Assembly (NCBI GenBank): GCA_040901865.1
Contig: JBBDYD010000136.1
Span: 29,912 to 88,200, forward strand
From: Bacteroidota bacterium
GTDB lineage: Bacteria > Bacteroidota > Ignavibacteria > UBA10030
Direction of reading: 5' to 3'
Length of the DNA stretch: 58,289 nucleotides
Part shown: one piece after another, positions 1 through 58,289 of the stretch
Layout of the letters: each line of letters begins with the position of its first letter
Position numbering within the stretch: the first letter of the stretch is position 1
Notes under the pieces: generated by a model
Told to the model about the DNA's origin: nothing
Seen by the model: only the letters and a program-made list of their open reading frames with translations
Database searches by the model: none
Translations under genes and position numbers: made by a program

Positions 1-70
1 GATATTGGATATTGCTGTCATCCGGTAAAAAGAAATATCCAACGCCGAACGTCCAACACCCAATTTCAAA
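1..70. repeat. Truncated copy of a palindromic intergenic repeat element (inverted copy of 56831-56900)
   Basis: Reverse complement of 1-70 matches 56831-56900 at 65 of 70 positions by hand alignment. Internal perfect 9-bp stem TTGGATATT (5-13) / AATATCCAA (34-42). The element runs off the left window edge. Confidence 0.8.
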
Positions 71-90
71 TGAAAAAGTGTGGACAAATC

Positions 91-462
91 CTACCCGTAC
101 CTCTTATCTTCCCTCAGCCCCTCATCCACCGGACGCACCTCGATACTCCCGAACCGCGCCGACGGCCACTTGGAGGCGATGCTGATGGCCTCGTTGAGAT
201 CCCGTGCATTGATCAGGAAGAATCCGCCCAGCGTTTCTTTTGTCTCCGCAAACGGACCGTCCGTAATCGAAAGTTTGCCGCTGCGCACCCGAACCGTGCT
301 GGCTGTTCGGACGCTTTGCAGCGGCTCGGCAGAAATGAGATGACCTTTTTTTTGGAGGTCAGCCACGTAATCCAGAGTTTCCTTTCGAAGGACTTCCCAA
401 TCGGATTTGGACAAAGCATTCAATATGCTTTCTTCCTCGAAAGCCATACAAAGGTATTTCAT
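91..462 (-). CDS. YciI family (DGPF domain) protein
   Basis: 123 aa. ITDGPFAETKE motif typical of YciI/DGPF proteins. AAGGAGA Shine-Dalgarno just upstream of the ATG at 462. Confidence 0.8.
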   Translation of the reverse strand: MKYLCMAFEEESILNALSKSDWEVLRKETLDYVADLQKKGHLISAEPLQSVRTASTVRVRSGKLSITDGPFAETKETLGGFFLINARDLNEAISIASKWPSARFGSIEVRPVDEGLREDKRYG

Positions 463-516
463 TTGTTCTCCTTTGATTCAAAAACCGAAAAACGGCCGGG
501 GCGTCGATGCGTTGAT

Positions 517-903
517 CTACCGCGCCCGCTTTTTCATCCGTACTTCGTTTTCGGACAATCTTGCTTTGACGATTTTTTTGATGAGCGTATCTGGCAGGGG
601 CCTGTCGGGGGTAAACCGGATGGTCGATCCGGAAACATCGAACTTCTTAAACTCCTCTTTGAATTGCGCCTGCAGTTTCCGTGTTGCCGGGAAAATACTG
701 CAGTGGTTCGTGAAGGCCGCAAACGCGATCAGCATTCCATTCTGCTTATAAGTCGGAATCTGGTAACTGATGACCTCTGTCGCTTTTGGTGCTGCCGCCC
801 GGATGCTTTTGCGGAGGTTCTTGAGGGCAGATCGGGCCTCTTTCGGGACGCCGGCAAGGTACTCGTCGACGGTTGCAGGAACGTTTCTCGAGCTCTGTTT
901 CAT
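517..903 (-). CDS. DUF1801 (YdhG-like) domain protein
   Basis: 128 aa. The pattern VDEYL...ISYQIPTYK...FAAFTNHCSIFP resembles the DUF1801 family. ATGA start/stop overlap with the upstream YciI gene. Confidence 0.6.
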   Translation of the reverse strand: MKQSSRNVPATVDEYLAGVPKEARSALKNLRKSIRAAAPKATEVISYQIPTYKQNGMLIAFAAFTNHCSIFPATRKLQAQFKEEFKKFDVSGSTIRFTPDRPLPDTLIKKIVKARLSENEVRMKKRAR

Positions 904-1295
904 CTTTGCGGTTCTCCTTCAGCGATGTGTTTCGAGAGCTCATTGATCTGTTCATCTGCAGGCCGGATCTCCCAGCTTCCGCCCATTTTCACGGAGGGAT
1001 GATTTGACATGAGGCGGATGGCCTGGTCGAGATTCTCTGCCTCGAGGATCATGATTCCGCCCAATTGCTCTTTGGTCTCTGCAAACGGGCCGTCGGTGAT
1101 GGAGACTTTGCCGTTCCGATACCGGATCGTGGTGGCGGTTTTGGAGTTCTGGAGTGCCTCACCGCCTACCATATGCCCGTTCTTGCGCAGTTCGACATCG
1201 TAAACGAGGCACTTCTCGATAAAAGCCTTCTGGTCGGTTTCCGACATTCCATCCCACATTCCTTCTTCAATAAATCCAAGACAGATGTATTTCAT
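900..1295 (-). CDS. YciI family (DGPF domain) protein
   Basis: SITDGPFAETKEQLGG motif. Start placed at internal MKYICLGF (parallel to MKYLCMAF of the 91-462 paralog). The ORF extends to 1340, so the start is uncertain. Confidence 0.75.
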   Translation of the reverse strand: MKYICLGFIEEGMWDGMSETDQKAFIEKCLVYDVELRKNGHMVGGEALQNSKTATTIRYRNGKVSITDGPFAETKEQLGGIMILEAENLDQAIRLMSNHPSVKMGGSWEIRPADEQINELSKHIAEGEPQR

Positions 1296-1453
1296 GAGGG
1301 TCCTTTGCTTCGTCATTCGAAATTCGCCCGCCCCTTCCATGCTTTATTTGGGCCGGGGATATTCGACATTTCTTCTTCGTACTAGCCGAAGTGGTGCAGT
1401 TGTTGTTCGGTCTCCATCCACTCTGATGAAACAATTATTGTTCCCATTTCTTC

Positions 1454-2056
1454 TTAAGCTCCAATAGTACCCGTCTTGACTTTTCCAGCCCGCTTGTAAT
1501 TGGCAAAAATCACACCATTTGGCGTAACCAAACTGTTTATTAATGTAAAGGCCGCAGGAATGGTACCCTCACCAAACAAACGCTTGCCCGCACCGAGCGT
1601 AACTGGGAACGTTTTGAGCCACAGTTCATCGACCAGATCATGTTTGAGTAGTGTCTGAATCAAGTTACCACTGCCGTGAACTTGAATATCAGAACCTTCT
1701 GAATTCTTGAGCTTTTTGATGTCATCGACGCTTTTAAGAAAAACTGAGTTTTGCCAATCTGACTTGTCCATAGTATTACTCATGACATATTTGGTGACAT
1801 CATTGACACCCGGCCAATAGTCTGCATGTTCAGGCCAGTAGGCAGCAAAAATCTCGAATGTTTTCCTGCCCAAAAGAAGATCTGCAGACTTCATTTGTTT
1901 TTCCATGATCTCACCAGCCGCTTTGTCAGCTTCGGCAAAATACGGCGCAGTCCAGCCACCATATTTAAAGCCACCTGACGTATCTTCGTCGGGTCCACCA
2001 GGTGCCTGCATGACCCCGTCTAATGTAATAAATGATAAAACGATTATGTTTCTCAT
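1454..2056 (-). CDS. Dihydrofolate reductase-like (RibD C-terminal domain) protein
   Basis: 200 aa. N-terminus IIVLSFITLDGVMQAPGGP and the C-terminal pattern are typical of the RibD_C/YwjB family. Two hand-counted 60-nt lines gave 24/60 and 21/60 GC, clearly below the neighbours. Confidence 0.7.
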   Translation of the reverse strand: MRNIIVLSFITLDGVMQAPGGPDEDTSGGFKYGGWTAPYFAEADKAAGEIMEKQMKSADLLLGRKTFEIFAAYWPEHADYWPGVNDVTKYVMSNTMDKSDWQNSVFLKSVDDIKKLKNSEGSDIQVHGSGNLIQTLLKHDLVDELWLKTFPVTLGAGKRLFGEGTIPAAFTLINSLVTPNGVIFANYKRAGKVKTGTIGA

Positions 2057-2466
2057 ATTATTTCACTTCCTCTTAATTGGACGTTTCTCTTTACTCTCAT
2101 CCAACCTCCAAGCCAAGTGCACGGCAGTGCCGTGACGGCGAGGAGGATCGGGTACCAATGATGCGGCGTCAGTTCCCAGCTGAAGATGACGCCGGCAGTG
2201 CCTGCGACAGTGCCGACGATCCCGAGGATCACTGCATAACGCATCGGCCGGTCAGGGGCAAGCCACGCGGTGACATATCCTCCGGCAACGGTGTACATAC
2301 AACGATAGACCAGCGCCCAAAAAAGCATGAACCCCGTGTAGGCGGCCGGATCCGTCTGCGGCGGAAAGATCCCGGCCGAGTCAAGAATGAAATCCGTCAC
2401 GACCGACAAAACGACGACCGTGACAAACCCGGCCAGAACAGCTCCAACGCTCTTCAAAGTATGCAT
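2053..2466 (-). CDS. Small integral membrane protein, unknown function
   Basis: About four hydrophobic helices. Start moved to MHTLKS, which is preceded by AGGAGA. 4-bp overlap with the downstream gene. Confidence 0.55.
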   Translation of the reverse strand: MHTLKSVGAVLAGFVTVVVLSVVTDFILDSAGIFPPQTDPAAYTGFMLFWALVYRCMYTVAGGYVTAWLAPDRPMRYAVILGIVGTVAGTAGVIFSWELTPHHWYPILLAVTALPCTWLGGWMRVKRNVQLRGSEII

Positions 2467-2517
2467 TTTATTCTCTCCTGCTGATCGTGACATTGGATTG
2501 TGAAACGTCCAAGGGGT

Positions 2518-3087
2518 TCATGATGATCTTTTGTAATTCAGACAAACAACACCTGAAGGGAAAGTATGGCTTGAGATCAAGGTTACGTGTGATACTTCGT
2601 TGATGTTCCTGAACAACGGAATTCCCCTTCCCAGTAGTATCGGATTGACAAACAGCCAGTACTCGTCGATCAGGTCCAGTTGCATCAGTGAATGTGCCGC
2701 ACCGGGACTGCCAAACATAATGATGTCTTTCCCTTTGCGGTTTTTCAGATCATTGATCTTCTTCAAAAGGTCATTATGGATGATGGTTGTTCGGGGCAAA
2801 CTCCGTCCCTGCAGTGACTTCGACAAGACAACTTTGTCAACATTGTTGTACCAACGCGAATGCTCAACGTCATGCCGGGTGGCATTTGGTTGATCCGCGG
2901 CTGTTGGCCAGTATCCCTCCATCATTTCATAGGTGACGCGGCCGTAAAGTGCCGTATCAGCCGCATTCGTTCGCCGGCCGGCAAAATCAAAGATCTCTTC
3001 CTCGACATGAATCCAATCCATTTCGCCATTTGGTCCCGCCACAAAACCGTCGAGCGACGCGTGCATGAACAAAACAAGTTTTCTCAT
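2518..3087 (-). CDS. Dihydrofolate reductase-like (RibD C-terminal domain) protein
   Basis: 189 aa. MRKLVLFMHASLDGFVAGPNGEMDW... is a typical RibD_C family N-terminus. Confidence 0.7.
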   Translation of the reverse strand: MRKLVLFMHASLDGFVAGPNGEMDWIHVEEEIFDFAGRRTNAADTALYGRVTYEMMEGYWPTAADQPNATRHDVEHSRWYNNVDKVVLSKSLQGRSLPRTTIIHNDLLKKINDLKNRKGKDIIMFGSPGAAHSLMQLDLIDEYWLFVNPILLGRGIPLFRNINEVSHVTLISSHTFPSGVVCLNYKRSS

Positions 3088-3137
3088 TTTTTTATCTCCT
3101 GACCTGCCGAAGAAATGCCCCTAAAGAGGCACCGTGC

Positions 3138-3554
3138 TTAGCTGATCTTCCGGGATTCAAGAGTGTGGAATCGATCTATCGATTCACTTTTGCCGAAATC
3201 CTCGAGTTCGAACAGTTGCCGGACTTCGATCTCGCAATCTCTTCCGTCACCGACAGGGTTGGGGAACCGCTTCGACCAATCCAGCGCTTCCTGCTTCGAA
3301 TTCACTTTGATGATGGTGTAGCCGGCGATGAGTTCTTTTATCTCTGTGAAAGGGCCATCCGTGACAACCCGTTTGGTTCCGGAGTACTTGATTCGCCAAC
3401 CCTTGGAACTTGCCTGAAGACCCGAGGCGTCGACGAGGACGCCGGCTTTTGCCAATTCTTCGTGGTAGGCGGCCATTTCTGCGAAGCGTTTCTCCTCGGG
3501 CATGGCACCCGCTTCTGAATCTTCCGAGGCTTTCACGACGATCATGAATCGCAT
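3138..3554 (-). CDS. YciI family (DGPF domain) protein
   Basis: 138 aa. VTDGPFTEIKELIAGY motif. AGGAGA RBS upstream. Confidence 0.8.
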   Translation of the reverse strand: MRFMIVVKASEDSEAGAMPEEKRFAEMAAYHEELAKAGVLVDASGLQASSKGWRIKYSGTKRVVTDGPFTEIKELIAGYTIIKVNSKQEALDWSKRFPNPVGDGRDCEIEVRQLFELEDFGKSESIDRFHTLESRKIS

Positions 3555-3569
3555 AGGATCATCTCCTGA

Positions 3570-3596
3570 CTGTTTACTGTTCTCTGTTTACTGTTC
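3570..3596. repeat. Direct repeat CTGTTTACTGTTC x2 (14-nt period, two heptads per unit)
   Basis: Identical 13-mers at 3570-3582 and 3584-3596, immediately upstream of the YciI gene RBS on the minus strand. Confidence 0.85.
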
Positions 3597-3791
3597 CTCA
3601 TGAATCTCATGTGCTAAGTTGTCGTTCGCAGGCCGTCAAAATCGACAGCCCAAAGCCTCATTATTTTGTTGATGAAAATCACGAAATTGGATCAAAACAG
3701 GAGAATTCATGGTTTTTTGAAAGGACAATCGATCTAACAAAAGAAAGATGTGAAACCAGGTTGGTGATAGGCTGAGTTCAGACGGAGGGAT

Positions 3792-5048
3792 CTAGTGCTT
3801 CAACCCCGCCATCCTTCCCTCCAAAAACCTCCGCTCCGGCTCCTGCTGTGTAAGGGATAGGGCTTTCTCGTAGGAGGCTCGCGCGTCCGCGGTTTTTCCA
3901 AGCCGGCGACATAATTCCGCTCGTGCAGAATGCGCAAGGTGATAATCAGCCAGGTTACCACGTGCGAAAATGGCATCAATCAGGTCAAGCCCGGCTTGAG
4001 GTCCGTCACGCATCGCTATGGCAACGGCGCGATTAAGATCGATCACAGGCGACGGTTCCGCCTGCAGGAGCAGATCATACAATCCCACAATCTGCACCCA
4101 ATCCGTCTTATCGGCGGTCTCCGCTTCTGCATGAACAGCCGCAATGGCCGCCTGAATTGTGTAAGGCCCAAAACGCCGCGACGCAAGCGCACGTTCAACG
4201 AGACCAATCCCCTCCTTAATTCGCTCACGGTCCCAGAGCCCTCGATCCTGATCCTCAAGCAATATCAGATCTCCGTCAGCCGATGTTCGTGCCGCGCGGC
4301 GTGATTCCTGCAACAACATGAGCCCAAGCAATCCAAGCACCTCCGGTTCGGGGAGCAATTCCGTCAATAACCGTCCAAGGCGGATTGCCTCTTCGGAAAT
4401 ATCCGATCGCGTCAGGGATTGGCCGGATGTTGCAGAATATCCCTCGTTGAAGACCAGGTAAATGACCTGAAGGACCGTGTCGAGACGACCGGGGAGTTCG
4501 GATTGCGACGGTACCTGATACGGAATGCGTGCATCGCGGATTTTCGACTTAGCGCGAACAATGCGTTGGGCGAGCGTGGGCGGAGTCGTCAGGAACGCAC
4601 GGGCGATCTCTTCAGTCGTGAGTCCGCAGACTTCGCGGAGGGTGAGGGCAACACGCGCTTCGGGTGATAACGCCGGGTGACAGCAGGTGAAGATCAGGCG
4701 GAGCTGATCGTCCCCGACGGGATCGTCGATCCGGTCGGCGGGATCTTCGAACTCTGACGCAAGCTGATCGGCAACCGTCTCGAGCGAAGAGTCGAACCGC
4801 GCCCGTCTCCGGATGCCGTCGATGGCTTTGAACCGGCCCGTGGACACCAGCCAGGCACGCGGATTCGCCGGGATGCCTTCGTTGGGCCATTGTTCGGCCG
4901 CAGCGGCAAAGGCGTCATGCAGAGCATCCTCCGCAACGTCAAAGTCGCCCAGGAGGCGGATAAGCGTCGCCAGGATCCGACGTGATTCCGAGGTATACAG
5001 CCGGTCGAGAAGGCTTGCGACATCGCCTGATCCCAAGGGCGTTTCCAT
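3792..5048 (-). CDS. ECF-type RNA polymerase sigma-70 family factor with long C-terminal extension
   Basis: 418 aa. Region 2-like segment LHDAFAAAAEQWP. Region 4-like segment LTLREVCGLTTEEIARAF. A helical C-terminal extension of about 200 aa. This sigma type is classically encoded next to YciI/DGPF genes. Confidence 0.8.
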   Translation of the reverse strand: METPLGSGDVASLLDRLYTSESRRILATLIRLLGDFDVAEDALHDAFAAAAEQWPNEGIPANPRAWLVSTGRFKAIDGIRRRARFDSSLETVADQLASEFEDPADRIDDPVGDDQLRLIFTCCHPALSPEARVALTLREVCGLTTEEIARAFLTTPPTLAQRIVRAKSKIRDARIPYQVPSQSELPGRLDTVLQVIYLVFNEGYSATSGQSLTRSDISEEAIRLGRLLTELLPEPEVLGLLGLMLLQESRRAARTSADGDLILLEDQDRGLWDRERIKEGIGLVERALASRRFGPYTIQAAIAAVHAEAETADKTDWVQIVGLYDLLLQAEPSPVIDLNRAVAIAMRDGPQAGLDLIDAIFARGNLADYHLAHSARAELCRRLGKTADARASYEKALSLTQQEPERRFLEGRMAGLKH

Positions 5049-5182
5049 TCAAAAAAGGGCATTAGTAAGAATGATTCCGAGCAATCTCCTTTGAAAATAG
5101 CTTTATTTCCGCAAAATCAAAAAGCCGTCTTTTTATGAGTTCCTTTTCGCTTGACATTGTAGGATGGGATAACCATTTTAGC

Positions 5183-5196
5183 GATAAAGTTATCGG
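5183..5196. promoter_or_regulatory. Candidate operator palindrome CGATAA-AG-TTATCG
   Basis: 6+6 perfect inverted repeat, 22 nt upstream of the GTG start of the first pectinase gene. No second copy was found elsewhere in the window. Confidence 0.2.
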
Positions 5197-5217
5197 TTAA
5201 GTAAAAATGAGGTTTCA

Positions 5218-6756
5218 GTGCCCTCCCTTTCGAAAAAGTGCCTCGGCCGATACCTTGCCGTCTTGTTCTTCATCTTCATAATAGTCCAGATTCAAGCTCG
5301 TGCGACTCAGTATTTTGTCGCTCCCACCGGAAACGATTTGAACGCTGGAACGATGGATTCTCCGTTTGCCACAATCACAAAAGCTCAGTCGGTCATGGTC
5401 GCCGGTGACACCACCTACGTGCGTGGAGGACTCTACGCGCTTGGTGCTACTATCACATTGAACAAGAGCGGCACGGCGGGGAATCGCCTCAACCTGTTCG
5501 CGTATGCCGGTGAACGCCCAGTCCTTGATTTTTCGCAAATGGTTGTGGGACCAAGCAACAGAGGTATTCGTCTCCAAGGTTGGTACTGGACTATTCGCGG
5601 ACTCGACATCAAGGGTGCCGGTGATAATGGAATGCAGATTGACAACGGAGCTTACAGTGTTGTCGAACATTGCGCATTCTATGAGAATCGAGACACAGGG
5701 TTACAACTCAGCAACGGTGCAGCATACAATGAAATCATCAATTGTGATTCCTACAATAATGCTGACACTGCTCAGGGAAACGCCGACGGGTTTGCTCCGA
5801 AACTGGACGTGGGAACCGGAAATTATTTTTTCGGCTGCCGTGCTTGGAACAACTCCGATGACGGATTTGACGGATATATGCGCGGTGCGGACAGCGTCGT
5901 CACGGTGATGGAAAACTGCTGGATTTTCAGTAACGGATATCTGGCCAACGGCACGGCGAGCAGCGGAAACGGAAATGGGTTCAAGATGGGGGGGATGGAT
6001 TTGCTTACCGACAGTCTGCGTCATAACATAACGCTTATCAATTGTCTCGCCTTTGATAATCGCGTCAAGGGATTCGATCAGAACAACAATCGAGGCTCGA
6101 TGACCCTGCTCAATTGTACGGGCTATCGGAACGGAACGAACTTCTCGATTCCCGGGCCTCTCAAAAGCGGCTCGGTCGCAACTATAACGAACGGGCTGGT
6201 TTTGGGCTCTGCAGGCAGTCTTGCAGCTCATGTCGTCCAAACGACTAACAGCTGGATGCCGCAATTCACTGTGACCAGCGGGGACTTCTTGAATATTGAC
6301 ACTACGGGGGTGCGGGGTCCCAGGCAACCGGACGGGAGCCTCCCCGACTTGGGCTTTATGCACCTTGCCCAGGGGAGCCCGCTCATCAACGCCGGGACTG
6401 ATGTCGGTCATCCGTTCAACGGGAGCGGGCCTGATCTCGGGTGCTTCGAAAGCGATTTCCCGGTGTCAGTGCAGAATCCCCACACGTCTCCCCTCGCCTT
6501 CACCCTTCATCAAAACTACCCGAATCCCTTCAACCCGAACACCACGATCACCTTCAGCATTCTCCAACCCGCAATGACCTCGCTGAAGATCTATGACATT
6601 CTGGGTCGGGAAATGGCCACACTGGTGCATCGGGAACTGACCCCGGGGCCGTACGAATTCATGTGGGACGGACAGGGACACTCGAGCGGAACGTATGTAT
6701 ACAGACTTGTCTCCGGTTCAGATGTGCAATCCAACACCATGACCTTAATGAAGTAA
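5218..6756 (+). CDS. Secreted parallel beta-helix pectate lyase-like protein (PL9-like) with T9SS C-terminal sorting domain
   Basis: Signal peptide. YFVAPTGNDLNAG..SPFATI (DUF1565-like N-terminus). Repeated beta-helix turns with NADGF and NNSDDGFDGY. C-terminus QNYPNPFNPNTTITF...GTYVYRL. GTG start preceded by GAGG. Confidence 0.7.
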   Translation: MPSLSKKCLGRYLAVLFFIFIIVQIQARATQYFVAPTGNDLNAGTMDSPFATITKAQSVMVAGDTTYVRGGLYALGATITLNKSGTAGNRLNLFAYAGERPVLDFSQMVVGPSNRGIRLQGWYWTIRGLDIKGAGDNGMQIDNGAYSVVEHCAFYENRDTGLQLSNGAAYNEIINCDSYNNADTAQGNADGFAPKLDVGTGNYFFGCRAWNNSDDGFDGYMRGADSVVTVMENCWIFSNGYLANGTASSGNGNGFKMGGMDLLTDSLRHNITLINCLAFDNRVKGFDQNNNRGSMTLLNCTGYRNGTNFSIPGPLKSGSVATITNGLVLGSAGSLAAHVVQTTNSWMPQFTVTSGDFLNIDTTGVRGPRQPDGSLPDLGFMHLAQGSPLINAGTDVGHPFNGSGPDLGCFESDFPVSVQNPHTSPLAFTLHQNYPNPFNPNTTITFSILQPAMTSLKIYDILGREMATLVHRELTPGPYEFMWDGQGHSSGTYVYRLVSGSDVQSNTMTLMK

Positions 6757-8141
6757 TGAATCCGCGAAGGACAATATATGTCATCGCTGCGCTGCTTCTT
6801 GGCGGCACTCAAGTTTCCTGTTCTGCCCAGGTTGTGGCGTTTCCCGGCGCGGAGGGATTTGGCCGATATACATCGGGCGGGCGGGGCGGACGCGTGATCG
6901 CGGTGACCAACCTGAACGACAACGGACCCGGGAGTCTGCGCAATGCTTTGAAGGAAAGCGGGCCCCGCACGATCGTCTTCCGCGTCTCCGGAACCATCGC
7001 CTTGAAATCCGATCTCATGATTGACAAGGGCGATGTAACCGTTGCCGGACAGACGGCCCCGGGAGACGGAATCTGCATCAGGGACTACAAGACGCAAGTC
7101 AGCGCAACGAACGTGATTATCCGGTTCCTTCGTTTTCGCCTGGGCGACGAATCGGCCCATCCGGAAGACCCTTTCACAGTGATGGGTTCCAGGAACGTTA
7201 TCATCGATCATTGTTCGATGAGCTGGGGGATCGACGAAAGCGGCTCGTTCTATGACAACGAGGATTTTACGCTCCAATGGTCCATCATCAGCGAAAGCTT
7301 GTACAATTCACATCACCCCAAAGGTCCTCACGGATACGGAGGGATCTGGGGCGGCGCACAGGCTTCGTTCCTGTATAATCTTCTCGCGCATCATTCGAGC
7401 AGGAATCCCCGGTTCAACGGCGATCGGACCGCGAAGGTTCAAGGACGGGAATTCGTCGAGTTCAGAAACAACGCTGTGTACAATTGGGGGTTCAAGTGTG
7501 CCTACGGCGGTGAACGCGGACATCAGGACATCATTGCGAATTACTTCAAGCCCGGACCGGCGTCGGTAAACAACGACCGGTTCCTCGAACCGTGGGACGG
7601 AGACGGCAAGTGGTTTCTCAGCGGCAACGTCGTCGAGGGTTCACCGAACATCGCTTCCGACAACTGGGCCGGCGCAGGGGGTGACTATATCGGGGACGGC
7701 CGTGTTGACACTCCGTTTATTTCAAACGCATCGGCCCGGCCGGCAACGCAGGCGTTTGATGCGATTCTCAGATTCTCCGGTGCGATCCTTCCGCAACGGG
7801 ATGTTGTCGATCAGCGGATCGTGAAAGAGGCCGGAAGCGGGACAGCGACGTTCGGTGGAACATCGTATGCGAAGGACCACAAAGTGAAGTCTCCGCTGCC
7901 GCTCGGGATCATTGATTCTCAGGCGGAAGTCGGCGGATGGCCCGAGCTCAGGAGTGTGGAACCTCCCGTTGATTCGGACGAAGACGGAATTCCGGACGCG
8001 TGGGAATCGGCCAACGGCCTGAATCCCCGGGAAGCCCTCGATGGCAGAGAATTGGCCAAATCCGGTTATTCTCACTTGGAAGTGTACCTGAACAGCCTCG
8101 CCGCCGGAAAGTGGCTCGATCCCACCTCTATTAAAGAGTAA
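6756..8141 (+). CDS. Pectate lyase, PL1 family
   Basis: AFPGAEGFGRYTSGGRGGRVIAVTNLNDNGPGSLR and AGQTAPGDGICI are typical PL1 motifs. Start moved to MNPRR, which is followed by a signal peptide. TAATG overlap with the upstream gene. Confidence 0.85.
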   Translation: MNPRRTIYVIAALLLGGTQVSCSAQVVAFPGAEGFGRYTSGGRGGRVIAVTNLNDNGPGSLRNALKESGPRTIVFRVSGTIALKSDLMIDKGDVTVAGQTAPGDGICIRDYKTQVSATNVIIRFLRFRLGDESAHPEDPFTVMGSRNVIIDHCSMSWGIDESGSFYDNEDFTLQWSIISESLYNSHHPKGPHGYGGIWGGAQASFLYNLLAHHSSRNPRFNGDRTAKVQGREFVEFRNNAVYNWGFKCAYGGERGHQDIIANYFKPGPASVNNDRFLEPWDGDGKWFLSGNVVEGSPNIASDNWAGAGGDYIGDGRVDTPFISNASARPATQAFDAILRFSGAILPQRDVVDQRIVKEAGSGTATFGGTSYAKDHKVKSPLPLGIIDSQAEVGGWPELRSVEPPVDSDEDGIPDAWESANGLNPREALDGRELAKSGYSHLEVYLNSLAAGKWLDPTSIKE

Positions 8142-8147
8142 ACGATC

Positions 8148-9557
8148 ATGAACTGCCGGAAACAATCCATCCTCCCCATTCTCCTCCTGGCGGCAGTGGC
8201 TTTACTCAGCTGTTCTGCCCAAACGGCTTCGACACAAGCGATTGAAGGATGGGCCGCTCTGCCGGGGATCCTGAAATCCATTCAGGCCCCTGTCTTTCCC
8301 GATCGCGATTTCAACATAACGCACTACGGCGCCAAAGGCGACGGGACCGCGGATTGCACCGAAGCGATCAGAAAAGCCATCGATGCGTGCAATGCGGTGG
8401 GCGGCGGAAGGGTGGTCGTGGCGGGCGGTGTATATCTCACGGGGGCGATCCACCTGAAGAGCAACGTCAATCTATACGTGGCAAAGGACGCAACGCTCCG
8501 ATTCAGCACAAACCCTCAACACTATCTTCCCGTTGTCTACACGCGCTGGGAAGGCGTCGAATGCATGAACTACTCTCCGCTGATCTACGCCTACCGGCAG
8601 GAAAATATTGCCGTGACGGGAGAGGGAACGCTCGACGGTCAGGGCTCAACCAGTCATTGGTGGTGGTGGAAGGGTGGAGAGAAGAACGGCTGGAAAAAGG
8701 GGATGCCCCAGCAGAAACGCGACCGGGACTCGCTGTTCGCCATGGGCGAACGCGGCGTGCCGGTGGCACAGAGAGTCTTCGGCGAAGGCCATTATCTCAG
8801 GCCCAGCTTCTTTCAGCCCTACGAGTGCAAAAACATTCTCGTGCAGGGCGTGACCTTCGAAGATTCTCCGATGTGGTTCCTTCATCCCGTGCTCTCCGAA
8901 AACATCTCCGTCCTCAATGTCACCGTCAAAGGCCTGGGCCCCAACAACGACGGATGCAATCCCGAATCTTCAAAGAACGTCCTGATCAAGGGGTGCTATT
9001 TTGACACCGGCGACGACTGCATCGCGATTAAATCCGGCCGCAATGCGGACGGAAGGCGGGTCGGGGTTCCGAGCGAGAACATTGTGATTCAGGATTGCCA
9101 GATGAAAGACGGTCATGGCGGTGTGGTGATGGGAAGCGAGATGTCGGGCGGAGTGAGGAATGTGTATGCCGAACGGTGCACGATGGACAGCCCGAATCTC
9201 GACCGGGCATTGCGCATCAAAACTAATTCCGTCCGGGGCGGATTCGTTGAGAACGTCTTTATGAGAGATGTGGAAGTGGGGGAGGTCGCTCACGCGGTCA
9301 TCAAGATCAACTTCTTTTATGAAGAGGGGGACGCCGGTAAATTTCCCCCGGTCGTTCGGAATATCCACGTGAAGAATGTGAAGAGCAAAAAAAGCCCGTA
9401 CGCGCTTTGGATCAGAACCTATGACCATTCTCCCGCCACGGGGATCTTCATCGAAGATTGCGAATTCGAGAATGTGGCAAATCCGAATGTGATCGAGAAT
9501 GTGAAGGATTTGAAGTTCACCAACGTCCGGATCAACGGCAAGCCGGTGTCGAACTGA
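8148..9557 (+). CDS. Glycoside hydrolase family 28 (polygalacturonase / exo-poly-alpha-galacturonosidase)
   Basis: YGAKGDGTADCTEAIRKAID, NNDGCNPES, GDDCIAIKSG and GHGGVVMGSE are GH28 signature blocks. Signal peptide present. Confidence 0.9.
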   Translation: MNCRKQSILPILLLAAVALLSCSAQTASTQAIEGWAALPGILKSIQAPVFPDRDFNITHYGAKGDGTADCTEAIRKAIDACNAVGGGRVVVAGGVYLTGAIHLKSNVNLYVAKDATLRFSTNPQHYLPVVYTRWEGVECMNYSPLIYAYRQENIAVTGEGTLDGQGSTSHWWWWKGGEKNGWKKGMPQQKRDRDSLFAMGERGVPVAQRVFGEGHYLRPSFFQPYECKNILVQGVTFEDSPMWFLHPVLSENISVLNVTVKGLGPNNDGCNPESSKNVLIKGCYFDTGDDCIAIKSGRNADGRRVGVPSENIVIQDCQMKDGHGGVVMGSEMSGGVRNVYAERCTMDSPNLDRALRIKTNSVRGGFVENVFMRDVEVGEVAHAVIKINFFYEEGDAGKFPPVVRNIHVKNVKSKKSPYALWIRTYDHSPATGIFIEDCEFENVANPNVIENVKDLKFTNVRINGKPVSN

Positions 9558-9576
9558 CCGGCAGAGTATCCTCAAC

Positions 9577-12459
9577 ATGAGCGTTCATAGTCATATCATC
9601 CAGTGCTGCAGCTTTCTTGCCCTGTTCCTGCTGGCCGTAGTCGGGAATCTCTCGGCCCAGACATCAGGCAAGATCTCGGGCACCGTGGCGGACGCGGCAA
9701 CGGGTGAGATACTCCTGGGTGTTAACGTCTTCATTTCCGGGACAACAATCGGCGCCGCCACGGATCTGGAGGGGACGTACTTCATTCTGAACATTCCCCC
9801 CGGGGAATATGATTTGACCGCCTCGATGGTCGGGTACCAGCAGACCGTCATGCGCGGGGTCATTGTGCATGCGGGCAGGACGACCGAAGCAGATTTTCGC
9901 CTTTCCGAAGCGATCCTGGCCATGGATGAAGTCGTGATCCAGGCCGTTCGACCGGATGTCGAAAAAGAGAAGACATCAACGAGTGCCATTATCCGCTTTG
10001 ACGAAGTGCAGTCGCTTCCCGGGATCAGGGATGTCGGCAGTATCCTGTCATTGGCTGCAGACGTCACCGACGGTCATTTCCGGGGCGGCCGTTTAGGGGA
10101 GGAGTACTACACACTTCAGGGAATGGGCATCGTCAACCCTCTGGATAATTCATCGGCGTTCTTGCCGATCATGAGCGGTGTGGAGGAAGTGGAGGTCATC
10201 ACCAGCGGATTCGGGGCGCAATACGGTAACGCCCAATCCGGAGTCGTGAATATCTCTATGAAAGAGGGAAGGATTGACCGGTGGACGACGAGGTTTGAAT
10301 CGCGAACCCGCACTCCCGGCCGAAAGCATTTCGGCCCGAGCGCCTATGATCAGAACGCGAATCTGTACCTCTCACTTCTCCTGAGCGGAGACGTCTGGCT
10401 CAGCGGAGATCCGGGCGCCGATACGCCTCAGCCGTACTACGGAAGCATGGGGTCGGGGCTGACGAGCAGTTATGCGCAAGATACTCTAACGCAGGTTGCT
10501 GTGGCCCAGGCGCTGTGGCGGCAGACGCGCCGCGATCTTGACCGACCGTACGGGTCAGAGCTTGATTACTCTGTGGAGGTTGCCACGGGCGGACCGATCG
10601 CTCCTGGCCTCCGCATGTTCATGGCTCTTCGTACGAATACCGAGTGGCCCGTGTTCCCGGTGGAAAAGCCGGATATTCAATATCAGGCGATGGGAAATGT
10701 TGTGTACGATATCGGTGAAGGAAAGTCCCTTCGGTTCAGCGGCGGACTTACAGAAGAGACAGCAAACGTTTTTCCCGGAGCAAACAGTGTGGGCGGATAT
10801 CAGCGCTGGCTCTGGGACCGGATCACCGGCATCAATTACCGCAAGAGCACCAACGCCCAGATTGGAGTCCGATTCACCCACGCGCTGAGTCAGAGCACGT
10901 TCTATGAATTGAAACTCAACTCACTGTTCACAACCAACAAGGTCGGGGCAACCCCGGTCCCGGGTTTTATTCCCGACTCTCTCAGTTTTGCCTGGCCGAC
11001 GGCCGTCCTCTCGTTTTCGAACAACAACTCTCCCGACGGGATCAATTATCAGGCCGGGTATGACAACTTTAGAACCGAACAGACACGAACCGTCTCATTT
11101 GACGGTTCTCTCACAAGTCAGATCACCAACTCTCATCTGCTAAACGCAGGAATGCAGATCAACGCCTACCTGATCGAAACCTCGAATGTCCTGAATCTTC
11201 GTTCAAACAGATATATCGAACAATACACCGGGACTCCGTTCGAAGGGGCCATCTATTTCCAGGATAAGATGGAATTCGAAGGGCTCATCGCGAATGCAGG
11301 CATTCGGCTCGATGTGTGGAATTCCGGCCGGGAGTACTACACAGATCTTTACACTCCGTTCCTTGCGGCCGATTCTGTCGGTGAATTCCATCCTGAATCT
11401 GCCCCCAAGAAGGAATCCCCCATTATCGGGCGTCTTCAGCCGCGTATCGGTGTGTCCTTCCCGATTTACGAGGGGACCGTGTTCCATCTCAACTATGGCT
11501 CATTCATGCAGCGCCCGTCGTTCCAATACGTGGTTTCTGAACGCGTGGCTCAACTGAACAATAGCCCTGTGATTCTGGGTAATGCCCGCCTCGAGCCGGA
11601 GGTAACCAACAGCTACGACATCGGCGTCATGCAGGCGCTCGGGGATGGTTTTACGCTCGACGTGAGCGGGTACTATAAAGACGTCAAGAATCTCCTTCAG
11701 CAAGCGAACTTCACGGATGACCGGGCCGGGAACCTTGTGAGCTCTTATTTCAACCTGGATTATGCCGACATTCGCGGATTCCGCGTGGCGCTGACGAAAC
11801 GGCGCGGCGATCTGACTGGATCGGTCAATTATCAGTACAGTTATGCGACCGGAAGAAGCGCTACGGCAACGGCGGCAACTCCCGCATTTTACCGCGACAC
11901 CACCGGAGCCGTGACGACGGATCTTGCGAACGTCCCGACGCGGGATATCATTCTCGATTTCGACCGCACGCACAACCTTGTCATCAAACTCGGATACGAA
12001 ACGGAGGATGCGTGGGGGCCGGAAGTGTTCGGATTCCGCCCGTTCTCCAATATGAATATTTCAACGATCTCTTTCGTGCGCAGCGGCCGGCCGTATACAT
12101 CTCCCTCCAACATCAAACTCATCAATGTGCTTCGGACGCCGTGGGAATACAACATGGATCTGCGCATCACCAAGCGAGTGGCGGACTTTTTCGGAGTTTC
12201 GGCGACATTCTACATGGAAGTGTTCAATCTGTTCGACAGCCGGATCCTGAATTATTCCTACATCTTTCAGCGGCCAACGGCCACGAATCCCAATCTCCCT
12301 CTTCAATACTACGAGAGCTATCCCGTCGACGACCGGAACAATGGGATCCGCTACTGGTGGGATAAAGGAAGACAGGGTCCGTTTGCCGTGGATCAGTCAT
12401 TCCTGATCTACAGCAACCAGCCGCGTTCGTACAGCTTCGGAATGGTGATCGAACTGTGA
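9577..12459 (+). CDS. TonB-dependent receptor-like outer membrane protein with N-terminal carboxypeptidase regulatory-like domain
   Basis: 960 aa. Signal peptide. GKISGTV.D..TGE.L.GVNV......GA.TD..G.Y pattern, then a plug-like region and a long beta-barrel ending in an aromatic-rich C-terminus. Confidence 0.8.
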   Translation: MSVHSHIIQCCSFLALFLLAVVGNLSAQTSGKISGTVADAATGEILLGVNVFISGTTIGAATDLEGTYFILNIPPGEYDLTASMVGYQQTVMRGVIVHAGRTTEADFRLSEAILAMDEVVIQAVRPDVEKEKTSTSAIIRFDEVQSLPGIRDVGSILSLAADVTDGHFRGGRLGEEYYTLQGMGIVNPLDNSSAFLPIMSGVEEVEVITSGFGAQYGNAQSGVVNISMKEGRIDRWTTRFESRTRTPGRKHFGPSAYDQNANLYLSLLLSGDVWLSGDPGADTPQPYYGSMGSGLTSSYAQDTLTQVAVAQALWRQTRRDLDRPYGSELDYSVEVATGGPIAPGLRMFMALRTNTEWPVFPVEKPDIQYQAMGNVVYDIGEGKSLRFSGGLTEETANVFPGANSVGGYQRWLWDRITGINYRKSTNAQIGVRFTHALSQSTFYELKLNSLFTTNKVGATPVPGFIPDSLSFAWPTAVLSFSNNNSPDGINYQAGYDNFRTEQTRTVSFDGSLTSQITNSHLLNAGMQINAYLIETSNVLNLRSNRYIEQYTGTPFEGAIYFQDKMEFEGLIANAGIRLDVWNSGREYYTDLYTPFLAADSVGEFHPESAPKKESPIIGRLQPRIGVSFPIYEGTVFHLNYGSFMQRPSFQYVVSERVAQLNNSPVILGNARLEPEVTNSYDIGVMQALGDGFTLDVSGYYKDVKNLLQQANFTDDRAGNLVSSYFNLDYADIRGFRVALTKRRGDLTGSVNYQYSYATGRSATATAATPAFYRDTTGAVTTDLANVPTRDIILDFDRTHNLVIKLGYETEDAWGPEVFGFRPFSNMNISTISFVRSGRPYTSPSNIKLINVLRTPWEYNMDLRITKRVADFFGVSATFYMEVFNLFDSRILNYSYIFQRPTATNPNLPLQYYESYPVDDRNNGIRYWWDKGRQGPFAVDQSFLIYSNQPRSYSFGMVIEL

Positions 12460-14693
12460 GATCTTCAACCATCATACATGCATTGGCGCTTCTGACCCTG
12501 GCTGCTTCCGTGCAGGCGCAGGTCCGCGATTGGCGCGTGCACAGCCGCGGCCTGCTTCATCAAAGCGTTTTTAATACAGGAGAATTGGGAAGAGCGTACA
12601 ATGCCGGCGGGACGATCCAGCAGGGAATCCCCTCCATGGAATATCCCCCCCGGTCATCCATGATCCTCGACAGGACAAACTATCCGGGTCAGCACAATTC
12701 GTTCGGTAGCGGCATCTGGCTCGCCGGTACCAGGCCTGTCATCGGCCGGCAATATGCGTTTTGCGGAGCCGTCTCAGACGCGAGCGGCAATCCGGTGACC
12801 GTGGCGGGGGTGTACGCCAATCCCATCAATCTTCAACGGATCGAAAACTTTCCTGTGCTGTCCAACGGGAACCTGAACCCGTCCTTCAATCCGGACGAGG
12901 CCGAGGAGAAGATCATTGCGCAATGGTCAACGCCGGTCGGCATCACCGTCACGCGCACCAGCCGGGCCTGGAGTTATCCCGGTTATGACAGCTTCATCAT
13001 TTATGAATACGAATTTCAGAACACGACGACGGACACGATCTCAGACTTCTTCGTAACGTTTGCCAATACGTTCGGTCCATCAATGTTTGGTTATCAGCGA
13101 AATCATGGTCAATGGGTGGAAGGTTCGTTCCGCGGACAACCGCCGAGCGGGTTGGGTGATCATTTCTCCCGATTTGATCTTAAGAGATACATGTCCTACA
13201 ACCACGATCGTGAGGGGCTCCCGGATCCGGATTTCTTTGATACCTGGTCAGGTCCCGGCGATCGTGGCGGATTGAACTCACCGCAGGCCGTTGGCCTCGC
13301 GGTGTTACATTACGATTATGCTCATCTGAGCACGAGGAGTCAAACGAGTCAGGTATGGGTCCAGGCGTCTGACAGTGCCGGAATGTGGGATGCCAACGAC
13401 AAAGCGAAACAGCCGTTCATGCTTCGGTATGAGAACGGCAATCTTCCCGCCGCGGCAAAAACCGAATCCTGGATGAATCCTGTTGCACAGAGGAGAACCG
13501 GGATATTTTCGCCCTCGCAAAGTATTACTCCTTCACAGGATTCAACGCGTTTTGTCAATCAATTCGAGCCGGCCTTGTGGGACTATTGGAAGGGTCGTAC
13601 GAAAGGATCTACAAATCTCTCGTGGTGGCAACCGGTGACACGCGGCCTCGGCTTCTACCCGTTCCTTGTGCCGCCCGGCGAGACCGTCCGGTTTACCGTG
13701 GCAGAAGTTGCCGGATACGGTCCGGGTGTTGCCGGAGATCGAGTGTATAAAGACCTCGGCGGCAACGTCCGCGCGGGCGTTGATGCAGGCATCTACTTTA
13801 ATCCCGTTCCGAGCTGGTATGACACGCTTCAGTATGATCACCTTGGAAGCAAGCCGTACATCGGAAGCCGATACTTGCAGGATCATCCTTTGCCCTGGTA
13901 TGTGACTCCCGGCGTTGTGTCCATCCGGGATGTTGCAGACCGGGCCATTCAGGCGTATACGGGTCAGCCGCTCATTAAGTACGATACGTTGCAGTACGAG
14001 CCGATCAATGCCCCGGCGGCAGGCGTGTATAACACGATCCCGATTCCCGTGCCCGCGCCGACGATCCGCATCGAAAATACGCGGGCTGCTGCAAATCAGA
14101 TCGTCTGGGGGCCTCAAGTGGAATCCTTCAGCGCGCCCCGATTAAATGCTCCGTTCAAGCACTATGAAGTGCTGCGAGCACAGCATCCGCTTGGCCCCTG
14201 GGCTGTCATTGACAGTATTCCGCCGCAGGATCCCCGTTACTGGAGGGATTCGGTGTACGTGGTCCTGGATGTGGAAAGCAATCTGGGTGAATTCGTCGCG
14301 TACTCGGTGGTGTCAGTGGATTCTGCCGGCGGACGAAGCGGCATGAGCAACATGGTGCGGCATGAAACGCAGGCTCCGGCGGTGCAGACGCTCGGGAAGG
14401 TGTACGTCGTCCCCAATCCGCTCATAGTCACGAGCGGACTGAGCGGCTCTGATCCTGCCGGCGAGGTAACGGATCGCATCCAGTTCATGGGGCTCCCCAG
14501 CAGATGCACGATTAGAATATTCTCTTACGCGGGTCAGCTCATCAACACGATCGAACATAACCGCGACACGTTCGGCAAACCGTGGTACCAGATCTCTCGC
14601 AACACGCAGGTCGTCGCGTCGGGCGTATACTTTTTTGTTGTCGAAGATGATCAGGGACGAAGGTCCAATGGAAAATTTGTCGTGATTCACTAA
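12456..14693 (+). CDS. Large secreted protein of unknown function with degenerate T9SS/FlgD-Ig-like C-terminal domain
   Basis: 745 aa. Signal peptide ALALLTLAASVQAQ. I recognise no catalytic motif. C-terminus VYVVPNP...CTIRIFSYAGQLI...ASGVYFFVV resembles a sorting-domain beta-sandwich. Translationally coupled (GTGA) to the receptor gene. Confidence 0.6.
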   Translation: MRSSTIIHALALLTLAASVQAQVRDWRVHSRGLLHQSVFNTGELGRAYNAGGTIQQGIPSMEYPPRSSMILDRTNYPGQHNSFGSGIWLAGTRPVIGRQYAFCGAVSDASGNPVTVAGVYANPINLQRIENFPVLSNGNLNPSFNPDEAEEKIIAQWSTPVGITVTRTSRAWSYPGYDSFIIYEYEFQNTTTDTISDFFVTFANTFGPSMFGYQRNHGQWVEGSFRGQPPSGLGDHFSRFDLKRYMSYNHDREGLPDPDFFDTWSGPGDRGGLNSPQAVGLAVLHYDYAHLSTRSQTSQVWVQASDSAGMWDANDKAKQPFMLRYENGNLPAAAKTESWMNPVAQRRTGIFSPSQSITPSQDSTRFVNQFEPALWDYWKGRTKGSTNLSWWQPVTRGLGFYPFLVPPGETVRFTVAEVAGYGPGVAGDRVYKDLGGNVRAGVDAGIYFNPVPSWYDTLQYDHLGSKPYIGSRYLQDHPLPWYVTPGVVSIRDVADRAIQAYTGQPLIKYDTLQYEPINAPAAGVYNTIPIPVPAPTIRIENTRAAANQIVWGPQVESFSAPRLNAPFKHYEVLRAQHPLGPWAVIDSIPPQDPRYWRDSVYVVLDVESNLGEFVAYSVVSVDSAGGRSGMSNMVRHETQAPAVQTLGKVYVVPNPLIVTSGLSGSDPAGEVTDRIQFMGLPSRCTIRIFSYAGQLINTIEHNRDTFGKPWYQISRNTQVVASGVYFFVVEDDQGRRSNGKFVVIH

Positions 14694-14696
14694 ACG

Positions 14697-15764
14697 ATGA
14701 GCCGATCAGCAACATATGCACGGGCAACGAAGGCTGCGAGCATTAGAAGGAAGCTGCTTGCGGTTCTCGTGGGAGTGCTCCTTGCGAGCGCTCCCGCTGT
14801 TGCCCAAAAGGTGGGGAGCACCGCGATGCAGTTCCTTAAGGTGATGCCCAGCGCCCGGGCGACTGCACTTGGCGAAGCGTACAGCGTCTGGGCTTCGGGT
14901 GCGGAGGCGGTTGCCTGGAATCCGGGAGGCGTGGCGCTCGTGCTGAATCACGAAGTCTCGGCGACATACATTGACTGGTTGTTTGATACCCGGCAAGGAG
15001 CTCTTTCGTACGCGCTTTCACTTGGCGACATCGGCGCCCTTGGTCTGCAGGTTCAGTACGTGGACTTCGGCGAGTTCGAGGAAACCACAAATCAGCGTCC
15101 GTTCATCAGCGACCCGGACAACCCGGGGCTCACCGGCAGGACGTTCCGCCCTTTTAGCGCGCTCTTCGGAGTGACCTATGCCCGTTCTCTGACAGACAGG
15201 TTCTCGGTCGGGTTGGGAGTCAAATACGTTCACGAATCTCTCTTTGGCGGTCAAAGCATCAATGCAATGGTTACGCAGGGAGTGTTTGAAAGCGTGAACA
15301 CCTGGGGAAACGGCGTTTTATTCGATTTTGGCATGCGGTATAACACCGGTTATCGGACGATCCATGTGGCGGCCTCGGTGCAGAATTTCGGGGCAGACGT
15401 GACATTTGCCAGGGAATCGAATCCGGTTCCGCTCCTGTTCCGGTTTGGCATCGCGGCCGATCTGATGGGGCCGAATGCGCTTCTTGCAATTGACGAGGGA
15501 AACCGGCTGAGTGCCGCATTCGATATTTTCCATCCCAACGATTATTCCCAGCAGGGTCATGTCGGCGTCGAGTACGAATTTGCTTCGGTCATTGCCCTGC
15601 GGGCCGGATACAAGCTCAACTATGATTTTGAGGGGCTGACCTTCGGAGGCGGAATCAAGCACCAGCTGGCGGGTGTGGGCCTTTCCCTCGATTACAGCTA
15701 TGGTTCCATGGGAACGTATTTGGGCAGCGTTCAGCGCATCAGTATCGGTGCCGTGCTGCCATGA
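14697..15764 (+). CDS. PorV/PorQ-like outer membrane beta-barrel protein
   Basis: 355 aa. Signal peptide. GSTAMQFLKV.PSARATALGEAY...GAEAV.WNPGG is the characteristic N-terminal block of the PorV/PorQ family. Alternating beta-strand pattern throughout. Confidence 0.65.
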   Translation: MSRSATYARATKAASIRRKLLAVLVGVLLASAPAVAQKVGSTAMQFLKVMPSARATALGEAYSVWASGAEAVAWNPGGVALVLNHEVSATYIDWLFDTRQGALSYALSLGDIGALGLQVQYVDFGEFEETTNQRPFISDPDNPGLTGRTFRPFSALFGVTYARSLTDRFSVGLGVKYVHESLFGGQSINAMVTQGVFESVNTWGNGVLFDFGMRYNTGYRTIHVAASVQNFGADVTFARESNPVPLLFRFGIAADLMGPNALLAIDEGNRLSAAFDIFHPNDYSQQGHVGVEYEFASVIALRAGYKLNYDFEGLTFGGGIKHQLAGVGLSLDYSYGSMGTYLGSVQRISIGAVLP

Positions 15765-17245
15765 GAATGAGACCGCGAATGTCCATAGCGATTCCGGTTT
15801 GCCTGCTCACGCTCAGCATCGCTGCGACAGGTTCTCTCAACGCTCAGGGATACAACGGTCCTCTGACGATCCAGGGACTCGAGCAGACGACGATGCACTC
15901 CGTTTCCGCACGGGCAACGGGAGGGATTTCTCTGGGCATCACGAGCGACGTTGGGGCGATGTTTCAGAATCCGGCTTCATTGTATCAGCTTTCCAATCCG
16001 CAAATTTCCGCCGGCGGTTTTCTGCAGGTCAGAAGCCAGAGGCAAACCCAGCACTTTGCGCCTGTCCGATATTATTCCAACTTCAGTCTCCTGATGGAAG
16101 GGTTGACGCACCTCATTCCGGATCCGTCGTCCGGCGGATTCACAGTGCGGGACACGGTGCAACGGCCCTATGACGCCATTCGTCCGAATTGGGCGCGCTC
16201 CGGAAATCACACTGCTCCGCTGCAGGGCCTGCTTGCCGTTCCGTTCACTATCGGGGAGTTCAAGGTGGTGGCGGGAGCCGGAGTCGTGGAGTATGCGAAT
16301 GTGGATCATTTCTATCAGAACAACAATGTTCTCATGCCGGCGCTGTTCCTTCAGCGGCCTCTTCCAACGTTCAGGCCGCCCGACAATGCTCCGATCATCG
16401 CTGATTGGTATCAATACATCCAATCCCGCGAAGGGGCGATCCGCGGGTACGGCGGAGCGGTATCGGCGGGGTGGGATGAGATCGGATTCTCGTTCGGGAT
16501 CAGCGGAATGATCCTCAACGGAAGTTCGGACGACTTCGAGAGTTTGGTGAGCAGAGGCAGGCTGACGTTCTATTCGAATGCCTTTCGCCTGGATTCCGTT
16601 TACAGCCGCACGACGAGCACGGGAACGTCCGACTATGAGGGAGAAGAATTCACGCTCAACGCGGTGTATCTCGGCCGGTTTGTCAGGATTGCAGCAACTG
16701 CCACCCTGCCGATGGAGATCCGGAGAATCTACTCGATGGAAACAAGTACCGATTCGACCGGAATACCGATTGTGACATCGTCGACCGGCAGGGACCGTAT
16801 TCAGATCCCACTCCGGGCAACAGTTTCCCTTGTGCTGATGCCGCGGGAGAATCTCACGCTCGGGCTGGAGTATAAGACCCGGCCGTATGCGTCAGCCGTG
16901 TACCGATCAGCTGCCGGAGTCGAATCGTCCCCGTGGCTTTCGTCGTCGATCGTCCGGATCGGCGCAGAGTATCGTCCGTTGGACTGGCTTTCACTGCGAG
17001 GCGGTCTTCGGGGGCAGTCGGAGGTCTTTCAGCCGGACGGAAATCCGATCGAAGGCGAACCCGTGACGTTCTCGGTTTATACTGCCGGGTTTGGCGTCAA
17101 CTACGCGGGTGTCAGGTTCAATCTTGCGTACGAATATGGAAGAATGAAGTATCAGGACGTCTGGGGAAGTGCCGTGAGCTTCAACAGTTACAGGCGAAAT
17201 ACGGTTGCGGCGAACATTGAGTACGATCTTCCGGTGCTCTGGTGA
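15761..17245 (+). CDS. Outer membrane beta-barrel protein, distantly PorV/FadL-like, unknown function
   Basis: 494 aa. Signal peptide. SARATGGISLG...MFQNPASL echoes the block in the preceding gene. C-terminal aromatic residue. ATGA overlap with the upstream gene. Confidence 0.5.
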   Translation: MRMRPRMSIAIPVCLLTLSIAATGSLNAQGYNGPLTIQGLEQTTMHSVSARATGGISLGITSDVGAMFQNPASLYQLSNPQISAGGFLQVRSQRQTQHFAPVRYYSNFSLLMEGLTHLIPDPSSGGFTVRDTVQRPYDAIRPNWARSGNHTAPLQGLLAVPFTIGEFKVVAGAGVVEYANVDHFYQNNNVLMPALFLQRPLPTFRPPDNAPIIADWYQYIQSREGAIRGYGGAVSAGWDEIGFSFGISGMILNGSSDDFESLVSRGRLTFYSNAFRLDSVYSRTTSTGTSDYEGEEFTLNAVYLGRFVRIAATATLPMEIRRIYSMETSTDSTGIPIVTSSTGRDRIQIPLRATVSLVLMPRENLTLGLEYKTRPYASAVYRSAAGVESSPWLSSSIVRIGAEYRPLDWLSLRGGLRGQSEVFQPDGNPIEGEPVTFSVYTAGFGVNYAGVRFNLAYEYGRMKYQDVWGSAVSFNSYRRNTVAANIEYDLPVLW

Positions 17246-17309
17246 TCCGCCGCATCACAACAAGGATGTCATAATTCAAGATCCATTCACCAACCTCAGG
17301 AGGTGCATC

Positions 17310-19130
17310 ATGAGGACTTTCTACGTTGTTATTCTTCTCACGTGTTCTGTCGCGATGGTCTTCGCCCAGAGTGCGGGAGATTATCGTTCGGTTGCGAGCG
17401 GCAACTGGAGCGTCTCAGGAACCTGGCAGACGTTTAACGGCTCGATCTGGGGCGCGGCAGCATCGCCTCCCACCGGATCCGAAGTGATCACCGTACTAGC
17501 TGCGGACTCGGTGTACGTCGATGTTGCAGTGACGATCACCGACACGCTGAAGCACCAGGGAATCGTTGCCGGAGGAGTGAATCTGACGGTCGGCAACGGC
17601 GGCGTGTACCAGTACGATCGGGATGCCGGGTCACTTCCGGCGGGTACAACCTGGGCAACAGGGTCGACGTACTATGTTACCGGAATTACCGCGACGGCCC
17701 CTGCGAACAGAAATCAGAATTTCTACAACATCGTTCTCAACACCCCAAACATGGCTTCGAATCGGGATCTGGGTTTCGACAGTACCACCGTTTCCGGAAA
17801 TATCACCGTCCTGGCATCGGGAACCGGTTCGATCCGATGGCAAATGGGTGCTCCGCTGGCTGGTGATACAATCATCGCATGGCTTTTCGGTGACATCATC
17901 CAGCAAGGGGGACAATTCTCTTCGAACGGAACAAGCAACGCAAACAGCCATGTTGTGATCCATCACTATGGCAACACGACCGTTACGGGTGGCAATTTCT
18001 CCGTCAGCCGCGGCTCGCAGGGAGGTACCGGCAGCGTGCGATGGTATCTGTACGGCGACTTCTCCATGTCGAATGCAACAACGCAGAATTCGAATGTCTC
18101 CGGGGCGAGGTTCATTTTTGCAGCGCAAGGCACGCAGACACTCGAGCTGGGCAGCGGAAATACGCTCACCGCCTTCCCGATGGAGATCGACAGCGGAACA
18201 ACGGTTGACATGGGGTTGAGCAAGTTACGAGGGAGCGGAAGGTTTGTCGTTCATGACGGGGCATACCTGGCAACAGCGGAACCGGGCGGAATCGACAGTG
18301 CAGTAAGCGTCAGCGGGACTCCGTTCACCTTGAGCAAGAAGGCTGGATACTTTTTCAATGGAGTGGTGAACCAGGTAACGGGGACAAGAATGCCGGATAC
18401 GGTCTCTGTTCTTGTCACTGACAACCCGGACACGCTTACCCTTAGTGACACCGTTGCGGTTACCAACGCACTCATACTGAGGAGCGGTGTGCTGAACAAT
18501 ACTCATCCGTTTACGCTCGGACCCGATGCATCTCTTGGTACCGGTCATGCTAACGGGATTGCCGGCATTGCGGATCAGCTTGTTGTACCGTTTGATCCCT
18601 CCAATGTGACGAGATTCGATTTTGTCGGATTGGCCAACCAGGTGACGAGTGCGGCAATGCCGGATACCATTGTCAACCTGACGATCGATAATCCGGATAC
18701 CGTCTTTCTTTCGCTGGCCACGCATATCACGGGGATTCTCAGACTGAAGGCCGGCATTTTTGATAATACGATCCCATTCACCCTCGGGCCGAGTGCCACC
18801 ATTTCGTATGAAGGCGGTATGCTGAGAATCGCAACCTCGGCAGGAAACGCGGAGAATGTGATTCCGGAATCGTTCTTTGTCGAACAAAACTATCCGAATC
18901 CGTTCAACCCCGCGACGACCATTCGCTACGGAATATCCGAAGCATCCAACGTTTCGGCTGTTGTGTACAACATGCTTGGTCAGAAGGTCACCACCGTGTT
19001 CGAAGGCAGAAAAGAGCCGGGAACGCATCAACTGCGGTTCAACGCTTCCAATCTGCCCTCCGGCGTGTACCTGCTCCGCATCCAGGCCGGAAGCAACTCG
19101 ATGGTCAGGCGGATGGTGTTGATGAAATAG
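17310..19130 (+). CDS. Secreted repeat protein with T9SS C-terminal sorting domain, unknown function
   Basis: Start at MRTFYVV, preceded by AGGAGG. Signal peptide. Two tandem units of about 85-90 aa (NQVT...MPDT...DNPDT...PFTLGP). C-terminus EQNYPNPFNPATTIRY...GVYLLRI. Confidence 0.7.
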   Translation: MRTFYVVILLTCSVAMVFAQSAGDYRSVASGNWSVSGTWQTFNGSIWGAAASPPTGSEVITVLAADSVYVDVAVTITDTLKHQGIVAGGVNLTVGNGGVYQYDRDAGSLPAGTTWATGSTYYVTGITATAPANRNQNFYNIVLNTPNMASNRDLGFDSTTVSGNITVLASGTGSIRWQMGAPLAGDTIIAWLFGDIIQQGGQFSSNGTSNANSHVVIHHYGNTTVTGGNFSVSRGSQGGTGSVRWYLYGDFSMSNATTQNSNVSGARFIFAAQGTQTLELGSGNTLTAFPMEIDSGTTVDMGLSKLRGSGRFVVHDGAYLATAEPGGIDSAVSVSGTPFTLSKKAGYFFNGVVNQVTGTRMPDTVSVLVTDNPDTLTLSDTVAVTNALILRSGVLNNTHPFTLGPDASLGTGHANGIAGIADQLVVPFDPSNVTRFDFVGLANQVTSAAMPDTIVNLTIDNPDTVFLSLATHITGILRLKAGIFDNTIPFTLGPSATISYEGGMLRIATSAGNAENVIPESFFVEQNYPNPFNPATTIRYGISEASNVSAVVYNMLGQKVTTVFEGRKEPGTHQLRFNASNLPSGVYLLRIQAGSNSMVRRMVLMK

Positions 19131-19177
19131 TGAAGAGTGAAGAGTGAAGAGTGAAGAGTAAAGAGTAAAAAGAAAAG
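19129..19177. repeat. Heptanucleotide tandem array (AGTGAAG)4 decaying to AGTAAAG AGTAAAA AGAAAAG
   Basis: Seven consecutive 7-nt units fill the whole intergenic gap between the stop at 19130 and the ATG at 19179. Confidence 0.9.
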
Positions 19178-19178
19178 C

Positions 19179-20393
19179 ATGAAGTGGATTGCCTACATTT
19201 CCCTCGTTGCGTGTGTTGGTTGCGCGCAACAAGGTGTGAAAGATGCTCCCAGCGGGAAGCCGTGGTCCGAACGGATCGCGGCTTCTTTCCTGGCGCGGTA
19301 TCCTGATGCCGTTCCGTATAACGCCGGCAATCCGGAGTTGCGATGGAACTATGAACAGGGATTGATGTTTGTCGGATTCCTCCGTCTCACCGACGCAACT
19401 GGGAACCGGATGTATGCCGATGTTGTCCGCAAGAATCTCGACCTCTATGTGGGAGATGACGGGTCGATCAGAACGTATAAGAAGAGTGACTATAATCTGG
19501 ACATGATCGCATCCGGCAGGGCGTTGTTGAGCACCTACCGAACCACCGGCAATCCAAAGTACCGTGCGGCGGCTGACACGCTGAGAAGCCAGCTGCGGGA
19601 GCAGCCGCGGACAGCGTCCGGCGGATTCTGGCACAAAAAGGTTTATCCGGATCAGATGTGGCTTGACGGGATCTTCATGGCCGAGCCGTTCTACACAGAG
19701 TACTCCGTACTGACGGGCGATACAGCGGCGTTTGCGGACATTGCGCATCAGATCCTGCTCCTTGAGCAGAAAGCGCGGGATTCGAAGACCGGACTGATCT
19801 ACCATGGCTGGGATGAAAGCAAGAATCAGCAATGGGCGAATCCGGAAACCGGCGTCTCTCCGAATATTTGGGGAAGAGCGCTGGGATGGTACGCAATGGG
19901 GATTCTCGATGTGCTTGATTCGTTTCCGGAGAATCACCGGAGCCGCAAGGATCTGATCGCCGTGTTTCAACGGCTTTCAGCCGCATTGATCAATTTTCAG
20001 GATCCCAAAACAGGTTTGTGGCACCAGGTTGTTGATCAACCCGGAAGAGAAGGCAATTATCTCGAGGCCTCAGCATCAGCGATGTTCACGTATGCTCTGG
20101 CAAAGGGGGTGCGGAAAGGATATCTGGACGCAAAATACGAGGCCCATGCACGAAGGGCGTTCAACGGGATTCTTACAGAGTTTGTCACTGAAAACGAACA
20201 GGGGTTGGTCGATCTCCATCATGTGTGTGCTGTTGCGGGATTGGGCGGGAATCCCTATCGAGACGGGAGTTACCAGTACTACGTCGGCGAGCCGAGGCGA
20301 ACGAATGATTTCAAGGGAGTCGGACCGTTCCTCCTGGCAGCAATGGAAATCGAGAAGCTGGATAATAGGAAGGAGAAGTCACCACCTCCATGA
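19179..20393 (+). CDS. Unsaturated rhamnogalacturonyl hydrolase (GH105, YteR/YesR-like)
   Basis: 404 aa. W.YE.G......L...TG, GGFWHKK.YP.QMWLDG.FM and WGRA.GW blocks are typical of GH105/GH88-fold hydrolases. Confidence 0.8.
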   Translation: MKWIAYISLVACVGCAQQGVKDAPSGKPWSERIAASFLARYPDAVPYNAGNPELRWNYEQGLMFVGFLRLTDATGNRMYADVVRKNLDLYVGDDGSIRTYKKSDYNLDMIASGRALLSTYRTTGNPKYRAAADTLRSQLREQPRTASGGFWHKKVYPDQMWLDGIFMAEPFYTEYSVLTGDTAAFADIAHQILLLEQKARDSKTGLIYHGWDESKNQQWANPETGVSPNIWGRALGWYAMGILDVLDSFPENHRSRKDLIAVFQRLSAALINFQDPKTGLWHQVVDQPGREGNYLEASASAMFTYALAKGVRKGYLDAKYEAHARRAFNGILTEFVTENEQGLVDLHHVCAVAGLGGNPYRDGSYQYYVGEPRRTNDFKGVGPFLLAAMEIEKLDNRKEKSPPP

Positions 20394-21475
20394 AGAAACA
20401 ACGGCAGCGCGGGTTTCAGATAACGCTGGATGATATAGCAGAAAAACTCGGTGTTTCAAAAGTCTCAGTCTCAAAGGCACTGCGCGGCCACCCCGACATT
20501 TCCGCCGAAACAGCCTCAAAGATAAAAGAAACCGCACGCAAGCTCGGGTATTCACCAAACTTCATGGCGCGCAATCTTTCCTCCCGGCAGACCAACACCA
20601 TCGGCGTGGTTGTTCCCAAGATCGCACACCACTTTTTTGCCTCCGTCATCGAGGGGATCTACGACGCTGCCCTGCAGAACGGCTACGAGGTCATGCTCAC
20701 CGTGTCGCAGGAGAGTTCAGAGCGGGAGTTGCGGCATGTGAATTCTCTTCTCTCGATGCGGGTGGACGGATTGATCGTCTCCGTTTCCCAGCAGACGCGC
20801 GATTACACCGTGTTTGAGCATATCCGGGATATGGGGATGCCGTTGACCTTCATGGACCGCGTTCCGCCCATCAACGGATTTAACACGGTCGTAGCGGATG
20901 ACCGAGGGGGTGCGTTTGCCGCGACAGAACACATTTTAAATCTGGGATATCGGAAGATTGCGCACCTCGGAGGTTACCAGTATACGAGCATCGGGAAGGA
21001 GCGGGGCAGGGGATTTCTCGATGCAATGAAGAAGCGTGGGGTGAAGGTCCGCAAAGACTGGGTGGTGTACGGCGGATTTGACGAGAGCGAGGGGTACAAG
21101 GGATTCAAGGCGCTGTATGCGACCGGCGAACTGCCCGAAGTGATTTTCGCTGTGACGTTTCCGGTGGCGATTGGAGTTTACCGCGCCGTACAGGAAATGG
21201 GCATGAAGATTCCCGACGACGTCGACATTATTTGCTTCGGCAACAGCGGATTGAATCATCTGTTGTCTCCTTCCATGAGTTACGTGGAACAGCCGACGGC
21301 GGACCTGGGTCGAAGGGCTTTTGAAGTTACGTTGGAGAGCATCAGGAACAAGGGAACCCTTCCGCCGCAACATATCAAACTTCCAACGTCGCTCGTGCTT
21401 AATGAAACATGTACGAAGAAGAGCCAAGGCTCCTCGCGAGCCTGGCTGGGATCGCTGGGAAGGAAAGGGGCGTGA
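20390..21475 (+). CDS. LacI family transcriptional regulator
   Basis: N-terminal HTH ITLDDIAEKLGVSKVSVSKALRG.P.IS.ET...I...A.KLGY.PN..ARNL, followed by a periplasmic-binding-protein-like sugar-binding fold. Confidence 0.9.
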   Translation: MKKQRQRGFQITLDDIAEKLGVSKVSVSKALRGHPDISAETASKIKETARKLGYSPNFMARNLSSRQTNTIGVVVPKIAHHFFASVIEGIYDAALQNGYEVMLTVSQESSERELRHVNSLLSMRVDGLIVSVSQQTRDYTVFEHIRDMGMPLTFMDRVPPINGFNTVVADDRGGAFAATEHILNLGYRKIAHLGGYQYTSIGKERGRGFLDAMKKRGVKVRKDWVVYGGFDESEGYKGFKALYATGELPEVIFAVTFPVAIGVYRAVQEMGMKIPDDVDIICFGNSGLNHLLSPSMSYVEQPTADLGRRAFEVTLESIRNKGTLPPQHIKLPTSLVLNETCTKKSQGSSRAWLGSLGRKGA

Positions 21476-21501
21476 CAGTAGGAGGAGATTGGAAGCCGGA
21501 G

Positions 21502-21571
21502 GTCAGAGGTCAGAAGTCAGAAGTCAGAGGTCAGAAGTCAGAGGTCAGAAGTCAGAGGTCAGAAGTCGGAA
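21502..21571. repeat. Heptanucleotide tandem array (RGTCAGA)10
   Basis: Ten consecutive units of GGTCAGA/AGTCAGA, with the last unit AGTCGGA. Lies between the LacI stop and the receptor start. Confidence 0.95.
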
Positions 21572-21653
21572 ACAAGAGGGTCGATACTGTTACGGACAGC
21601 AGCATGATCCCCGGAGAAGTTTGGAAGTTCTCAACATCGGAATAAAGGACACC

Positions 21654-24641
21654 ATGTCAGGTGTGACACATATGAATGGGTACAGGCTGTTTTGGAGTTT
21701 GATACTGTTCGGAATTCTCAGTCCAACTCCCGCTCAGTCGCAGATCGTCAAGGGAACCGTCAGGGATTCGCTTGACGGAACGACGCTTGTCGGGGCTAAC
21801 GTGTTCGCCCTCGGAACCGCCATCGGCGCCGCGACGGACCGCGAAGGCCAATTCAGGATCAGCGGACTCCCGCCCGGGCCGTATACGATCAGGATCTCGT
21901 ATATGGGATACAGAATGAAAGAGGAATCGGTGATGATCGGGTTGGACGATGTTGTGCTGAATGTTTATCTGCTGCCCGATATCCTGGAATCCGAAGAGGT
22001 CGTGATCACGGCGCAACTCCGGGGCCAGATGGCAGCGATCAATCAACAGATCACATCCAACACGATCGTCAGCATAATTTCGGAAGAGAAGATCAAGGAA
22101 TTGCCGGACGCGAACGCGGCAGAAGCGATCGGTCGGCTGCCGGGTGTCTCGATTCTCCGTGCCGGGGGCGAAGCGAACAAGGTCATTCTGCGGGGACTGG
22201 AGGACAAGTTTACATCATTTACGATCGATGGCATCAAAATTCCCCCCACGGATGCAATAGGCAGGGGTGTGGATCTGAGCATGTTGTCGCAGAGTTCGTT
22301 GTCGGGGGTGGAGCTGTACAAAGCACTAACACCAGACATGGACGGAGACGCGCTGGCGGGAAGCATCAATTTGGTAACGCGAAAAGCTCCGGAGACGAGG
22401 AACATCAAGGCAGACCTGAAGGGCGATTACAACCGTCTTATGCATTCTGCGGGTCAGTACATCCTCTCCCTCCACTACGGCGAGCGGTTTCTTGACAATC
22501 TTCTTGGTGTTCAGGTCACAGGAAATCTCGAGAAGCGAATACGGAGTAATGAGCGGATCAACGTGGACTACGGACAGCAAGACCTGCCGAACTACTTCAT
22601 CGATAATTTCCTCCTTGAGTTTACCGATGAAACGCGGAAACGGGACGGACTCAGCGTTCTGCTGGACCTGAACACACCCGACGATGGTACGATCCGGATC
22701 AGCAACGTCTTCGGAAGGACGCGACGCGATTTTTTTTCGTACATCCGTGATTACCCGTCCAATAACGGAGGCAATGAGGGCGGATTTCCCGCCTACACGT
22801 ATCGCGACAGGGAACTCGAGATACGCACCTTCAACAGTTCGGTGAGCGGAGATAACAACCTCTTCAACTTGTCCGTCAAATGGAGCCTGTCCTTTGCCGA
22901 GTCACAATCGTTCTATCCCTTCGACTATCAGATGATCTTTGTCGAGCCATCTGGTATGAATCCCTCTCCTCAGGTTCAATCGAACCCTGCACAGCTGATA
23001 AACTATGCGGTGAACGATTTTGCAACTTCCGCCCTGAAATGGCAATACTACCGTTCGCAGGACAATTTCGATAAGGAGAGGACCGGGGCCCTGAGTGTTG
23101 CAAAGAAATATTTTTACGGCAAAATGATCTCAGGGGAATTGAAGGTCGGAGGAAAATTCCGTGTGAAAGAGCGGTCCAATGCGCGAAGGGAAGACTTAAC
23201 GCCGTATTACCTCGGTCGATGGCAGACACACGAGGGGATGCCGGACGGGTCGATTGTGCCGAAGGACTTCACCGGAACGGCATTTGAAGAGTGGCTGGAT
23301 GCAGGGGGTGGAGCAGTCGCCCTGAGTTACTTCCTCGCCTCGAATCCCGATAAGAGAAATATTTACGGCTCCTATTCCTTGAATCCCATGCTGATCAGGG
23401 ACCGGCTGCGGCAGTGGTGGGAATTGAACAAAAACGGTATGAATTCAAACGGAACCCAGCTGGAAGTGTGGATTAATCCGCTGATCCGATATGATGATCA
23501 TTTTGTCACGGAGAGGGTGGGAGCGGCCTATGTCATGAATACGCTGAATGTCGGGCAGACATTGACCGTCATCGCCGGATTGCGTCTCGAAAAGGAATTC
23601 AGCGACTATCAATCCACGTTCATGCCAAAACCGGTGGCGGGTTTTCCCGTCCCGGCGACCTCGATCACCGATACAACTTCTTCTTATCAGCAGACGGTTG
23701 CTCTCCCGAATATCAACATCTCATTCAAGCCGTTTGACTTCATGAATCTCCGCCTTGCCGCCTACAAAGCCATCGGGAGGCCCGATTTCAACATGCGGCT
23801 TAATCGGTTCATTGCGGGCCGTCCGGCGGAATCCACGACTCAACACCAGATCTATGTCGGCAACGTGAACCTGAAGACCTCAGAGGCGTGGAATTTTGAA
23901 ATCAACCCGACGTTCATTGACGAATCCTTTGGCCTGATCTCCGTTTCCGCCTACTATAAAGAGATCAGTGACATGTACCACATGCTGAACAATTTCAACA
24001 CCGAAGGTGACGGAATCCTGAACCATTTTGGCATCACCTGGCGGAGTCAACTGGGCACGACAGCCTATAACCTTACGCTCCCGTATAACTCGCCGAAACC
24101 GACAAAGGTATGGGGACTCGAATTCGAACATCAGATGAATTTCACTTTTCTTCCCGAGCCGCTGAACAACTTTATCCTCACCTACAATGCGTCCATCGTC
24201 GGATCGGAGACCTGGTTGTACGGATCCCAGACGATCACGTACTACGACTCGTCGGGCCCTTTTCCTGTGCCGAAAGCGATGAATATCCTGGTGGAACGAA
24301 AACAGAAGCTGGAAGGGATGCCGGAGTTTTTTGGGAATATTGCCTTGGGATATGACCTGGGTGGTTTTTCCGCGCGCGTGTCCGTCTTTCATCAGGGGAA
24401 ACACAATCTATCTTTTTCGGCGAGCGGTCTGAGCGACCGCTTGACAAACGCATTCACGCGGGTCGACCTCGCGCTCAAACAACGATTCCTCGACCACTTT
24501 GTTCTGTATCTGAACGTGAACAATATCACCGATATCGAGGACGGTTCTTCGATCGAAAACCGTGTTTACTCCCGCAACTTGTTCGACCAGAGCGAACAAT
24601 ACGGCTTGACGGCAGATTTTGGCATCACGTTTGAGCTCTAA
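21654..24641 (+). CDS. TonB-dependent receptor with carboxypeptidase regulatory-like N-domain
   Basis: After the signal peptide: IVKGTVRDSLDGTTLVGANVFALGTAIGAATDREGQFRISGLPPGPYTIRISYMGY, then plug (ELPDANAAEAIGRLPGVS) and barrel ending in F. Start placed after the repeat array. ATG 21672 is an alternative start. Confidence 0.85.
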   Translation: MSGVTHMNGYRLFWSLILFGILSPTPAQSQIVKGTVRDSLDGTTLVGANVFALGTAIGAATDREGQFRISGLPPGPYTIRISYMGYRMKEESVMIGLDDVVLNVYLLPDILESEEVVITAQLRGQMAAINQQITSNTIVSIISEEKIKELPDANAAEAIGRLPGVSILRAGGEANKVILRGLEDKFTSFTIDGIKIPPTDAIGRGVDLSMLSQSSLSGVELYKALTPDMDGDALAGSINLVTRKAPETRNIKADLKGDYNRLMHSAGQYILSLHYGERFLDNLLGVQVTGNLEKRIRSNERINVDYGQQDLPNYFIDNFLLEFTDETRKRDGLSVLLDLNTPDDGTIRISNVFGRTRRDFFSYIRDYPSNNGGNEGGFPAYTYRDRELEIRTFNSSVSGDNNLFNLSVKWSLSFAESQSFYPFDYQMIFVEPSGMNPSPQVQSNPAQLINYAVNDFATSALKWQYYRSQDNFDKERTGALSVAKKYFYGKMISGELKVGGKFRVKERSNARREDLTPYYLGRWQTHEGMPDGSIVPKDFTGTAFEEWLDAGGGAVALSYFLASNPDKRNIYGSYSLNPMLIRDRLRQWWELNKNGMNSNGTQLEVWINPLIRYDDHFVTERVGAAYVMNTLNVGQTLTVIAGLRLEKEFSDYQSTFMPKPVAGFPVPATSITDTTSSYQQTVALPNINISFKPFDFMNLRLAAYKAIGRPDFNMRLNRFIAGRPAESTTQHQIYVGNVNLKTSEAWNFEINPTFIDESFGLISVSAYYKEISDMYHMLNNFNTEGDGILNHFGITWRSQLGTTAYNLTLPYNSPKPTKVWGLEFEHQMNFTFLPEPLNNFILTYNASIVGSETWLYGSQTITYYDSSGPFPVPKAMNILVERKQKLEGMPEFFGNIALGYDLGGFSARVSVFHQGKHNLSFSASGLSDRLTNAFTRVDLALKQRFLDHFVLYLNVNNITDIEDGSSIENRVYSRNLFDQSEQYGLTADFGITFEL

Positions 24642-24714
24642 CGTATCGTACTACAATATGCAATTCACTAAATCCACTCACAGGTTTCACCGTCACCATT
24701 ACAGGGAGGTAACT

Positions 24715-26412
24715 ATGAACCTTCGAACAACGGTTCTAGCCTTCGCGTCTGTTCTCCTGTTGTGCGCTTTCGTTACGGCGCAGGAGAGCGTTTTGACGCT
24801 TCTTCCGTACAACGGGCAGCCCTACACATTCATCGATGCCCAATTTGCGGCCGATACGACATTGACCAGTGGGTTATTGGCCAATCGCGTGTACGAACTG
24901 AAGCGCGATTCCCTTTACCTGAGCCGCGCCATCATCACGATTCAGTCCGGGCAGACGCTCCGGATCAGGGGTGCCGTAGGGGCTGGAAAGAGACCCATCA
25001 TCTATCTCTATGATACCGGAACCGGAACCAGTCCCACGCGTCCCCCCGGCAATTTTGCCGTGCTGAACGGCGGAAGCCTTGAATTTAGGAACTTCGCCAT
25101 CGCCGGGTACTACGAGATCGATCCGACGGAAATCGGCGGAGTACAGGGCGGATTGATTAACACGACCGCGGTCTCGCCTTCCATTGTCGTTGACAGCGTC
25201 ATTTTCTCCAATATCAACGGCCAGCACATTCGAACAGGATTCAATATCACTACCGTCAAGGTTACGAATACGATCTTTGCCAATATGGGCGCTCTCTCGA
25301 CATCGAATCTGGGTGCCGGCAAAGGTATTGATTTGCGCGAAGCAACGCTCGATACGCTGATCGTGCAGAATTGCACGTTTGTCAATTATCAGGACCGCGC
25401 AATCAGGCATTACAACTTCAATTTTCCACAAACGGGAACCGGACCGATCATGTACGGTCTGATCGATCATAACACGTTTGTCAACGGGATGGGTTTCCAC
25501 GGTCTGCTTTCGCTGGGGAACGTTGGTACAACCATTTCTGTGACGAACAACCTGTTCGTTGACGGATTCGCGCTCGGCGAGGACTCAACGGACGCGACAC
25601 GGGCGGCGGAGTGGGCGAACACCGGTGAGGTCTATGCGTCCAACGGACAAAACAGGATCACATGGATCTTCTCGGCGCCGAACGACACAACGCAATGGCG
25701 GATCTGGAACAACATGTACGCGATCTCTGATTCGGGCACCGCATTCCTCACGGATTTTGAGTATCCGGTTGGGTCGCCGCTCTCGTGGCACATCAATACC
25801 CGGCTTGACATGCAGGGAATGGATACCACAACCACGTTTCTCCCTGTCACGCTGACCCTTACCAATACTCCGCGCCTCATGACTAACATGATGCGGTGGT
25901 ACGAGGATCCGGCCGGTGGGGGCAGGATCAAGAACCAGACAAACTATGTACTGGCAAGAGATGACTTCGACCGCAGGGTGATCCAGTACTACCGTGATAC
26001 CCTCAGTGCCGCATATTCCACCGGCTCGATCGCCTATACAGGAGCCTTCGGCGGTTACCCGGTTGGTGATTTGAACTGGTTCCCCTCAAAATACACTGAA
26101 TGGAGGAGCGACCCGGTCAGCAATGTACCCCGGACCTCGAACCTCCCGGAATCATTCGTGGTGACCCAGAATTATCCGAACCCATTCAATCCGGGGACCA
26201 CGTTTGACTTCGAGCTTCTGAAACGGGATCAGGTCATTGTCAAAATCTTCGATCTGCTGGGACGTGAACTGGCCACACTCGTGAATGAAGTCAGGGCACC
26301 CGGCCCACACAGGATCACGTGGGATGCTTCCGGATATCCCAGCGGTGTTTATCTTTATAGAATTCAGGTCGGTCAGGACATTCAGACGAAACGAATGACG
26401 CTGATCAAGTAA
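24715..26412 (+). CDS. Secreted parallel beta-helix-like protein with T9SS C-terminal sorting domain, unknown function
   Basis: Start MNLRTTV, preceded by AGGGAGG. Signal peptide. Repeated short turns (V.N.IF.N, IVQNCTFVN, I.HNTFVNG, SVTNNLFVDG). C-terminus TQNYPNPFNPGTTFDF...GVYLYRI. Confidence 0.6.
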   Translation: MNLRTTVLAFASVLLLCAFVTAQESVLTLLPYNGQPYTFIDAQFAADTTLTSGLLANRVYELKRDSLYLSRAIITIQSGQTLRIRGAVGAGKRPIIYLYDTGTGTSPTRPPGNFAVLNGGSLEFRNFAIAGYYEIDPTEIGGVQGGLINTTAVSPSIVVDSVIFSNINGQHIRTGFNITTVKVTNTIFANMGALSTSNLGAGKGIDLREATLDTLIVQNCTFVNYQDRAIRHYNFNFPQTGTGPIMYGLIDHNTFVNGMGFHGLLSLGNVGTTISVTNNLFVDGFALGEDSTDATRAAEWANTGEVYASNGQNRITWIFSAPNDTTQWRIWNNMYAISDSGTAFLTDFEYPVGSPLSWHINTRLDMQGMDTTTTFLPVTLTLTNTPRLMTNMMRWYEDPAGGGRIKNQTNYVLARDDFDRRVIQYYRDTLSAAYSTGSIAYTGAFGGYPVGDLNWFPSKYTEWRSDPVSNVPRTSNLPESFVVTQNYPNPFNPGTTFDFELLKRDQVIVKIFDLLGRELATLVNEVRAPGPHRITWDASGYPSGVYLYRIQVGQDIQTKRMTLIK

Positions 26413-26517
26413 GGACGATACAACTTCTGCGTCGGCCGGGGGTCGAACCTCCGGCCGGTGCAGATGTATTCTGATGCATACGTGTACAGTTCTTCCTATT
26501 TTGAACAAAGAGTAATA

Positions 26518-27732
26518 ATGACGATGGGGCTCAACATGTTCTTCCGCATCCTTGCCTGTTGCCTCGCTACAACCGCAGCACGGGGACAGGAACTCGAAAT
26601 CCTTGTAACGAATCCGTACAATGTCCGTCGAGCGAACGAACCCGTTGTCGTTCCCTACGTGGAGATTCAAAAGAATGTACCAACGGACCTCGCCAGGAAA
26701 CTCCGGCTCCTGGACGAAAGCAACCGGTCCATGGCATTTCAAGTGGACGATCTGGATGGAAACGGTTCACCGGACGAATTTGTGTTTGTAGCAGACTTTG
26801 CCCCAAATCAGGACCGGCGATTCGTGTTAACGTCCGGTGCCGATTCGCTCGCGCTTCCCGCGGGTCCATTCCGGACGGATGTTGCAAACTTCAAGCGGAT
26901 CGGAGGAGTTTCCGTGTCTGTGGACGATGACGACGGGCCGGGAACATTGCGGAGTCAGGGTCAATATCCGTTCGACGGTGTCGGATGGGAATCGGAGGTT
27001 ATCGGTTACCGTCTCTATCTGGATGAACGGAATGCGGTTGACATTCAGGCGAAGAAAATTCCCGGACTTCATTGGGCGTACATCGGCAATACGGGAGTGA
27101 ACTATCAGTTGGATGCGTATTGGGGGATGGATCCGCTCCATGTCGGCGGGGCCCTGGGGATCGGGGGAATGGGGTTCTGGATCAAAGACGCTGTGAATCA
27201 TCCGATGAGGCTTGATCGCCGTCGCTGCCGCGTCATTGCACGCGGGCCTGTTCGCGCCGTTGCACGCGTGGACTATGACGGCTGGGATATCGGAGGGGAA
27301 AAAGTTGATGTCACATCGTTGTTCGTCATCTATGGCGGAGATCGAATGACCGAGCACCGCGTGATGCTTCGGTCCGCCGCACCGAGAACGATCGCCGTCG
27401 GTATCGTAAAACATGCACACGCACGGGCCTCCTGGGATCCGGCCGCAGCGACCATGTTCACGGTTGGGGCACAATCGAGAACGAACGACTCGCTCCTGAT
27501 GGCGCTTACGTTCGATCCGGCCGCCGTTGTCAGGAAGACAGAAGACAAAGCGAATCACCTTGTATTGCTTCGCCTCGATAAGAACACGACGCTGAGATAT
27601 TTCATCTCGGCTTACTGGCAGGGCGAAACCGGGACAATGCTGAGCGAGTCCGGAACGAAGGATCTCCTGCAGACTATGAGGCGAAGATTGACCGAACCGC
27701 TTAACGTGCGGTTCATGAAACCACGACCATGA
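26518..27732 (+). CDS. DUF4861 domain protein
   Basis: Signal peptide. The GVGWESEVIGYRLYLDERNAVDIQAKK block matches my recollection of the DUF4861 family, which is commonly found in pectin and hexuronate loci. Confidence 0.6.
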   Translation: MTMGLNMFFRILACCLATTAARGQELEILVTNPYNVRRANEPVVVPYVEIQKNVPTDLARKLRLLDESNRSMAFQVDDLDGNGSPDEFVFVADFAPNQDRRFVLTSGADSLALPAGPFRTDVANFKRIGGVSVSVDDDDGPGTLRSQGQYPFDGVGWESEVIGYRLYLDERNAVDIQAKKIPGLHWAYIGNTGVNYQLDAYWGMDPLHVGGALGIGGMGFWIKDAVNHPMRLDRRRCRVIARGPVRAVARVDYDGWDIGGEKVDVTSLFVIYGGDRMTEHRVMLRSAAPRTIAVGIVKHAHARASWDPAAATMFTVGAQSRTNDSLLMALTFDPAAVVRKTEDKANHLVLLRLDKNTTLRYFISAYWQGETGTMLSESGTKDLLQTMRRRLTEPLNVRFMKPRP

Positions 27733-29198
27733 GCACACTATTCATTCATGAAGATATTCTGCTGGAAAACGGACGGGCAAAAGAACTCTATCATTCGGTT
27801 GCCAAGTCTCTTCCGATCATTGACTATCATTGTCACATTTCACCCAAAGACATAGCGGAGGACAGGCGGTTCCGCAACCTGACCGAGATCTGGCTTGCCG
27901 GCGACCATTACAAATGGCGGGCGATGCGGACCTGCGGCGTAAATGAACGCTTTATCACCGGAGGGGCGTCCGATTGGGAGAAATTCGAACAATGGGCGGA
28001 GACGGTTCCAAAGACGCTGCGCAATCCCCTCTATCATTGGACCCATTTTGAGCTGAAGAGGCCCTTCGGCATCGCCGATCGTCTTCTGAATCCCGAAACG
28101 GCAAAGAGCATCTGGCAAGAGTGCAACGCAATGCTTGGCACCCCGGAGTTTTCCACGCGCGGGATTCAGAAACAAATGAATGTCGAGATTGTCTGCACGA
28201 CCGACGATCCCGTCGATTCGCTCGAGGAACACAAGCAAATACGGGCGGCTCGTGAATTTCCGGTCCGAGTATACCCCTGTTTCCGCCCTGACAAGGCGAT
28301 GACGCCGGAGGATCCGAAACTCTTCCGGCAGTACGTCGGATTGCTCGAAGAGGCGGTGCGCGGGGATATTCGGACGTTCGATGATTACATCACGGCTCTG
28401 CGAAAACGCCACGAATACTTTCACCGTGCGGAATGCCGACTTTCGGACCACGGGCTGGAAACCGTCTATGCCGAGTCGTACACCGATCGGGATGTGAAGG
28501 CGATCTTCAGGAAACTGCGCCTAGGGCGGAAGATCACATCGCTTGAAGCCCTTAAATTCCGGTCCGCCATGCTGTACGAACTTGCCGTCATGGATTGGGA
28601 ACAGGGATGGACCCAGCAGTTTCACCTGGGCGCCCTGCGCAATACGAACGCAAGGGCCCACAGGGTCAACGGTCCCGACACCGGATACGACTCGATCGGC
28701 GATTTTGAGCAGGCGAGGCCCCTCGCCCGGTTTCTCAATCGGCTCGAATCGGAAGAGAAGCTCACGAAAACGATCCTCTATAATCTTAATCCTCGTGACA
28801 ACGAACTCTTTGCCTCCATGATCGGCAATTTCCAGGACGGCTCCGTTCCGGGGAAACTGCAGTACGGATCCGCATGGTGGTTCCTGGACCAGGCGGACGG
28901 CATGACCCGGCAGATCGATGCCCTTTCCAACATGGGCATTCTGAGCCAGTTTATCGGAATGCTGACGGATTCGCGAAGTCTGCTGTCGTATCCGAGGCAC
29001 GAGTACTTCCGGCGGCTCCTTTGCAACATCCTCGGCGGCGAAATGGAACGGGGATTGATCCCGAACGACTTGAACCTCGTCGGCGCGATGGTCCGAGACA
29101 TTTGCTACTTCAACGCAAAGCGCTATTTCAATTTTCCGGAACTTGAACACTCGGCGAGTAGTTCTGAACAACCGCGGCGGGTAGCCGCAACCTCATGA
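27729..29198 (+). CDS. uxaC: Glucuronate isomerase
   Basis: 489 aa. PIIDYHCHISPKDIAED..F.NLTEIWL.GDHYKWRAMR..GV is the canonical UxaC N-terminus. Confidence 0.92.
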   Translation: MSTLFIHEDILLENGRAKELYHSVAKSLPIIDYHCHISPKDIAEDRRFRNLTEIWLAGDHYKWRAMRTCGVNERFITGGASDWEKFEQWAETVPKTLRNPLYHWTHFELKRPFGIADRLLNPETAKSIWQECNAMLGTPEFSTRGIQKQMNVEIVCTTDDPVDSLEEHKQIRAAREFPVRVYPCFRPDKAMTPEDPKLFRQYVGLLEEAVRGDIRTFDDYITALRKRHEYFHRAECRLSDHGLETVYAESYTDRDVKAIFRKLRLGRKITSLEALKFRSAMLYELAVMDWEQGWTQQFHLGALRNTNARAHRVNGPDTGYDSIGDFEQARPLARFLNRLESEEKLTKTILYNLNPRDNELFASMIGNFQDGSVPGKLQYGSAWWFLDQADGMTRQIDALSNMGILSQFIGMLTDSRSLLSYPRHEYFRRLLCNILGGEMERGLIPNDLNLVGAMVRDICYFNAKRYFNFPELEHSASSSEQPRRVAATS

Positions 29199-29947
29199 AT
29201 CTCTTCGACCTCAAAGGAAAAACCGCCGTTGTCACAGGCGCCAGCACCGGACTCGGCCGCGCGATGACGCTCGCGCTTGCAGCGTCGGGCGCCGACATTC
29301 TTCTTGTTGACCACTCGAAGAAAGAAGAAACGGCCCGTGAAGTAAGAACCCTGGGCCGCAAGGCAGTTGCGATGGAGGCAGATCTTGCGCGCATGGATTC
29401 GGCAGAGAAGATCGTGGGGAAGGCGATCGTCGAATTCGGAAAGGTCGACATTCTGGTGAACAACGCCGGGATTATCCGCAGGGCTCCAGCGCTGGAATTC
29501 TCTGAACAGGATTGGGATGATGTTCTGGCTGTGAATGCGAAATCGGTTTTCTTTCTGGCCCAGGCGGCCGCGCGTGATATGATGAAGCGGAAATCCGGGA
29601 AGATCATCAACGTTGCATCCCTGCTTTCGTTTCAGGGAGGTATTCTGGTGCCGTCCTATGCTGCGAGCAAAGGCGCTGTCGCACAGCTTACCAAGTCCCT
29701 CGCCAACGAATTGGCCGCGTATGGCATCACGGTAAACGCGATCGCTCCCGGCTATATGGAAACCAACAATACAAAGGCGCTCCGGGAGGATCCGGTTCGC
29801 TCAAAGTCCATCCTCGAACGCATTCCCGCGGGGCGATGGGGCGTCCCTGATGATCTGGGCGGCGCGGTGGTGTTTCTTGCCTCGTCCGCGTCAGACTATG
29901 TCAACGGCCATGTGCTGGTGGTTGACGGCGGATGGATGGCCCGGTAA
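29195..29947 (+). CDS. kduD: 2-dehydro-3-deoxy-D-gluconate 5-dehydrogenase
   Basis: 250 aa SDR. Long collinear identity with E. coli KduD as I recall it (DILVNNAG.IRR..ALEFSE.DWDDV, KIIN.AS.LSFQGGI.VPSY.ASK, RIPAGRWG.P.DL.G..VFLASSASDYVNG....VDGGW.AR). Confidence 0.9.
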   Translation: MNLFDLKGKTAVVTGASTGLGRAMTLALAASGADILLVDHSKKEETAREVRTLGRKAVAMEADLARMDSAEKIVGKAIVEFGKVDILVNNAGIIRRAPALEFSEQDWDDVLAVNAKSVFFLAQAAARDMMKRKSGKIINVASLLSFQGGILVPSYAASKGAVAQLTKSLANELAAYGITVNAIAPGYMETNNTKALREDPVRSKSILERIPAGRWGVPDDLGGAVVFLASSASDYVNGHVLVVDGGWMAR

Positions 29948-29970
29948 CACACTTAACTCAGGACACGTCA

Positions 29971-30804
29971 ATGGAAGTCCGATATCTCCCGAATCAGGAA
30001 GCGTATAAAAGTCTGGAGACCGAGGAATTACGTCGGTCGTTTGTCATGGAAACGTTGTTCCAGCCGAATGCGGTCTCGATGGTGTATTTCGAGACAGACC
30101 GGTCGATCGTCGGCGGTGTGCTGCCGGGTGACGCTCCGTTAAAGCTTCTGCCCACGCGGCAGGAAATGGCATCGGACTATTTTACGGAACGAAGGGAAGT
30201 CGGCATTGTGAATGTCGGCGGCAATGCGGTCGTGCGTGTTGACGATCACGATCACACGCTGCATGGCAACGATATGCTCTACGTCGGGCGTGGAAAAAAG
30301 AAGATCGAATTTCGCAGTCAGGACAATAAGACCCCCGCCGCGCTGTATTTTGTTTCCTATCCGGCCCATGTCGATTATCCCGATACGCTCGTCCAGCACA
30401 GCGAGGCCGAAAAAGTGACCATCGGGTCCGCGGAAGGAGCCAACAAGAGGACGATCAACAAGTACATTCATACGGGCGGCATCAAAAGCTGTCAGCTCGT
30501 GATGGGACTGACGCAGCTGGAATCGGGAAGCATCTGGAACACCATGCCGGCGCATACGCATCAGCGCCGTTCCGAGGTCTATCTGTATTACGCCCTCGGG
30601 CCCGACGATCTGGTGGTTCACCTGATGGGAACGCCGCGGGAAACGCGCAACATTATTCTACGCGATCGACAGGCGGTGATCTCCCCGAGCTGGTCGGTGC
30701 ATTGCGGGGCCGGTACGCGCAACTATTCGTTCGTCTGGGCCATGGGCGGAGAAAACCAGGAGTTCTCCGACATGGATGGCGTACCGATGCCGTCGCTGCT
30801 GTAA
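29971..30804 (+). CDS. kduI: 5-dehydro-4-deoxy-D-glucuronate isomerase
   Basis: 277 aa. RRTINKY, WNTMP.HTH.RR.EVY.Y, AVISPSWS.H.G.GT..Y.F.W.M.GENQ.F.DMD match KduI. Start at MEVRY, preceded by AGGA. Confidence 0.9.
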   Translation: MEVRYLPNQEAYKSLETEELRRSFVMETLFQPNAVSMVYFETDRSIVGGVLPGDAPLKLLPTRQEMASDYFTERREVGIVNVGGNAVVRVDDHDHTLHGNDMLYVGRGKKKIEFRSQDNKTPAALYFVSYPAHVDYPDTLVQHSEAEKVTIGSAEGANKRTINKYIHTGGIKSCQLVMGLTQLESGSIWNTMPAHTHQRRSEVYLYYALGPDDLVVHLMGTPRETRNIILRDRQAVISPSWSVHCGAGTRNYSFVWAMGGENQEFSDMDGVPMPSLL

Positions 30805-30837
30805 GTGATCTCCTGAAGAACTGAAAGAACTCTGGCA

Positions 30838-32139
30838 ATGAAACTGGAACAGTATTCAATAGGAATAGGTGACCGTTTTGGAATGGAATGTGTCGCTCAG
30901 CTCCGCGCGCTTCAAATGGCGGAGTCGCACGGAGTGTCCGTCGTTCCCGTTTGGAACAAATCGAACCGCGAGCACACGATCATCGGAACGATCCCCGGTG
31001 ACGCGCGCCGGGCAGCCGATGTAGCGGTACAATCGTGCGGGTGGACGGCATCCTATTACGTGGACGCCGATCATATCGGCCTAGCGACGGTGGAGAAGTT
31101 CCTTGAGCCGAGTAATTTTTTCACCATCGACGTGGCTGATTTCATCGAAAAACAGGCTTCTGCCGATGTCCTCTCTTCGTTTGTCAAGGACATGAGCCGC
31201 TTTCGGGGTTCGCGGGCCATTCCGGGTGTTGAACGCCCTTTGAGCGTCAGTGACGAATTCCTGGCTGCTGTCGCCGCAAAGTACGCGCTTGCTGTCCGGG
31301 AGGCCGGCAAGGTGTACCGGTTCATAGCTGAACGAAAGGGAGCAGACAATTTCATTGCGGAGATCTCCTGTGACGAAACCAATACCCCGCAGTCACCGGC
31401 GGAACTGTTCTTCATTCTGGCCGCCGTGGCAAAGGAAGGCGTGCCGATCCAGACGATCGCACCGAAGTTCAGCGGATCGTTCCTGAAAGGCGTGGATTAT
31501 GTCGGCGAGCTTCGCCAGTTCAGGCAGGAATTCGAAGACGACCTGGCCGTCGTGGCGCATGCCAGGAGCGTGTTCGATCTTCCGAAGAACCTAAAACTGA
31601 GCATTCATTCCGGAAGCGATAAGTTTTCCTTATACCCCATCATGCACGCGGCGATGAAGAAGTTCGATGCCGGTCTTCACCTGAAGACCGCCGGAACGAC
31701 CTGGCTGGAAGAAGTCATCGGCCTTGGCTCTGCTGGGGGTGACGGGCTTCTCTTTGCAAAGGAAATTTACGCCGAAGCGGTCAAACGCTTCGACGAGCTT
31801 GCGAAGCCATACGCGACGGTCATTCACGTCGATCGGAATGCACTTCCCGACCCGGCCACCGTTGCCCGCTGGAGCCCGACGGAGTTTTCAGAGGCCCTGA
31901 CGCACGATCAAGGCTGCCCGCGCTTCGATGGACAATTCCGCCAGCTCATTCACATTGCCTTCCGGCTTGCGGCGGAGAGGGGAGAACGCTTCCGGGATCT
32001 TCTCCGATTACACCGGGAATCGATCGAAGCGAATGTGACTGGGAATCTCTTCGACCGGCATATCCTTCCATTGTTCCTCGGGGCAACCGCAAAGGACGAA
32101 CGCCTGACAGCTGCAGCAAATCCGGCCGCGACGATATGA
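30838..32139 (+). CDS. uxaE: Tagaturonate/fructuronate epimerase (UxaE family)
   Basis: The GIGDRFG, VDADHI, SCDETNTPQSP, SIHSGSDKFSLYP and HLKTAGTTWLEEV blocks parallel those of Thermotoga maritima UxaE as I recall them. Confidence 0.7.
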   Translation: MKLEQYSIGIGDRFGMECVAQLRALQMAESHGVSVVPVWNKSNREHTIIGTIPGDARRAADVAVQSCGWTASYYVDADHIGLATVEKFLEPSNFFTIDVADFIEKQASADVLSSFVKDMSRFRGSRAIPGVERPLSVSDEFLAAVAAKYALAVREAGKVYRFIAERKGADNFIAEISCDETNTPQSPAELFFILAAVAKEGVPIQTIAPKFSGSFLKGVDYVGELRQFRQEFEDDLAVVAHARSVFDLPKNLKLSIHSGSDKFSLYPIMHAAMKKFDAGLHLKTAGTTWLEEVIGLGSAGGDGLLFAKEIYAEAVKRFDELAKPYATVIHVDRNALPDPATVARWSPTEFSEALTHDQGCPRFDGQFRQLIHIAFRLAAERGERFRDLLRLHRESIEANVTGNLFDRHILPLFLGATAKDERLTAAANPAATI

Positions 32140-33149
32140 TGGGCCATTCACACGCGGGCCGGCTCCAATCAACCCTCCTTCGGCATTCTGTCATTGCATT
32201 GATACTGCTCGTTACCGGACCGGCATGCCGGGGCGTGACCGAGGTGACAGTGCTGAAACTCGCCCACGGACTGGACCGGACCCATCCCGTCCATGTCTCC
32301 ATGGAGCACATGGCCCGGCTTGTTCAGGAACGATCGGTGGGAAGGATGCGCATTGACATCTACCCGAGCGGCCAGCTCGGCACCGAACGCGAATGCCTTG
32401 AGCTTGTCCAGATCGGGAGTCTTGCAATGACAAAGGTCTCTTCAAGCGTCCTGGAAGGATTTGCCCCGTCGTTCAAGGTGTTCAGCCTGCCGTACTTGTT
32501 TCGGGACGAGGAGCATCGGTTCAGGGTCCTGGACGGTGAGATCGGTCAGCGCCTGTTGATGGAAACCGAGCCGTTCCGGCTCCTGGGACTGGTATACCTT
32601 GATGCCGGGAGCCGAAGTTTCTACTCGAAAGACAAGCCGATCCTCACACCGGAAGATCTCCGGGGAATGAAGATACGCGTGCAGGAAAGCGCCACCTCGA
32701 TGAAGATGATCCAGGCGCTCGGCGGGTCCGCCACGCCGATCGCGTGGGGCGAGCTCTACACGGCTCTTCAACAAGGTGTTGTCGACGGCGCCGAGAATAA
32801 TCCCCCGTCGTTCTACACGTCACGTCATTATGAGGTCTGCAAATTCTATTCGTTGAACGAACATACGGCAGTTCCTGATGTCATGATCATCAGTACCGTT
32901 GTTTGGAATTCGCTCACTCCCGAGGAGCAGGGGATTCTACGGCAGGCGGCGAGTGACGCGAAAGAAGTACAAAAAATCCGATGGCGGGAAGCGTCTGCTG
33001 AAGCACTGGCAAGGGTCCAAGAGGCCGGCGTGACCATCTATCATCCTGATCGGACTCTCTTTGCAGAGAAGGTCCGCCCGATGGTCGAGCAATTCAAATC
33101 GGAACCGGCAGTCTACGATCTGATCCTGAAGATCAGAGGTGCACAATGA
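32136..33149 (+). CDS. TRAP transporter substrate-binding protein (DctP family)
   Basis: 337 aa. Signal or lipoprotein-like N-terminus. LKLAH......HP.H......A..V.E.S.G.M.I.IYP..QLG.E and GAENN motifs. Confidence 0.85.
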   Translation: MMGHSHAGRLQSTLLRHSVIALILLVTGPACRGVTEVTVLKLAHGLDRTHPVHVSMEHMARLVQERSVGRMRIDIYPSGQLGTERECLELVQIGSLAMTKVSSSVLEGFAPSFKVFSLPYLFRDEEHRFRVLDGEIGQRLLMETEPFRLLGLVYLDAGSRSFYSKDKPILTPEDLRGMKIRVQESATSMKMIQALGGSATPIAWGELYTALQQGVVDGAENNPPSFYTSRHYEVCKFYSLNEHTAVPDVMIISTVVWNSLTPEEQGILRQAASDAKEVQKIRWREASAEALARVQEAGVTIYHPDRTLFAEKVRPMVEQFKSEPAVYDLILKIRGAQ

Positions 33150-33649
33150 CCCTTGAACGTGTTCGCTCCTCGGTCGACAAGGCAGTTGAGTGGATGCTGA
33201 TTGTCGTATTTGCGACGATGACACTCAACGTGCTCTGGCAGGTATTCACACGGTTTGTACTTGGTGATCCGAGTTCCTATACCGAGGAACTTGCCCGCTA
33301 CCTCCTTGTCTGGTTGGGGTTGCTCGGCGGCGCCTATGCTGTCGGCAAGAAGATGCATCTCGCCATCGACATTGTTCCAACTCTCGTCAAAGGTCGTCGC
33401 CGGCACATGCTCGAGATATTCATTCAATCTTCCATTTTTGTGTTTGCTATCGGCATTGTGCTGTTGGGTGGACTGAACCTCGTCGGATTGACATTGACGC
33501 TGCGGCAGGTTTCCGCGGCCCTTCAGATTCAGCTCGGATATGTCTATCTTGTTCTTCCGGTCAGCGGAGTTCTGATGATGTTTTATTCGGGAACGTACAT
33601 TCTTGAAAGCATTGGGGCCCTCAGGGAGGACCGGCATGGAATGGATTGA
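33146..33649 (+). CDS. TRAP transporter small permease (DctQ family)
   Basis: 167 aa with four hydrophobic helices. W.EEL.RYL.VW...LG...A motif. Lies between the DctP and DctM genes. Confidence 0.85.
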   Translation: MTLERVRSSVDKAVEWMLIVVFATMTLNVLWQVFTRFVLGDPSSYTEELARYLLVWLGLLGGAYAVGKKMHLAIDIVPTLVKGRRRHMLEIFIQSSIFVFAIGIVLLGGLNLVGLTLTLRQVSAALQIQLGYVYLVLPVSGVLMMFYSGTYILESIGALREDRHGMD

Positions 33650-34934
33650 AGTGATTGTCCTGGTTGGCGTCTTCGGCATGCTGATCTCGGCCGGTGTTCC
33701 GATATCGTTCTGCATCGGAATTGCGACCGCGGTCACCATGCTGGTGACGATCATGCCGATGCCTGCCGTTACGACCGTGGCGCAGAGAATGGCAACGGGG
33801 TTGGACAGCTTTGCACTGCTCGCGATCCCGTTCTTTATATTGTCGGGACAATTGATGAACAGAGGGGGAATAGCCCGGCGCCTTATCGAATTTGCAAAAG
33901 TGCTCGTGGGAATGCTCCCCGGTGGTCTGGCCTTTGTCAATATCATGGCAAATATGTTGTTCGGATCGATTTCCGGTTCTGCCGTCGCGGCAGCTTCGGC
34001 CATTGGCGGATTTATGACGCCGTTGATGGATAAGGAGGGATACGACCGCGATTTCAGCGCTGCTGTGAATATTTCCTCGGCGACAACTGGTTTGCTCATC
34101 CCCCCGAGTAATGTTCTAATCGTCTATTCCCTGGCGAGCGGCGGGGTTTCCATCGCCGCGCTGTTTCTCGCAGGCTATATTCCGGGCATTCTCCTTGGAA
34201 TCATGCTCATGAGCGTTGCAGCAGTAATCGCAATTCGCCGAAAGTATCCGGTGGGAGGATTCGTTCCCGTGCGAGAGGCGCTGTTGAAGCTCTTTGATGC
34301 GGTCCCCAGCCTCTTGCTTGTCGTCATCGTCATGGGAGGTATTGTCCTCGGATATTTCACCGCAACGGAGGCATCAGCCATCGCCGTCCTGTACACCTTT
34401 GTTCTCTCCGTGATCGTCTACCGCGAGGTCAAGGTCTCGGAACTTCCGGGAATCCTGCTCTCTGCCGCGTCCACGACAGCCATCGTCATGCTCCTGATCG
34501 GAACTTCCATGGGAATGTCCTGGATCCTGGCCTATACGAACATTCCGCAAAATGTGAGCGCCGCCCTGTTGGGGCTCACGGATAACAAGATCATGATCCT
34601 GCTGATCATCAATCTGATTCTGCTGACCGTCGGAACGTTCATGGACATGACGCCGGCCGTGCTTATTTTTACGCCGATCTTCCTTCCCGTTGCCGTGGGT
34701 CTGGGTATTGACCCGGTTCATTTCGGTATTATCATCGTATTCAATCTCTGTATCGGGCTTTGCACCCCGCCCGTCGGAAGCGTGCTGTTCGTGGGTGCGG
34801 GAATCGCCAATATCACCATCGCAAAGATCATTCGACCGCTCATGCCGATGTTTCTTGCGATGATCGTTTCGCTGCTTATCGTCACCTATGTACCGGATAT
34901 TTCATTATTCGTTCCGAGATTGTTCGGATTCTAA
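33636..34934 (+). CDS. TRAP transporter large permease (DctM family)
   Basis: About 432 aa polytopic membrane protein. Start at MEWIEV, overlapping the dctQ end. Typical DctM blocks (LLAIPFFILSG.LM..GG...RL). Confidence 0.88.
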   Translation: MEWIEVIVLVGVFGMLISAGVPISFCIGIATAVTMLVTIMPMPAVTTVAQRMATGLDSFALLAIPFFILSGQLMNRGGIARRLIEFAKVLVGMLPGGLAFVNIMANMLFGSISGSAVAAASAIGGFMTPLMDKEGYDRDFSAAVNISSATTGLLIPPSNVLIVYSLASGGVSIAALFLAGYIPGILLGIMLMSVAAVIAIRRKYPVGGFVPVREALLKLFDAVPSLLLVVIVMGGIVLGYFTATEASAIAVLYTFVLSVIVYREVKVSELPGILLSAASTTAIVMLLIGTSMGMSWILAYTNIPQNVSAALLGLTDNKIMILLIINLILLTVGTFMDMTPAVLIFTPIFLPVAVGLGIDPVHFGIIIVFNLCIGLCTPPVGSVLFVGAGIANITIAKIIRPLMPMFLAMIVSLLIVTYVPDISLFVPRLFGF

Positions 34935-34952
34935 AAACATCGGGTATCAATC

Positions 34953-35780
34953 GTGAAGCCAATTGGAGAATCGTACGATTTCTCAAACCGCACCGTGGTG
35001 ATCACCGGCGGTACGGGTGTCCTGGGCCGCTCAATGGCTCTGTCACTTTCAGCCTGCGGAGCAAATGTTGCAGTGATTTCGAGAAACCCTTCGAAAGCAT
35101 CAGACCTTCTTGAGCAGGCAAAAAAGACCCGCGGGACGATGAAGGCCTTCGGGGCGGACGTTGTGGACAAGAAGGGCCTTGAGAAGGCGAACGCGGACAT
35201 CCTTGAAGCATTTGGGAAGATCGACTGCCTGATCAATGCAGCTGGGGGCAACAGCCCCATGGCCACGACCAATAACGATCGATCCTTCTTTCAGTTAAGC
35301 GAGCAGGGCCTGCGGGATGTTTCCGATCTCAACCTGCTCGGCACAATCCTGCCCTGCCAGGTGTTCGGTAAGGTGATGGCCGATAACAAAGAAGGCGTGA
35401 TCTTGAATGTGACGTCGGTTGCCGGTCTGCGCCCGCTGACTCGCGTTGCCGGGTACGCGGCCGCCAAAGCGGCGGTCAGTAATTTCACCCGATGGCTCGC
35501 CGTCACCATGGCGCAGGAGTTTTCTCCTGCCATTCGGGTCAATGCCCTGGCTCCCGGATTCTTTCTCACCGAGCAGAATCGGTTTCTACTGACCGATGAA
35601 AAAACGGGAGCGCTCACGGAGCGCGGCCAAAAAATCATCGCCCATACCCCCATGGGACGCTTTGGAAAGCCCGAAGACCTCAACGGCGCCGTTCTCTGGC
35701 TGCTTTCACCAGCATCCGAGTTCGTCACCGGAATTGTGGTGTTTGTCGATGGGGGATTCTCAGCGTATTCAGGCGTCTGA
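34953..35780 (+). CDS. SDR-type D-mannonate oxidoreductase / fructuronate reductase-like
   Basis: 275 aa. TGGTGVLG Rossmann motif, catalytic YAAAK, and the FFLTEQNR loop typical of the SDR UxuB/YjmF-like group. GTG start. Confidence 0.65.
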   Translation: MKPIGESYDFSNRTVVITGGTGVLGRSMALSLSACGANVAVISRNPSKASDLLEQAKKTRGTMKAFGADVVDKKGLEKANADILEAFGKIDCLINAAGGNSPMATTNNDRSFFQLSEQGLRDVSDLNLLGTILPCQVFGKVMADNKEGVILNVTSVAGLRPLTRVAGYAAAKAAVSNFTRWLAVTMAQEFSPAIRVNALAPGFFLTEQNRFLLTDEKTGALTERGQKIIAHTPMGRFGKPEDLNGAVLWLLSPASEFVTGIVVFVDGGFSAYSGV

Positions 35781-35787
35781 TGTCGTT

Positions 35788-36957
35788 ATGCTTAAACAAA
35801 AGCCCGTCATCGTTGTCAACCGCAGCACACCCTTCGCAGCGGAGGTTTTCGCGCATCTCGGTGAAGTGATCGCCCTCGAATCCGCCGAGGTGACGAACAA
35901 GACTGTCCGGGACGCCGATATTCTCATTGTCCGTTCGGAAACCAAAGTCGACAAAACGCTGCTCGAAGGCAGCCGGGTTCGGTTTGTCGGAACCGTCACG
36001 ATCGGAACGGACCACATCGATCGCAGCTACCTGAATTCCAAAGGCATCACCTTCGCCAGCGCTCCGGGCAGTAATGCCAATTCGGTTGCAGAATACGTCG
36101 TAGCCGGACTGCTCACATGGGTCGGCCGGACAGGTCAATCGCTGAAGGGAAAGACGATCGGCATCGTCGGGGTCGGGAACGTAGGGAGCAAAGTGGTGAA
36201 CGTCGTGCTAGCGCTCGGGATGATCCCCCTTCTGAATGATCCGCCGCGGGCCCGGAAGGAATCCGAATCATCCTTTCTTCCGCTCGACGAACTGATGAAT
36301 GCCGATTTCATCACACTGCACGTTCCGCTGGCAACGAGCGGGGATGACGCCACCCTTCATTTGTTCGACAAGCAGCAAATAGGCAAAATGAAGCGCGGGT
36401 CGGTGCTCATCAACACTTCGCGGGGAGCTGTTGTTGAGACTGCCGCACTGCAGAATGCACTTGCCTCCACTCACCTTTCAACCGCCATCCTCGATGTTTG
36501 GGAACACGAACCCGTCATCAACAAGGAACTCCTTGATCGCGTTATGCTCGGTACGCCGCATATCGCCGGCTATTCCCTGGACGGCAAACTAAACGCGCTG
36601 AAAATGGTGTACGAGGACGTTTGCAATTTTTTGGACGTTCAACCGGATTGGTCTGTGGATGCCGGCGCCCCGGAAGGGTCATCCCGCCTTCAGTTGCCTG
36701 CTCATCTGAAGAACGAGATGGCGTTGGCGTTTGCTGTCCGACAAGCGTATGATATTGAACTCGATGATTCCCTGTTGCGGGAAGCATCCGCGATTACCGA
36801 TGGCCGTCCGGGGGAACATTTTATGAACCTGCGGGCCGAGTATCGCATCAGGCGCGAATTTGGCAATTTTGAGGTCCAACTTTATCAGGTCGGGCCTGGT
36901 GCCGTCCTCCAACAACTTGGATTCAGGACGCTCGTACAGGAGACAGCGCGGCTGTGA
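35788..36957 (+). CDS. D-isomer-specific 2-hydroxyacid dehydrogenase, PdxB (4-phosphoerythronate dehydrogenase)-like
   Basis: 389 aa. GIVGVGNVGSKV NAD motif. PdxB-like N-terminal catalytic domain and an extra C-terminal domain. Start placed at the first ATG after the upstream stop. Confidence 0.65.
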   Translation: MLKQKPVIVVNRSTPFAAEVFAHLGEVIALESAEVTNKTVRDADILIVRSETKVDKTLLEGSRVRFVGTVTIGTDHIDRSYLNSKGITFASAPGSNANSVAEYVVAGLLTWVGRTGQSLKGKTIGIVGVGNVGSKVVNVVLALGMIPLLNDPPRARKESESSFLPLDELMNADFITLHVPLATSGDDATLHLFDKQQIGKMKRGSVLINTSRGAVVETAALQNALASTHLSTAILDVWEHEPVINKELLDRVMLGTPHIAGYSLDGKLNALKMVYEDVCNFLDVQPDWSVDAGAPEGSSRLQLPAHLKNEMALAFAVRQAYDIELDDSLLREASAITDGRPGEHFMNLRAEYRIRREFGNFEVQLYQVGPGAVLQQLGFRTLVQETARL

Positions 36958-38222
36958 GTACGATCGGAAAAGGGTCAGCAGAACAAGCGCTTTCAGATTC
37001 TGAGATCAGGGAGATCTGCTCCCTGGCCTTCTCAGCCCCGGTCTTTGAAGGAAAACGGGTTCTCGTTCTTATTCCGGACCACACCCGCCATGCGCGCATT
37101 GACCTGTTCTTTCACATTATCTGTGATCTCCTGATCAAGCGAACGAAGTCGCTGGATTTTCTTATTGCCACCGGCACGCATGCCGATATGGAGCCGGAGA
37201 GGATCTATCGGCATGTAGGGATCACGCAGGCCGAGCATCGGTCGAAGTTCGCGACTGTCCGTTTCTTCAATCATGAGCACCAAAACCCTGCTGCCCTGGC
37301 GGCGATCGGCACAATCCCTGCGGATGAAATCGAACAGGTCACCCGCGGAGTCTTTGCGGAGCCGCTGGAGATCACGGTCAACCGGAAGGTCCTCGAATAT
37401 GATCACGTGATCATCGTTTCGCCGGTTGTACCGCATGAAGCGATGGGGTTCGCAGGTGGAAACAAGTATTTTTTCCCCGGAATTGCAGGACTGAAAGTCA
37501 TTGAGACGTTCCACTGGCTCGGTGCCATACTCACCAATCCGGCTGTCAACGGCGTCAAAGACACGCCCACGCGGCGGCTGATCGAGCGAGCCGCTGAATT
37601 CATATCGACGCCTCGCACCTGTCTGGCGTTTGCCGTCGACGAACGCAACAACCCCCGGTGTTTATTCATCGGAGATCCGAAAGGAGCATGGTCCCGCGCT
37701 GCGGATTATTCTGCAAGCCTTCACATCAGCTATGTCGACAAACCGTATGAAACGGTGCTTGCGATCACCCCGGACCTTTATGAAGAAGTATGGGTGGGAG
37801 GAAAGGCGATGTACAAACTCGAACCAATCGTCGCCGACGGGGGAGAGGTGATTATTTACGGACCGCAGATCAAACAGATCTCGTTTGTCCATGAAAACGA
37901 CATTCGGCGAATCGGCTACCATGTCGTGGAGTATTTCACGAAGCAATGGGAGCGATTCAAGCATGAGCCGAAACTGATCCTGGCGCATTCGACGAACGTT
38001 CGGGGGATCGGAACATTTGCAGACGGGGTCGAGAGGCCTCGCATTAATGTCACGCTTGCCACATCCATTTCGGAGGAGATCTGCAAAAAGGTCAACCTTG
38101 GTTTTCGTGACTATCGCACAATCGACCTTAAGGCGTGGCGGTCAAAGAAGGATAAGAACACGATGGTTGTGGAGAATGCGGGGCAGAATTTATTTCGATT
38201 AAAGAACGGTCAAACACACTGA
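36954..38222 (+). CDS. LarA-like (DUF2088) nickel-pincer-nucleotide-dependent 2-hydroxyacid racemase/epimerase homolog
   Basis: 422 aa. ATGTH (His76) and PHEAMGFAGGNKYFFPGIAGLKVIETFH, with His161, Lys171 and His187 spaced 10 and 16 residues apart. This is the same spacing as His174/Lys184/His200 of L. plantarum LarA. GTGA overlap with the upstream gene. Confidence 0.75.
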   Translation: MSTIGKGSAEQALSDSEIREICSLAFSAPVFEGKRVLVLIPDHTRHARIDLFFHIICDLLIKRTKSLDFLIATGTHADMEPERIYRHVGITQAEHRSKFATVRFFNHEHQNPAALAAIGTIPADEIEQVTRGVFAEPLEITVNRKVLEYDHVIIVSPVVPHEAMGFAGGNKYFFPGIAGLKVIETFHWLGAILTNPAVNGVKDTPTRRLIERAAEFISTPRTCLAFAVDERNNPRCLFIGDPKGAWSRAADYSASLHISYVDKPYETVLAITPDLYEEVWVGGKAMYKLEPIVADGGEVIIYGPQIKQISFVHENDIRRIGYHVVEYFTKQWERFKHEPKLILAHSTNVRGIGTFADGVERPRINVTLATSISEEICKKVNLGFRDYRTIDLKAWRSKKDKNTMVVENAGQNLFRLKNGQTH

Positions 38223-38261
38223 CCGGGCGGTTTTCGACGACTGATTTCTAAAGGAGCTATA

Positions 38262-39344
38262 ATGAGTAACGATCTGAAGATCCCAAGTACCGGAGCCCTT
38301 GATTTTGTTTCTCTGGGAGCTCTTGTCCACCGTCTGGATCCCGGGATCATACCGTTCCGCAAGGCAAGTTCCTGTTCGATTCACGTCAGTGGAGGCGAAT
38401 TCAACGCGGCGGCGAACCTCGCAGACTGCTTTCGAATGAACACAGGGATCGCAACCGCCATGGTTGATTATCCGATCGGTGATCTGATTGCCGAACGGGT
38501 GCGGGCAATGGGAGTGAAGCCGTTCTACAAGCATTTCAAGCACAATGGCGTGACCGGGCCGAACATGGCGACGGTGTATAGCGACCGAGGGCATGGTGTT
38601 CGGGGTCCTGTGGTGTTTTACAACCGAAGCAACGAAGCGGCGGCGCAGTTGAAACCGGGTGATTTCGACTGGAAAACCATATTCGCGGGTGGTGTGCGAT
38701 GGTTTCACAGCGGCGGGATCTTCGCGGCCCTGTCGGAATCAACGGGCGAAGTGATCGTTGAGGGCATGAAGGCGGCCAAGAAGGCCGGTGCGATCGTGAG
38801 CTTCGATCTCAACTTCCGCGAAAAACTCTGGAACCTTTGGGGCGGACAGAAAAAAGCCGTGGAAGTGATAGCGAAAATCGTGGAACATTGTGACGTGCTC
38901 GTGGGAAACGAGGAGGATCTGCAAAAAGGCCTCGGCATTGCCGGGCCCGAAGTGGAAGCGAAATCCAAACTCGATCCCGGCACGTTCTTCGGGATGATTG
39001 GCAAAGTGACGGCAAAATATCCGCAGGTCAAAGTCGTAGCGACAACTTTGCGGGAAGTGCACTTGACGAATCATCACAGCTGGAGTGCCGTGGCCTGGGT
39101 TGACGGGAAAACCTATTCAGCACCTACCGCAGAACTCGACGTCATAGACCGGGTCGGCGGAGGAGACGGATTTGCGAGCGGATTCTTCTACGGCTTGCTG
39201 GCTGGAGAATCCCCGGAAGAAGCAGTGAAACTCGGATGGGCGCACGGAGCACTTCTCACCACGTTTCCCGGCGACACAACAATGTCCACCGTCGAACAAG
39301 TCCGCGCCTTTGCAAAAGGCGGCTCTGCGAGAATACAGAGGTAG
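38262..39344 (+). CDS. kdgK: PfkB family sugar kinase, probable 2-dehydro-3-deoxygluconokinase
   Basis: 360 aa. GGEFN.A, a C-terminal DRVGGGDGFASGF ATP/anion-hole motif, and the hexuronate operon context. Confidence 0.7.
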   Translation: MSNDLKIPSTGALDFVSLGALVHRLDPGIIPFRKASSCSIHVSGGEFNAAANLADCFRMNTGIATAMVDYPIGDLIAERVRAMGVKPFYKHFKHNGVTGPNMATVYSDRGHGVRGPVVFYNRSNEAAAQLKPGDFDWKTIFAGGVRWFHSGGIFAALSESTGEVIVEGMKAAKKAGAIVSFDLNFREKLWNLWGGQKKAVEVIAKIVEHCDVLVGNEEDLQKGLGIAGPEVEAKSKLDPGTFFGMIGKVTAKYPQVKVVATTLREVHLTNHHSWSAVAWVDGKTYSAPTAELDVIDRVGGGDGFASGFFYGLLAGESPEEAVKLGWAHGALLTTFPGDTTMSTVEQVRAFAKGGSARIQR

Positions 39345-39346
39345 GA

Positions 39347-39460
39347 TTGGTGTAAGGTAATAGTTACTAGTTATTAGGTATTGGTGGATTGCTGTTCACC
39401 GTTTACCGTTCACGGTTTACTATTCACTACTCTTCACTCTTTACTCTTCACCCTTCACCA
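39347..39460. repeat. Two-armed heptanucleotide array (about 16 units)
   Basis: AGGTAAT AGTTACT AGTTATT AGGTATT ... CACCGTT TACCGTT CACGGTT TACTATT CACTACT CTTCACT CTTTACT CTTCACC CTTCACC. The right arm is the reverse complement of the AGTGAAG/AGTAAAG family seen at 19129. Confidence 0.9.
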
Positions 39461-39473
39461 TTGAGATACTCAT

Positions 39474-40928
39474 ATGCCCTCAAAAGCTGACATAGGCCTG
39501 GTAGGACTCGCCGTCATGGGAGAAAACCTCGTCTTGAACATGGAAAGCCGTGGATTCACGGTTGCTGTTTTCAATCGTACTGTCGATAAAGTCAATCAGT
39601 TCGTTCAGGGAAGGGGAAAAGGAAAGAACGTCATCGGAGCCAAATCAATTCCTGAACTTGTACAATCCCTTAAAAAACCCCGCAAGATCATGCTGATGGT
39701 CAAAGCGGGAAAACCCGTGGACGACCTCATTGGTCAGCTTCTGCCGCATCTCGAACAAGGGGATATTGTGATCGATGGGGGAAACTCACATTTCCCCGAT
39801 ACCATTCGCAGAACAAAATACCTCGAAGAGAAAGGGATGTTATTCATCGGTACCGGAGTTTCAGGCGGCGAAGAAGGGGCCTTACGCGGTCCTTCGATCA
39901 TGCCGGGAGGTTCGTCGGCCGCGTGGCCGCATGTAAAGCCCATCTTCCAATCCATTGCCGCAAAGGTGGAGGACGGAACCCCGTGCTGCGACTGGGTTGG
40001 TGAAAACGGGGCGGGACATTTTGTGAAGATGGTGCACAACGGAATCGAGTACGGTGACATGCAGCTCATTTGCGAGGCCTATCAGATCATGAAGGAGCTG
40101 CTGGGGATGAACGCGGGTGAAATGCATGAAGTCTTCAAACAGTGGAATACGGGTGATCTGGACAGCTATCTGATCGAGATCACACGCGACATCCTGGCGC
40201 ACAAAGATGATGACGGCAGTGCTCTTGTTGACAAGATCCTCGATACTGCGGGACAGAAAGGAACGGGGAAATGGACGAGTGTCTCGGCGCTGGATCTTGG
40301 AATCCCGTTGACGCTGATCAGCGAAGCCGTGTACGCACGGTGCCTCTCGGCAATGAAAACTGAACGTGTTGCGGCTGCCAAAGTGCTGAACGGCCCGAAA
40401 CCGGTGTTCACCGGTGACCGCGCGACTTTCCTGCGGGATCTGGAACATGCTCTCTATGCGTCGAAGATCGTCTCGTACGCTCAGGGGTTCACGCTGCTTC
40501 GCTCAGCGGCGGCTGAGTTCAAGTGGGACTTGAAGTATGGTTCCATCGCACTGATGTGGCGGGGCGGATGCATCATTCGGTCGGCATTTCTCGGCAAGAT
40601 CAAGGAGGCATTCGACAGAAATCCCGATCTGGCGAACGTTCTGCTCGATTCATTCTTCAGGCAGAAGATCGAGGAGTCTCAGGCGGCATGGCGGAGGGTG
40701 ATCGCGGCGGCAGTTCTCAACGGTATCTGGATCCCGGCGTTCTCCACAGCGTTGAATTACTTCGACGGGTACAGAAATGCCCGCCTTCCGGCAAACCTGT
40801 TGCAGGCTCAGCGCGATTACTTCGGCGCTCATCAGTACGAACGGATAGATAAGCCTGTCGGGGAATTTTTCCACACGAATTGGACGGGTCGCGGCGGAGA
40901 AACGGCTTCAACGGCGTACGTGGCCTGA
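39474..40928 (+). CDS. gnd: 6-phosphogluconate dehydrogenase (decarboxylating)
   Basis: 484 aa. IGLVGLAVMGENL.LN..S.GF, DGGNS.F.DT.RR, GTGVSGGEEGA..GPS.MPGG and HFVKMVHNGIEYGDMQLI are canonical Gnd blocks. Confidence 0.93.
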   Translation: MPSKADIGLVGLAVMGENLVLNMESRGFTVAVFNRTVDKVNQFVQGRGKGKNVIGAKSIPELVQSLKKPRKIMLMVKAGKPVDDLIGQLLPHLEQGDIVIDGGNSHFPDTIRRTKYLEEKGMLFIGTGVSGGEEGALRGPSIMPGGSSAAWPHVKPIFQSIAAKVEDGTPCCDWVGENGAGHFVKMVHNGIEYGDMQLICEAYQIMKELLGMNAGEMHEVFKQWNTGDLDSYLIEITRDILAHKDDDGSALVDKILDTAGQKGTGKWTSVSALDLGIPLTLISEAVYARCLSAMKTERVAAAKVLNGPKPVFTGDRATFLRDLEHALYASKIVSYAQGFTLLRSAAAEFKWDLKYGSIALMWRGGCIIRSAFLGKIKEAFDRNPDLANVLLDSFFRQKIEESQAAWRRVIAAAVLNGIWIPAFSTALNYFDGYRNARLPANLLQAQRDYFGAHQYERIDKPVGEFFHTNWTGRGGETASTAYVA

Positions 40929-40952
40929 GGGGATCAAGTTTGATTCAATTCG

Positions 40953-40973
40953 TCCCGCCAAACAGAGGCGGGA
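40953..40973 (+). terminator. Hairpin downstream of gnd (TCCCGCC-N7-GGCGGGA)
   Basis: Perfect 7-bp GC-rich stem, 25 nt after the gnd stop. There is no clear U-tract, so terminator function is uncertain. Confidence 0.4.
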
Positions 40974-40990
40974 TCTCCGCTTCGCTCCGA

Positions 40991-41027
40991 CAATTCGACA
41001 TTTGACATTCGACATTCGAAATTCACC
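40991..41027. repeat. Heptanucleotide tandem array (ACATTCG-like, about 5 units)
   Basis: CAATTCG ACATTTG ACATTCG ACATTCG AAATTCA, between the convergent gene ends of gnd and the 41030-41455 gene. Confidence 0.85.
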
Positions 41028-41029
41028 GA

Positions 41030-41455
41030 CTATCTCTTGAGCTCCGCCACGGTGAGACTTTCCACTTCGAGGTGCGGATGGGAGATGGCTTCCTTGATTG
41101 TCCGCAAACGGGTCTCGGAAAACCACTGAACATCCAGCCCGTTCAGTTCCGCCACAAGCTTGAGCCAATCTTCTTCCGACTGATGGATCTCATTGTCTGA
41201 AAAAGCCAGTACGAGGCCATCCTGCACAAACTTCGTTGCAAGGTCTTTGGACGAGAACTTCGGGGGCTGATCCCTGACATGTTCATTCTCCAAAATTCCC
41301 TTGATGGCTTGATCGCAGAACTCTTCCTCAAACCCCAACGCTTTTCCGATCCGCTTCATGAGTTGAACTTCCGATTCAGTGACCTTGCGGTCCTTTCTGA
41401 TGAGCAGAAGAAGTCCCTTGAAATAACTGCTGGCGTCGATAGCGGAGATGTTCAT
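41030..41455 (-). CDS. Small cytoplasmic protein, possibly TerB-like fold
   Basis: 141 aa, helical. Two repeated segments with E.E...L..I...LG. The family assignment is tentative. Confidence 0.35.
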   Translation of the reverse strand: MNISAIDASSYFKGLLLLIRKDRKVTESEVQLMKRIGKALGFEEEFCDQAIKGILENEHVRDQPPKFSSKDLATKFVQDGLVLAFSDNEIHQSEEDWLKLVAELNGLDVQWFSETRLRTIKEAISHPHLEVESLTVAELKR

Positions 41456-41493
41456 AATTGATGCTCTCTAATATGATGGTGGTGAGAAAACAT

Positions 41494-42066
41494 TCATGGA
41501 TGCGATCTTGTGTAGCCATCGGTCATGGTACCAGAAGCCGATGTTTGCAGAGTATTCGTACACTGCACACAAAACGATGAGGACTTCAAATCGACTTCTT
41601 CGACACCGCTCGACGAGTGCATGACACATTCGAAGTCTCTGCAATGTACAAGGCCGAACGCATGACCGAGTTCATGCACGGCTTCCTTGATCATCCGCTC
41701 CTCGAAACGCCGCGGATTTGCCGGCAGGCCGTAAAGAGTGTCATCGAGGCGAAACGTCGATATGATAGCGGCCTTGCCGTCAAGCTGGGCTTCACCAAAC
41801 ACATAGGTAAGCACCGGAATATACAAGTCCTCCTCTGTCACGGCAAGTACTTTGCCGCGATGCGATGAAAACATCCGAACGAGGCTTGAAAGCAGGAGCG
41901 TTGAATAATACTGGTTTCTGGAGGGGTCGAACGCGAAGGCGGGATCGATGCGGTTCGACGTGTCCCTGACGACGGGCATGGAGAAGGATTCATTGATCCC
42001 CGTGGTTACGGCGAAAAGGTGCCCGGCGGGAACGGAGCCTATGGGTACCACCATGATGGAAGCCAT
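41494..42066 (-). CDS. Archaemetzincin-like zinc metallopeptidase (M54 family)
   Basis: HELGHAFGLVHCRDFECVM...CVQC fits the archaemetzincin signature HEXXHXXGX3CX4CXM...CXXC. Confidence 0.75.
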   Translation of the reverse strand: MASIMVVPIGSVPAGHLFAVTTGINESFSMPVVRDTSNRIDPAFAFDPSRNQYYSTLLLSSLVRMFSSHRGKVLAVTEEDLYIPVLTYVFGEAQLDGKAAIISTFRLDDTLYGLPANPRRFEERMIKEAVHELGHAFGLVHCRDFECVMHSSSGVEEVDLKSSSFCVQCTNTLQTSASGTMTDGYTRSHP

Positions 42067-42069
42067 GGA

Positions 42070-43434
42070 TCACGGTTTCTTCAAACCAAACTTCGCGATT
42101 TTGTTATAGAGGGTCACCCGGTCGATATCCAGCATCTCCGCGGACCTCGTGATGTTCCATCCGTTGCGGTGCAGGATATTCTCGATGTGAACCTTCTCGA
42201 TCGCTTCCAGCGTGTCCCCGTTCGGCGCGGCATGGGTCTGGGCGAGCTGAAATGGCAGGTCTGTCGACTTGATGGAAGGGGGCTTTGCCAGCACCATGGC
42301 CCGCTCAATGACATTCTCCAGTTCCCGCACGTTGCCGGGCCATGGATAGCGGATAATCAGATCCAGCGCGGCCGCATCGATCTCCTTCACCGGTTTGTTC
42401 ATGATCGTCGAGTACTTCTGCACAAAATGTTGAACCAGTGGAGGTATGTCCGACCGGCGCTCCCGCAGCGGTGGCAACGACACGGTGAACACATTCAGCC
42501 GGTAGTACAAATCCTCCCGGAACGCTCCTTCCTTCACGGCTTGCTCCAGGTCCCGGTTGGTTGCGCAAATTACTCTGAAATCACTCTTGATCGGCTCGCT
42601 TCCTCCCACTCGAGTGAATTGGTGGCTCTCGATCACGCGCAAGAGCTGAACCTGCATCTTGGGTGTGATCGTGCCGATCTCGTCGAGAAAAATCGTCCCA
42701 CCATCCGCAAGTTCGAATTTTCCCTTTCTCTTGTACTGAGCTCCGGTGAAGGCGCCCTTTTCGTGGCCAAAGAGCTCGCTCTCCAGAAGGCTCTCCGGTA
42801 CCGCTCCGCAATTCACTGGAATCAACGGAAAATATCTCCGGTTGCTGTTGATATGGATCGTGCGCGCGATCAATTCCTTCCCCGTGCCGCTCTCCCCGCG
42901 GATCATGACGGTCGTGTCGGTTTGCGCAACGCTTGTGGCGAGTTCCACCACTTTTTTTATCTGTGGACTTTCACCAATCAGGTCATCGGGTGTCAGGAGT
43001 GTGGAAAGATGTTCCCGCAGACGGACATTCTCCTTGGAAAGGTTCTTGTGCCGAAGAGCGTTCTGAACGAGATGCGATAGATGATCGGGATCGACCGGCT
43101 TCGTGACATAGTCGAACGCTCCCTCTTTCAGGGACTGGACCGCGCTTTCCACAGAGGCAAACGCGGTGATCATGATGATAGCAGCGGCCTTATCGATTTC
43201 GTGAATCCGCTTCTGAAGCTCAAGTCCGCTCATGCCGGGCATTTTGATGTCGAGGAGAATAACGTCCCAGGGGCCCTTATCCAGAAGCTTGAGAGCGCCG
43301 GCCGCATTCTCCGCGGCTTCAACACGGTAACCGTCCTGGCGGAACCATTTGGTTAAGGAATCCCTGACGACAAATTCGTCGTCGACAATGAGAATTCCGG
43401 ATCGGTTGTTTGAGTTCGTTTCCATAGCGGTCAT
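42070..43434 (-). CDS. Sigma-54-dependent response regulator (NtrC family)
   Basis: Receiver domain (ILIVDDE...DVILLDIKMPG). AAA+ domain with GESGTGKE and the GAFTGA loop (EKGAFTGA). C-terminal Fis-type HTH. Confidence 0.92.
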   Translation of the reverse strand: MTAMETNSNNRSGILIVDDEFVVRDSLTKWFRQDGYRVEAAENAAGALKLLDKGPWDVILLDIKMPGMSGLELQKRIHEIDKAAAIIMITAFASVESAVQSLKEGAFDYVTKPVDPDHLSHLVQNALRHKNLSKENVRLREHLSTLLTPDDLIGESPQIKKVVELATSVAQTDTTVMIRGESGTGKELIARTIHINSNRRYFPLIPVNCGAVPESLLESELFGHEKGAFTGAQYKRKGKFELADGGTIFLDEIGTITPKMQVQLLRVIESHQFTRVGGSEPIKSDFRVICATNRDLEQAVKEGAFREDLYYRLNVFTVSLPPLRERRSDIPPLVQHFVQKYSTIMNKPVKEIDAAALDLIIRYPWPGNVRELENVIERAMVLAKPPSIKSTDLPFQLAQTHAAPNGDTLEAIEKVHIENILHRNGWNITRSAEMLDIDRVTLYNKIAKFGLKKP

Positions 43435-45068
43435 CCAGTCTGTTCAACGTGATCTGGTGCTTGTGCGACAGGCGGTTCAAGAGGGGTCGGAAAAATGATC
43501 GAGAAGGTCGTCCCCTCGTTTCGTTTCGATTGTACGTCGATGGTCCCGCCGTAACGCTGAACGATTCCGTGCACAACTGCCAACCCCAGCCCGGTACCCT
43601 TCCCCTGATCTTTGGTCGTAAAGAACGGTTCAAAGATCCGCGGAATGTCCTCTTCGTTAATTCCGCACCCTGTGTCACGCACTATCAATTCGATCCCGTT
43701 CTGCGCGTTCCTAAAAACAACGCTCAGATCCCCGCCTTCGGGCATTGCCTCGACTGCATTCATCATGAGGGCAAGCAGGGCCTGCTCGATTTGGGCGGCG
43801 TCACAGATCATAACCACCGGACGTTCGCTGAGTTTCACCACAAGGCGAATGGAGTTCATTTTCAGATGGTGGTCGATGAGCTTCAGACTTCGCTGAACAA
43901 TTGCCCGGAGGTCCTCTTCTTTTTGCACCCCCACACGCTGCTTCGAGAACAAGAGGAGGTTCGTAACAATCGCCCCGCAGCGTGCGGTCTCGTCGGCAAT
44001 TAACGTCAGCTCTTCATGAACCTCCGCCGCGGCCTCCGGTGAAAGCGCGATGCCGGCTGTGATTTTCTTTCGAAGGAGTTTCGCATACGTCAGGACGCCC
44101 TCGAGCGGATTATTCAGCTCATGAGCGACGGTTGCCGCGAGTTGACCAAGGGAAGCCATCTTTTCCACGTGAATCATATTTTGCTGTGCCCTGCGCAGTT
44201 CGTCCGTTTTGGCGGCGACCCGGAATTCGAGCGTCTCAGTCCATTCGTCGATTTCCTTCCGTGCCCGTTGCAGTTCACCCGTCATCTGATTGAAGGATTG
44301 AGCGAGCGCTCCGACTTCATCGGTGGAGCGGACCGGGATGCGATGAGCAAGATTTCCTCTCATAATCTCTGCGGTTCCCAGCGTGAGCTGACGTGTCGGG
44401 ATGTTGACCATGAGCCAGATGAAAATGCCTGTGATGGAACTGACCGCTGCCACCAGAAACAGAGCAAGGAGGATTTGTTCCTGCGTTGTTTCTGCCATTG
44501 CCGCTTCAACATCGGTGAGCGGAAGCATCACATCAAGGACGCCCAGAACCGTCTGGTCCGCATCGTGGGCATGGCAGTCCGCCGTTGAGCATGAAGTTTC
44601 GTTGTAGATCGGTGTGATCATTCCGAGGACACCGTGGCCACGGGGAGATTGAAATACGCGGGTGAGTTCCGTGAGATTGAGCGAGCTTGGCGGCAGGTCC
44701 GATCCGTGACAGACGTTGCATGCCTCAGCATTCATATCCACAACACTGCCAACCTGGGAACTGTCGGTCGAAAATGAAATCACGCCCTGCTTGTTGTAGA
44801 TCCTGATCGTCTCAATGCCCGGCTCGTTTCCAATGGTCTTGATGATCTGATAAATGTCTTCGCGGCGATTCAGAAGCATACTGTAGTGCGTCGAGCGCTT
44901 GATCACATCGCTCGTACGCGCCGCCGTTTTGACAGCGATGCTCATGTGGCGGTTCGTCTGCCACCCGACGTTCAGTGTCGTGAAAAGGGCAGTTCCGGCA
45001 ACCATCACGGAAAGGACGATGACAAAAAGGCGAAAGCCGAGAAGTTTGGTGAAGTTCATGCTCAACAT
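43431..45068 (-). CDS. Sensor histidine kinase with periplasmic domain carrying two c-type heme-attachment motifs
   Basis: TM1, a periplasmic segment of about 160 aa, then TM2-HAMP-HisKA (VAHELNNPL)-HATPase. CNVCH is encoded at 44706-44720 and CSTADCH at 44571-44591, both between the two TM helices. Confidence 0.85.
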   Translation of the reverse strand: MLSMNFTKLLGFRLFVIVLSVMVAGTALFTTLNVGWQTNRHMSIAVKTAARTSDVIKRSTHYSMLLNRREDIYQIIKTIGNEPGIETIRIYNKQGVISFSTDSSQVGSVVDMNAEACNVCHGSDLPPSSLNLTELTRVFQSPRGHGVLGMITPIYNETSCSTADCHAHDADQTVLGVLDVMLPLTDVEAAMAETTQEQILLALFLVAAVSSITGIFIWLMVNIPTRQLTLGTAEIMRGNLAHRIPVRSTDEVGALAQSFNQMTGELQRARKEIDEWTETLEFRVAAKTDELRRAQQNMIHVEKMASLGQLAATVAHELNNPLEGVLTYAKLLRKKITAGIALSPEAAAEVHEELTLIADETARCGAIVTNLLLFSKQRVGVQKEEDLRAIVQRSLKLIDHHLKMNSIRLVVKLSERPVVMICDAAQIEQALLALMMNAVEAMPEGGDLSVVFRNAQNGIELIVRDTGCGINEEDIPRIFEPFFTTKDQGKGTGLGLAVVHGIVQRYGGTIDVQSKRNEGTTFSIIFPTPLEPPVAQAPDHVEQTG

Positions 45069-45092
45069 GGTTTTGGGAACATACCCTTTAGG

Positions 45093-45108
45093 GTCAATTC
45101 CTGTGCCA
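45093..45108 (-). promoter_or_regulatory. Candidate sigma-54 promoter (TGGCAC-AGGAA-TTGAC)
   Basis: The minus strand reads TGGCACAGGAATTGAC about 25 nt upstream of the kinase ATG. The -24 element is perfect. The -12 element is GA instead of GC. Confidence 0.3.
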
Positions 45109-45228
45109 TTTGAGGCGGGGGAAAAGGGGCGTAATCAGGCGGGTTGAGCAAGTAAGCGGACGCAGAATCTCATTTCTGGCAAATATTCCAACTCCTGAAA
45201 ATCGGAATGATTGCCATCGCGGCGCTTC

Positions 45229-46002
45229 CTAGTTCCTGAGAGGAATAAACAGCCGCGCCAGCAGGGCGAAAGCGGCAGGGCCGACCATTTCGAATGGTGA
45301 GCGAATGGGGAATCCGCCGTCCAATGCGCTCGGGCCGATGTCGGGCCGGGAGTGCAGACGTGAAGAAATCTCGTCCTTTAGTCTTAGAAGTTCTCGTGCG
45401 ACTGATTGTGCATTTTCGGACGCAGATCTCCCCTCAGAGAACTTTCCGCTGCTCGCATCAACAAATGCCTTGACAACCCACCCCCGGGTATAGGGCTTAT
45501 CCGCCAACAGAGCCGGATTGGTTGCGAGCTCCTGGTTATACTGAATAACGGTTCCATCGAAAGGCGATGAGATGCCGATGGTACCCTCATCATGCACCAG
45601 CCAACAGCAGGGTGAGTGGCGCACGAGGTGCGTGGGATGATGGGGGAGAACGATCGCAGCAAGCGGTCCGACAAGTGATGCAGCAACATGGTCGAGGCCG
45701 ATGGTGATCGAGGTATCGTCTTCATGCCGGATCCAGAGATGGCCGGAAACATACGTTCGGTCTCCCGGAAATTGCAACGGATCAAACGAAGAGAAATACC
45801 GATCGAGCGCAGTAACGGTCATGTCGGGTAGCGGATCGATCGCCGCGACATTGCTCACATTGGCGTCAAACACAGGGCGGCGCATGATGGCGTCAAAGGC
45901 GCATTCATCACACCGAAACTCCATGTCGCAAAGTTTGCAGGCCACCACTCCCGCGTCCATCCAGATGCACCGCGAGGGCTGATCCGTGTGTTTTGTTGTC
46001 AT
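45229..46002 (-). CDS. Cys-rich N-terminal domain fused to a GcvH-fold (glycine cleavage H-like) domain, unknown function
   Basis: Start at ATG 46002, preceded by GAGGAG. N-terminus CIWMDAGVVACKLCDMEFRCDECAFD. The central segment GHLWIRHEDD.SITIGLDHVAA...SSPFDGTVIQYN resembles GcvH. My hand alignment places Glu at the lipoyl-Lys position. Confidence 0.6.
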   Translation of the reverse strand: MTTKHTDQPSRCIWMDAGVVACKLCDMEFRCDECAFDAIMRRPVFDANVSNVAAIDPLPDMTVTALDRYFSSFDPLQFPGDRTYVSGHLWIRHEDDTSITIGLDHVAASLVGPLAAIVLPHHPTHLVRHSPCCWLVHDEGTIGISSPFDGTVIQYNQELATNPALLADKPYTRGWVVKAFVDASSGKFSEGRSASENAQSVARELLRLKDEISSRLHSRPDIGPSALDGGFPIRSPFEMVGPAAFALLARLFIPLRN

Positions 46003-46029
46003 GGCATGCTCCTCATTCAACGGACAAAT

Positions 46030-47211
46030 CTATTTAAGTGCTTCATGGTACGACACGACATCGTATTGCGGAACGTCTTTCGGAGTCGGCTCGTCGGTCG
46101 CGTGCTCAAAAATCGGAAGGTGCTTCACTGCGAGCCGAAACGCTGCGAATCCCAACGCGATGACCATCAGCGTCACGGAAACTTCCATCCAGGACGGGAA
46201 ATAGTTCATCCCCGAATATCGTTCAAGAGCTGTGACGCTCAAATTCATGCGGTTCATGATGAATCCAAGCACGACGAGCAGCGAAATCGCAAAGAGCCCG
46301 GTCCGGGTTTGCCGGATTCGTTTGATCGAAATAAGCGTGATAGGAACCGCCACGCCGAGGAGGATCTCGCTCAGATAAAGCACGGACTCGGTATTGAACG
46401 TCAGCAAATACGGCATCAGCTGATAGGCCATGATGTCCTGGACCTTCAGCACCAGATACACGGCAAGAGCCACACCGCTTACCTTGGCAAGCTGGCTGAG
46501 GATCGGAACCTCGATCTCGCGCTTGAAGGCCCTGAAGCTCAGGAATGACTCAATCGTGACCATGGCAGGCCCCACCGCAACCGCCGTCAGGAAAAAGAGA
46601 TACGGGAGACTTGAAGAATACCAAAGCGGATACACCTTCTCGGGAACAATCAGAAAAAGTGATCCGAGAGATGATTGGTGGAGGGATGAAAGAATCACAC
46701 CGAGGATCACAAGGGGAATCGAGATCGCGTGAATGGCTTTCTTTGCCCAGCCCATGTTCAGCCGTTCAAAGACGACAGGGCTGAACTCGAGGGCGAGCAC
46801 CGTGGAGTAGAGCATCACGCACCACCCGACCTCGAACATCACTGACTTCGGATTCCACATGATGATCGGGTGCCAGACGTTCCAGGGCTTTCCCAGGTCA
46901 TACATCAATGCGAAAACGACAAGGATGTACCCGAGGAATGCCGTCAGGACGGCGGGGCGAAGAATCGGCTTGTAGCGGTCGAGATTGAAGATGTACACCG
47001 ATGCCGCGACGACAAATCCGCCGGCGGCCAGTCCCACTCCGCACAGAATGTCAAATCCGATCCAGAGCCCCCAGGGGAACGCGTCGCTCAGATTGGTTGA
47101 AGCTCCGAGGCCCTGGGTGAATCGAATGAATGTCGAAACGAGGCCGGCCGAAACAATGATCCAGAAGGTGGTTCCCCAAAAGGTAAACCGTGGGAGTCGT
47201 AAGGCGCGCAT
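46030..47211 (-). CDS. NrfD/PsrC family polytopic membrane protein (quinone-interacting subunit)
   Basis: 393 aa with about 10 predicted hydrophobic helices. W.WPI..Y.F-like N-terminal segments (AFPWGLWIGFDILCGVGLAAGG) typical of NrfD/PsrC/HybB/DsrP proteins. Adjacent to the 4Fe-4S subunit gene. Confidence 0.8.
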   Translation of the reverse strand: MRALRLPRFTFWGTTFWIIVSAGLVSTFIRFTQGLGASTNLSDAFPWGLWIGFDILCGVGLAAGGFVVAASVYIFNLDRYKPILRPAVLTAFLGYILVVFALMYDLGKPWNVWHPIIMWNPKSVMFEVGWCVMLYSTVLALEFSPVVFERLNMGWAKKAIHAISIPLVILGVILSSLHQSSLGSLFLIVPEKVYPLWYSSSLPYLFFLTAVAVGPAMVTIESFLSFRAFKREIEVPILSQLAKVSGVALAVYLVLKVQDIMAYQLMPYLLTFNTESVLYLSEILLGVAVPITLISIKRIRQTRTGLFAISLLVVLGFIMNRMNLSVTALERYSGMNYFPSWMEVSVTLMVIALGFAAFRLAVKHLPIFEHATDEPTPKDVPQYDVVSYHEALK

Positions 47212-47223
47212 GAAATTCCTCCG

Positions 47224-48012
47224 TTATTCAGATAATTGATTGTGACCGTTCTTGCCGTTTTGCCGCTCCTGCAGCTTGAGCAACGCGGCTTCGTATGCCT
47301 GTACCTCTGTTCGCCTGTTCGTGATCCACCAAATACCGGCGAGTAATGTGCTGCCCCAGAAAACGTAGTTGGGGATTTTCGAGAGAATCGCCCATGTAAG
47401 CGTGGGAAGTGGATGATCCGGCAGATTGGTTTTCATGCCGAGCTGTTCGAACGGTTTCGGTGAAAGGAAAATCACCGACGTGCCGCCTGCTTCCTTGACT
47501 CCATAGATGTGGTTCTCATACATTCCGGGATCGGCCGCGATCCTGTTCTTTGCCTCCAGGATCAATTCATCGAGCGGGCCAAAGATACGCGCCTCTGTGG
47601 GGCATGATTCCACGCATGCCGGCTTCTCGCCCTTCTTGATCCGATCGTAGCACATGTCGCATTTTCGGACTTCCGGATTCAAACTATGCCACTGGTATGT
47701 CGGAACATCAAACGGGCATGCCTGGAGGCAATACCGGCAGCCCATGCATTTGTCCGCGTCGTAAATCACCGGCCCCTCGGGCGTTTTTTCGAATGCCCCG
47801 ACCGGACAGACGGAAGCGCAGGTGGGTTCGGCACAGTGCATGCATTGAACAGGGACGTAAACGTCGTCAACCTGCCGCACGGCCGTGTTGCGAATCTCCG
47901 ACAGCTTATGGACGTCGGAGGTAGGGTTGCCCCAGCGCTCCGAGCAGGCTTCTTCGCATGCGTAACAACCCACACATCGTGTGATGTCGATGAGAATTCC
48001 GTGGCGGGTCAT
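47224..48012 (-). CDS. NrfC/PsrB/HybA-like four-cluster [4Fe-4S] protein with C-terminal TM helix and no visible Tat signal
   Basis: Cys groups CVGCYACEEAC, CMHCAEPTCASVCP, CMGCRYCLQACP and CDMC...CVESCP. C-terminal hydrophobic helix LLAGIWWI. The N-terminus MTRHGILIDITRC lacks a twin-arginine leader. Confidence 0.85.
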   Translation of the reverse strand: MTRHGILIDITRCVGCYACEEACSERWGNPTSDVHKLSEIRNTAVRQVDDVYVPVQCMHCAEPTCASVCPVGAFEKTPEGPVIYDADKCMGCRYCLQACPFDVPTYQWHSLNPEVRKCDMCYDRIKKGEKPACVESCPTEARIFGPLDELILEAKNRIAADPGMYENHIYGVKEAGGTSVIFLSPKPFEQLGMKTNLPDHPLPTLTWAILSKIPNYVFWGSTLLAGIWWITNRRTEVQAYEAALLKLQERQNGKNGHNQLSE

Positions 48013-48713
48013 TGTCGGGACTCCTTACGATCCGGGGTTTCCGATGACAGAATGAACGAGCGATTGAACTGATCCCAAGCCTTGTCGTCCGTCAAACGGA
48101 GAACACCAGCGACGGGAACACCGCCGTCTGCGAGCGTGACCCCGGCCGGAAGTGCGTTGCTGCGGGAAGTATACTCGGCAATAAATTCTTTGAACCTGCG
48201 GATTTCACCGCGAAGCCAATGTGACGCCGCGCCGGCAATGGCGGACGAGGGAAGTTCGGCGGCCAGATTCGCGGGTTCCATGACGGCAATCCAACCCGAT
48301 CCATAGGGGTCGGCATTGATGCCGGAAGCGTCTTCCAGAACTTCTTCATTCAATTCCAGCAATGTCCCCGTGAGCGGAGCCGGAATCGTCAGCATGCGTT
48401 CGCCCTGGCGAAGTGTTACCAGGGGGTCGCCCTTGCGGACGGTGCTGCCGACCGGTTGCGGAGAAATACCGTCAAACGATCCGACGAGCTTTTGCACGAA
48501 GTCATCCAGGCCGATCCGGGTTTTTCCGGAGGCAAGGACCTCGATCCAGGCATGCCCCTTGCTGAGGAAAAATCCCTTTGGAATAACGAATCGATCGAGA
48601 AGCAACGGAGTTCGGATCGGGACCGTTGCCTGATGTTTTCGGGCAGCACGCTGCACGAAGAAGTCGATGACAACGAATGTTATGATTGTGAGGAGAACGA
48701 AGAGAGCAACCAT
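48009..48713 (-). CDS. Membrane-anchored GcvH-fold protein, unknown function
   Basis: Start at MVALFVLL, preceded by GGAGG. One N-terminal TM helix followed by basic residues. The GHAWIEV...GKTRIGLDDFVQKLVG...PAPLTGTLLELNE segment is GcvH-like, with Glu at the expected lipoyl-Lys position by hand alignment. Confidence 0.6.
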   Translation of the reverse strand: MVALFVLLTIITFVVIDFFVQRAARKHQATVPIRTPLLLDRFVIPKGFFLSKGHAWIEVLASGKTRIGLDDFVQKLVGSFDGISPQPVGSTVRKGDPLVTLRQGERMLTIPAPLTGTLLELNEEVLEDASGINADPYGSGWIAVMEPANLAAELPSSAIAGAASHWLRGEIRRFKEFIAEYTSRSNALPAGVTLADGGVPVAGVLRLTDDKAWDQFNRSFILSSETPDRKESRQ

Positions 48714-48781
48714 GATAACCTCCGGTGTTTCACTTGTGCCTTGTTGAGCGTCGTTTGAACCTCTGATGTACCCGGAATATC

Positions 48782-48797
48782 TCCAAGAACCGTGCCA
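48782..48797 (-). promoter_or_regulatory. Candidate sigma-54 promoter (TGGCAC-GGTTC-TTGGA)
   Basis: The minus strand reads CTGGCACGGTTCTTGGAG about 70-85 nt upstream of the ATG at 48713. The -24 TGGCACG is perfect. The -12 element is GG instead of GC. Confidence 0.35.
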
Positions 48798-49031
48798 GCC
48801 TCTAAAGGGATGGTCTATTTGGTGCAAGCGTAAACCGTTGATATGCTGAAACTTGGGGGGGAGAAATCAAGAGACCAGAAGACCGCTAGCTCTGATAAGG
48901 AGTGATCGTTGAAGATTTCAGCGCAGAAAGCATGGAAAAGGCGGGAATTCTCTACAGGGCAATGAGATGGGGAGTGTTGAAAGAATGAACGGTCGTTGAG
49001 GTATTATTCAACGGTTAGGGGGCTCTGAACG

Positions 49032-49055
49032 AAAAAAAACCCCGCAAATGCGGGG
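49032..49055 (-). terminator. Rho-independent terminator of the lipoprotein gene
   Basis: The minus strand reads CCCCGC-ATTT-GCGGGG followed by TTTTTTTT, about 30 nt after the stop at 49087. Confidence 0.8.
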
Positions 49056-49086
49056 CCTTCTGAGTGACTCGAATTCTTCCTGTTTG

Positions 49087-49767
49087 TCAGGTGCAAACAG
49101 CCGTAGCTCCTTCGCCCGTCCATGTCGCATGATATCCCGTTTCAACCCATGCGCTTCCACTCCACATGGACTCAGTGATTTCCCCTGAACCATTGGGATT
49201 GGCGATGAGGATAATCCGTGTATCCGCCGTTCCGCCGGAAAAGTTGTCAATAGTGGCTTCAGTAGCCCCCGATGAGAGCGTTTGCCAGGAGATATTCATC
49301 GATGGGGTCTGGGAAGAAGGGTCAGAATCGTCGTAGATTGTCAGAGCACCTGATTTTCCATCCGAACTCGAATTTCCCTCGAGCAATTTCCAATCGGAAT
49401 ACGTCTGTTGCGACGATGTATCGGTTCCGTTCCATAGGAGCAGCCACTGAATACTGTCGTTCGACTGGCGCTGCGAAGTCAGTGTAAGGGTCGTCCCATT
49501 CAGCGGGAACTGCGATGTCCAGACTCCGTTGATATTCTGACCGGGGAGCAATCCAAGAATTGAAGCGGATTGAAGCAAGGACTTAATCGAACTCACGTAG
49601 GCATACGCTGGGCCGCCGCATGTATCTGTTGCCTGAGCGGGGGCTGTGAGGGCAAACGTCGGAAATTTCGGTTGTGTTTCAGTCGGTTCTGTGGACTTTT
49701 TTGAGCATCCTGTAAAGACACTTCCCGTCAATACTATGACGACTAACAATCGTTTGGACGTCAACAT
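49087..49767 (-). CDS. Lipoprotein of unknown function
   Basis: Start MLTSKRLLVVIVLTGSVFTGC (lipobox), preceded by GAGGAG. Ser/Thr-rich mature part. No motif recognised. Confidence 0.55.
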   Translation of the reverse strand: MLTSKRLLVVIVLTGSVFTGCSKKSTEPTETQPKFPTFALTAPAQATDTCGGPAYAYVSSIKSLLQSASILGLLPGQNINGVWTSQFPLNGTTLTLTSQRQSNDSIQWLLLWNGTDTSSQQTYSDWKLLEGNSSSDGKSGALTIYDDSDPSSQTPSMNISWQTLSSGATEATIDNFSGGTADTRIILIANPNGSGEITESMWSGSAWVETGYHATWTGEGATAVCT

Positions 49768-49889
49768 TAGAACTACTCCTCGTTTGATGAATGGATGAAT
49801 ATGGTCGCTTAATAAATATACAAAAAGAAGAGGTTCTTTGGAACGAAGAGACACTGGCCTTCCTTTTGTAATCCGTGTTTTCCTTGAGT

Positions 49890-49950
49890 TTGACGATAAT
49901 TTTTGGTACTCTATAAATTCAAAAAGCTCCCCGGGCGGGAGCTTTTCTTT
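49890..49950 (+). promoter_or_regulatory. Sigma-70-like promoter followed by a terminator-shaped leader hairpin
   Basis: TTGACG (49890-49895), a 16-17 nt spacer, then TATAAAT. Next comes AGCTCCC-CGGGC-GGGAGCT (49925-49943) followed by TTTCTTTT, ending 5 nt before the ATG at 49956. Confidence 0.35.
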
Positions 49951-49955
49951 TAAAG

Positions 49956-50627
49956 ATGGCCGTGGAATTTCTCCCTCTCTTCCCCATATTGCTCTTTTCC
50001 GTCATTATTCATGAGATTTCGCATGGATGGATGGCGTTGAAACTCGGTGACCCGACTGCGCGGGACCTCGGCCGGTTAACGCTCAATCCCATTCCCCATA
50101 TCGACCCGATCGGATCCATTCTTGTTCCGGCTATTTCGCTCCTGTCAACCGGCACGGTGTTTATCGCATGGGCGAAGCCGGTGCCCATCAATCCAATGAA
50201 TTTCCGGGACATTCGCCGGGACGATATCCTCGTTTCCGTCGTCGGCCCGATCTCCAATCTGATCCTGGCTCTGGCCTGTGCGCTCTTGTATGTCGTGGTT
50301 GAAAGTTCGTTCGGCCCGCTGAACTCCATGCCGGACGGATCCGCCCGGGAGATCGTATTGTTCTTTTTAAAGATGTTTTCGTTTGGGATCAGCATGAACA
50401 TTTTTCTCGCTGTTTTCAATCTCCTCCCGGTTCCGCCGCTGGATGGATCGCATGTCGTTGCGTCACTCCTTCCACCGAAAGCCGGGGAGCGCTACCGACA
50501 GGTGGGATTTGCAGGGATCTTCATCATCCTGGTCCTCATGAACATCCCGTTCTTTCGGGATTCCGTAATCGGCATAGTCCGGGCAATCGAATTACCGTAT
50601 AACCTGCTCATTGAGGCTTTGCTCTGA
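49956..50627 (+). CDS. Site-2 protease family (M50) zinc metalloprotease
   Basis: 223 aa polytopic protein with HEISHG (HExxH) in the first TM region and NLLPVPPLDG downstream. Confidence 0.85.
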   Translation: MAVEFLPLFPILLFSVIIHEISHGWMALKLGDPTARDLGRLTLNPIPHIDPIGSILVPAISLLSTGTVFIAWAKPVPINPMNFRDIRRDDILVSVVGPISNLILALACALLYVVVESSFGPLNSMPDGSAREIVLFFLKMFSFGISMNIFLAVFNLLPVPPLDGSHVVASLLPPKAGERYRQVGFAGIFIILVLMNIPFFRDSVIGIVRAIELPYNLLIEALL

Positions 50628-50630
50628 CCC

Positions 50631-51674
50631 ATGGACCGCAAGATTTTGATTCTGGCCGAGAGGAAATTCAGTCCCCTCAAATCAAAAACCGCCAACGGTG
50701 CCATTATCTACCTCCGCAACGAAGTCGTGGCAGTTATTGACAGTACCAAAGCCGGTACAACGGCTCAGGATGTGCTCGGGTACGGCGGAGCCATCCCGGT
50801 TGTCAAAGACCTGGCTGAAGGACTCCGGTTCGGACCGACTCATTTGCTGATTGGTATTGCTCCCCCGGGAGGCAGGCTGCCGGAGGACTGGAGGCAAATC
50901 CTTAGCAAAGCCATCACACAAAAACTCCACATTCTCAACGGATTGCACACGATTCTCTCAGACGATGGCGAACTGTCTTCACTTGCCCGACAGTATGGCG
51001 CGGAGATTACCGATTACCGCAAAATTCCGCCTGAAGCCGAGGTTGTTTCAATGGGATCGTGGCGGACTCGGAAGGCAAAGACGGTGCTCACGGTCGGATC
51101 GGATTGCAACATCGGGAAAATGACCACGATGCTTGAAGTCCAGAAGGAGTTTCTGAAACGAGGGCTTAAGTCGGATTTTGTTGCTACGGGTCAAACCGGA
51201 ATGCTGATCCGCGGAAGAGGAATTGCTGTTGATTCGATCATCAGTGATTATATTGCAGGATGCATTGAACGGGAAATCGACCGGTCGGAAACGGAAGGAT
51301 ACGACTATGTGTTTGTGGAAGGGCAGGGGGCGCTGTCGCACATGGGGTATTCGGGCGTCACCTTGGGACTTCTGCACGGCACCATGCCCGATGCGATGAT
51401 TCTTTGTCACCAGCCGACCCGCGTCACGGATGACTATGGACTTCCGTTGCCCGATCTTAAACACCTTGTGGCCCTTCACGAAAATTTGGTGACATTGTTC
51501 CGGCCGACCAAAGTCGTCGGTATCGGACTGAATTCCATCGGGCTGAGTGACGAAGAATCCCTGAAGGCGGCCGCCGTGATTGAGAGAGAGACGGGGCTTC
51601 CGGCAGTGGACACGCTTCGGTTCGGCGGCGGAAAACTTACTGATGCTCTGATTCACCACTTTACGACAAGCTGA
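50631..51674 (+). CDS. DUF1611 domain protein
   Basis: 347 aa. The N-terminal Rossmann-like part and the GSDCNIGKMTT P-loop-like block match my recollection of DUF1611. Confidence 0.6.
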   Translation: MDRKILILAERKFSPLKSKTANGAIIYLRNEVVAVIDSTKAGTTAQDVLGYGGAIPVVKDLAEGLRFGPTHLLIGIAPPGGRLPEDWRQILSKAITQKLHILNGLHTILSDDGELSSLARQYGAEITDYRKIPPEAEVVSMGSWRTRKAKTVLTVGSDCNIGKMTTMLEVQKEFLKRGLKSDFVATGQTGMLIRGRGIAVDSIISDYIAGCIEREIDRSETEGYDYVFVEGQGALSHMGYSGVTLGLLHGTMPDAMILCHQPTRVTDDYGLPLPDLKHLVALHENLVTLFRPTKVVGIGLNSIGLSDEESLKAAAVIERETGLPAVDTLRFGGGKLTDALIHHFTTS

Positions 51675-51677
51675 CGA

Positions 51678-52943
51678 ATGGATTGTTTCGCATACAAGAA
51701 TAACGAACTGCATTGTGAGGATGTGCCTCTTACAGAACTTCAAAAGGAGTTTGGCAGTCCTCTGTACGTGTACAGCTTGTCACAACTCGTCGCGAACTAT
51801 CAGGCCGTTGACGCAGTCGTTGCCGATCTTGACCACGTCACCTGCTATGCTCTCAAGGCAAATGCGAATCATTACCTTCTGAAAGTACTGGCGGAACATG
51901 GCGCCGGCGCAGATGTGGTATCAGCCGGGGAATTATATCTTGCTCTGAAGGCCGGATTCTCTCCGGAGAAGATTGTGTTTGCAGGAGTTGGAAAACGCGA
52001 AGATGAAATCGAGTATGCCCTAAAGGAAGGCATATTCTGTTTTAATGCCGAGTCCGAGCAGGAGCTCCAGTTGATTTCCCTGGCAGCCCTCCGGCTTCAA
52101 AAGAAAGCACGCGTTGCGTTGAGAATTAATCCGGACATCGATGCCGAAAGCCATCCGTACATTTCCACCGGCCTCAAACAACACAAGTTTGGCATTCCGG
52201 CTGATCGTGCAATGGAGGCATTCAAGTTCGCCGTCTCGTTGTCGAACCTTGAAGTCTCGGGTGTGCACATTCACATCGGATCTCAGATCACAAAGATCGA
52301 GCCGTTTGTTGCAGCCGCGTCATTCCTCGTTCGATTTGTCCGGGAACTCCGCCAGCAGGGAATTCCCATCACCCACGTGGACATCGGGGGTGGATTTGGA
52401 ACCCGGTATGTGAACGCGCTGTCGCATGAAGGTCTCCCGGTCGAAGAGGGCGATCAAGCGGAGGTCCAGTCTCCGGAGGAATCGCTCCGTGCCATGGCGC
52501 CGGCCCTCAAGGAGACCGGCTGTTCGGTTTGGCTCGAACCGGGGCGGGCGATCATTGCCAATGCAGGGATCTTGTTGACCCAAGTGCTGTATGTGAAGGA
52601 AAATGGGACTAAGAAGTTCATTATTGTCGATGCAGGGATGAATGATTTGTTGCGCCCAAGTTTGTATAATGCCTATCACCAGATTGTTCCGGTCAAGCTG
52701 GAGACTTACGAGCATGAACGGGTGGATGTGGTGGGGCCGGTGTGTGAGACAGGAGATTTCTTCGCGCGCGACCGCATGGTCTCGAAACTCAAGCCGCAGG
52801 AACTGCTGGCGATCCTCACGACGGGGGCGTACGGGTTTGTGAATGCATCAAACTATAATGCCCGTCCCCGGCCGGCGGAAGTTCTGGTGAACGGTGATCG
52901 CGTGCGCGTGATTCGCCCGAGGCAAACGCTGGAAGAACTCTGA
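51678..52943 (+). CDS. lysA: Diaminopimelate decarboxylase
   Basis: 421 aa. YALKAN, HIGSQI, GGG.G, EPGR and CE.GD blocks of the PLP-dependent group IV decarboxylases. Confidence 0.9.
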   Translation: MDCFAYKNNELHCEDVPLTELQKEFGSPLYVYSLSQLVANYQAVDAVVADLDHVTCYALKANANHYLLKVLAEHGAGADVVSAGELYLALKAGFSPEKIVFAGVGKREDEIEYALKEGIFCFNAESEQELQLISLAALRLQKKARVALRINPDIDAESHPYISTGLKQHKFGIPADRAMEAFKFAVSLSNLEVSGVHIHIGSQITKIEPFVAAASFLVRFVRELRQQGIPITHVDIGGGFGTRYVNALSHEGLPVEEGDQAEVQSPEESLRAMAPALKETGCSVWLEPGRAIIANAGILLTQVLYVKENGTKKFIIVDAGMNDLLRPSLYNAYHQIVPVKLETYEHERVDVVGPVCETGDFFARDRMVSKLKPQELLAILTTGAYGFVNASNYNARPRPAEVLVNGDRVRVIRPRQTLEEL

Positions 52944-52958
52944 TTCCCGAGGAGTCAA

Positions 52959-53951
52959 ATGAAGCTGCATGATATTGCCATCGTGGGCGCCACCGGTCTC
53001 GTCGGCCGAACCATGGTGCGCGTGTTGATGGAGCGCAAGTTCCCCGTGGACCGCCTTGTGCTCCTGGCTTCGGAGCGATCCGTGGGGAAGGAGCTGGATT
53101 TCAACGGAACGGCAGTCCCGGTTCAGGTCCTTGCCCCGGATAAATTCCGCCACATTGAATATGCACTATTTTCCGCAGGCGCGATGGTCAGCAAGGAGTA
53201 CGCCCCCATGGCTGTCCGGTCGGGAGCGGTGGTGATCGACAACAGCAGCGCATTCAGGATGGAGGACGATGTCCCATTGATTGTCCCCGAAGTGAATCGC
53301 CGCCAGGCATTTAAACACAAAGGAATTATTGCCAATCCCAATTGTTCCACCATTCAACTCGTTGTCGCCCTCAAACCGCTTCATGACCGTTTCAAAATCA
53401 GGCGCGTCGTCGTGTCCACATATCAATCCGTGACCGGCGCCGGACAGCAGGGCGTGGACCAGCTCCGGGAAGAACTTGCACAGCGCGTGCCCGCGACAAT
53501 GAAATTTCAGCACCGTATCGCGTTCAACACTTTGCCTCACATCGACCTCTTTTTTGATGACGGGTATTCGAAAGAGGAATACAAAATGATCAACGAGACT
53601 TCGAAAATCATGGGCGAGAAAATCAAGCTGACGGCCACATGCGTGCGAGTGCCGGCTATTGGCGGTCACGGTGAATCGATCAACATCGAATTCCAAAAGA
53701 AATCATCCGTTGAGGAAATTCGTGAGGTCCTTCGTACTGCACCGGGAATTGTTGTTCAGGACGACCCCAAAACAGGCGTCTATCCCATGCCGATCACGGC
53801 GGAGGGAAAAGACGATGTGTTTGTTGGAAGGATCCGTAAGGATGATTCGGTGCCGAGCGGAGTGAATCTGTGGATTGTGGCGGACAACGTGCGGAAGGGA
53901 GCAGCGACGAATGCGGTGCAGATTGCTGAAGTGCTGGCATTGGGGAAATAG
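52959..53951 (+). CDS. asd: Aspartate-semialdehyde dehydrogenase
   Basis: 330 aa. VGATG.VG, NPNCSTI (catalytic Cys) and VRVP...GH blocks. Confidence 0.92.
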   Translation: MKLHDIAIVGATGLVGRTMVRVLMERKFPVDRLVLLASERSVGKELDFNGTAVPVQVLAPDKFRHIEYALFSAGAMVSKEYAPMAVRSGAVVIDNSSAFRMEDDVPLIVPEVNRRQAFKHKGIIANPNCSTIQLVVALKPLHDRFKIRRVVVSTYQSVTGAGQQGVDQLREELAQRVPATMKFQHRIAFNTLPHIDLFFDDGYSKEEYKMINETSKIMGEKIKLTATCVRVPAIGGHGESINIEFQKKSSVEEIREVLRTAPGIVVQDDPKTGVYPMPITAEGKDDVFVGRIRKDDSVPSGVNLWIVADNVRKGAATNAVQIAEVLALGK

Positions 53952-54083
53952 TGAAGGGTAAAGGGTGAAGAGTGAAGAGTGAGAAAGGCCGTAAGAAGTG
54001 AAAAGTGAAATGTGAAACGTGAAAAGTTGTTGAGCCGGGTTCTGCATCATTTCACATTTCACATCTTACATTTTACTGGAGTG
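53951..54083. repeat. Heptanucleotide array arranged as inverted arms (GTGAARN units, then ATTTCAC units)
   Basis: About 19 phased 7-nt units. Perfect 13-bp inverted repeat GTGAAATGTGAAA (54005-54017) / TTTCACATTTCAC (54050-54062). Confidence 0.9.
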
Positions 54084-54104
54084 CTTTGAAACGAGGTAAA
54101 TGCC

Positions 54105-54977
54105 ATGAGACAAATATTGCTTTACATATTGATTGCTCTGTTTGCAATTGCCGGTTGCGGTAAGGGAAAGCCATCCACCGAACTCGTGACCTTTCAGGTT
54201 CGTGGTGTCGTGGTTTCGGTGAATCTGGAAAAACAGCGAATTGTCCTGGACCATGAGGAGATTCCGAATTACATGAAAGCCATGACCATGCCGTTCAAGG
54301 TCAAGGATTCCACGCTCCTCGCGAAAGTTCAGCCGGGAGATACGGTTGAGGGCGTTCTTGCGGTTTCCCGAACGGAAAGCTGGCTTGAGTCGTTGACTGT
54401 TGTCGGATCAGGTGAAGAGCCGGAATCGGCATCTTCCGCGGCTGATAATATCTTTCGGCGCATCTACAAGGTTGGCAGTCGCATTCCGGAGTATTCCTTC
54501 GTCAATCAGGAGGGAAAACGGGTGAAACTCAGCGATTTCCGGGGGAAGGCCATTGCGATCACGTTCATCTATTCCCGCTGCCCGCTTCCGGATTTTTGCA
54601 TACAAATGAGCAACCACTTTGCCCGGGTTCAACGATCCCTGAAGAAAGAACCCCTGCTTGCCAACAAGTGGCACCTCCTGACGATCAGCTTTGATCCCGA
54701 ATTCGACAAGCCGGCTGTTCTCAAGAGGTACGGCAAGGCGTACGACGCCGATTTTTCCACGTGGGATTTTGTAACCGACAGTCTCAGTACCATCAGAGAG
54801 CTGGCTGACGGATTGGAACTTGTGATGGAAGACGATGAGGGGGGATTGATTGCGCACAATCTTCGCACGGCGGTGATCGATCCGCACGGAATCCTGGTGC
54901 AAGTGTATAAAGGAAACGAATGGACGGCACAGGAACTTGAAGATGCCATTCGGGCAGCCATTGTGAAAGCCGGTTAA
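54105..54977 (+). CDS. SCO1/SenC family copper chaperone with N-terminal CusF-like domain
   Basis: Lipoprotein signal (IAGCG). CusF-like segment VVSVNLEKQRIVLDHEEIP.YM.AMTMPF. Thioredoxin-fold CPLPDFC (CxxxC) motif. Confidence 0.8.
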   Translation: MRQILLYILIALFAIAGCGKGKPSTELVTFQVRGVVVSVNLEKQRIVLDHEEIPNYMKAMTMPFKVKDSTLLAKVQPGDTVEGVLAVSRTESWLESLTVVGSGEEPESASSAADNIFRRIYKVGSRIPEYSFVNQEGKRVKLSDFRGKAIAITFIYSRCPLPDFCIQMSNHFARVQRSLKKEPLLANKWHLLTISFDPEFDKPAVLKRYGKAYDADFSTWDFVTDSLSTIRELADGLELVMEDDEGGLIAHNLRTAVIDPHGILVQVYKGNEWTAQELEDAIRAAIVKAG

Positions 54978-54979
54978 TA

Positions 54980-56815
54980 GTGAAAAAAGACTTCCGACAA
55001 CGGATCAAAGAGGGCCCCATTCTGTGTGACGGAGCCATGGGGACACTCCTCGATCTGTACGAATATCCCGATCTCCCGCACGAAATCCAGAACATCCGTA
55101 ATCCTGAAATCGTTGAGCGCATTCACCGCGAATATATCGAGGCCGGAGCGGAGATCATTCAAACCAACACGTTTTCGGGGAACCGGCTCAGACTCGCGCA
55201 GTTCCATTTTGAAGACCAGGTCCGCGAAATAAACAAGGCAGGGGTGGAAATCGCCCGACGGGCGGCTGGTGACGGCGTCTATGTTGCGGGGTCCGTAGGG
55301 CCTACCGGGAAGCTCCTTGAGCCGATCGGCAAGTTGAAGATCGCCGATGCGCGTGAAGTGTTCCGCGAACAGATCGCGATCCTGGTTGATGCCGGTATTG
55401 ATGTGCTCATGTTGGAGACATTTGTTAGTCTCACCGAACTTGATGCAGCACTCGATGCGGTGAGGGATCTTAAGGTAAAGATTCCGGTTGTTGCCCAGAA
55501 GGCGTTTCCGGAGGACGGAGCGATTCTCTCGGGCACGTTTCCGGTTGAAGTGGCAGAACATATGATCAGCCGCGGCGTGGATGTGGTTGGTGCGAATTGC
55601 ACCGTGGGTCCTCAGCGCATGTTCAGCATCATCCGCAACATGTACAAAGACGGCGTGTTCATGAGTGCCCAGCCCGCCGCCGGTATTCCCACTCTGCTCG
55701 ATGGACGATCGATCTACCATACATCACCGGAATACCTTGCCCAATACGCACGCGAACTTCTGCAGGCAGGTGTGACCATCATCGGAGCGTGCTGTGGGTC
55801 CACACCGGCACATATCCGTGCCATGAAGCGTGTCATGGATGAATTCACCGGAACTCCTTCCGCGATCCGTCCGCCGTCCGTGCGGGAGCGAAAGGCCGAG
55901 AGCCCGAAGCCTCCGGTACTTGAACCGGGCGGCCATTCCTGGTCGGCGTTTGCCGGTAATATCGGAAAGAAATTCCTGACGACCGTCGAGCTCGATATTC
56001 CGCGGGGTCTCGACATGTCTTCGTTGATCGAGGGTGCGCGATATCTGCGCAGTTACGGCATTGATGCTATAAACATCACCGACGGGGCGCGGGCACGCCT
56101 GCGCCTGAGCCCGATCGCCATCAGCTACCAGATCCAGTCTCAGGTCGGCATCGAAGCGATGACGCATCTTGCAACCCGGGACCGGAACATGATCAGCCTG
56201 CAAAGCGAGCTGATGAGCGCGCATACCTTTGGTCTCCGCAACATCCTCGCCATCACGGGCGATCCCACGAGCATCGGCGATTACCCACAGGCAACGTCTG
56301 TGTTCGATATAGATTCTTCGGGCCTTATCCGGGCGGCGAAATCCATGAACGAAGGCAAGGATCTCATGGGCAACACCATCGAGGCAAGGACCTCGTTTCT
56401 TGTGGCATGCGCTGCCAACCCCATGGCCGATAACATGGATAAGGAAATCGCCAAAATGGAAAAGAAGGCCGCCGCCGGCGTTGATATCGTTTTCACCCAG
56501 CCGATCTACGAACTCCGCACGCTTGAACAGTTCCTGAAACGAATCGAATCGTGGAAGCTTCCGGTGATGGTGGGTGTTTTACCCCTGAGAGGTTTCAAGC
56601 ACGCCGAATTTTTGCATAATGAGATTCCCGGAATGATCATTCCCGAATCAATTCGCGAAAAACTCCGCAATGCCGGCGACCGGGCTTCTACAATAGGAGT
56701 GGAAAGCGCCATCGATTTTTTGCGGAAGGCAAAACCGATGGTCGCGGGCGCCTATCTCATGCCTCCCTTCAAGAAGTACGACATGGTGCCACAGATTATG
56801 GAAGCGATCGGGTAA
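54980..56815 (+). CDS. Bifunctional homocysteine S-methyltransferase / methylenetetrahydrofolate reductase (YitJ-like)
   Basis: 611 aa. N-terminal Hcy-binding domain (DGAMGT, NCTVGP, GACCGSTP) fused to a MetF-like TIM barrel (ITDGARA, ITGDP). GTG start. Confidence 0.85.
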   Translation: MKKDFRQRIKEGPILCDGAMGTLLDLYEYPDLPHEIQNIRNPEIVERIHREYIEAGAEIIQTNTFSGNRLRLAQFHFEDQVREINKAGVEIARRAAGDGVYVAGSVGPTGKLLEPIGKLKIADAREVFREQIAILVDAGIDVLMLETFVSLTELDAALDAVRDLKVKIPVVAQKAFPEDGAILSGTFPVEVAEHMISRGVDVVGANCTVGPQRMFSIIRNMYKDGVFMSAQPAAGIPTLLDGRSIYHTSPEYLAQYARELLQAGVTIIGACCGSTPAHIRAMKRVMDEFTGTPSAIRPPSVRERKAESPKPPVLEPGGHSWSAFAGNIGKKFLTTVELDIPRGLDMSSLIEGARYLRSYGIDAINITDGARARLRLSPIAISYQIQSQVGIEAMTHLATRDRNMISLQSELMSAHTFGLRNILAITGDPTSIGDYPQATSVFDIDSSGLIRAAKSMNEGKDLMGNTIEARTSFLVACAANPMADNMDKEIAKMEKKAAAGVDIVFTQPIYELRTLEQFLKRIESWKLPVMVGVLPLRGFKHAEFLHNEIPGMIIPESIREKLRNAGDRASTIGVESAIDFLRKAKPMVAGAYLMPPFKKYDMVPQIMEAIG

Positions 56816-56817
56816 AA

Positions 56818-56966
56818 GTAGGAAACCAAATTCGAAATTGGGTGTTGGATGTTCGGCGTTGGATATTTCTTTTTACTGGATAGCAGCAATATCCAATATC
56901 GAACGTCCAACGGTAGGAAACCAAATTCGACATTGGGAGTTGGGCATTCGGCGTTGGATATTTCTT
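56818..56966. repeat. Tandem pair of an intergenic element with a 95-nt period; the first copy contains a long imperfect palindrome
   Basis: GTAGGAAACCAAATTCGA.ATTGGG.GTTGG..TTCGGCGTTGGATATTTCTTT occurs at 56818 and again at 56913. The first copy folds TGTTGGATGTTCGGCGTTGGATATT against AATATCCAATATCGAACGTCCAACGG. 7-nt phasing (GTTGGAT GTTCGGC GTTGGAT). More heptads (CAATTCG CAATCCG) follow at about 57051-57080. Confidence 0.85.
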
Positions 56967-57153
56967 TCCGTCTCAATCCGTTCTTTTTCTGTCCTTTTCC
57001 GTTCCTATCCGTGTTCCATTATCAAGTTTCATCAATCCGTTCAGGATTCCCAATTTCGCAATTCGCAATCCGAATTCCACCTTGATTTTTCCCCAACTCT
57101 TCTGTACCATGCCATCAAGTTCTTTGCTGTGAATTTCTTTGCTCCTTCGAGGG

Positions 57154-58289
57154 ATGACCATTCGCACCGTTTCGTCTTCCCCATTCTATCTCCTCCCCCT
57201 TGTATCTCTCCTCCTCCATACGGGTTGCGATAACCGGATTTTTACCGGGAAACGTGAAGCACGAGGTGTCTGGATGTCGCGCTTCGAATACGCCGTCGAT
57301 TCCGCCCGGGTCAATCCGTCCGTTGCGAAAGCGATTATCAGGAATGTTTTTGAACGTGCCCGAAAGGCGCGGTTGAACATGGTGTTCTTCCAGGTCCGGG
57401 GGAACGCAGACGCTTTCTATAACTCGACGCTTGAGCCATGGTCGGCGATGTTGAGCGGATCGCTTGGACAGGATCCCGGCTGGGATCCCCTTGCGTTTGC
57501 TGTTGAAGAGGCCCACCGGCTTGGGTTGGAACTGCACGCCTGGATCAACGCGTTTCCGGTTTGGCGCGGTCCGGGTTTCCCGCAAGAAACAACCCCGAGA
57601 CCCGTGGTGCTCGCACATCCTGATTGGATTGTCTGCGACAGCACGGGAAGCCCGATGCCTCTCACTCAGAATGGCTATGCGTGGGGCACTCCGGGGAACC
57701 CTGCAATGAGAGAACATATCATCAATGTGGTGAAGGAAATCGTCGGGCAGTACGACGTGGATGGCGTTCATTTCGACTACGTGCGCTATCCCGAGGGTTC
57801 CAGGGTTCACGGGTTTTCACGGGATTCCGTGAGTGTTGCGCGCTTCCAAAGTCTTAAATCGAATCCCGCACAGCTGCCTTGGGAATACTGGCAGCGTGAA
57901 CAGATAAACGACTTTATCGCCGGCGCATACGATACCATTATCAGCATGAAACACTGGATCAAAGTCTCCGCGGCTGTGATCGGCAAATATGACGGTTCGG
58001 GGTGGACCTCGTATCATGCCGTGTTTCAGGACCCGTATCGCTGGATGGAACTTGAAAAAATCGACTTTATTGTTCCAATGGTGTATTGGCAACGTTCGCA
58101 TCCGACTCATCCATTTGTACCGCTGATTGCACAATGGCACGACAGGGTTGCGCACAAACGACAAGTACTTCCGGGACTCTCCACCGGTCTGCAACATAAA
58201 TTCGGATGGCGTGAGCTTTCGGCGCAAATTCACGCGGTCCGGAAGCAGGGACTTCCCGGAGTCGTGTTCTTTGCCTCGGGCGGATTGGA
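57154..58289 (+). CDS. DUF187 / GHL10-type (YngK-like) glycoside hydrolase-like lipoprotein, 3' partial
   Basis: This open frame is absent from the ORF track because it runs off the window. MTIRTVSSSPFYLLPLVSLLLHTGC lipobox, then ARGVWMSRFEY...NMVFFQVRGNADAFY.S.LEPWS...HAWINAF...VDGVHFDYVRYP, typical of DUF187. Confidence 0.7.
   Translation, partial: MTIRTVSSSPFYLLPLVSLLLHTGCDNRIFTGKREARGVWMSRFEYAVDSARVNPSVAKAIIRNVFERARKARLNMVFFQVRGNADAFYNSTLEPWSAMLSGSLGQDPGWDPLAFAVEEAHRLGLELHAWINAFPVWRGPGFPQETTPRPVVLAHPDWIVCDSTGSPMPLTQNGYAWGTPGNPAMREHIINVVKEIVGQYDVDGVHFDYVRYPEGSRVHGFSRDSVSVARFQSLKSNPAQLPWEYWQREQINDFIAGAYDTIISMKHWIKVSAAVIGKYDGSGWTSYHAVFQDPYRWMELEKIDFIVPMVYWQRSHPTHPFVPLIAQWHDRVAHKRQVLPGLSTGLQHKFGWRELSAQIHAVRKQGLPGVVFFASGGL

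What the first reader, a model, noticed from the sequence alone, without database searches (positions are those of the whole stretch)
1..57090. Family of intergenic tandem arrays with strict 7-nt periodicity at operon boundaries
At least eight intergenic regions contain short arrays phased every 7 nt with related but non-identical units: TGTTTAC/TGTTCTC (3570), AGTGAAG (19129), RGTCAGA (21502), AGTTACT...CTTCACT (39347), ACATTCG (40991), GTGAARN/ATTTCAC (53951), GTTGGAT/GTTCGGC and CAATTCG (56818-57080), and the copy at 1-70.

They fill the gaps between convergent or co-directional transcription units. They are never seen inside credible coding sequence and are frequently arranged as inverted arms able to form long hairpins.

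Heptanucleotide STRR repeats are classically known from heterocystous cyanobacteria. I am not aware of a description for this kind of organism. The period is shared while the sequence varies. This suggests a generating mechanism (slippage or a repeat-specific enzyme), or selection on structure such as terminators, insulators or protein-binding phasing, rather than spread of a single mobile sequence.
Basis: seen in the sequence. Interest (0 to 1): 0.62.

Follow-up and report, generated by a model that had tools for sequence, protein, structure and literature searches.

The report
Seven-base repeat arrays between genes
The short runs of 7-base repeats between the genes of this uncultured Ignavibacteria-like bacterium are real; they are a new example of a repeat type long known in cyanobacteria and many other bacteria, and comparison with relatives shows that they change length by whole units while the unit sequence stays more conserved than neutral DNA.

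Summary
In the 58-kb window only period 7 (and its multiple 14) gives tandem arrays: 8 arrays against 0.09 expected, and none at any other period. All of them lie in the roughly 2.4 kb of intergenic DNA.

The organism is not a cyanobacterium. It is an Ignavibacteria-like member of the FCB group, with T9SS genes, a pectin utilisation locus and 54% GC.

- Most belong to two families: F1 (GTRAANN, at four loci) and F3 (NATTSGN).
- F3 includes a dispersed ~80-nt hairpin element with three copies.
- Only two or three loci form hairpins. The rest are unstructured single arrays, G-rich on the sense strand just behind stop codons.

Relatives show the dynamics.
- The same gaps carry F1 arrays in three related metagenomic genomes. 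Lengths differ by 7 or 21 nt.
- Consensus units match at 26 of 28 positions, although four-fold sites are near saturation (0.43-0.48 identical).
- More distant relatives have no arrays.

My reading is slippage-driven heptanucleotide repeats of the STRR/LSSR kind, kept by some sequence-specific constraint. Any function is probably in intercistronic RNA and is unproven.

Heptamer excess in bacteria is already published, so this is a new member of a known kind.

The parts
1..71 (-). Hairpin element, copy C, cut by the window edge. It lies about 20 nt 3' of the stop of the YCII gene at 91-462 (-). The G-rich arm (GTTGGAC GTTCGGC GTTGGAT) comes first on the sense strand. Family F3.
   Evidence: I1: 93% complementary to 56830-56900; the minus strand folds at -22.3 kcal/mol, z -3.0. 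establish the gene map.
3569..3598 (-). Array A1: GTAAACA GAGAACA GTAAACA on the sense (-) strand. It ends 14 nt upstream of the start of YCII gene 3138-3554 (-). Family F1. It has a perfect 14-nt super-period.
   Evidence: (period 14, 100% match).
19125..19177 (+). Array A2: (GTGAAGA)x4 (GTAAAGA) (GTAAAAA). It starts inside the TAG stop of the T9SS cargo gene and ends 2 nt before the GH88 ATG, filling the whole 48-nt gap. The RNA is unstructured. Family F1.
   Evidence: score 30. MFE -1.35 kcal/mol; orthologous arrays in L166 and L167.
21492..21571 (+). Array A3: about 10 units alternating GGTCAGA and AGTCAGA (14-nt super-unit, 94% match). It begins 17 nt after the LacI-family stop and ends about 85-100 nt before the start of the TonB-dependent receptor (21654 or 21672). 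There is no partner arm in the window. Family F2.
   Evidence: no structure, z +0.6; a 93%-identical relative has a gap shorter by 84 nt.
39347..39390 (+). Array A4: TAATAGT TACTAGT TATTAGG TATTGGT (GTTAYTA type). It starts 3 nt after the PfkB stop and is in phase with A5 and A6.
   Evidence: lag-7 identity 0.61 over the whole 129-nt gap.
39394..39427 (-). Array A5: GTGAATA GTAAACC GTGAACG GTAAACG GTGAACA, read on the minus strand. It is C-rich on the sense strand. Family F1.
   Evidence: orthologous TGTTCAC units in L163.
39429..39462 (-). Array A6: GTGAAGG GTGAAGA GTAAAGA GTGAAGA, read on the minus strand. It ends about 12 nt before the 6PGD ATG and is the reverse complement of A2 and A8. 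It is 21 nt (3 units) longer than the orthologous array in L163.
   Evidence: I3-I6.
40988..41027 (-). Array A7: about 5 units of GTCGAAT or GTCAAAT on the minus strand (ACATTCG on the plus strand). It lies 3-5 nt behind the stop of the TerB gene (41030-41455, -), in the convergent gap with 6PGD. A plain GC hairpin sits at 40952-40975. Family F3.
   Evidence: D6 and D12..
53947..53984 (+). Array A8: GTGAAGG GTAAAGG GTGAAGA GTGAAGA GTGAGAA. It starts at the TAG stop of asd. Family F1.
   Evidence: a depth spike in four metagenomes shows the sequence is multi-copy.
53991..54076 (+). Heptamer-armed hairpin. The 5' arm is A9 (GTGAAAN x4-5, 53991-54027), followed by a ~20-32-nt spacer, then the 3' arm A10 (NTTTCAC x4, 54048-54076). 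It ends about 30 nt before the SCO1-like gene's ATG.
   Evidence: MFE -34.9 kcal/mol, z -2.4. I14; one 7-nt unit is missing at 54048 in a strain contig of run X5.
56816..56912 (+). Hairpin element, copy A, directly 3' of the MetH-like gene stop (56815). The arms GTTGGAT GTTCGGC GTTGGAT ATT and AATATCC AATATCG AACGTCC AAC enclose a 20-nt loop. Family F3.
   Evidence: MFE -35.1 kcal/mol, z -4.4, 0 of 200 shuffles as stable. D3 and I1.
56913..56975 (+). Tandem half-copy B of the hairpin element. It has the left flank and the G-rich arm only, and is 84% identical to copy A.
   Evidence: D3 and I2.
57046..57077 (+). Weak array A13: CAATTTC GCAATTC GCAATCC GAATTCC. Family F3, C-rich on the sense strand. 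It ends 62 nt before the GHL10 gene start.
   Evidence: (score 34, 77% match).

Best explanation
The arrays are a clade-specific set of heptanucleotide simple-sequence repeats of the same kind as cyanobacterial STRRs and the 'long SSRs' of Mrazek et al.

Shown:
- They occupy about a quarter of the intergenic DNA.
- They fall into a few unit families: F1 GTRAANN, F2 GTCAGAR, F3 NATTSGN and F4 GTTAYTA.
- They are inherited at the same gene junctions in related genomes.
- They change length in steps of 7, 14 or 21 nt, as replication slippage or unequal pairing would produce.
- They are absent from coding DNA. A 7-nt step would shift the reading frame.
- F1 unit sequences stay far more alike between relatives than four-fold degenerate sites do. 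Positions G1, T2 and A4 are invariant, position 3 is only G or A, and positions 6-7 are free.

Inferred:
- Slippage alone does not explain the conservation. Some sequence-specific constraint acts on the units, either a function or a sequence-specific way of propagation.
- The most likely role is in the polycistronic mRNA. The C-poor, purine-rich array that directly follows a stop codon would act as a structure-free spacer leading to the next start codon.
- Where a complementary C-rich array follows, the two close the whole stop-to-start gap into one long hairpin (53991-54076, 56843-56912, and the L166 gap). This would be a transcript-stability or processing stem of the REP type, not a classical terminator.
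- The F3 hairpin is also a dispersed element that has been copied to at least three places.
For: Period specificity and restriction to intergenic DNA come.

Unit-wise length change:
- A 7-nt deletion at 54048 in run X5.
- Run X2 replaces 190 nt of the asd gap with 246 nt, a difference of 56 = 8x7.
- The window array before 6PGD is exactly 21 nt longer than its orthologue in L163.
- Arrays A1, A3, A5 and A6 have 14-nt super-units.

Vertical inheritance:
- The gap between the T9SS cargo gene and GH88 carries F1 arrays starting at the stop codon in the window, L166 and L167.
- The gap before 6PGD carries F1 arrays in the window and L163.

Conservation beyond neutral:
- Four-fold sites of the flanking genes are 0.43-0.48 identical.
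- Orthologous consensus units are 26 of 28 identical, P about 6e-7.

Clade restriction:
- There are no arrays in 82 kb of syntenic relatives L164, L165, L168 and L169.
- Labelled Ignavibacteria loci have almost none.
- F1 triple units occur in 2.3 Mb of other loci only in L166, L167 and two Paludibacter loci.

Hairpins are shown and, for L166, (z -2.7). In L166 the first G-rich array pairs with the last C-rich array. The orthologous asd gap of L082 has a plain GC hairpin at the same place.

Orientation:
- The G-rich strand is the sense strand directly behind stop codons at 7 independent junctions here.
- In other phyla the count is 14 against 5 behind stops and 22 against 8 overall.

Published background: heptamers are the commonest long SSR class, with slippage as the proposed cause (PMC4692102, PMC4679880).
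Against: - No transcript data exist for this organism, so every RNA-level role is inference.
- The gaps of relatives without arrays (L082, L164, L165, L168, L169) show that the arrays are dispensable.
- Orientation relative to transcription is not uniform. F1 is G-rich on the sense strand in A1, A2, A8 and A9 but C-rich in A5 and A6. A single RNA-level function therefore cannot cover all arrays.
- The G-rich-on-sense bias may simply follow the general purine loading of sense strands.
- The conservation test rests on four array pairs, and I chose the unit phases.
- Strain data come from low-coverage Logan contigs, which break inside arrays.
Confidence: 0.6

Rival explanations
1. The arrays are purely neutral by-products of replication slippage. 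On this view a 7-nt register is favoured by the polymerase (the idea of Mrazek et al. 2007), the arrays have no function, and they persist only because slippage keeps renewing them.
For: - Arrays are missing from orthologous gaps of relatives, and nothing but a plain hairpin or a short spacer takes their place.
- Copy number and architecture differ freely between relatives: 48, 70 and 191 nt at one junction.
- Period 7 is also the commonest period in 1.39 Mb of unrelated loci, with 27 arrays against 0-8 for other periods.
- The slippage explanation is the published one (PMC4692102).
Against: - Consensus units at orthologous arrays are 26 of 28 identical while four-fold sites are at 0.43-0.48.
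- Variation among 22 unit types is confined to positions 3 (G or A), 6 and 7.
- Arrays show a strand bias relative to genes.
- Drift of a neutral array consensus should proceed at about the neutral rate.
Confidence: 0.22
2. The arrays are arms, or decayed arms, of small mobile hairpin cassettes. Candidates are REP- or MITE-like elements, or gene-less copies of cassettes that carry a PF05635 '23S rRNA intervening-sequence' four-helix-bundle gene. On this view they are spread by transposition, not grown in place.
For: - One ~80-nt hairpin whose arms are heptamer-phased is present three times in the window at 84-93% identity. Each copy sits just 3' of a gene and in the same orientation relative to that gene.
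- In an unrelated Bacteroidota locus fetched for another purpose, a PF05635 gene (E 1.5e-33) lies between inverted octamer arrays (L015).
- Earlier agents of this scan reported the same link in other phyla. I treat that as a lead only.
Against: - No PF05635 gene was found among the Pfam-scanned ORFs or by a six-frame motif search.
- Five of eight loci are solitary direct arrays with no partner arm.
- Arrays sit at orthologous junctions with the same boundary at the stop codon in three genomes. This indicates descent and not repeated insertion.
- The second PF05635 gene in the background (L056) has only a 3-unit stub beside it.
- The rest of this genome could not be searched.
Confidence: 0.15
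3. The arrays are DNA-level binding sites for a regulator or a nucleoid protein, acting as operator, insulator or phasing elements that control neighbouring promoters.
For: - A3 lies between a LacI-family regulator gene and a SusC-like receptor gene, where a promoter is expected.
- The conserved 5-nt core with two free positions looks like a recognition motif.
- In Nostoc, deleting heptamer repeats changed the response of the recO promoter to LexA and NtcA in reporter assays (bioRxiv 10.1101/2022.06.06.494920).
Against: - A 7-bp spacing puts successive sites on different faces of the helix.
- Arrays also fill gaps with no room for a promoter, such as the 48-nt gap from stop to start.
- No arrays occur in the two divergent, promoter-bearing gaps of the window, 5049-5217 and 49855-49955.
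- Copy number is not conserved.
Confidence: 0.08

Closest known systems
STRR (short tandemly repeated repetitive) heptanucleotides of heterocystous cyanobacteria (Mazel et al. 1990; cited from my own knowledge and via PMC4692102)
   Same: Both have 7-nt units in short tandem arrays at many intergenic sites, a few unit families per genome, and no known function. A1's unit AAACAGT is one base from STRR3 CAACAGT (my recollection of the STRR units).
   Different: - The host is an Ignavibacteria-like FCB bacterium.
- The unit families differ (GTRAANN, NATTSGN, GTCAGAR).
- Arrays are shorter, at 4-10 units.
- Here they are traced across orthologous gaps of relatives.
Heptameric long simple-sequence repeats of prokaryotes (Mrazek, Guo and Shah 2007, as summarised in PMC4692102 and PMC4679880)
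   Same: - Period 7 is the over-represented class.
- The repeats are intergenic.
- Their phylogenetic distribution is patchy.
- Slippage is proposed as the source.
My 2.26-Mb background sample gives a similar picture. Period 7 leads in the first set (27 arrays in 1.39 Mb) but not in the second (4 in 0.87 Mb).
   Different: That work is a census. It does not report conservation of unit sequence at orthologous sites, nor the position of the arrays next to stop codons.
GGGAATC and GGGGAYT heptamer repeats of Xanthomonas and Nostoc (Rehm et al. 2015, PMC4692102)
   Same: - Both are intergenic heptamer arrays, some arranged as inverted pairs.
[quoted passage not shown]
   Different: Those repeats are G-tract units able to form G-quadruplexes. 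The units here have no G-runs, so G4 formation is not an option.
TAACTGA direct repeats of Beggiatoaceae, cyanobacteria and five Bacteroidetes (MacGregor 2015, PMC4679880)
   Same: - Both are heptamer arrays, mostly intergenic, in a fixed orientation and within a few nucleotides of start codons.
- A post-transcriptional role has been proposed for the TAACTGA repeats.
- Both occur in the Bacteroidota lineage in the broad sense.
   Different: - There is one dominant unit there, against several families here.
- The arrays here abut stop codons at least as often as start codons.
- Some arrays here form hairpins.
REP/BIME-type intergenic palindromes of Enterobacteria
   Same: The F3 hairpin element is an imperfect palindrome of about 80 nt. 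It is multi-copy, lies 3' of genes in a fixed orientation, and has no T-run. This matches the pattern of REP stems that stabilise mRNA.
   Different: - Its arms are internally 7-nt periodic.
- No RAYT transposase could be looked for.
- Copy number in the genome is unknown.

Membership tests
Cyanobacterial STRR | Tandem arrays of a 7-nt unit | tested here: met
Cyanobacterial STRR | Dispersed at many intergenic sites of the genome | tested here: inconclusive
   Met within the window, at 8 loci in about 2.4 kb of intergenic DNA. Other windows of the same genome carry only unverified first-reader notes of heptamer arrays.
Cyanobacterial STRR | Canonical units STRR1-3 (CCCCAGT, TTGGTCA, CAACAGT; from my own knowledge) in a heterocystous cyanobacterium | tested here: not met
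   The units here are GTRAANN, GTCAGAR, NATTSGN and GTTAYTA. The gene content is that of the FCB group or Ignavibacteria: T9SS, PorV and SusC-like genes. The best 6PGD hits are Melioribacter and Ignavibacteriales MAGs.
Prokaryotic heptameric LSSR (Mrazek 2007) | Tandem repeats of 5-11-nt units, longer than chance allows, mainly non-coding, with period 7 dominant | tested here: met
   In the background loci 41 of 46 arrays are outside ORFs.
Prokaryotic heptameric LSSR (Mrazek 2007) | Length polymorphism by whole units (slippage) | tested here: met
   A 7-nt deletion, a 21-nt difference at an orthologous array and 14-nt super-units. Population-level read data were not available.
Intrinsic (Rho-independent) terminator | GC-rich stem-loop followed directly by a T-run | tested here: not met
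   The consensus scan of 38300-58289 flags none of the array regions. The sequences after both hairpins lack a T-run.
REP/BIME or MITE-like dispersed palindrome | Multi-copy imperfect palindrome in intergenic DNA with a stable fold | tested here: met
   This applies to the F3 hairpin only. It has three copies at 84-93% identity and z scores of -4.4 and -3.0.
REP/BIME or MITE-like dispersed palindrome | A cognate transposase (RAYT) in the genome, or target-site duplications | not testable with these tools
No target-site duplications are evident around copies A to C.
PF05635 (23S rRNA IVS protein) cassette with repeat arms (a lead from earlier agents) | A small four-helix-bundle gene between inverted hepta- or octamer arrays | tested here: not met
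   No PF05635 gene was found among the Pfam-scanned ORFs of the window or by a six-frame motif search. The architecture itself was reproduced in the unrelated locus L015. The rest of this genome could not be searched.
G-quadruplex heptamer repeats (Rehm 2015) | Units with G3-5 tracts | tested here: not met
   The unit sequences contain no G-runs.

The most novel reading that the evidence does not exclude
The heptad arrays would be sequence-specifically maintained cis-elements, not passive microsatellites. A conserved GTRAA core repeated in a 7-nt register is kept at the same gene junctions over saturating synonymous divergence. It lies on the sense strand directly behind stop codons and is optionally closed into a stop-to-start hairpin by a complementary array. 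Taken together, this would point to a lineage-specific factor that reads a 7-nt register. That factor could be an RNA- or single-strand-binding protein, or the machinery of a hairpin cassette. On this reading the arrays form an operon-punctuation system, and its logic could also explain STRRs in cyanobacteria.
Probability: 0.15. Interest if true: 0.7.

Novelty: new member of a known kind. Interest (0 to 1): 0.38.

Why it matters
Heptanucleotide arrays have been known since 1990 and are the commonest long simple repeat in bacteria, yet nobody knows what they do.

This locus does not answer that. It does offer a compact and tractable case, for three reasons:
- It comes from a small clade in which the same gene junctions exist with arrays of different length, with a heptamer-armed hairpin, with a plain hairpin, or with nothing.
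- The unit core is conserved well beyond the neutral level.
- The arrays have a regular position right behind stop codons.

These three points turn the question of junk against function into a comparison that can be tested with reporter constructs and metatranscriptomes.

There is also a practical point. The arrays break short-read assemblies: Logan contigs end inside them. They also create spurious long ORFs, for example 21321-24641 and 56838-57233.

Tried and rejected
Closed or empty routes:
The genome-wide period-7 census, the search for PF05635 or RAYT genes in this genome, and the test of orientation against replication could therefore not be done.
- No RNA run holds the locus. Terminator or processing activity is untested.
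The best hit was 80% identical.
- The metagenome-contig scan with asd gave one close relative only, L082.
- Two JGI contigs of the closest relatives (P0003, and P0241 with a 93%-identical LacI) were listed without DNA.
- A look-up of ORF 70-1002 found nothing, because that ORF is spurious.

Weak data:
- Laying Logan contigs of 10 soil and sediment runs gave only fragmentary low-coverage pieces. One clean 7-nt deletion and one replaced gap were usable.

Ideas rejected:
- Assembly artefact. Homologous arrays occur in independent assemblies.
- G-quadruplex. The units have no G-runs.
- Classical intrinsic terminators. There is no T-run and the scan does not flag the arrays.
- A known RNA family. 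There are no Rfam hits in the window.
- Coding or peptide repeats. The arrays lie outside the confirmed genes.
- A 'three-frame stop-codon array' as a general rule. 21 of 22 F1 unit types carry TGA or TAA on the sense strand. However, only 6 of 19 arrays behind stop codons in other phyla do so (counted by eye from the list), which is about the chance level.
- 'C-rich arrays precede start codons' as a general rule. It holds here, but not in the background set, where the count is 8 G-rich against 3 C-rich.
- Shine-Dalgarno replacement. 16 of 49 genes have an SD-like 4-mer against 10% by chance, so the organism uses SD in part and nothing follows from this.

Full report
**1. What the window is**

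Pfam scans of the long ORFs show a compact region that is about 96% coding. Its contents are:
- a minus-strand block of YCII, DUF1801 and RibD_C genes with an ECF-type sigma factor (91-5048);
- a pectin and hexuronate utilisation locus on the plus strand (5218-39344), described below;
- 6-phosphogluconate dehydrogenase (39474-40928);
- a minus-strand block (41030-49854) with a sigma-54 two-component pair and a GcvH/NrfD/4Fe-4S cluster;
- a plus-strand housekeeping block (lysA, asd, SCO1-like, MetH-like, GHL10).

The pectin locus carries pectate-lyase-like and GH28 genes, two TonB receptors with CarboxypepD_reg domains, a PorV-like barrel, three proteins with T9SS sorting domains, GH88, a LacI regulator, DUF4861, UxaC, KduD, KduI, UxaE, TRAP DctPQM and PfkB.

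The T9SS, PorV and SusC-type genes place the organism in the FCB group. The best 6PGD matches are Melioribacter, Ignavibacteriales and Bacteroidota MAGs at 79-88% identity. Earlier agents working on other windows of the same genome also called it Ignavibacteria-like. GC content is about 54%. It is not a cyanobacterium.

ORF 70-1002 (+) is spurious. The real genes there are on the minus strand.

**2.

- A simple run finder over periods 2-21 finds six arrays of period 7, one of period 14 and nothing else in the whole window.
- Pooled intergenic DNA has lag-7 identity 0.367 and lag-14 identity 0.349, against about 0.26 for other lags. Coding DNA shows only the period-3 signal.
- Dinucleotide-preserving shuffles of the intergenic pieces give 0.09 period-7 arrays, against 8 observed.

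Arrays plus the hairpin element cover roughly a quarter of the ~2.4 kb of intergenic DNA. This figure is my sum of the part coordinates. The stricter run finder gives 13.5%.

No array lies inside a confirmed gene. A2 and A8 begin inside the upstream TAG stop codon.

**3. Anatomy**

On the purine-rich strand most arrays reduce to a few unit families.
- F1, GTRAANN: A1 at 3569-3598 (-), A2 at 19125-19177 (+), A5 and A6 at 39394-39462 (-), A8 and A9 at 53947-54027 (+), and A10 at 54048-54076 (-).
- F2, GTCAGAR: A3 at 21492-21571, ten units, the longest and purest array.
- F3, NATTSGN: A7 at 40988-41027, A13 at 57046-57077, and the arms of an ~80-nt hairpin element. That element is present at 56816-56912, as a half copy at 56913-56975, and inverted at 1-71 (D3, D6, I1, I2).
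- F4, GTTAYTA: A4 at 39347-39390.

Several arrays (A1, A3, A5, A6) have a 14-nt super-unit that matches better than the 7-nt unit. This is what two-unit slippage produces after one unit has mutated.

Only two places fold significantly better than shuffles, plus the cut copy at the left edge:
- 53991-54076, with arms of GTGAAAN and NTTTCAC, z -2.4;
- 56843-56912, z -4.4;
- the copy at the left edge, z -3.0 on the minus strand.

A2 (MFE -1.35 kcal/mol) and A3 (z +0.6) are essentially unstructured. A1, A4-A6 and A7 fold no better than shuffled controls (z -0.6 to -1.4).

None of the array regions matches the consensus for an intrinsic terminator. There is no Rfam hit in the window.

**4. Position relative to genes**

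Arrays occur in seven of the co-directional or convergent gaps. They occur in neither of the two divergent gaps, 5049-5217 and 49855-49955.

Directly behind stop codons, the sense strand always carries the G-rich version:
- A2 and A8, 0 nt from the stop;
- A4, 3 nt;
- A7 behind TerB, 3-5 nt;
- A3, 17 nt;
- hairpin copies A and C, 15-27 nt.

C-rich arrays (A6, A10, A13) lie on the start-codon side. A1 is the exception: it is G-rich and 14 nt before a start.

In independent loci from other phyla, the G-rich-on-sense bias behind stops is also seen, 14 against 5. The C-rich-before-start rule is not seen there, 8 G-rich against 3 C-rich. The bias may therefore be no more than the general purine loading of sense strands.

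**5. Relatives**

This is the most informative part.

Gap between the T9SS cargo gene and GH88:
- The window has (GTGAAGA)4(GTAAAGA)(GTAAAAA) in 48 nt.
- L166 (GH88 81% identical) has 191 nt, made of five GTGAAGG/GTAAAGA units starting at the same stop codon, six GTGAACC/GTAAACA units, a GC hairpin, then three inverted units (CTTTCAC ATTTCAC ATGTCAC) before the start.
- In L166 the RNA fold pairs the first array with the last, closing the whole gap (z -2.7).
- L167 (83% identical) has (GTAAACA)3 GTGAATA GTGAACA in 70 nt.
- The more distant syntenic loci L168 and L169 have 61-nt and 11-nt gaps and no arrays anywhere in 42 kb.

Gap between PfkB and 6PGD:
- L163 (6PGD 88% identical) has TGTTCAC x2 ... 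CACTCTTCAC aligned to A5 and A6. The window is longer by exactly 21 nt, or three units.
- L164 and L165 (86% identical) have no arrays in 40 kb.

Downstream of 6PGD, L163 has GATTGCG AATTGGG GAATGTG GATTGCG plus a GC hairpin. This is F3 again, arranged differently from the window.

Gap between asd and the SCO1-like gene:
- L082 (88% identical, synteny kept) has a gap of the same size.
- It has a plain GC hairpin and no period-7 signal.

Strain-level contigs:
- One unit (7 nt) is missing at 54048 in run X5.
- Run X2 has the asd gap replaced by a stretch 56 nt (8x7) longer.
- Four metagenomes show large depth spikes over the F1 arrays, so the sequence is multi-copy.

A 93%-identical LacI relative has a downstream gap 84 nt (12x7) shorter than the gap holding A3. 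This rests on gene calls only, because no DNA was served.

**6. Neutral or constrained?**

Four-fold degenerate sites of the flanking genes are only 0.43-0.48 identical between the window and L163, L166 and L167. That is near saturation.

The consensus units of the orthologous arrays are nevertheless 26 of 28 identical, with a binomial P of about 6e-7 at p = 0.48.

Among 22 distinct F1 unit types:
- positions 1, 2 and 4 are invariant (G, T, A);
- position 3 is only G or A;
- position 5 is mostly A;
- positions 6 and 7 vary freely.

Slippage with drift should let the consensus wander at about the neutral rate, so something sequence-specific holds the core. The caveats are that only four pairs were compared, that I chose the phases, and that assigning arrays to F1 already presupposes the core.

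I checked one tempting reading. TRA is a stop codon, and a 7-nt period puts it in all three frames. 21 of 22 F1 unit types carry TGA or TAA on the sense strand. However, only 6 of 19 arrays behind stops in other phyla do so (counted by eye from the list), which is about the chance level. I do not adopt this reading.

**7. How common is this elsewhere?**
- In 1.39 Mb of 80 loci from many phyla, period 7 gives 27 arrays, period 8 gives 8, and other periods give 0-6.
- In a further 0.87 Mb, period 7 gives 4.
- Together this is about 14 arrays per Mb, against about 100 per Mb in the window.
- Loci labelled Ignavibacteria (GC 32-44%) have almost none.

The trait is patchy and clade-specific, as published. 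Heptamers are the most abundant long SSR class, scattered over phyla, with polymerase slippage as the proposed cause (Mrazek et al. 2007, as summarised in PMC4692102 and PMC4679880).
- Rehm et al. (PMC4692102) describe heptamer arrays between the same genes in two Xanthomonas species, with extensive variation in length and sequence, some as inverted pairs.
- MacGregor (PMC4679880) describes TAACTGA arrays just upstream of start codons, including in five Bacteroidetes.
- A Nostoc preprint reports modest effects of heptamer repeats on promoter reporters (10.1101/2022.06.06.494920).

**8. The lead from earlier agents**

Several follow-up reports of this scan propose that heptamer arrays are arms of cassettes carrying a PF05635 gene. 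I treated this as a lead to test.
- No such gene was found among the Pfam-scanned ORFs of the window or by a six-frame motif search.
- In the background loci there are two PF05635 genes. One (L015 488-844, E 1.5e-33) sits between inverted octamer arrays. The other (L056) has only a three-unit heptamer stub beside it.

The architecture therefore exists elsewhere. In this window, most arrays are solitary, are inherited at fixed junctions and change by whole units. That fits growth in place better than insertion. The F3 hairpin is the one component that clearly behaves as a dispersed element.

**9. Verdict**

It is wrong on three points:
- novelty of the phenomenon;
- sequence diversity;
- the share of hairpins.

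My best explanation is a clade-specific set of slippage-prone heptanucleotide repeat families under a sequence-specific constraint. Any role probably lies in intercistronic RNA, as an unstructured purine-rich spacer behind stop codons or as long hairpins closing the gap where a complementary array is present.

The function is inferred, not shown.

Noticed in passing
window 70-1002 (+) against 91-462, 517-903 and 900-1340 (-): The 310-aa plus-strand ORF is spurious. The minus strand encodes YCII, DUF1801 and YCII genes. The hairpin element at 1-71 therefore lies 3' of a gene, not upstream of one.
   Followed up: yes
window 21654-26412; L168 and L169: The syntenic pectin loci of more distant relatives lack the second TonB receptor and the T9SS protein between LacI and DUF4861. 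Array A3 sits at the left edge of this extra block. A 93%-identical LacI relative has a downstream gap 84 nt (12x7) shorter, judged from gene calls only.
   Followed up: partly
window 19126-19167 and 39421-39462: A2 and A6 are 86% complementary inverted arrays. They bracket the 20-kb hexuronate gene block and could in principle mediate its inversion.
   Followed up: no
L015 394-993; L056 18309-18725: In L015 a PF05635 (23S rRNA IVS protein) gene is flanked by inverted octamer arrays, (GGTACGGC)n and (GGTACGAC)n. L015 is a Bacteroidetes MAG locus fetched for another reason. A second PF05635 gene, in L056, has only a 3-unit heptamer stub beside it.
   Followed up: partly
L001 start (window ~21539); L162 end (window ~38): Logan contigs of the source run end inside array A3 and inside the hairpin element. 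These repeats break k-mer assemblies.
   Followed up: partly
window 45229-48827 (-): Two 263-aa and 272-aa proteins with a GcvH domain flank an NrfD-like membrane protein and a 4Fe-4S dicluster protein. This combination is unusual and I did not examine it.
   Followed up: no
window 21321-21671 and 56838-57233 (+): Because F2 and F3 arrays lack stop codons on the plus strand, long spurious ORF extensions run through them. The TonB receptor ORF opens at 21321 but most likely starts at 21654 or 21672. There is also a 131-aa ORF over the hairpin element.
   Followed up: partly
window 56977-57006: A T/C-rich stretch with period of about 10 (TCCGTTCCTTT-like, TRF score 39) lies between the hairpin half-copy and A13. 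It is the only non-7 periodicity in an intergenic gap.
   Followed up: no

What the first reader, a model, noticed from the sequence alone, without database searches (positions are those of the whole stretch)
5218..20393. Pectin utilisation locus built on a SusD-less architecture: lyases/hydrolases, TonB-dependent receptor, unknown 745-aa partner, two PorV-like barrels and a T9SS cargo
Nine co-directional, mostly overlapping or closely abutting genes encode PL9-like, PL1, GH28, a 960-aa TonB-dependent receptor, a 745-aa unknown secreted protein, a PorV/PorQ-like barrel, a second related barrel, a 607-aa repeat protein with a T9SS sorting domain, and GH105. A LacI regulator follows.

Functionally this looks like a polysaccharide utilisation locus, but no SusD-like (TPR-rich lipoprotein) gene follows the receptor. 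That position is taken by proteins of unknown function that appear to be surface-displayed via T9SS. This would be a non-Bacteroidia solution for glycan capture and is worth characterising as a system.
Basis: partly seen in the sequence, partly recalled or inferred. Interest (0 to 1): 0.7.

Follow-up and report, generated by a model that had tools for sequence, protein, structure and literature searches.

The report
SusD-free pectin locus, novel uptake triad
A pectin-degrading gene cluster from an uncultured Ignavibacteria-like bacterium lacks the SusD partner used by Bacteroides and instead carries a TonB-dependent outer-membrane transporter, a 745-residue secreted protein of unknown fold and a PorV-like barrel; this trio recurs in about 150 loci from nine lineages beside different nutrient-degrading genes, so it looks like an undescribed, general nutrient-capture machine.

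Summary
All nine genes and the LacI regulator lie at the stated coordinates, tightly packed (gaps of -4 to +61 nt), with the predicted families.

The locus is larger than reported. It runs to about 39.3 kb and adds a second receptor, another T9SS cargo, a TRAP transporter and the hexuronate pathway.

The 745-aa protein is not SusD. None of 35 family members hits a SusD Pfam model. It has no lipobox. A confident AlphaFold model (pLDDT 86) is mostly beta and has no SusD match among its top 50 PDB hits.

The key result is synteny. Receptor, then p745-like, then PorV/PorQ-like barrel is conserved in 67/68 and 62/67 close loci and 72/78 distant ones. The lineages include Ignavibacteria, KSB1, Calditrichia, Rhodothermales, Kryptoniota, Marinimicrobia, Latescibacterota, Gemmatimonadota and Fidelibacterota, often with several copies per genome. 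Neighbours vary: pectin, alginate, sulfated-glycan and rhamnoside enzymes, or inner-membrane transporters.

The components co-diverge (r = 0.86-0.95). The p745 CTD resembles the uncleaved PorZ CTD and is the protein's most conserved part.

Best reading: a T9SS-exported surface partner, docked on its own PorV-like barrel, serves the transporter as a functional analogue of SusD. The literature searched holds no description. No function was tested experimentally.

The parts
5218..6756 (+). PL9 pectate lyase with a T9SS type A CTD (secreted or surface depolymerase)
   Evidence: Pel9A-like_beta_helix 108 bits; PelN-like 240 bits; TIGR04183 28.1, cut-off 23
6756..8141 (+). PL1-like pectate lyase (the ORF opens at 6663; the probable ATG at 6756 overlaps the PL9 stop) with a signal peptide
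   Evidence: NCBIfam PelZ E 4e-41, below cut-off; no Pfam hit
8148..9557 (+). GH28 galacturonidase with a lipobox-like signal (LLSC), probably periplasmic
   Evidence: Glyco_hydro_28 109 bits; BT4155-like alpha-galacturonidase 377 bits, below its 800 cut-off
9577..12459 (+). TBDR1: 960-aa TonB-dependent transporter of a distinct family, with a CarboxypepD_reg N-terminal extension, a TonB-box-like DEVVIQA, plug motifs and a barrel. First member of the conserved triad.
   Evidence: Homologs carry Pfam Plug and TonB_dep_Rec_b-barrel. SusC model TIGR04056 scores only 54 against a 368 cut-off.
12456..14693 (+). p745: 745-aa secreted protein, not a lipoprotein. It has a new beta-rich N-terminal domain (about residues 22-530), an FN3-like domain (about 535-645) and an atypical PorZ-like T9SS CTD (about 646-745). 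Second member of the triad.
14697..15764 (+). PorV/PorQ-family 14-strand-type barrel, module-specific paralog (proposed anchor for the p745 CTD). Third member of the triad.
   Evidence: NF033709 208 bits, cut-off 90; below the PorQ (92.9/220) and PorV (73.8/250) equivalog cut-offs; profile against PorV 6h3i E 3.6e-15; each paralogous module has its own copy
15761..17245 (+). p494: FadL/BamG-like outer-membrane barrel, an accessory found in the Ignavibacteria/KSB1/Calditrichia/Rhodothermales subfamily
   Evidence: BamG NF053685 E 2e-8, below cut-off; profile against BtBAM chain F 9hiv E 3.4e-8 and TbuX/TodX; the L011 homolog passes Pfam Toluene_X; present in 59/63 close loci
17307..19130 (+). 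p641/607-aa T9SS type A cargo of unknown passenger fold; specific to the pectin group
   Evidence: Por_Secre_tail 47 bits; nothing else in Pfam or PDB
19179..20393 (+). GH105/GH88 unsaturated uronyl hydrolase with a lipobox-like signal
   Evidence: Glyco_hydro_88 365 bits
20390..21475 (+). LacI-family regulator
   Evidence: LacI HTH plus Peripla_BP domains
21654..24641 (+). TBDR2: second TonB-dependent transporter, Xanthomonas/Caulobacter carbohydrate type, with a CarboxypepD_reg extension (outside the finding's coordinates)
   Evidence: Plug 51 bits; TIGR01782 302 bits against a 310 cut-off
24715..26412 (+). p597: T9SS type A cargo that follows TBDR2; the pair is conserved in 8 related loci
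   Evidence: TIGR04183 40.5 bits; synteny
26518..32139 (+). DUF4861/BT_3233-family protein, UxaC, KduD, KduI and UxaE (hexuronate and unsaturated-uronate catabolism)
32136..34934 (+). TRAP transporter DctP, DctQ-like (33146-33649) and DctM: inner-membrane uptake of uronates
   Evidence: DctP and DctM Pfam hits; the DctQ-like 167-aa hydrophobic ORF is assigned by position only
34953..39344 (+). D-mannonate oxidoreductase (SDR type), PdxB-like 2-hydroxyacid dehydrogenase, LarA-like nickel-pincer putative hexonate epimerase, and a PfkB KDG-kinase-like gene

Best explanation
The region is the outer-membrane and extracellular half of a roughly 34-kb pectin (homogalacturonan) utilisation locus. Its uptake core is a conserved, co-evolving module that replaces SusCD.

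Proposed mechanism, in order:
1. T9SS-secreted PL9, and perhaps the 607-aa cargo, cut pectate outside the cell.
2. p745 is exported by the T9SS. It stays on the cell surface because its atypical, PorZ-like CTD is not removed and docks on the dedicated PorV/PorQ-family barrel encoded immediately downstream.
3. This p745-barrel pair sits beside the TBDR1 transporter, possibly bridged or stabilised by the FadL/BamG-like p494 barrel. It captures oligogalacturonides and hands them to the TonB-energised transporter, so it is a functional analogue of the SusD lid built from unrelated parts.
4. Periplasmic GH28, GH105 and the PL1-like enzyme finish depolymerisation.
5. The TRAP system imports the monomers.
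6. UxaC/UxaE/UxuB and KduI/KduD/KdgK catabolise them, under LacI control.

Shown here by computation: gene content, operon packing, family and fold assignments, synteny, co-divergence, and the CTD conservation pattern.

Inferred: T9SS export of p745, CTD retention, physical complex formation, ligand binding, and direction of transport.
For: Pectin pathway and operon packing.

Triad synteny:
- TBDR1 lies upstream of p745 in 67/68 evaluable close loci, PorV-like downstream in 62/67, and p494 in 59/63.
- The triad is intact in 72/78 distant loci.
- It also holds in the loci of the five 27-29%-identity relatives, as far as their short contigs allow.

The module travels with changing catabolic sets:
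- pectin;
- alginate: PL6, PL17, SDR, MFS and GntR, including cultured Rhodocaloribacter litoris;
- sulfatase/PL6/GH29; Rubrivirga has the quartet beside PL6 lyases;
- GH106 rhamnosidase;
- inner-membrane transporters DUF6785/6784 and SSF.
This argues for import.

Co-evolution:
- Identity matrices of the four proteins correlate at r = 0.86-0.95, highest for TBDR1 against p745.
- Within-MAG paralog modules differ in all four proteins in parallel, so each module keeps its own PorV-like barrel.

Conservation:
- p745 is the most conserved protein of the locus: 82% to L001, against 47-78% for the other genes.
- Its CTD is its most conserved region (0.69 against 0.62), whereas the PL9 CTD in the same loci is far less conserved than its passenger (0.40 against 0.60).
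- The p745 CTD matches the PorZ CTD (PDB 5m11 E 5e-4; NF052228).

Precedents:
- PorZ keeps its CTD to bind PorQ. Type B cargo is anchored by cognate PorP/SprF barrels encoded next door (PMC10202324).
- BamG shows a FadL-type barrel acting as an attachment platform for surface proteins on a larger barrel (PMC12611786, PMC12578637).

Other points:
- p745 has a Sec signal without a lipobox, so a lipid anchor is excluded.
- Its N-domain loosely resembles the non-catalytic beta-supersandwich domains of GH116, GH94 and dextran dextrinase.
Against: - There is no experimental evidence for any step.
- The p745 CTD is below the curated cut-offs of both the type A and type B models, so T9SS dependence is itself inferred.
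- Structural matches of the N-domain are weak (TM at most 0.24), so no ligand-binding site can be named.
- Few polar residues are invariant across the whole superfamily. This fits a scaffold, but it does not show binding.
- The window's TBDR1 fails Pfam Plug and barrel detection. Its TBDT identity rests on weak NCBIfam hits, visible motifs and homologs.
- Two distant loci (L134, L137) appear to lack the PorV-like gene.
- The triad occurs in Gemmatimonadota-labelled MAGs, where I could not confirm that a T9SS exists.
- Correlated divergence is partly expected from shared phylogeny alone.
- A second, conventional carbohydrate transporter (TBDR2) sits in the same locus and could be the main pectin importer.
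Confidence: 0.55

Rival explanations
1. The PorV-like and FadL-like barrels are locus-dedicated T9SS shuttle or anchor proteins for the locus's secreted cargo in general (PL9, p745, p641, p597). Under this reading p745 is a free-standing surface glycan-binding protein or enzyme that does not physically partner the transporter, and the adjacency reflects co-regulation only.
For: The window encodes four CTD proteins. PorV-family barrels are known cargo shuttles or anchors (PMC10202324). The locus also has a second receptor, TBDR2, paired with another CTD cargo and no barrel.
Against: The order receptor, p745, barrel is fixed over about 150 loci and nine lineages, while the other CTD cargo come and go. 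TBDR1 and p745 show the tightest co-divergence, r = 0.95. Start and stop codons overlap by 4 nt. In many distant loci p745 is the only CTD-like protein near the barrel.
Confidence: 0.2
2. p745 is a surface-anchored enzyme of a new family, for example an endo-acting lyase or hydrolase that makes transport-sized oligosaccharides at the mouth of the transporter, rather than a binding or lid protein.
For: It is conserved more strongly than the known enzymes of the locus. In the closer subfamilies it is associated mainly with uronate-containing or anionic polymers that lyases attack. It has remote fold similarity to carbohydrate-active enzymes.
Against: The similarity is to the non-catalytic N-terminal beta-sandwich of those enzymes; their (alpha/alpha)6 catalytic domain is absent. 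Across the superfamily the invariant positions are mostly Gly, Pro and Trp, with few candidate catalytic residues. Distant members sit in loci without polysaccharide enzymes.
Confidence: 0.12
3. The triad works outward (secretion or surface assembly of some product) or in outer-membrane biogenesis, by analogy with BamG and PorV, and is not an importer.
For: PorV and BamG relatives act in export and assembly (PMC10202324, PMC12611786). The receptor family is atypical.
Against: The receptor has a TonB-box-like motif and plug motifs. Neighbours are consistently catabolic enzymes and inner-membrane importers: TRAP, MFS, SSF, DUF6785. There are several substrate-matched paralogs per genome.
Confidence: 0.05

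Closest known systems
SusC/SusD (RagA/RagB) pairs of Bacteroidota polysaccharide utilisation loci
   Same: A roughly 1000-aa TonB-dependent transporter with a CarboxypepD_reg N-terminal extension, immediately followed by a co-evolving, surface-located partner gene. It is embedded in substrate-specific CAZyme loci and has several paralogs per genome.
   Different: The partner is not a lipoprotein, is not alpha-helical/TPR and matches no SusD model. The receptor is not in the SusC family: TIGR04056 scores 54 against a 368 cut-off. One or two FadL-family barrels are obligatory extra components. Surface delivery is presumably by T9SS rather than lipoprotein export.
T9SS attachment pairs: PorZ-PorQ, PorU-PorV, and type B CTD cargo with cognate PorP/SprF barrels (e.g. 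SprB-SprF)
   Same: A CTD-bearing protein encoded next to a dedicated PorV-superfamily barrel. The p745 CTD matches the PorZ CTD, and the barrel scores better against PorQ than against PorV. The CTD is unusually conserved, as expected if it is retained.
   Different: Here the pair is fused into an operon with a TonB-dependent transporter and nutrient-catabolic genes, not with secretion or gliding functions. The barrel is below the PorQ and PorV equivalog cut-offs and is not in the PorP/SprF family. The passenger domain is unrelated to PorZ beta-propellers or SprB.
BamG-BamH of the Bacteroidota BAM complex
   Same: A FadL-family 14-strand barrel acts as a platform that holds surface proteins on a larger barrel. 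The p494 profile matches BtBAM chain F (9hiv), and NCBIfam BamG hits p494 weakly.
   Different: p494 is far below the BamG cut-off (33.7 against 250). It is encoded in catabolic loci with several paralogs per genome. Its proposed partner barrel is a TBDT, not BamA.
SusD-independent carbohydrate TBDT loci (CUT loci) of Xanthomonas, Caulobacter and marine Gammaproteobacteria
   Same: TonB-dependent glycan uptake without SusD. TBDR2 in this window nearly reaches that subfamily's cut-off: TIGR01782 302 against 310.
   Different: Those loci have no conserved T9SS cargo or PorV-like partner. TBDR1 barely matches that subfamily (E 7e-4, 18 bits against a 310 cut-off).
Rhodothermus marinus xylan locus Rmar_1070-1073 (PMC6987092)
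   Same: A TonB-dependent receptor followed by hypothetical proteins, two of which are predicted to be cell-attached through the Xyn10A-type C-terminal domain. The paper lists this arrangement without interpreting it.
   Different: I could not retrieve these sequences, so homology to the triad is untested. That locus also contains a canonical SusC/SusD pair.

Membership tests
SusD/RagB | Match to the SusD_RagB / SusD-like Pfam models | tested here: not met
   No hit for p745 at E<=0.01. None in 35 diverse family members at E<=1. None for p494, p641 or p597.
SusD/RagB | N-terminal lipoprotein signal (Cys lipobox) | tested here: not met
   The p745 N-terminus...LTLAASVQAQVRDW, has no Cys. The family's only invariant cysteines are C103 and C684.
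SusD/RagB | All-alpha TPR-containing fold | tested here: not met
   The AF2 model (pLDDT 86.3, pTM 0.88) is mainly beta. No SusD/RagB chain appears in the top 50 Foldseek PDB matches.
SusD/RagB | Gene immediately downstream of, and co-evolving with, the TonB-dependent transporter | tested here: met
   4-nt overlap with TBDR1; adjacency in 67/68 and 72/78 loci; r = 0.95.
SusC/RagA (TIGR04056) | Full-length match above the curated cut-off | tested here: not met
   TBDR1 scores 54.4 bits against 368, and only over the N-terminal extension. TBDR2 scores 68.1.
TonB-dependent transporter | Plug domain plus 22-strand barrel, and a TonB box | tested here: met
   The window protein shows plug motifs (HFRGGR..EEYY, GFGAQYGNAQSGVVNISMKEG), a TonB-box-like DEVVIQA, and weak NCBIfam receptor hits. 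Family members carry Pfam Plug and TonB_dep_Rec_b-barrel. The window protein itself fails Pfam Plug and barrel detection.
PorV/PorQ family (NF033709) | Score above the subfamily cut-off | tested here: met
   208 bits against 90. The profile matches PorV 6h3i at E 3.6e-15.
PorV proper / PorQ proper (equivalogs NF033710, NF033711) | Score above the equivalog cut-off; one housekeeping copy per genome | tested here: not met
   73.8 against 250 and 92.9 against 220. Each module in a MAG has its own copy, 48-56% identical to the others.
FadL/Toluene_X / BamG family (p494) | Match to the family models | tested here: inconclusive
   The window protein scores 33.7 against 250 for BamG, and PorV_fam is sub-threshold. 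The profile hits BtBAM chain F at 3.4e-8 and TbuX/TodX at 7e-6 to 1e-4. The L011 homolog passes Pfam Toluene_X, 42.4 against 29.7.
T9SS type A CTD cargo (TIGR04183 / PF18962) | C-terminal sorting domain above cut-off | tested here: met
   PL9 28.1 against 23; p641 49.3; p597 40.5.
T9SS CTD cargo (p745 itself) | Type A or type B CTD above cut-off | tested here: inconclusive
   Type A 17.6 against 23; CHU_C 16.7 against 27. 28/35 members hit CHU_C and 21/35 hit Por_Secre_tail, all sub-threshold. PorZ CTD match at E 5e-4. The AF2 model shows a C-terminal beta-sandwich.
T9SS cargo | Export depends on the T9SS; fate of the CTD (cleaved or retained) | not testable with these tools
   Needs genetics and proteomics.
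Canonical PUL (PULDB sense) | Adjacent SusC/SusD pair | tested here: not met
   No SusD model hit in any ORF annotated across the window.
Pectin/homogalacturonan utilisation locus | Pectate lyases, GH28, GH105, the hexuronate and KDG pathway, a uronate transporter and a regulator in one cluster | tested here: met
   The PL1 assignment is only sub-threshold.
Pectin utilisation locus | Induction by, and requirement for growth on, pectin or polygalacturonate | not testable with these tools
   The organism is uncultured. No expression data were found.

The most novel reading that the evidence does not exclude
The receptor, p745 and PorV-like triad is a phylum-spanning, T9SS-dependent counterpart of SusCD. 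In this reading, the extracellular substrate-capturing lid of a TonB-dependent transporter is a type IX secretion cargo of a new fold, held permanently on the cell surface through its uncleaved CTD by a dedicated PorV/PorQ-type barrel. In one subfamily a second, BamG-like barrel acts as a bridge. This multi-barrel nutrient-uptake machine would be the main high-affinity uptake device of Ignavibacteria, KSB1, Calditrichota, Rhodothermales, Kryptoniota, Marinimicrobia, Latescibacterota and Gemmatimonadota for polysaccharides and other nutrients.
Probability: 0.4. Interest if true: 0.9.

Novelty: new variant of a known kind. Interest (0 to 1): 0.78.

Why it matters
Glycan capture by SusCD is the paradigm for how Bacteroidota feed. 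How the sister lineages of the FCB superphylum take up polymers is largely unknown. Many of these lineages are abundant in sediments, soils, hot springs and the ocean, and almost all are uncultured.

The triad would give a recognisable genomic marker, analogous to the susC/susD pair, for predicting substrate-uptake loci in these phyla. Its variable flanks already indicate pectin, alginate, sulfated-glycan and rhamnoside loci.

It would also extend the known roles of the T9SS and of PorV/FadL-type barrels, from secretion, gliding and BAM to nutrient import. And it defines a large protein family with a new fold and no Pfam or NCBIfam model: about 22 full-length clusters at 50% identity, and 171 plus 327 relatives counted in two overlapping species-genome scans.

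Two cultured strains carry the module in alginate-type (PL6) lyase loci, so the hypothesis can be tested directly.

Tried and rejected
- First AF2 run of p745, with 24 close homologs, gave pLDDT 52 and was discarded. Adding 50%-cluster representatives fixed it.
- Exact-sequence lookup of the window's p745 found no record, so the source contig could not be traced.
- The two receptors share only the N-terminal domain. Their partners p745 and p597 are unrelated, and PorV-like against p494 gives only marginal BLASTP similarity.
- p641 and p597 have no PDB or Pfam relatives beyond the CTD, whether searched with single sequences or with the p641 profile. There is no DNA tandem repeat inside p641.
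- The candidate LacI operator CGATAAAGTTATCG upstream of PL9 does not recur: 3 hits with up to 2 mismatches against 1.8 expected. Dropped.
- Sigma-70 promoter and terminator scans were no better than shuffles.
- The strict search for group-specific residues in p745 gave only 5 positions, too few to define a binding site.
- Eight literature searches found no description of the triad. This cannot exclude subscription-only papers.
- I rejected the idea that the barrel is the housekeeping PorV, and the idea that adjacency is chance.

Full report
OBSERVATION

They are tightly packed, with gaps of -1, 6, 19, -4, 3, -4, 61, 48 and -4 nt. HMM searches give the following:
- A PL9 pectate lyase with a T9SS type A CTD.
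- A PL1-like protein. This rests only on a sub-threshold PelZ match (E 4e-41); there is no Pfam hit.
- GH28.
- A 960-aa receptor (TBDR1) with a CarboxypepD_reg N-terminal domain and weak TonB-receptor matches.
- A 745-aa protein (p745) with nothing but a sub-threshold T9SS CTD.
- A PorV/PorQ-family barrel (NF033709, 208 bits against a cut-off of 90).
- A 494-aa barrel (p494) with weak BamG/PorV-family matches.
- A 607-aa T9SS type A cargo (ORF p641, true start about 17307).
- GH88/GH105.
- LacI.

THE LOCUS IS LARGER THAN REPORTED

Downstream of LacI the locus continues to about 39.3 kb:
- A second receptor, TBDR2 (21654-24641). It has a Plug domain and reaches 302 bits against the 310-bit cut-off of the TonB-Xanth-Caul subfamily.
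- Another T9SS cargo, p597.
- A DUF4861/BT_3233-family protein, UxaC, KduD, KduI and UxaE.
- A TRAP transporter: DctP, a DctQ-like ORF and DctM.
- An SDR-type D-mannonate oxidoreductase, a PdxB-like dehydrogenase, a LarA-like putative hexonate epimerase and a KDG-kinase-like PfkB.
Together these make a complete route from extracellular pectate to central metabolism. The region is a pectin utilisation locus.

p745 IS NOT SusD

- No SusD/RagB Pfam model matches p745, nor any of 35 diverse family members at E<=1.
- The N-terminus is a Sec signal without a lipobox cysteine.
- A first AF2 model from a shallow alignment was poor (pLDDT 52). With 35 sequences reaching down to 27% identity, the model is confident (pLDDT 86.3, pTM 0.88).
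- The model shows a beta-rich N-terminal region of about 500 residues, an FN3-like domain (about 535-645) and a C-terminal beta-sandwich (about 646-745).
- Foldseek against the PDB returns no SusD/RagB chain in the top 50. The N-terminal part aligns only loosely (TM at most 0.24) with the non-catalytic beta-supersandwich domains of GH116, GH94 phosphorylases and dextran dextrinase. The C-terminal part aligns with FN3 tandems and PorZ.
- By sequence, the last ~110 residues match the CTD of P. gingivalis PorZ (5m11, E 5e-4; NF052228).
- Family members hit the type B (CHU_C, 28/35) and type A (21/35) CTD models, always below cut-off.

THE OTHER MODULE COMPONENTS

- TBDR1 has a TonB-box-like DEVVIQA after the N-terminal domain and typical plug motifs. 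Homologs carry Pfam Plug and TonB_dep_Rec_b-barrel.
- TBDR1 is not in the SusC family (54 bits against a 368 cut-off) and reaches the cut-off of no curated receptor subfamily.
- The PorV-like profile matches PorV 6h3i at E 3.6e-15, but it scores below the PorV and PorQ equivalog cut-offs.
- The p494 profile matches chain F of the B. thetaiotaomicron BAM complex (9hiv/9hj3) and the FadL-family TbuX/TodX. NCBIfam BamG also hits it weakly, and a homolog passes Pfam Toluene_X.

SYNTENY

p745 has hundreds of relatives, named only "T9SS sorting domain protein" or "hypothetical". At 50% clustering there are about 22 full-length representatives.

Close set (86 genome loci):
- TBDR1 lies immediately upstream in 67/68 evaluable cases.
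- The PorV-like gene lies downstream in 62/67, and p494 in 59/63. At least one miss (L008, where tblastn finds the PorV-like gene) is an artefact of my ORF picking, and others probably are too.

Flanks differ by p745 clade:
- Pectin enzymes.
- An alginate-type set: PL17-like, heparinase-N, KduD-like SDR, MFS and GntR.
- A sulfatase/PL6/GH29 set.

Two cultured complete genomes carry the quartet beside PL6 lyases; in the first, PL17 and an SDR complete a classic alginate-utilisation set:
- Rhodocaloribacter litoris: receptor 945 aa, p745 homolog 760 aa, PorV-like 346 aa, p494-like 419 aa, then PL6, PL6, PL17 and an SDR.
- Rubrivirga sp. IMCC45206.

Distant set:
- Relatives at 27-29% identity keep the triad. 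One example sits next to a GH106 rhamnosidase in Kryptoniota; another sits next to GWxTD, DUF6785 and DegT genes in a marine contig.
- A genome scan seeded with these distant members found 327 relatives. In the 78 new loci fetched, the triad is intact in 72.
- These loci come from Kryptoniota, Marinimicrobia, Latescibacterota (at least five copies in one genome), Gemmatimonadota, Fidelibacterota, Rhodothermales, KSB1 and Melioribacteraceae.
- Four of the six exceptions are contig ends or a split gene. Two appear to lack the barrel.
- Neighbours there are DUF6785/DUF6784 membrane proteins (30 loci), a small OMP barrel just upstream of the receptor (27 loci), SSF symporters, GFO/IDH/MocA oxidoreductases, PhyH dioxygenases, PLP enzymes and GH130-like proteins.

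The invariant unit is therefore a triad. p494 and p641 are subfamily or substrate-specific additions. The module is a general uptake device, not a pectin-specific one.

CO-EVOLUTION

- Pairwise identity matrices of the four proteins over 43 loci correlate at r = 0.86-0.95, highest for TBDR1 against p745.
- In MAGs with two modules, all four proteins differ in parallel: receptor about 48%, p745 42-55%, PorV-like 48-56%, p494 30-42%. Whole modules therefore duplicated and diverged, and the barrel is not the housekeeping PorV.
- In the nearest locus, p745 is the best-conserved protein of the whole cluster: 82% against 47-78% for the others.
- Its CTD is its best-conserved region (0.69 against 0.62 mean pairwise identity). 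The PL9 CTD in the same loci is much less conserved than its passenger (0.40 against 0.60).
- Universally conserved positions are densest in the CTD and sparsest in residues 200-400.

MECHANISM PROPOSED

Established T9SS biology supplies the precedent (PMC10202324). PorZ and PorU keep their CTDs and are held by PorQ and PorV. Type B cargo is anchored by cognate PorP/SprF barrels encoded next door.

By analogy, p745 is exported by the T9SS and retained on its own PorV/PorQ-type barrel through a conserved, uncleaved CTD. Because it is translationally coupled to, and co-evolving with, the transporter, it most likely forms a surface complex that captures substrate for TonB-driven import. That makes it a functional analogue of SusD, but not a homolog. 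p494 may act as a BamG-like platform or bridge.

What is shown: gene content, folds and families, synteny, co-divergence and CTD conservation. What is inferred: export route, CTD retention, complex formation, ligand binding and transport direction.

RIVALS

1. The barrels serve the locus's T9SS cargo generally, and p745 is independent of the receptor.
2. p745 is a new surface enzyme.
3. The module works in export or biogenesis.

The fixed gene order, the tight TBDR1-p745 co-divergence, the lack of a catalytic-type domain and the constant association with importers and catabolic genes argue against these. None is excluded without experiments.

COMPARISON AND NOVELTY

- The module works like SusCD but fails every SusD membership test except gene position. 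The receptor fails the SusC model.
- SusD-less TBDT loci are well known in Proteobacteria, and TBDR2 here is of that type. The absence of SusD alone is therefore not novel.
- What appears new is the conserved coupling of a distinct TBDT family to a T9SS-type cargo of a new fold and a dedicated PorV-family barrel.
- Eight full-text searches found no description.
- The nearest published hint is the uninterpreted Rmar_1070-1073 arrangement in the R. marinus xylan locus (PMC6987092).
- SusCD also exists in Ignavibacteria and Rhodothermales (PMC3534657, PMC6987092), so the two systems coexist.

CAVEATS

- MAG taxonomic labels are taken from record titles, and some are probably wrong (Synechococcus, Chitinophagales, Cytophagia, Acidobacteriota).
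- The window's own organism is unknown. The closest loci are Ignavibacteria-labelled MAGs at 79-82% p745 identity, and the window's GC content is about 0.54.
- I did not verify that a T9SS is present in Gemmatimonadota.
- My ORF calling in the fetched loci was heuristic.

Noticed in passing
window 3569-3596, 19125-19177, 21492-21571, 39394-39458, 40988-41024, 53946-54027: Short heptanucleotide tandem arrays (e.g. AGTGAAG x5-7, GTCAGAA x10) occupy many intergenic spacers. Two of them are inside the pectin locus (p641/GH105 and LacI/TBDR2). The same unit, AGTGAAG, recurs at 19129 and 53950. They are reminiscent, from memory, of cyanobacterial STRR heptamer repeats. Their function is unknown.
   Followed up: partly
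window 21654-26412: A second SusD-less pair: a Xanthomonas/Caulobacter-type TonB-dependent receptor (TIGR01782, 302 bits against a 310 cut-off) followed by a 565-aa T9SS type A cargo of unknown fold. It has no barrel partner. The pair is conserved in L004, L005, L015, L017, L018, L030, L039 and L042.
   Followed up: partly
window 34953-38222: The hexuronate cluster contains a LarA-like nickel-pincer putative hexonate epimerase (NF052594, 170 bits, below cut-off). It sits next to a PdxB-like 2-hydroxyacid dehydrogenase with DUF3410 and an SDR-type mannonate oxidoreductase. This may be a variant sugar-acid epimerisation route. The LarA-like gene is also linked to UxaE, GH28 and the SDR in L008.
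   Followed up: no
window 5182-5195: A perfect palindrome, CGATAAAGTTATCG, lies 23 nt upstream of the PL9 start. It is a possible operator but is not repeated elsewhere in the window.
   Followed up: yes
L108-L146 and others (e.g. L144:15751-17745, L130:5541-6260): In Latescibacterota and Gemmatimonadota triad loci, a 664-aa DUF6785+DUF6784 protein (30 loci) and a 239-aa OMP_b-brl protein directly upstream of the receptor (27 loci) are recurrent partners. They may be the inner-membrane permease and an extra outer-membrane component of those versions.
   Followed up: partly
L082 (CALRIY020000009.1) and L086 (JBLMZA010000054.1): Triad loci appear on contigs of MAGs labelled Synechococcus sp. UW140 and Acidobacteriota. 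These are probably binning contamination or mislabelling rather than true hosts.
   Followed up: no
L163 (CAYRZX010000202.1): Two complete receptor, p745 and PorV-like triads lie in tandem on one Gemmatimonas-labelled contig, which directly illustrates module duplication.
   Followed up: no
window 3792-5048 (-): An ECF-type sigma factor with DUF6596 and a C-terminal TPR is divergently transcribed from the pectin locus. No anti-sigma gene or receptor signalling domain is evident, so a link to the locus is unclear.
   Followed up: no

Follow-up and report, generated by a model that had tools for sequence, protein, structure and literature searches.

In an uncultured Ignavibacteriota/Bacteroidota-type bacterium, the catabolic half of a locus for pectin utilisation carries an operon that probably takes both galacturonate and glucuronate to 6-phosphogluconate, and on into the pentose phosphate pathway, by way of a nickel-dependent mannonate/gluconate epimerase. 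The route is already known from Thermotoga; here it comes with another kinase type and with a conserved PdxB-type dehydrogenase. In the window, i.e., the whole analysed stretch of 58,289 nucleotides, the following features were annotated, with model scores given against their cutoffs where available.

5218–27732, + strand, upstream pectin-utilisation genes (Pfam) in the same direction as the operon: Pel9A-like lyase, GH28, TonB-dependent receptors, T9SS-tailed proteins, GH88 and SusC-like receptor
20390–21475, + strand, LacI regulator among the upstream pectin genes
26458–27732, + strand, DUF4861 protein (NCBIfam BT3233 family, 108 bits, below cutoff)
27729–29198, + strand, uxaC, glucuronate/galacturonate isomerase (PF02614, 660 bits; NF002794, 621 against 387)
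29195–29947, + strand, kduD, 2-dehydro-3-deoxy-D-gluconate 5-dehydrogenase (TIGR01832, 375.5 against 338.85)
29971–30804, + strand, kduI, 5-dehydro-4-deoxy-D-glucuronate isomerase (NF002091, 398 against 250)
30838–32139, + strand, UxaE-family tagaturonate/fructuronate epimerase (PF16257, 186 bits; UxaE structure PDB 6IL9, E 2e-26)
32136–34934, + strand, TRAP transporter (PF03480, PF04290, PF06808)
32136–33149, + strand, dctP of the transporter
33146–33649, + strand, dctQ of the transporter
33603 (ORF) or ~33636 (probable start) to 34934, + strand, dctM of the transporter
34953–35780, + strand, SDR-type D-mannonate oxidoreductase (fructuronate reductase; NF006132, 354 against 281)
35788–36957, + strand, PdxB-clade phospho-2-hydroxyacid dehydrogenase, 389 aa (PF00389, PF02826, PF11890)
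36954–38222, + strand, LarA homologue of the GntE branch (PF09861)
38262–39344, + strand, PfkB-family sugar-acid kinase, 'type 1' (PF00294)
39394–39465, + strand, array of heptad-period repeats (TTCACYN), lying in the 129-nt spacer that precedes gnd
39474–40928, + strand, gnd, NADP-dependent decarboxylating 6-phosphogluconate dehydrogenase (TIGR00873, 780 against 427; PF00393, PF03446)

Profile searches of the ORFs recovered every gene that the sequence-only reading had listed for positions 27729–40928, all on the + strand and closely packed from uxaC to gnd. The DUF4861 stop codon overlaps the start of uxaC, and gnd is the final gene of the unit, the gene downstream of it being convergent. 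The longest kduI ORF begins at 29932, but its probable start is Met14 (29971), as the NF002091 alignment begins at residue 14; its relatives are 277 aa long. The dctM start was likewise placed by inference, partly from 432-aa relatives. Compared with the characterised enzymes, the UxaE-family protein is missing some 85 residues at its N-terminus (PF16257 positions 78–432 of 475). The reported absence of uxaA, uxaB, uxuA and eda from the window held up: UxuA, UxaA, UxaB, Eda, LarB, LarC and LarE, the last three for biosynthesis of the nickel-pincer cofactor (NPN), were not found in the window by Pfam searches of essentially all ORFs of ≥150 aa, nor was Eda by tblastn with the Eda of locus L001 as query. 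The genes uxuA, uxaAB, eda and gntK may sit elsewhere in the genome.

In the proposed route, UxaC would convert glucuronate to fructuronate and galacturonate to tagaturonate, the UxaE-family enzyme would epimerise tagaturonate to fructuronate, and the SDR would reduce fructuronate to D-mannonate. The LarA homologue would invert C2, by homology through a nickel-pincer cofactor and transient oxidation of the 2-hydroxyl, and would with the PfkB kinase yield 6-phosphogluconate for oxidative decarboxylation by Gnd. Hexuronates would in this way reach ribulose 5-phosphate without mannonate or altronate dehydratases, and KduI and KduD would form KDG from the unsaturated uronate supplied by the lyases and GH88. 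What we infer for this operon are its substrates, whether kinase or epimerase acts first, and its transcription as one unit. The path from mannonate through gluconate and 6-phosphogluconate to Gnd, first proposed from the letters of the DNA, is supported by homology to the Thermotoga maritima epimerase GntE2, by the residues kept and by the clustering of SDR, LarA, kinase and gnd genes.

GntE2 (PDB 4NAR) is the best solved relative of the LarA homologue (E 5e-68, 36.5% identity over 408 aa) and converts D-mannonate to D-gluconate in vitro (PMC7583248). The sequence-only reading was correct that the LarA superfamily includes D-gluconate 2-epimerases, GntE2 being one of those demonstrated (PMC7583248). 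In the alignment, D42, R45, H76, H161, K171 and H187 correspond to LarA D72, R75, H108, H174, K184 and H200, and all cofactor-binding and catalytic LarA residues are kept. Where the GntE signature has E, V, A, H (PMC11770544), the window protein has E, A, A, H (E162-A163 and an A-H pair). We regard the protein as a putative C2 epimerase that would depend on the nickel-pincer cofactor and act on D-mannonate/D-gluconate or on their 6-phosphates. It fails the sole curated hexonate-epimerase model, NF052594 (170 against a cutoff of 500), which describes LarAH group 18, a 'nickel-dependent putative hexonate epimerase' (Desguin 2020 Table S1) of putative activity whose published context is the same, with SDR, Gnd, a ribokinase-family kinase, UxaC and KduI. 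True LarAH18 enzymes (653–665 bits on NF052594) take the equivalent operon slot in L009 and L025, beside the same PdxB-clade gene, kinase and gnd, and are 25–27% identical to the window protein, which we assign to another GntE-branch group, nearer GntE2.

The galacturonate route of T. maritima comprises UxaC, UxaE, UxaD, GntE2 (TM0442), GntK and Gnd (Rodionova 2012; Desguin 2020), and the GntE2 gene lies within the operon gnd-uxaRED-gntEK (PMC7583248; PMC3750489), matching the DUF2088 gene that the sequence-only reading had named in a Thermotoga UxaE cluster with gluconate kinase and gnd. Common to both systems are the proposed chemistry (tagaturonate to fructuronate to mannonate, C2 epimerisation, phosphorylation, Gnd), the families of UxaC, UxaE, SDR reductase, LarA-type epimerase and Gnd, and the placing of the SDR beside the epimerase. 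A TRAP transporter is shared with some Thermotoga species, in which uxaPQM belongs to the same regulon (PMC3750489). Unlike in Thermotoga, the kinase is of the PfkB family (Thermotoga GntK is FGGY), the nearby regulator is of LacI type (GntR type in Thermotoga), the epimerase has diverged to the identity given above, kduI and kduD lie within the unit, and a PdxB-clade dehydrogenase is inserted (gene order SDR, PdxB type, LarA homologue). The host belongs to the FCB group, is of mesophile type and carries pectin genes of the T9SS and TonB-receptor kinds.

The gene arrangement is not chance; the same gene set is repeated in many independent contigs. SDR, LarA and PfkB kinase genes occur with uxaC in L001, L003, L006–L009, L011, L012, L014–L016, L019, L022, L025 and L095; gnd joins these clusters in most loci and uxaE often, a recognisable uxaE being found only in about four families (L001/2, L003–5, L006/7, L016). 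The SDR gene adjoins LarA or PdxB in every related cluster, and L009 additionally has a transketolase. The sequence-only reading had allowed that gnd, set apart by a heptad array, might be independent of the operon. The array is real and is not present at the related loci; there, gnd follows the kinase by 39–60 nt without repeats or lies elsewhere inside the cluster (gnd with kinase and LarA in L001, L006–L009, L011, L012, L014, L019, L022, L025, L095). Since numerous independent contigs bring SDR, LarA, PfkB kinase and gnd together again, gnd is part of the unit despite the array.

The PfkB protein is the sole kinase at hand for the 6-phosphogluconate route and a candidate hexonate kinase, KDG kinase, or both. 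None of the related LarA clusters contains a GntK-type kinase, a PfkB kinase being found at that position instead. The window kinase shares 73–89% identity with LarA-linked kinases and 42–45% with the Eda-linked type 2; in genomes with both, type 1 lies beside LarA and gnd and type 2 beside eda. Its best solved relative, T. maritima KdgK (TM0067, PDB 2AFB), has the same PfkB fold, a length of ~350–360 aa and the kduI/kduD association, but gives 162 bits with type 1 against 245 with type 2. The kinase annotated earlier as kdgK is thus a paralogue that has diverged from the KdgK type linked to Eda. Its substrate is ambiguous, because an 87%-identical copy elsewhere lies with kduI, kduD, DUF4861 and GH88, with LarA, gnd and uxaC all missing within 10 kb, and the kinase may be a plain KdgK; the more KdgK-like type 2 is the only kinase in the LarA-gnd clusters L012, L019, L022 and L095. 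That copy also speaks for an ordinary isomerase-pathway operon, in which uxuA, uxaAB and eda would be found at other sites, the kinase would be KdgK, gnd would be independent and the LarA homologue would do something unrelated, as do the KDG formed by KduI and KduD, which needs a KDG kinase where only one kinase is present, and the repeat-filled spacer ahead of gnd. We consider such an operon very improbable, given that SDR, LarA and gnd are linked in so many contigs with gnd in varied positions, that a minimal cluster (uxaE-uxaC-MFS-SDR-LarA-kinase) has no KDG-forming enzyme, that uxuA occurs in none of the ~20 related clusters, and that the same logic is established in Thermotoga.

The last two steps before Gnd might run in the opposite order, with the PfkB kinase phosphorylating D-mannonate and the LarA homologue acting as a 6-phosphomannonate 2-epimerase that yields 6-phosphogluconate. 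The activities of a mannonate kinase and of a 6-phosphomannonate 2-epimerase were measured in extracts of Lactobacillus suebicus, in which a gntE homologue is abundantly expressed (PMC6978723). Its redox-neutral galacturonate pathway likewise proceeds by UxaC, UxaE and fructuronate reductase to 6-phosphogluconate and Gnd, but its two key-step activities are known without assigned genes, and it continues via phosphoketolase. The high Km of GntE2 for free mannonate (17 mM; PMC7583248), the non-GntK type of our kinase, and the phosphate anchors of the PdxB-type protein, which suggest phosphorylated acids as the currency of the module, agree with this order. It is rendered rather unlikely by the nearest characterised enzyme, GntE2, which uses the unphosphorylated acid, and by the sequence of the LarA homologue, in which no phosphate site was identified.

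The PdxB-type gene is a conserved component from a distinct PdxB clade, not an accident of one genome. It remains by gnd, kinase or LarA genes across at least six gene orders and in several of these shows translational coupling to LarA; here the LarA start overlaps the PdxB-type stop codon (GTGA, 36954–36957), confirming the overlap coupling noticed earlier. Small units of gnd-PdxB-PfkB that lack LarA and any other uronate gene (L021, L023) and a kduD-PdxB-PfkB unit (L026) were also found, and none of 66 more distant PdxB loci has such a context save for a divergent gnd neighbour in L036, which is at chance level. The protein resembles PdxB (PDB 3OET, 269 bits; 2O4C, 5DT9) in its three domains with C-terminal dimerisation domain, the NAD-binding D-P-P loop, the catalytic triad (R208, E237, H254) and the phosphate anchors (R44, Y258, R346; anchors according to PMC6303947). 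Unlike PdxB, the clade sits in sugar-acid operons and has lost G27-R28, G266-T267 and D343; E46 is gained, and a Glu after the Arg-Ser phosphate motif is invariant throughout the clade. The lost residues are near-invariant in PdxB of gammaproteobacteria, Planctomycetes, Rhodothermales and Ignavibacteria and are replaced clade-wide, and the changed residues fall in or beside specificity-setting segments of the dehydrogenase family.

With triad and anchors kept, the enzyme's most likely reaction is an oxidation or reduction at C2 of some sugar acid that carries a phosphate and belongs to the 6-phosphogluconate node. Our leading guess, a speculative one, is that it clears 4-phosphoerythronate, a Gnd inhibitor, when all carbon passes through the pentose phosphate pathway: 6-phosphogluconate dehydrogenase is inhibited by 4-phosphoerythronate, which also renders gluconate toxic to B. 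subtilis when its phosphatase is missing (PMC6449344). Because near-invariant PdxB residues are lost, the substrate may differ from 4-phosphoerythronate. A switch to a 2-keto-6-phosphogluconate/6-phosphogluconate (or related phospho-hexonate) oxidoreductase feeding Gnd, by analogy with Pseudomonas KguD, whose step follows that of the PfkB kinase KguK, is a tentative option that would suit this kinase-reductase logic, the gnd-PdxB-PfkB and kduD-PdxB-PfkB units and the clade-wide replacements with the invariant Glu. However, the three anchors and their spacing to the triad are unchanged and fit a 4-carbon substrate, no known step of hexuronate catabolism yields 2-keto-6-phosphogluconate, KguD is from a different subfamily, and the clade signature also occurs in members from unrelated contexts.

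We also hold it doubtful that the gene simply provides the lineage with its one housekeeping 4-phosphoerythronate dehydrogenase for making vitamin B6, kept in an old gnd-pdxB-kinase synteny with no uronate role. The full architecture and active-site residues are compatible with this, as is the NF001309 score (418, below the cutoff of 434), on par with unlinked Ignavibacteria PdxB (409–414, likewise below cutoff). The linked clade has the ordinary Ignavibacteria PdxB as its sister group and includes unlinked members, with L020 and L024 in unrelated contexts. Each assembly is represented only once among the 80 loci listed, so the PdxB type may be the sole housekeeping copy, but this is weak evidence since the scan used exact peptide patterns. 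A purely housekeeping role is at odds with the retention beside gnd, kinase or LarA through the rearranged orders, the coupling to LarA, a context not seen at the distant loci beyond the chance-level neighbour, and the loss of residues that other PdxB keep.

Across the window the heptad pattern matches 15 times, where 0.06 matches would be expected, and the array before gnd is one of six such intergenic arrays.

All genes between positions 5218 and 40928 of the window lie on the plus strand, and the uronate genes continue the pectin genes without a break, mostly with 4-nt overlaps or gaps of <40 nt. The uronate operon comprises, in this order, uxaC, kduD, kduI, a UxaE family gene, dctPQM, an SDR D-mannonate oxidoreductase gene, a PdxB-type gene, a LarA homologue, one PfkB kinase gene, and gnd.

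Pectin and uronate genes of the window
First 22 kb from 5218, plus strand: pectin degradation and uptake genes (Pel9A-like lyase, GH28, TonB-dependent receptors, T9SS-tailed proteins, GH88, LacI regulator, SusC-like receptor, DUF4861)
27729–40928, plus strand: uronate operon
35788–36957, plus strand: PdxB-type gene (389 aa)
36954–38222, plus strand: LarA homologue
38262–39344, plus strand: PfkB kinase gene
39474–40928, plus strand: gnd

Pfam and curated models confirmed the gene set named in the sequence-only reading (uxaC, kduD, kduI, UxaE, TRAP transporter, SDR, PdxB-like, LarA-like, gnd); the sole correction concerns gene order, the PdxB-type gene preceding the LarA homologue. All operon genes for which a curated model exists passed its cutoff, except the PdxB-type gene and the LarA homologue. 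The UxaE family protein scores 186 bits with PF16257 (cutoff 27.1) and matches the solved UxaE structures 6IL9 and 9LHU at E-values of 2e-26 to 3e-24, but is without the N-terminal 80–90 residues of known enzymes. The reported absence of altronate oxidoreductase, altronate dehydratase, mannonate dehydratase, and KDPG aldolase from the window was upheld, as Pfam scans of nearly all window ORFs of at least 150 aa recovered no UxuA, UxaA, UxaB, Eda, LarB, LarC, or LarE, and an Eda query gave no tblastn match to the window. The host is among the uncultured Ignavibacteriota/Bacteroidota-type bacteria, as judged from T9SS tails and from how the nearest public contigs are named. Promoter and terminator counts in the region 26300–41600 (12 and 25, respectively) were not clearly higher than in shuffled sequences (8.4 and 16.1), and operon limits are thus not definable from them. 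Folding of the gnd leader was no better than expected (z −1.9), and the window contains no Rfam family and no tRNA. Genes for a DUF4861 protein (BT3233-like, polysaccharide utilisation) recur in or beside uronate clusters (window 26458–27732; related loci L001 11148–12446, L006 1–697, L012 429–1604, and L097 7049–8344), in L001 between LarA and kinase. Three ORFs of the pectin locus without Pfam match (6663–8141, 492 aa; 12456–14693, 745 aa; 15761–17245, 494 aa) may encode uncharacterised pectin-active or surface proteins.

The LarA homologue (PF09861, 79.7 bits) has its nearest solved structure in 4NAR, the Thermotoga maritima protein TM0442/GntE2 (E-value 5e-68, 36.5% identity over 408 aa). 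GntE2 epimerises D-mannonate to D-gluconate using the nickel-pincer (NPN) cofactor (PMC7583248), and its gene is located in the pectin-induced operon gnd-uxaRED-gntEK (PMC3750489); both background statements in the sequence-only reading, on a D-gluconate 2-epimerase in the LarA superfamily and on a DUF2088 gene in the Thermotoga UxaE cluster, were therefore right. Alignments to 2YJG and 8EZF showed that the cofactor-binding and proton-transfer residues of lactate racemase are all kept (LarA D72, R75, H108, H174, K184, and H200 correspond to D42, R45, H76, H161, K171, and H187), as is the Trp following the nickel-binding His (FHW). Four positions (LarA F175, F176, W358, and T359) reportedly separate the functional classes, and the usual GntE signature there is E, V, A, and H (PMC11770544). 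The LarA homologue agrees with it, reading E, A, A, and H (E162, A163, and the A-H pair of LILAHSTNVRG, compared to NVAAHVINVRG in GntE2); its second position is A, and that of GntE2 itself is S. By fold, residues, and signature, the protein is a putative GntE-type NPN-dependent D-gluconate/D-mannonate 2-epimerase. It falls outside LarAH group 18, with 169.7 bits against a cutoff of 500 in model NF052594. The flanks of related loci, like the window, contain no larB, larC, or larE, and the published context table of group 18 likewise lists none of these genes.

Genomic context was sampled from relatives of three window proteins (LarA homologue, PdxB-type protein, and kinase) and from a scan for PdxB-type proteins with one genome per species; all loci were then searched with the window proteins. 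A metagenome scan with the LarA homologue as query, intended as an unbiased context sample, provided two loci. The smallest recurring unit is uxaE-uxaC-MFS-SDR-LarA-PfkB (L003–L005), and fuller clusters (L001, L006–L008) match the window nearly gene for gene, often with a KDPG-aldolase-family gene after gnd. MAGs with the cluster include GCA_041695085.1 and MFD05942.bin.1.467, both having PdxB, and GCA_026129445.1, which lacks it. No uxuA and no GntK-type kinase gene was found in about 20 related clusters. In L009, whose cluster also carries a transketolase gene, and in L025, the LarA slot is occupied by true group-18 enzymes (653–665 bits) that are 25–27% identical to the LarA homologue, so that two LarA groups can replace each other in one operon. 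SDR, Gnd, a ribokinase-family kinase, UxaC, and KduI all appear in the published context table of group 18. The window encodes a Thermotoga-type set of UxaC, UxaE, SDR fructuronate reductase, LarA-type epimerase, and Gnd together, and this set is conserved in the relatives. The proposed route from mannonate to gluconate to 6-phosphogluconate to Gnd has good comparative support, and uronates would probably reach ribulose 5-phosphate through the LarA-type epimerase, the PfkB kinase, and Gnd.

The post-gnd KDPG-aldolase-family proteins (L006 14299–15258, L008 7395–8354, L009 975–1934, and L011 8425–9375) have 316–319 aa, about 100 residues beyond a typical Eda, and share only 33–35% identity with the 216-aa Eda of L001; no such gene is present in the window. 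Some cluster copies bear marks of decay: the LarA match in L095 (8001–8516) spans only residues 4–175 ahead of the kinase gene and may be a truncated gene, and L007 has a DDE transposase gene between dctQ and dctM (5338–6510).

In the sequence-only reading, gnd was regarded as possibly independent, being separated from the operon by a heptad repeat array. The 129-nt spacer before gnd indeed holds about ten imperfect TTCACYN units, a motif with 15 matches in the window against 0.06 expected. Including this array, the window has six with a 7-nt period; all are intergenic, and their units (AGTGAAG/TTCACTC, GTCAGAA, CGACATT, and ACTGTTT) are related but different.

Heptad arrays of the window
3569–3596: intergenic array
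19125–19177: intergenic array
21492–21571: intergenic array
39394–39465: intergenic array in the spacer before gnd
40988–41024: intergenic array
53946–54027: intergenic array

Most arrays are positioned shortly before a gene (GH88, SusC-like receptor, gnd, or an SCO1-like gene), and together they seem to form an intergenic repeat class specific to the genome. None occurs in any related locus, so the arrays characterise the genome, not the operon, and provide no argument for independence of gnd. In the relatives, gnd follows the kinase gene (39–60 nt, repeat-free), precedes PdxB (L012, L019, and L022), or follows LarA (L009), and its recurrence at varied positions inside the clusters makes it part of the unit; the caveat was thus not borne out.

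The only kinase of the window operon belongs to the PfkB family. No FGGY/GntK gene was present in any related cluster, and the window lacks the GntK of the Thermotoga-type pathway. Two PfkB paralogues occur across the clusters: type 1, to which the window kinase belongs, is 73–89% identical between loci, and type 2 shares 42–45% identity with it. T. maritima KdgK is nearer to type 2 (245 bits) than to type 1 (162 bits). In L001, type 2 is located directly before eda and type 1 between LarA and gnd, and the minimal cluster of L003 contains type 1 and no enzyme forming 2-dehydro-3-deoxygluconate (KDG). Gene placement in L001, the KdgK scores, and the lack of a KDG-forming enzyme in L003 suggest type 1 as the hexonate kinase replacing GntK, but this evidence is not clean. 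The LarA-gnd clusters of L012, L019, L022, and L095 contain type 2 only, and a type 1 copy in L097, 87% identical to that of the window, has kduI, kduD, DUF4861, and GH88 as companions but lacks LarA, gnd, and uxaC within 10 kb. A role of type 1 as a LarA-dedicated kinase is weakened by L097 and L098, where kduI, kduD, and GH88 are its only companions. A KdgK function for the window kinase would fit the presence of kduI and kduD; the window contains no eda, and the Eda-adjacent kinase of L001 is the other paralogue. We conclude that the phosphorylation step is supplied by a PfkB kinase, with gluconate, mannonate, KDG, or several of these as candidate substrates of type 1. In extracts of L. suebicus, mannonate is phosphorylated first and 6-phosphomannonate is then epimerised (PMC6978723), and by analogy this order could equally apply here as the reverse.

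The best 120 database matches to the type 1 kinase (clusters P0241–P0360) are all at least 84% identical and carry the labels of different phyla (Ignavibacteriota, Bacteroidota, Kryptobacter, and Acidoferrales), which suggests that the kinase is under very strong constraint or has recently spread laterally. Its operon neighbours are far less conserved (LarA 60–75%, PdxB 56–75%).

The PdxB-type protein has the full architecture (PF00389, PF02826, and the DUF3410 dimerisation domain PF11890), aligns over the full length with PdxB of Salmonella and Pseudomonas, and retains the D-P-P NAD loop (D151-P152-P153), the catalytic residues R208, E237, and H254, and the phosphate anchors R44, Y258, and R346 (P. 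aeruginosa numbering), the last three of which were proposed to hold the substrate phosphate (PMC6303947). It may still oxidise 4-phosphoerythronate, and would then be co-expressed with Gnd because this compound is a potent Gnd inhibitor; gluconate is toxic to B. subtilis if 4-phosphoerythronate is not removed (PMC6449344). Such a guard would matter when the pentose phosphate pathway takes all carbon, as 4-phosphoerythronate would otherwise block Gnd.

A neighbour-joining tree of 86 sequences placed all uronate-linked copies in one clade, sister to ordinary Ignavibacteria PdxB. Most distinct clade members adjoin LarA, PfkB kinase, gnd, SDR, or kduD/kduI genes, a context absent from 66 more distant PdxB loci apart from one gnd neighbour in a Brocadiia MAG (L036), which is divergent, has the canonical PdxB signature, and was discounted as about chance (1/66). 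PdxB start and stop codons frequently overlap those of LarA, and the linkage is kept through at least six gene orders.

Gene orders around clade members (K1 and K2, type 1 and type 2 kinases; LarA18, group-18 enzyme)
SDR-PdxB-LarA-K1-gnd
SDR-PdxB-K2-K1-LarA18-gnd
SDR-gnd-PdxB-LarA-K2
SDR-LarA18-PdxB-K1-gnd
gnd-PdxB-K2 alone
kduD-PdxB-K2

An apparent Gnd-PdxB fusion ORF of 868 aa in L021 was rejected, as an N and a shift of frame occur at the join and L023 has two separate genes.

Residues G27-R28, G266-T267, and D343, 85–94% conserved in the other PdxB sampled from several phyla, are replaced throughout the clade (S-A, A-L, and M in the window), and E46, directly after the Arg-Ser phosphate motif, is present in 100% of the clade and 0% of other PdxB. 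The substrate of the enzyme may now be a different phosphorylated acid; a KguD-like role in reducing 2-keto-6-phosphogluconate is one example. Against any special role, the clade members in L020 and L024 lie in unrelated contexts yet carry the clade signature, and no assembly had two copies among the loci from the exact-peptide-pattern scan. Scores with the PdxB model NF001309 do not separate the linked from the unlinked set (400–444 bits in both) and are uninformative as a discriminator: the window protein reaches 418 bits against a cutoff of 434, and unlinked Ignavibacteria PdxB also reach 409–414. The gene could equally be the only housekeeping PdxB of the lineage, kept in an old synteny block, and we give these three readings (4-phosphoerythronate removal, shifted substrate, housekeeping) roughly equal weight. 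A joint reading that we put forward tentatively, and consider rather doubtful, is that the clade is a dedicated, previously unrecognised partner of a 6-phosphogluconate-forming sugar-acid route, either as a 4-phosphoerythronate-removing guard of Gnd or as a PdxB-derived phospho-hexonate C2 oxidoreductase, with the type 1 PfkB protein as the missing mannonate/gluconate kinase. A literature search yielded no paper that treats PdxB, galacturonate, Gnd, and lactate racemase together.

A HAD-family hydrolase (295–296 aa, motif FDSDG, 69–78% identical between loci) is encoded directly after the PfkB kinase in three LarA/gnd clusters (L012 11838–12728, L025 4366–5253, and L095 about 10299–11183) and is absent from the window; it could be a candidate sugar-acid-phosphate or 4-phosphoerythronate phosphatase.

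The system would work like the Thermotoga route, five of whose six steps are represented in the window by members of the families used there; it differs in having another kinase family, a PdxB-clade gene in addition, a kduID branch at the same locus, and a different host lineage. The main route is already known, and the more interesting parts are the PdxB clade and the kinase's identity. Conversion of galacturonate to ribulose 5-phosphate without dehydratases and in a redox-neutral manner is of interest for fermenting pectin-rich waste, and its prior basis consists of genomic work on Thermotoga, a single epimerase assay in vitro, and activities measured in cell extracts of one Lactobacillus. 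The locus indicates that the route is probably widespread in uncultured Ignavibacteriota/Bacteroidota-type pectin degraders, with another kinase family and, as its relatives reveal, two LarA groups exchangeable in the same slot, and it offers candidate genes for mannonate kinase and 6-phosphomannonate epimerase. The lasting linkage of the PdxB-derived clade to gnd points to a new enzyme activity or to operon-encoded metabolite-damage control linking 4-phosphoerythronate and Gnd.

Outside the uronate genes, a sigma-54 two-component pair (42070–45068) is followed downstream by a set on the minus strand (45229–48827), in which an NrfD-like membrane protein and a 4Fe-4S dicluster protein lie between two proteins of 263–272 aa, each with a glycine-cleavage-H-like domain, an unusual pairing. 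Two adjacent RibD_C-domain paralogues are encoded at 1454–3087 (minus strand), and a homocysteine S-methyltransferase fused to an MTHFR domain at 54980–56815 (plus strand).
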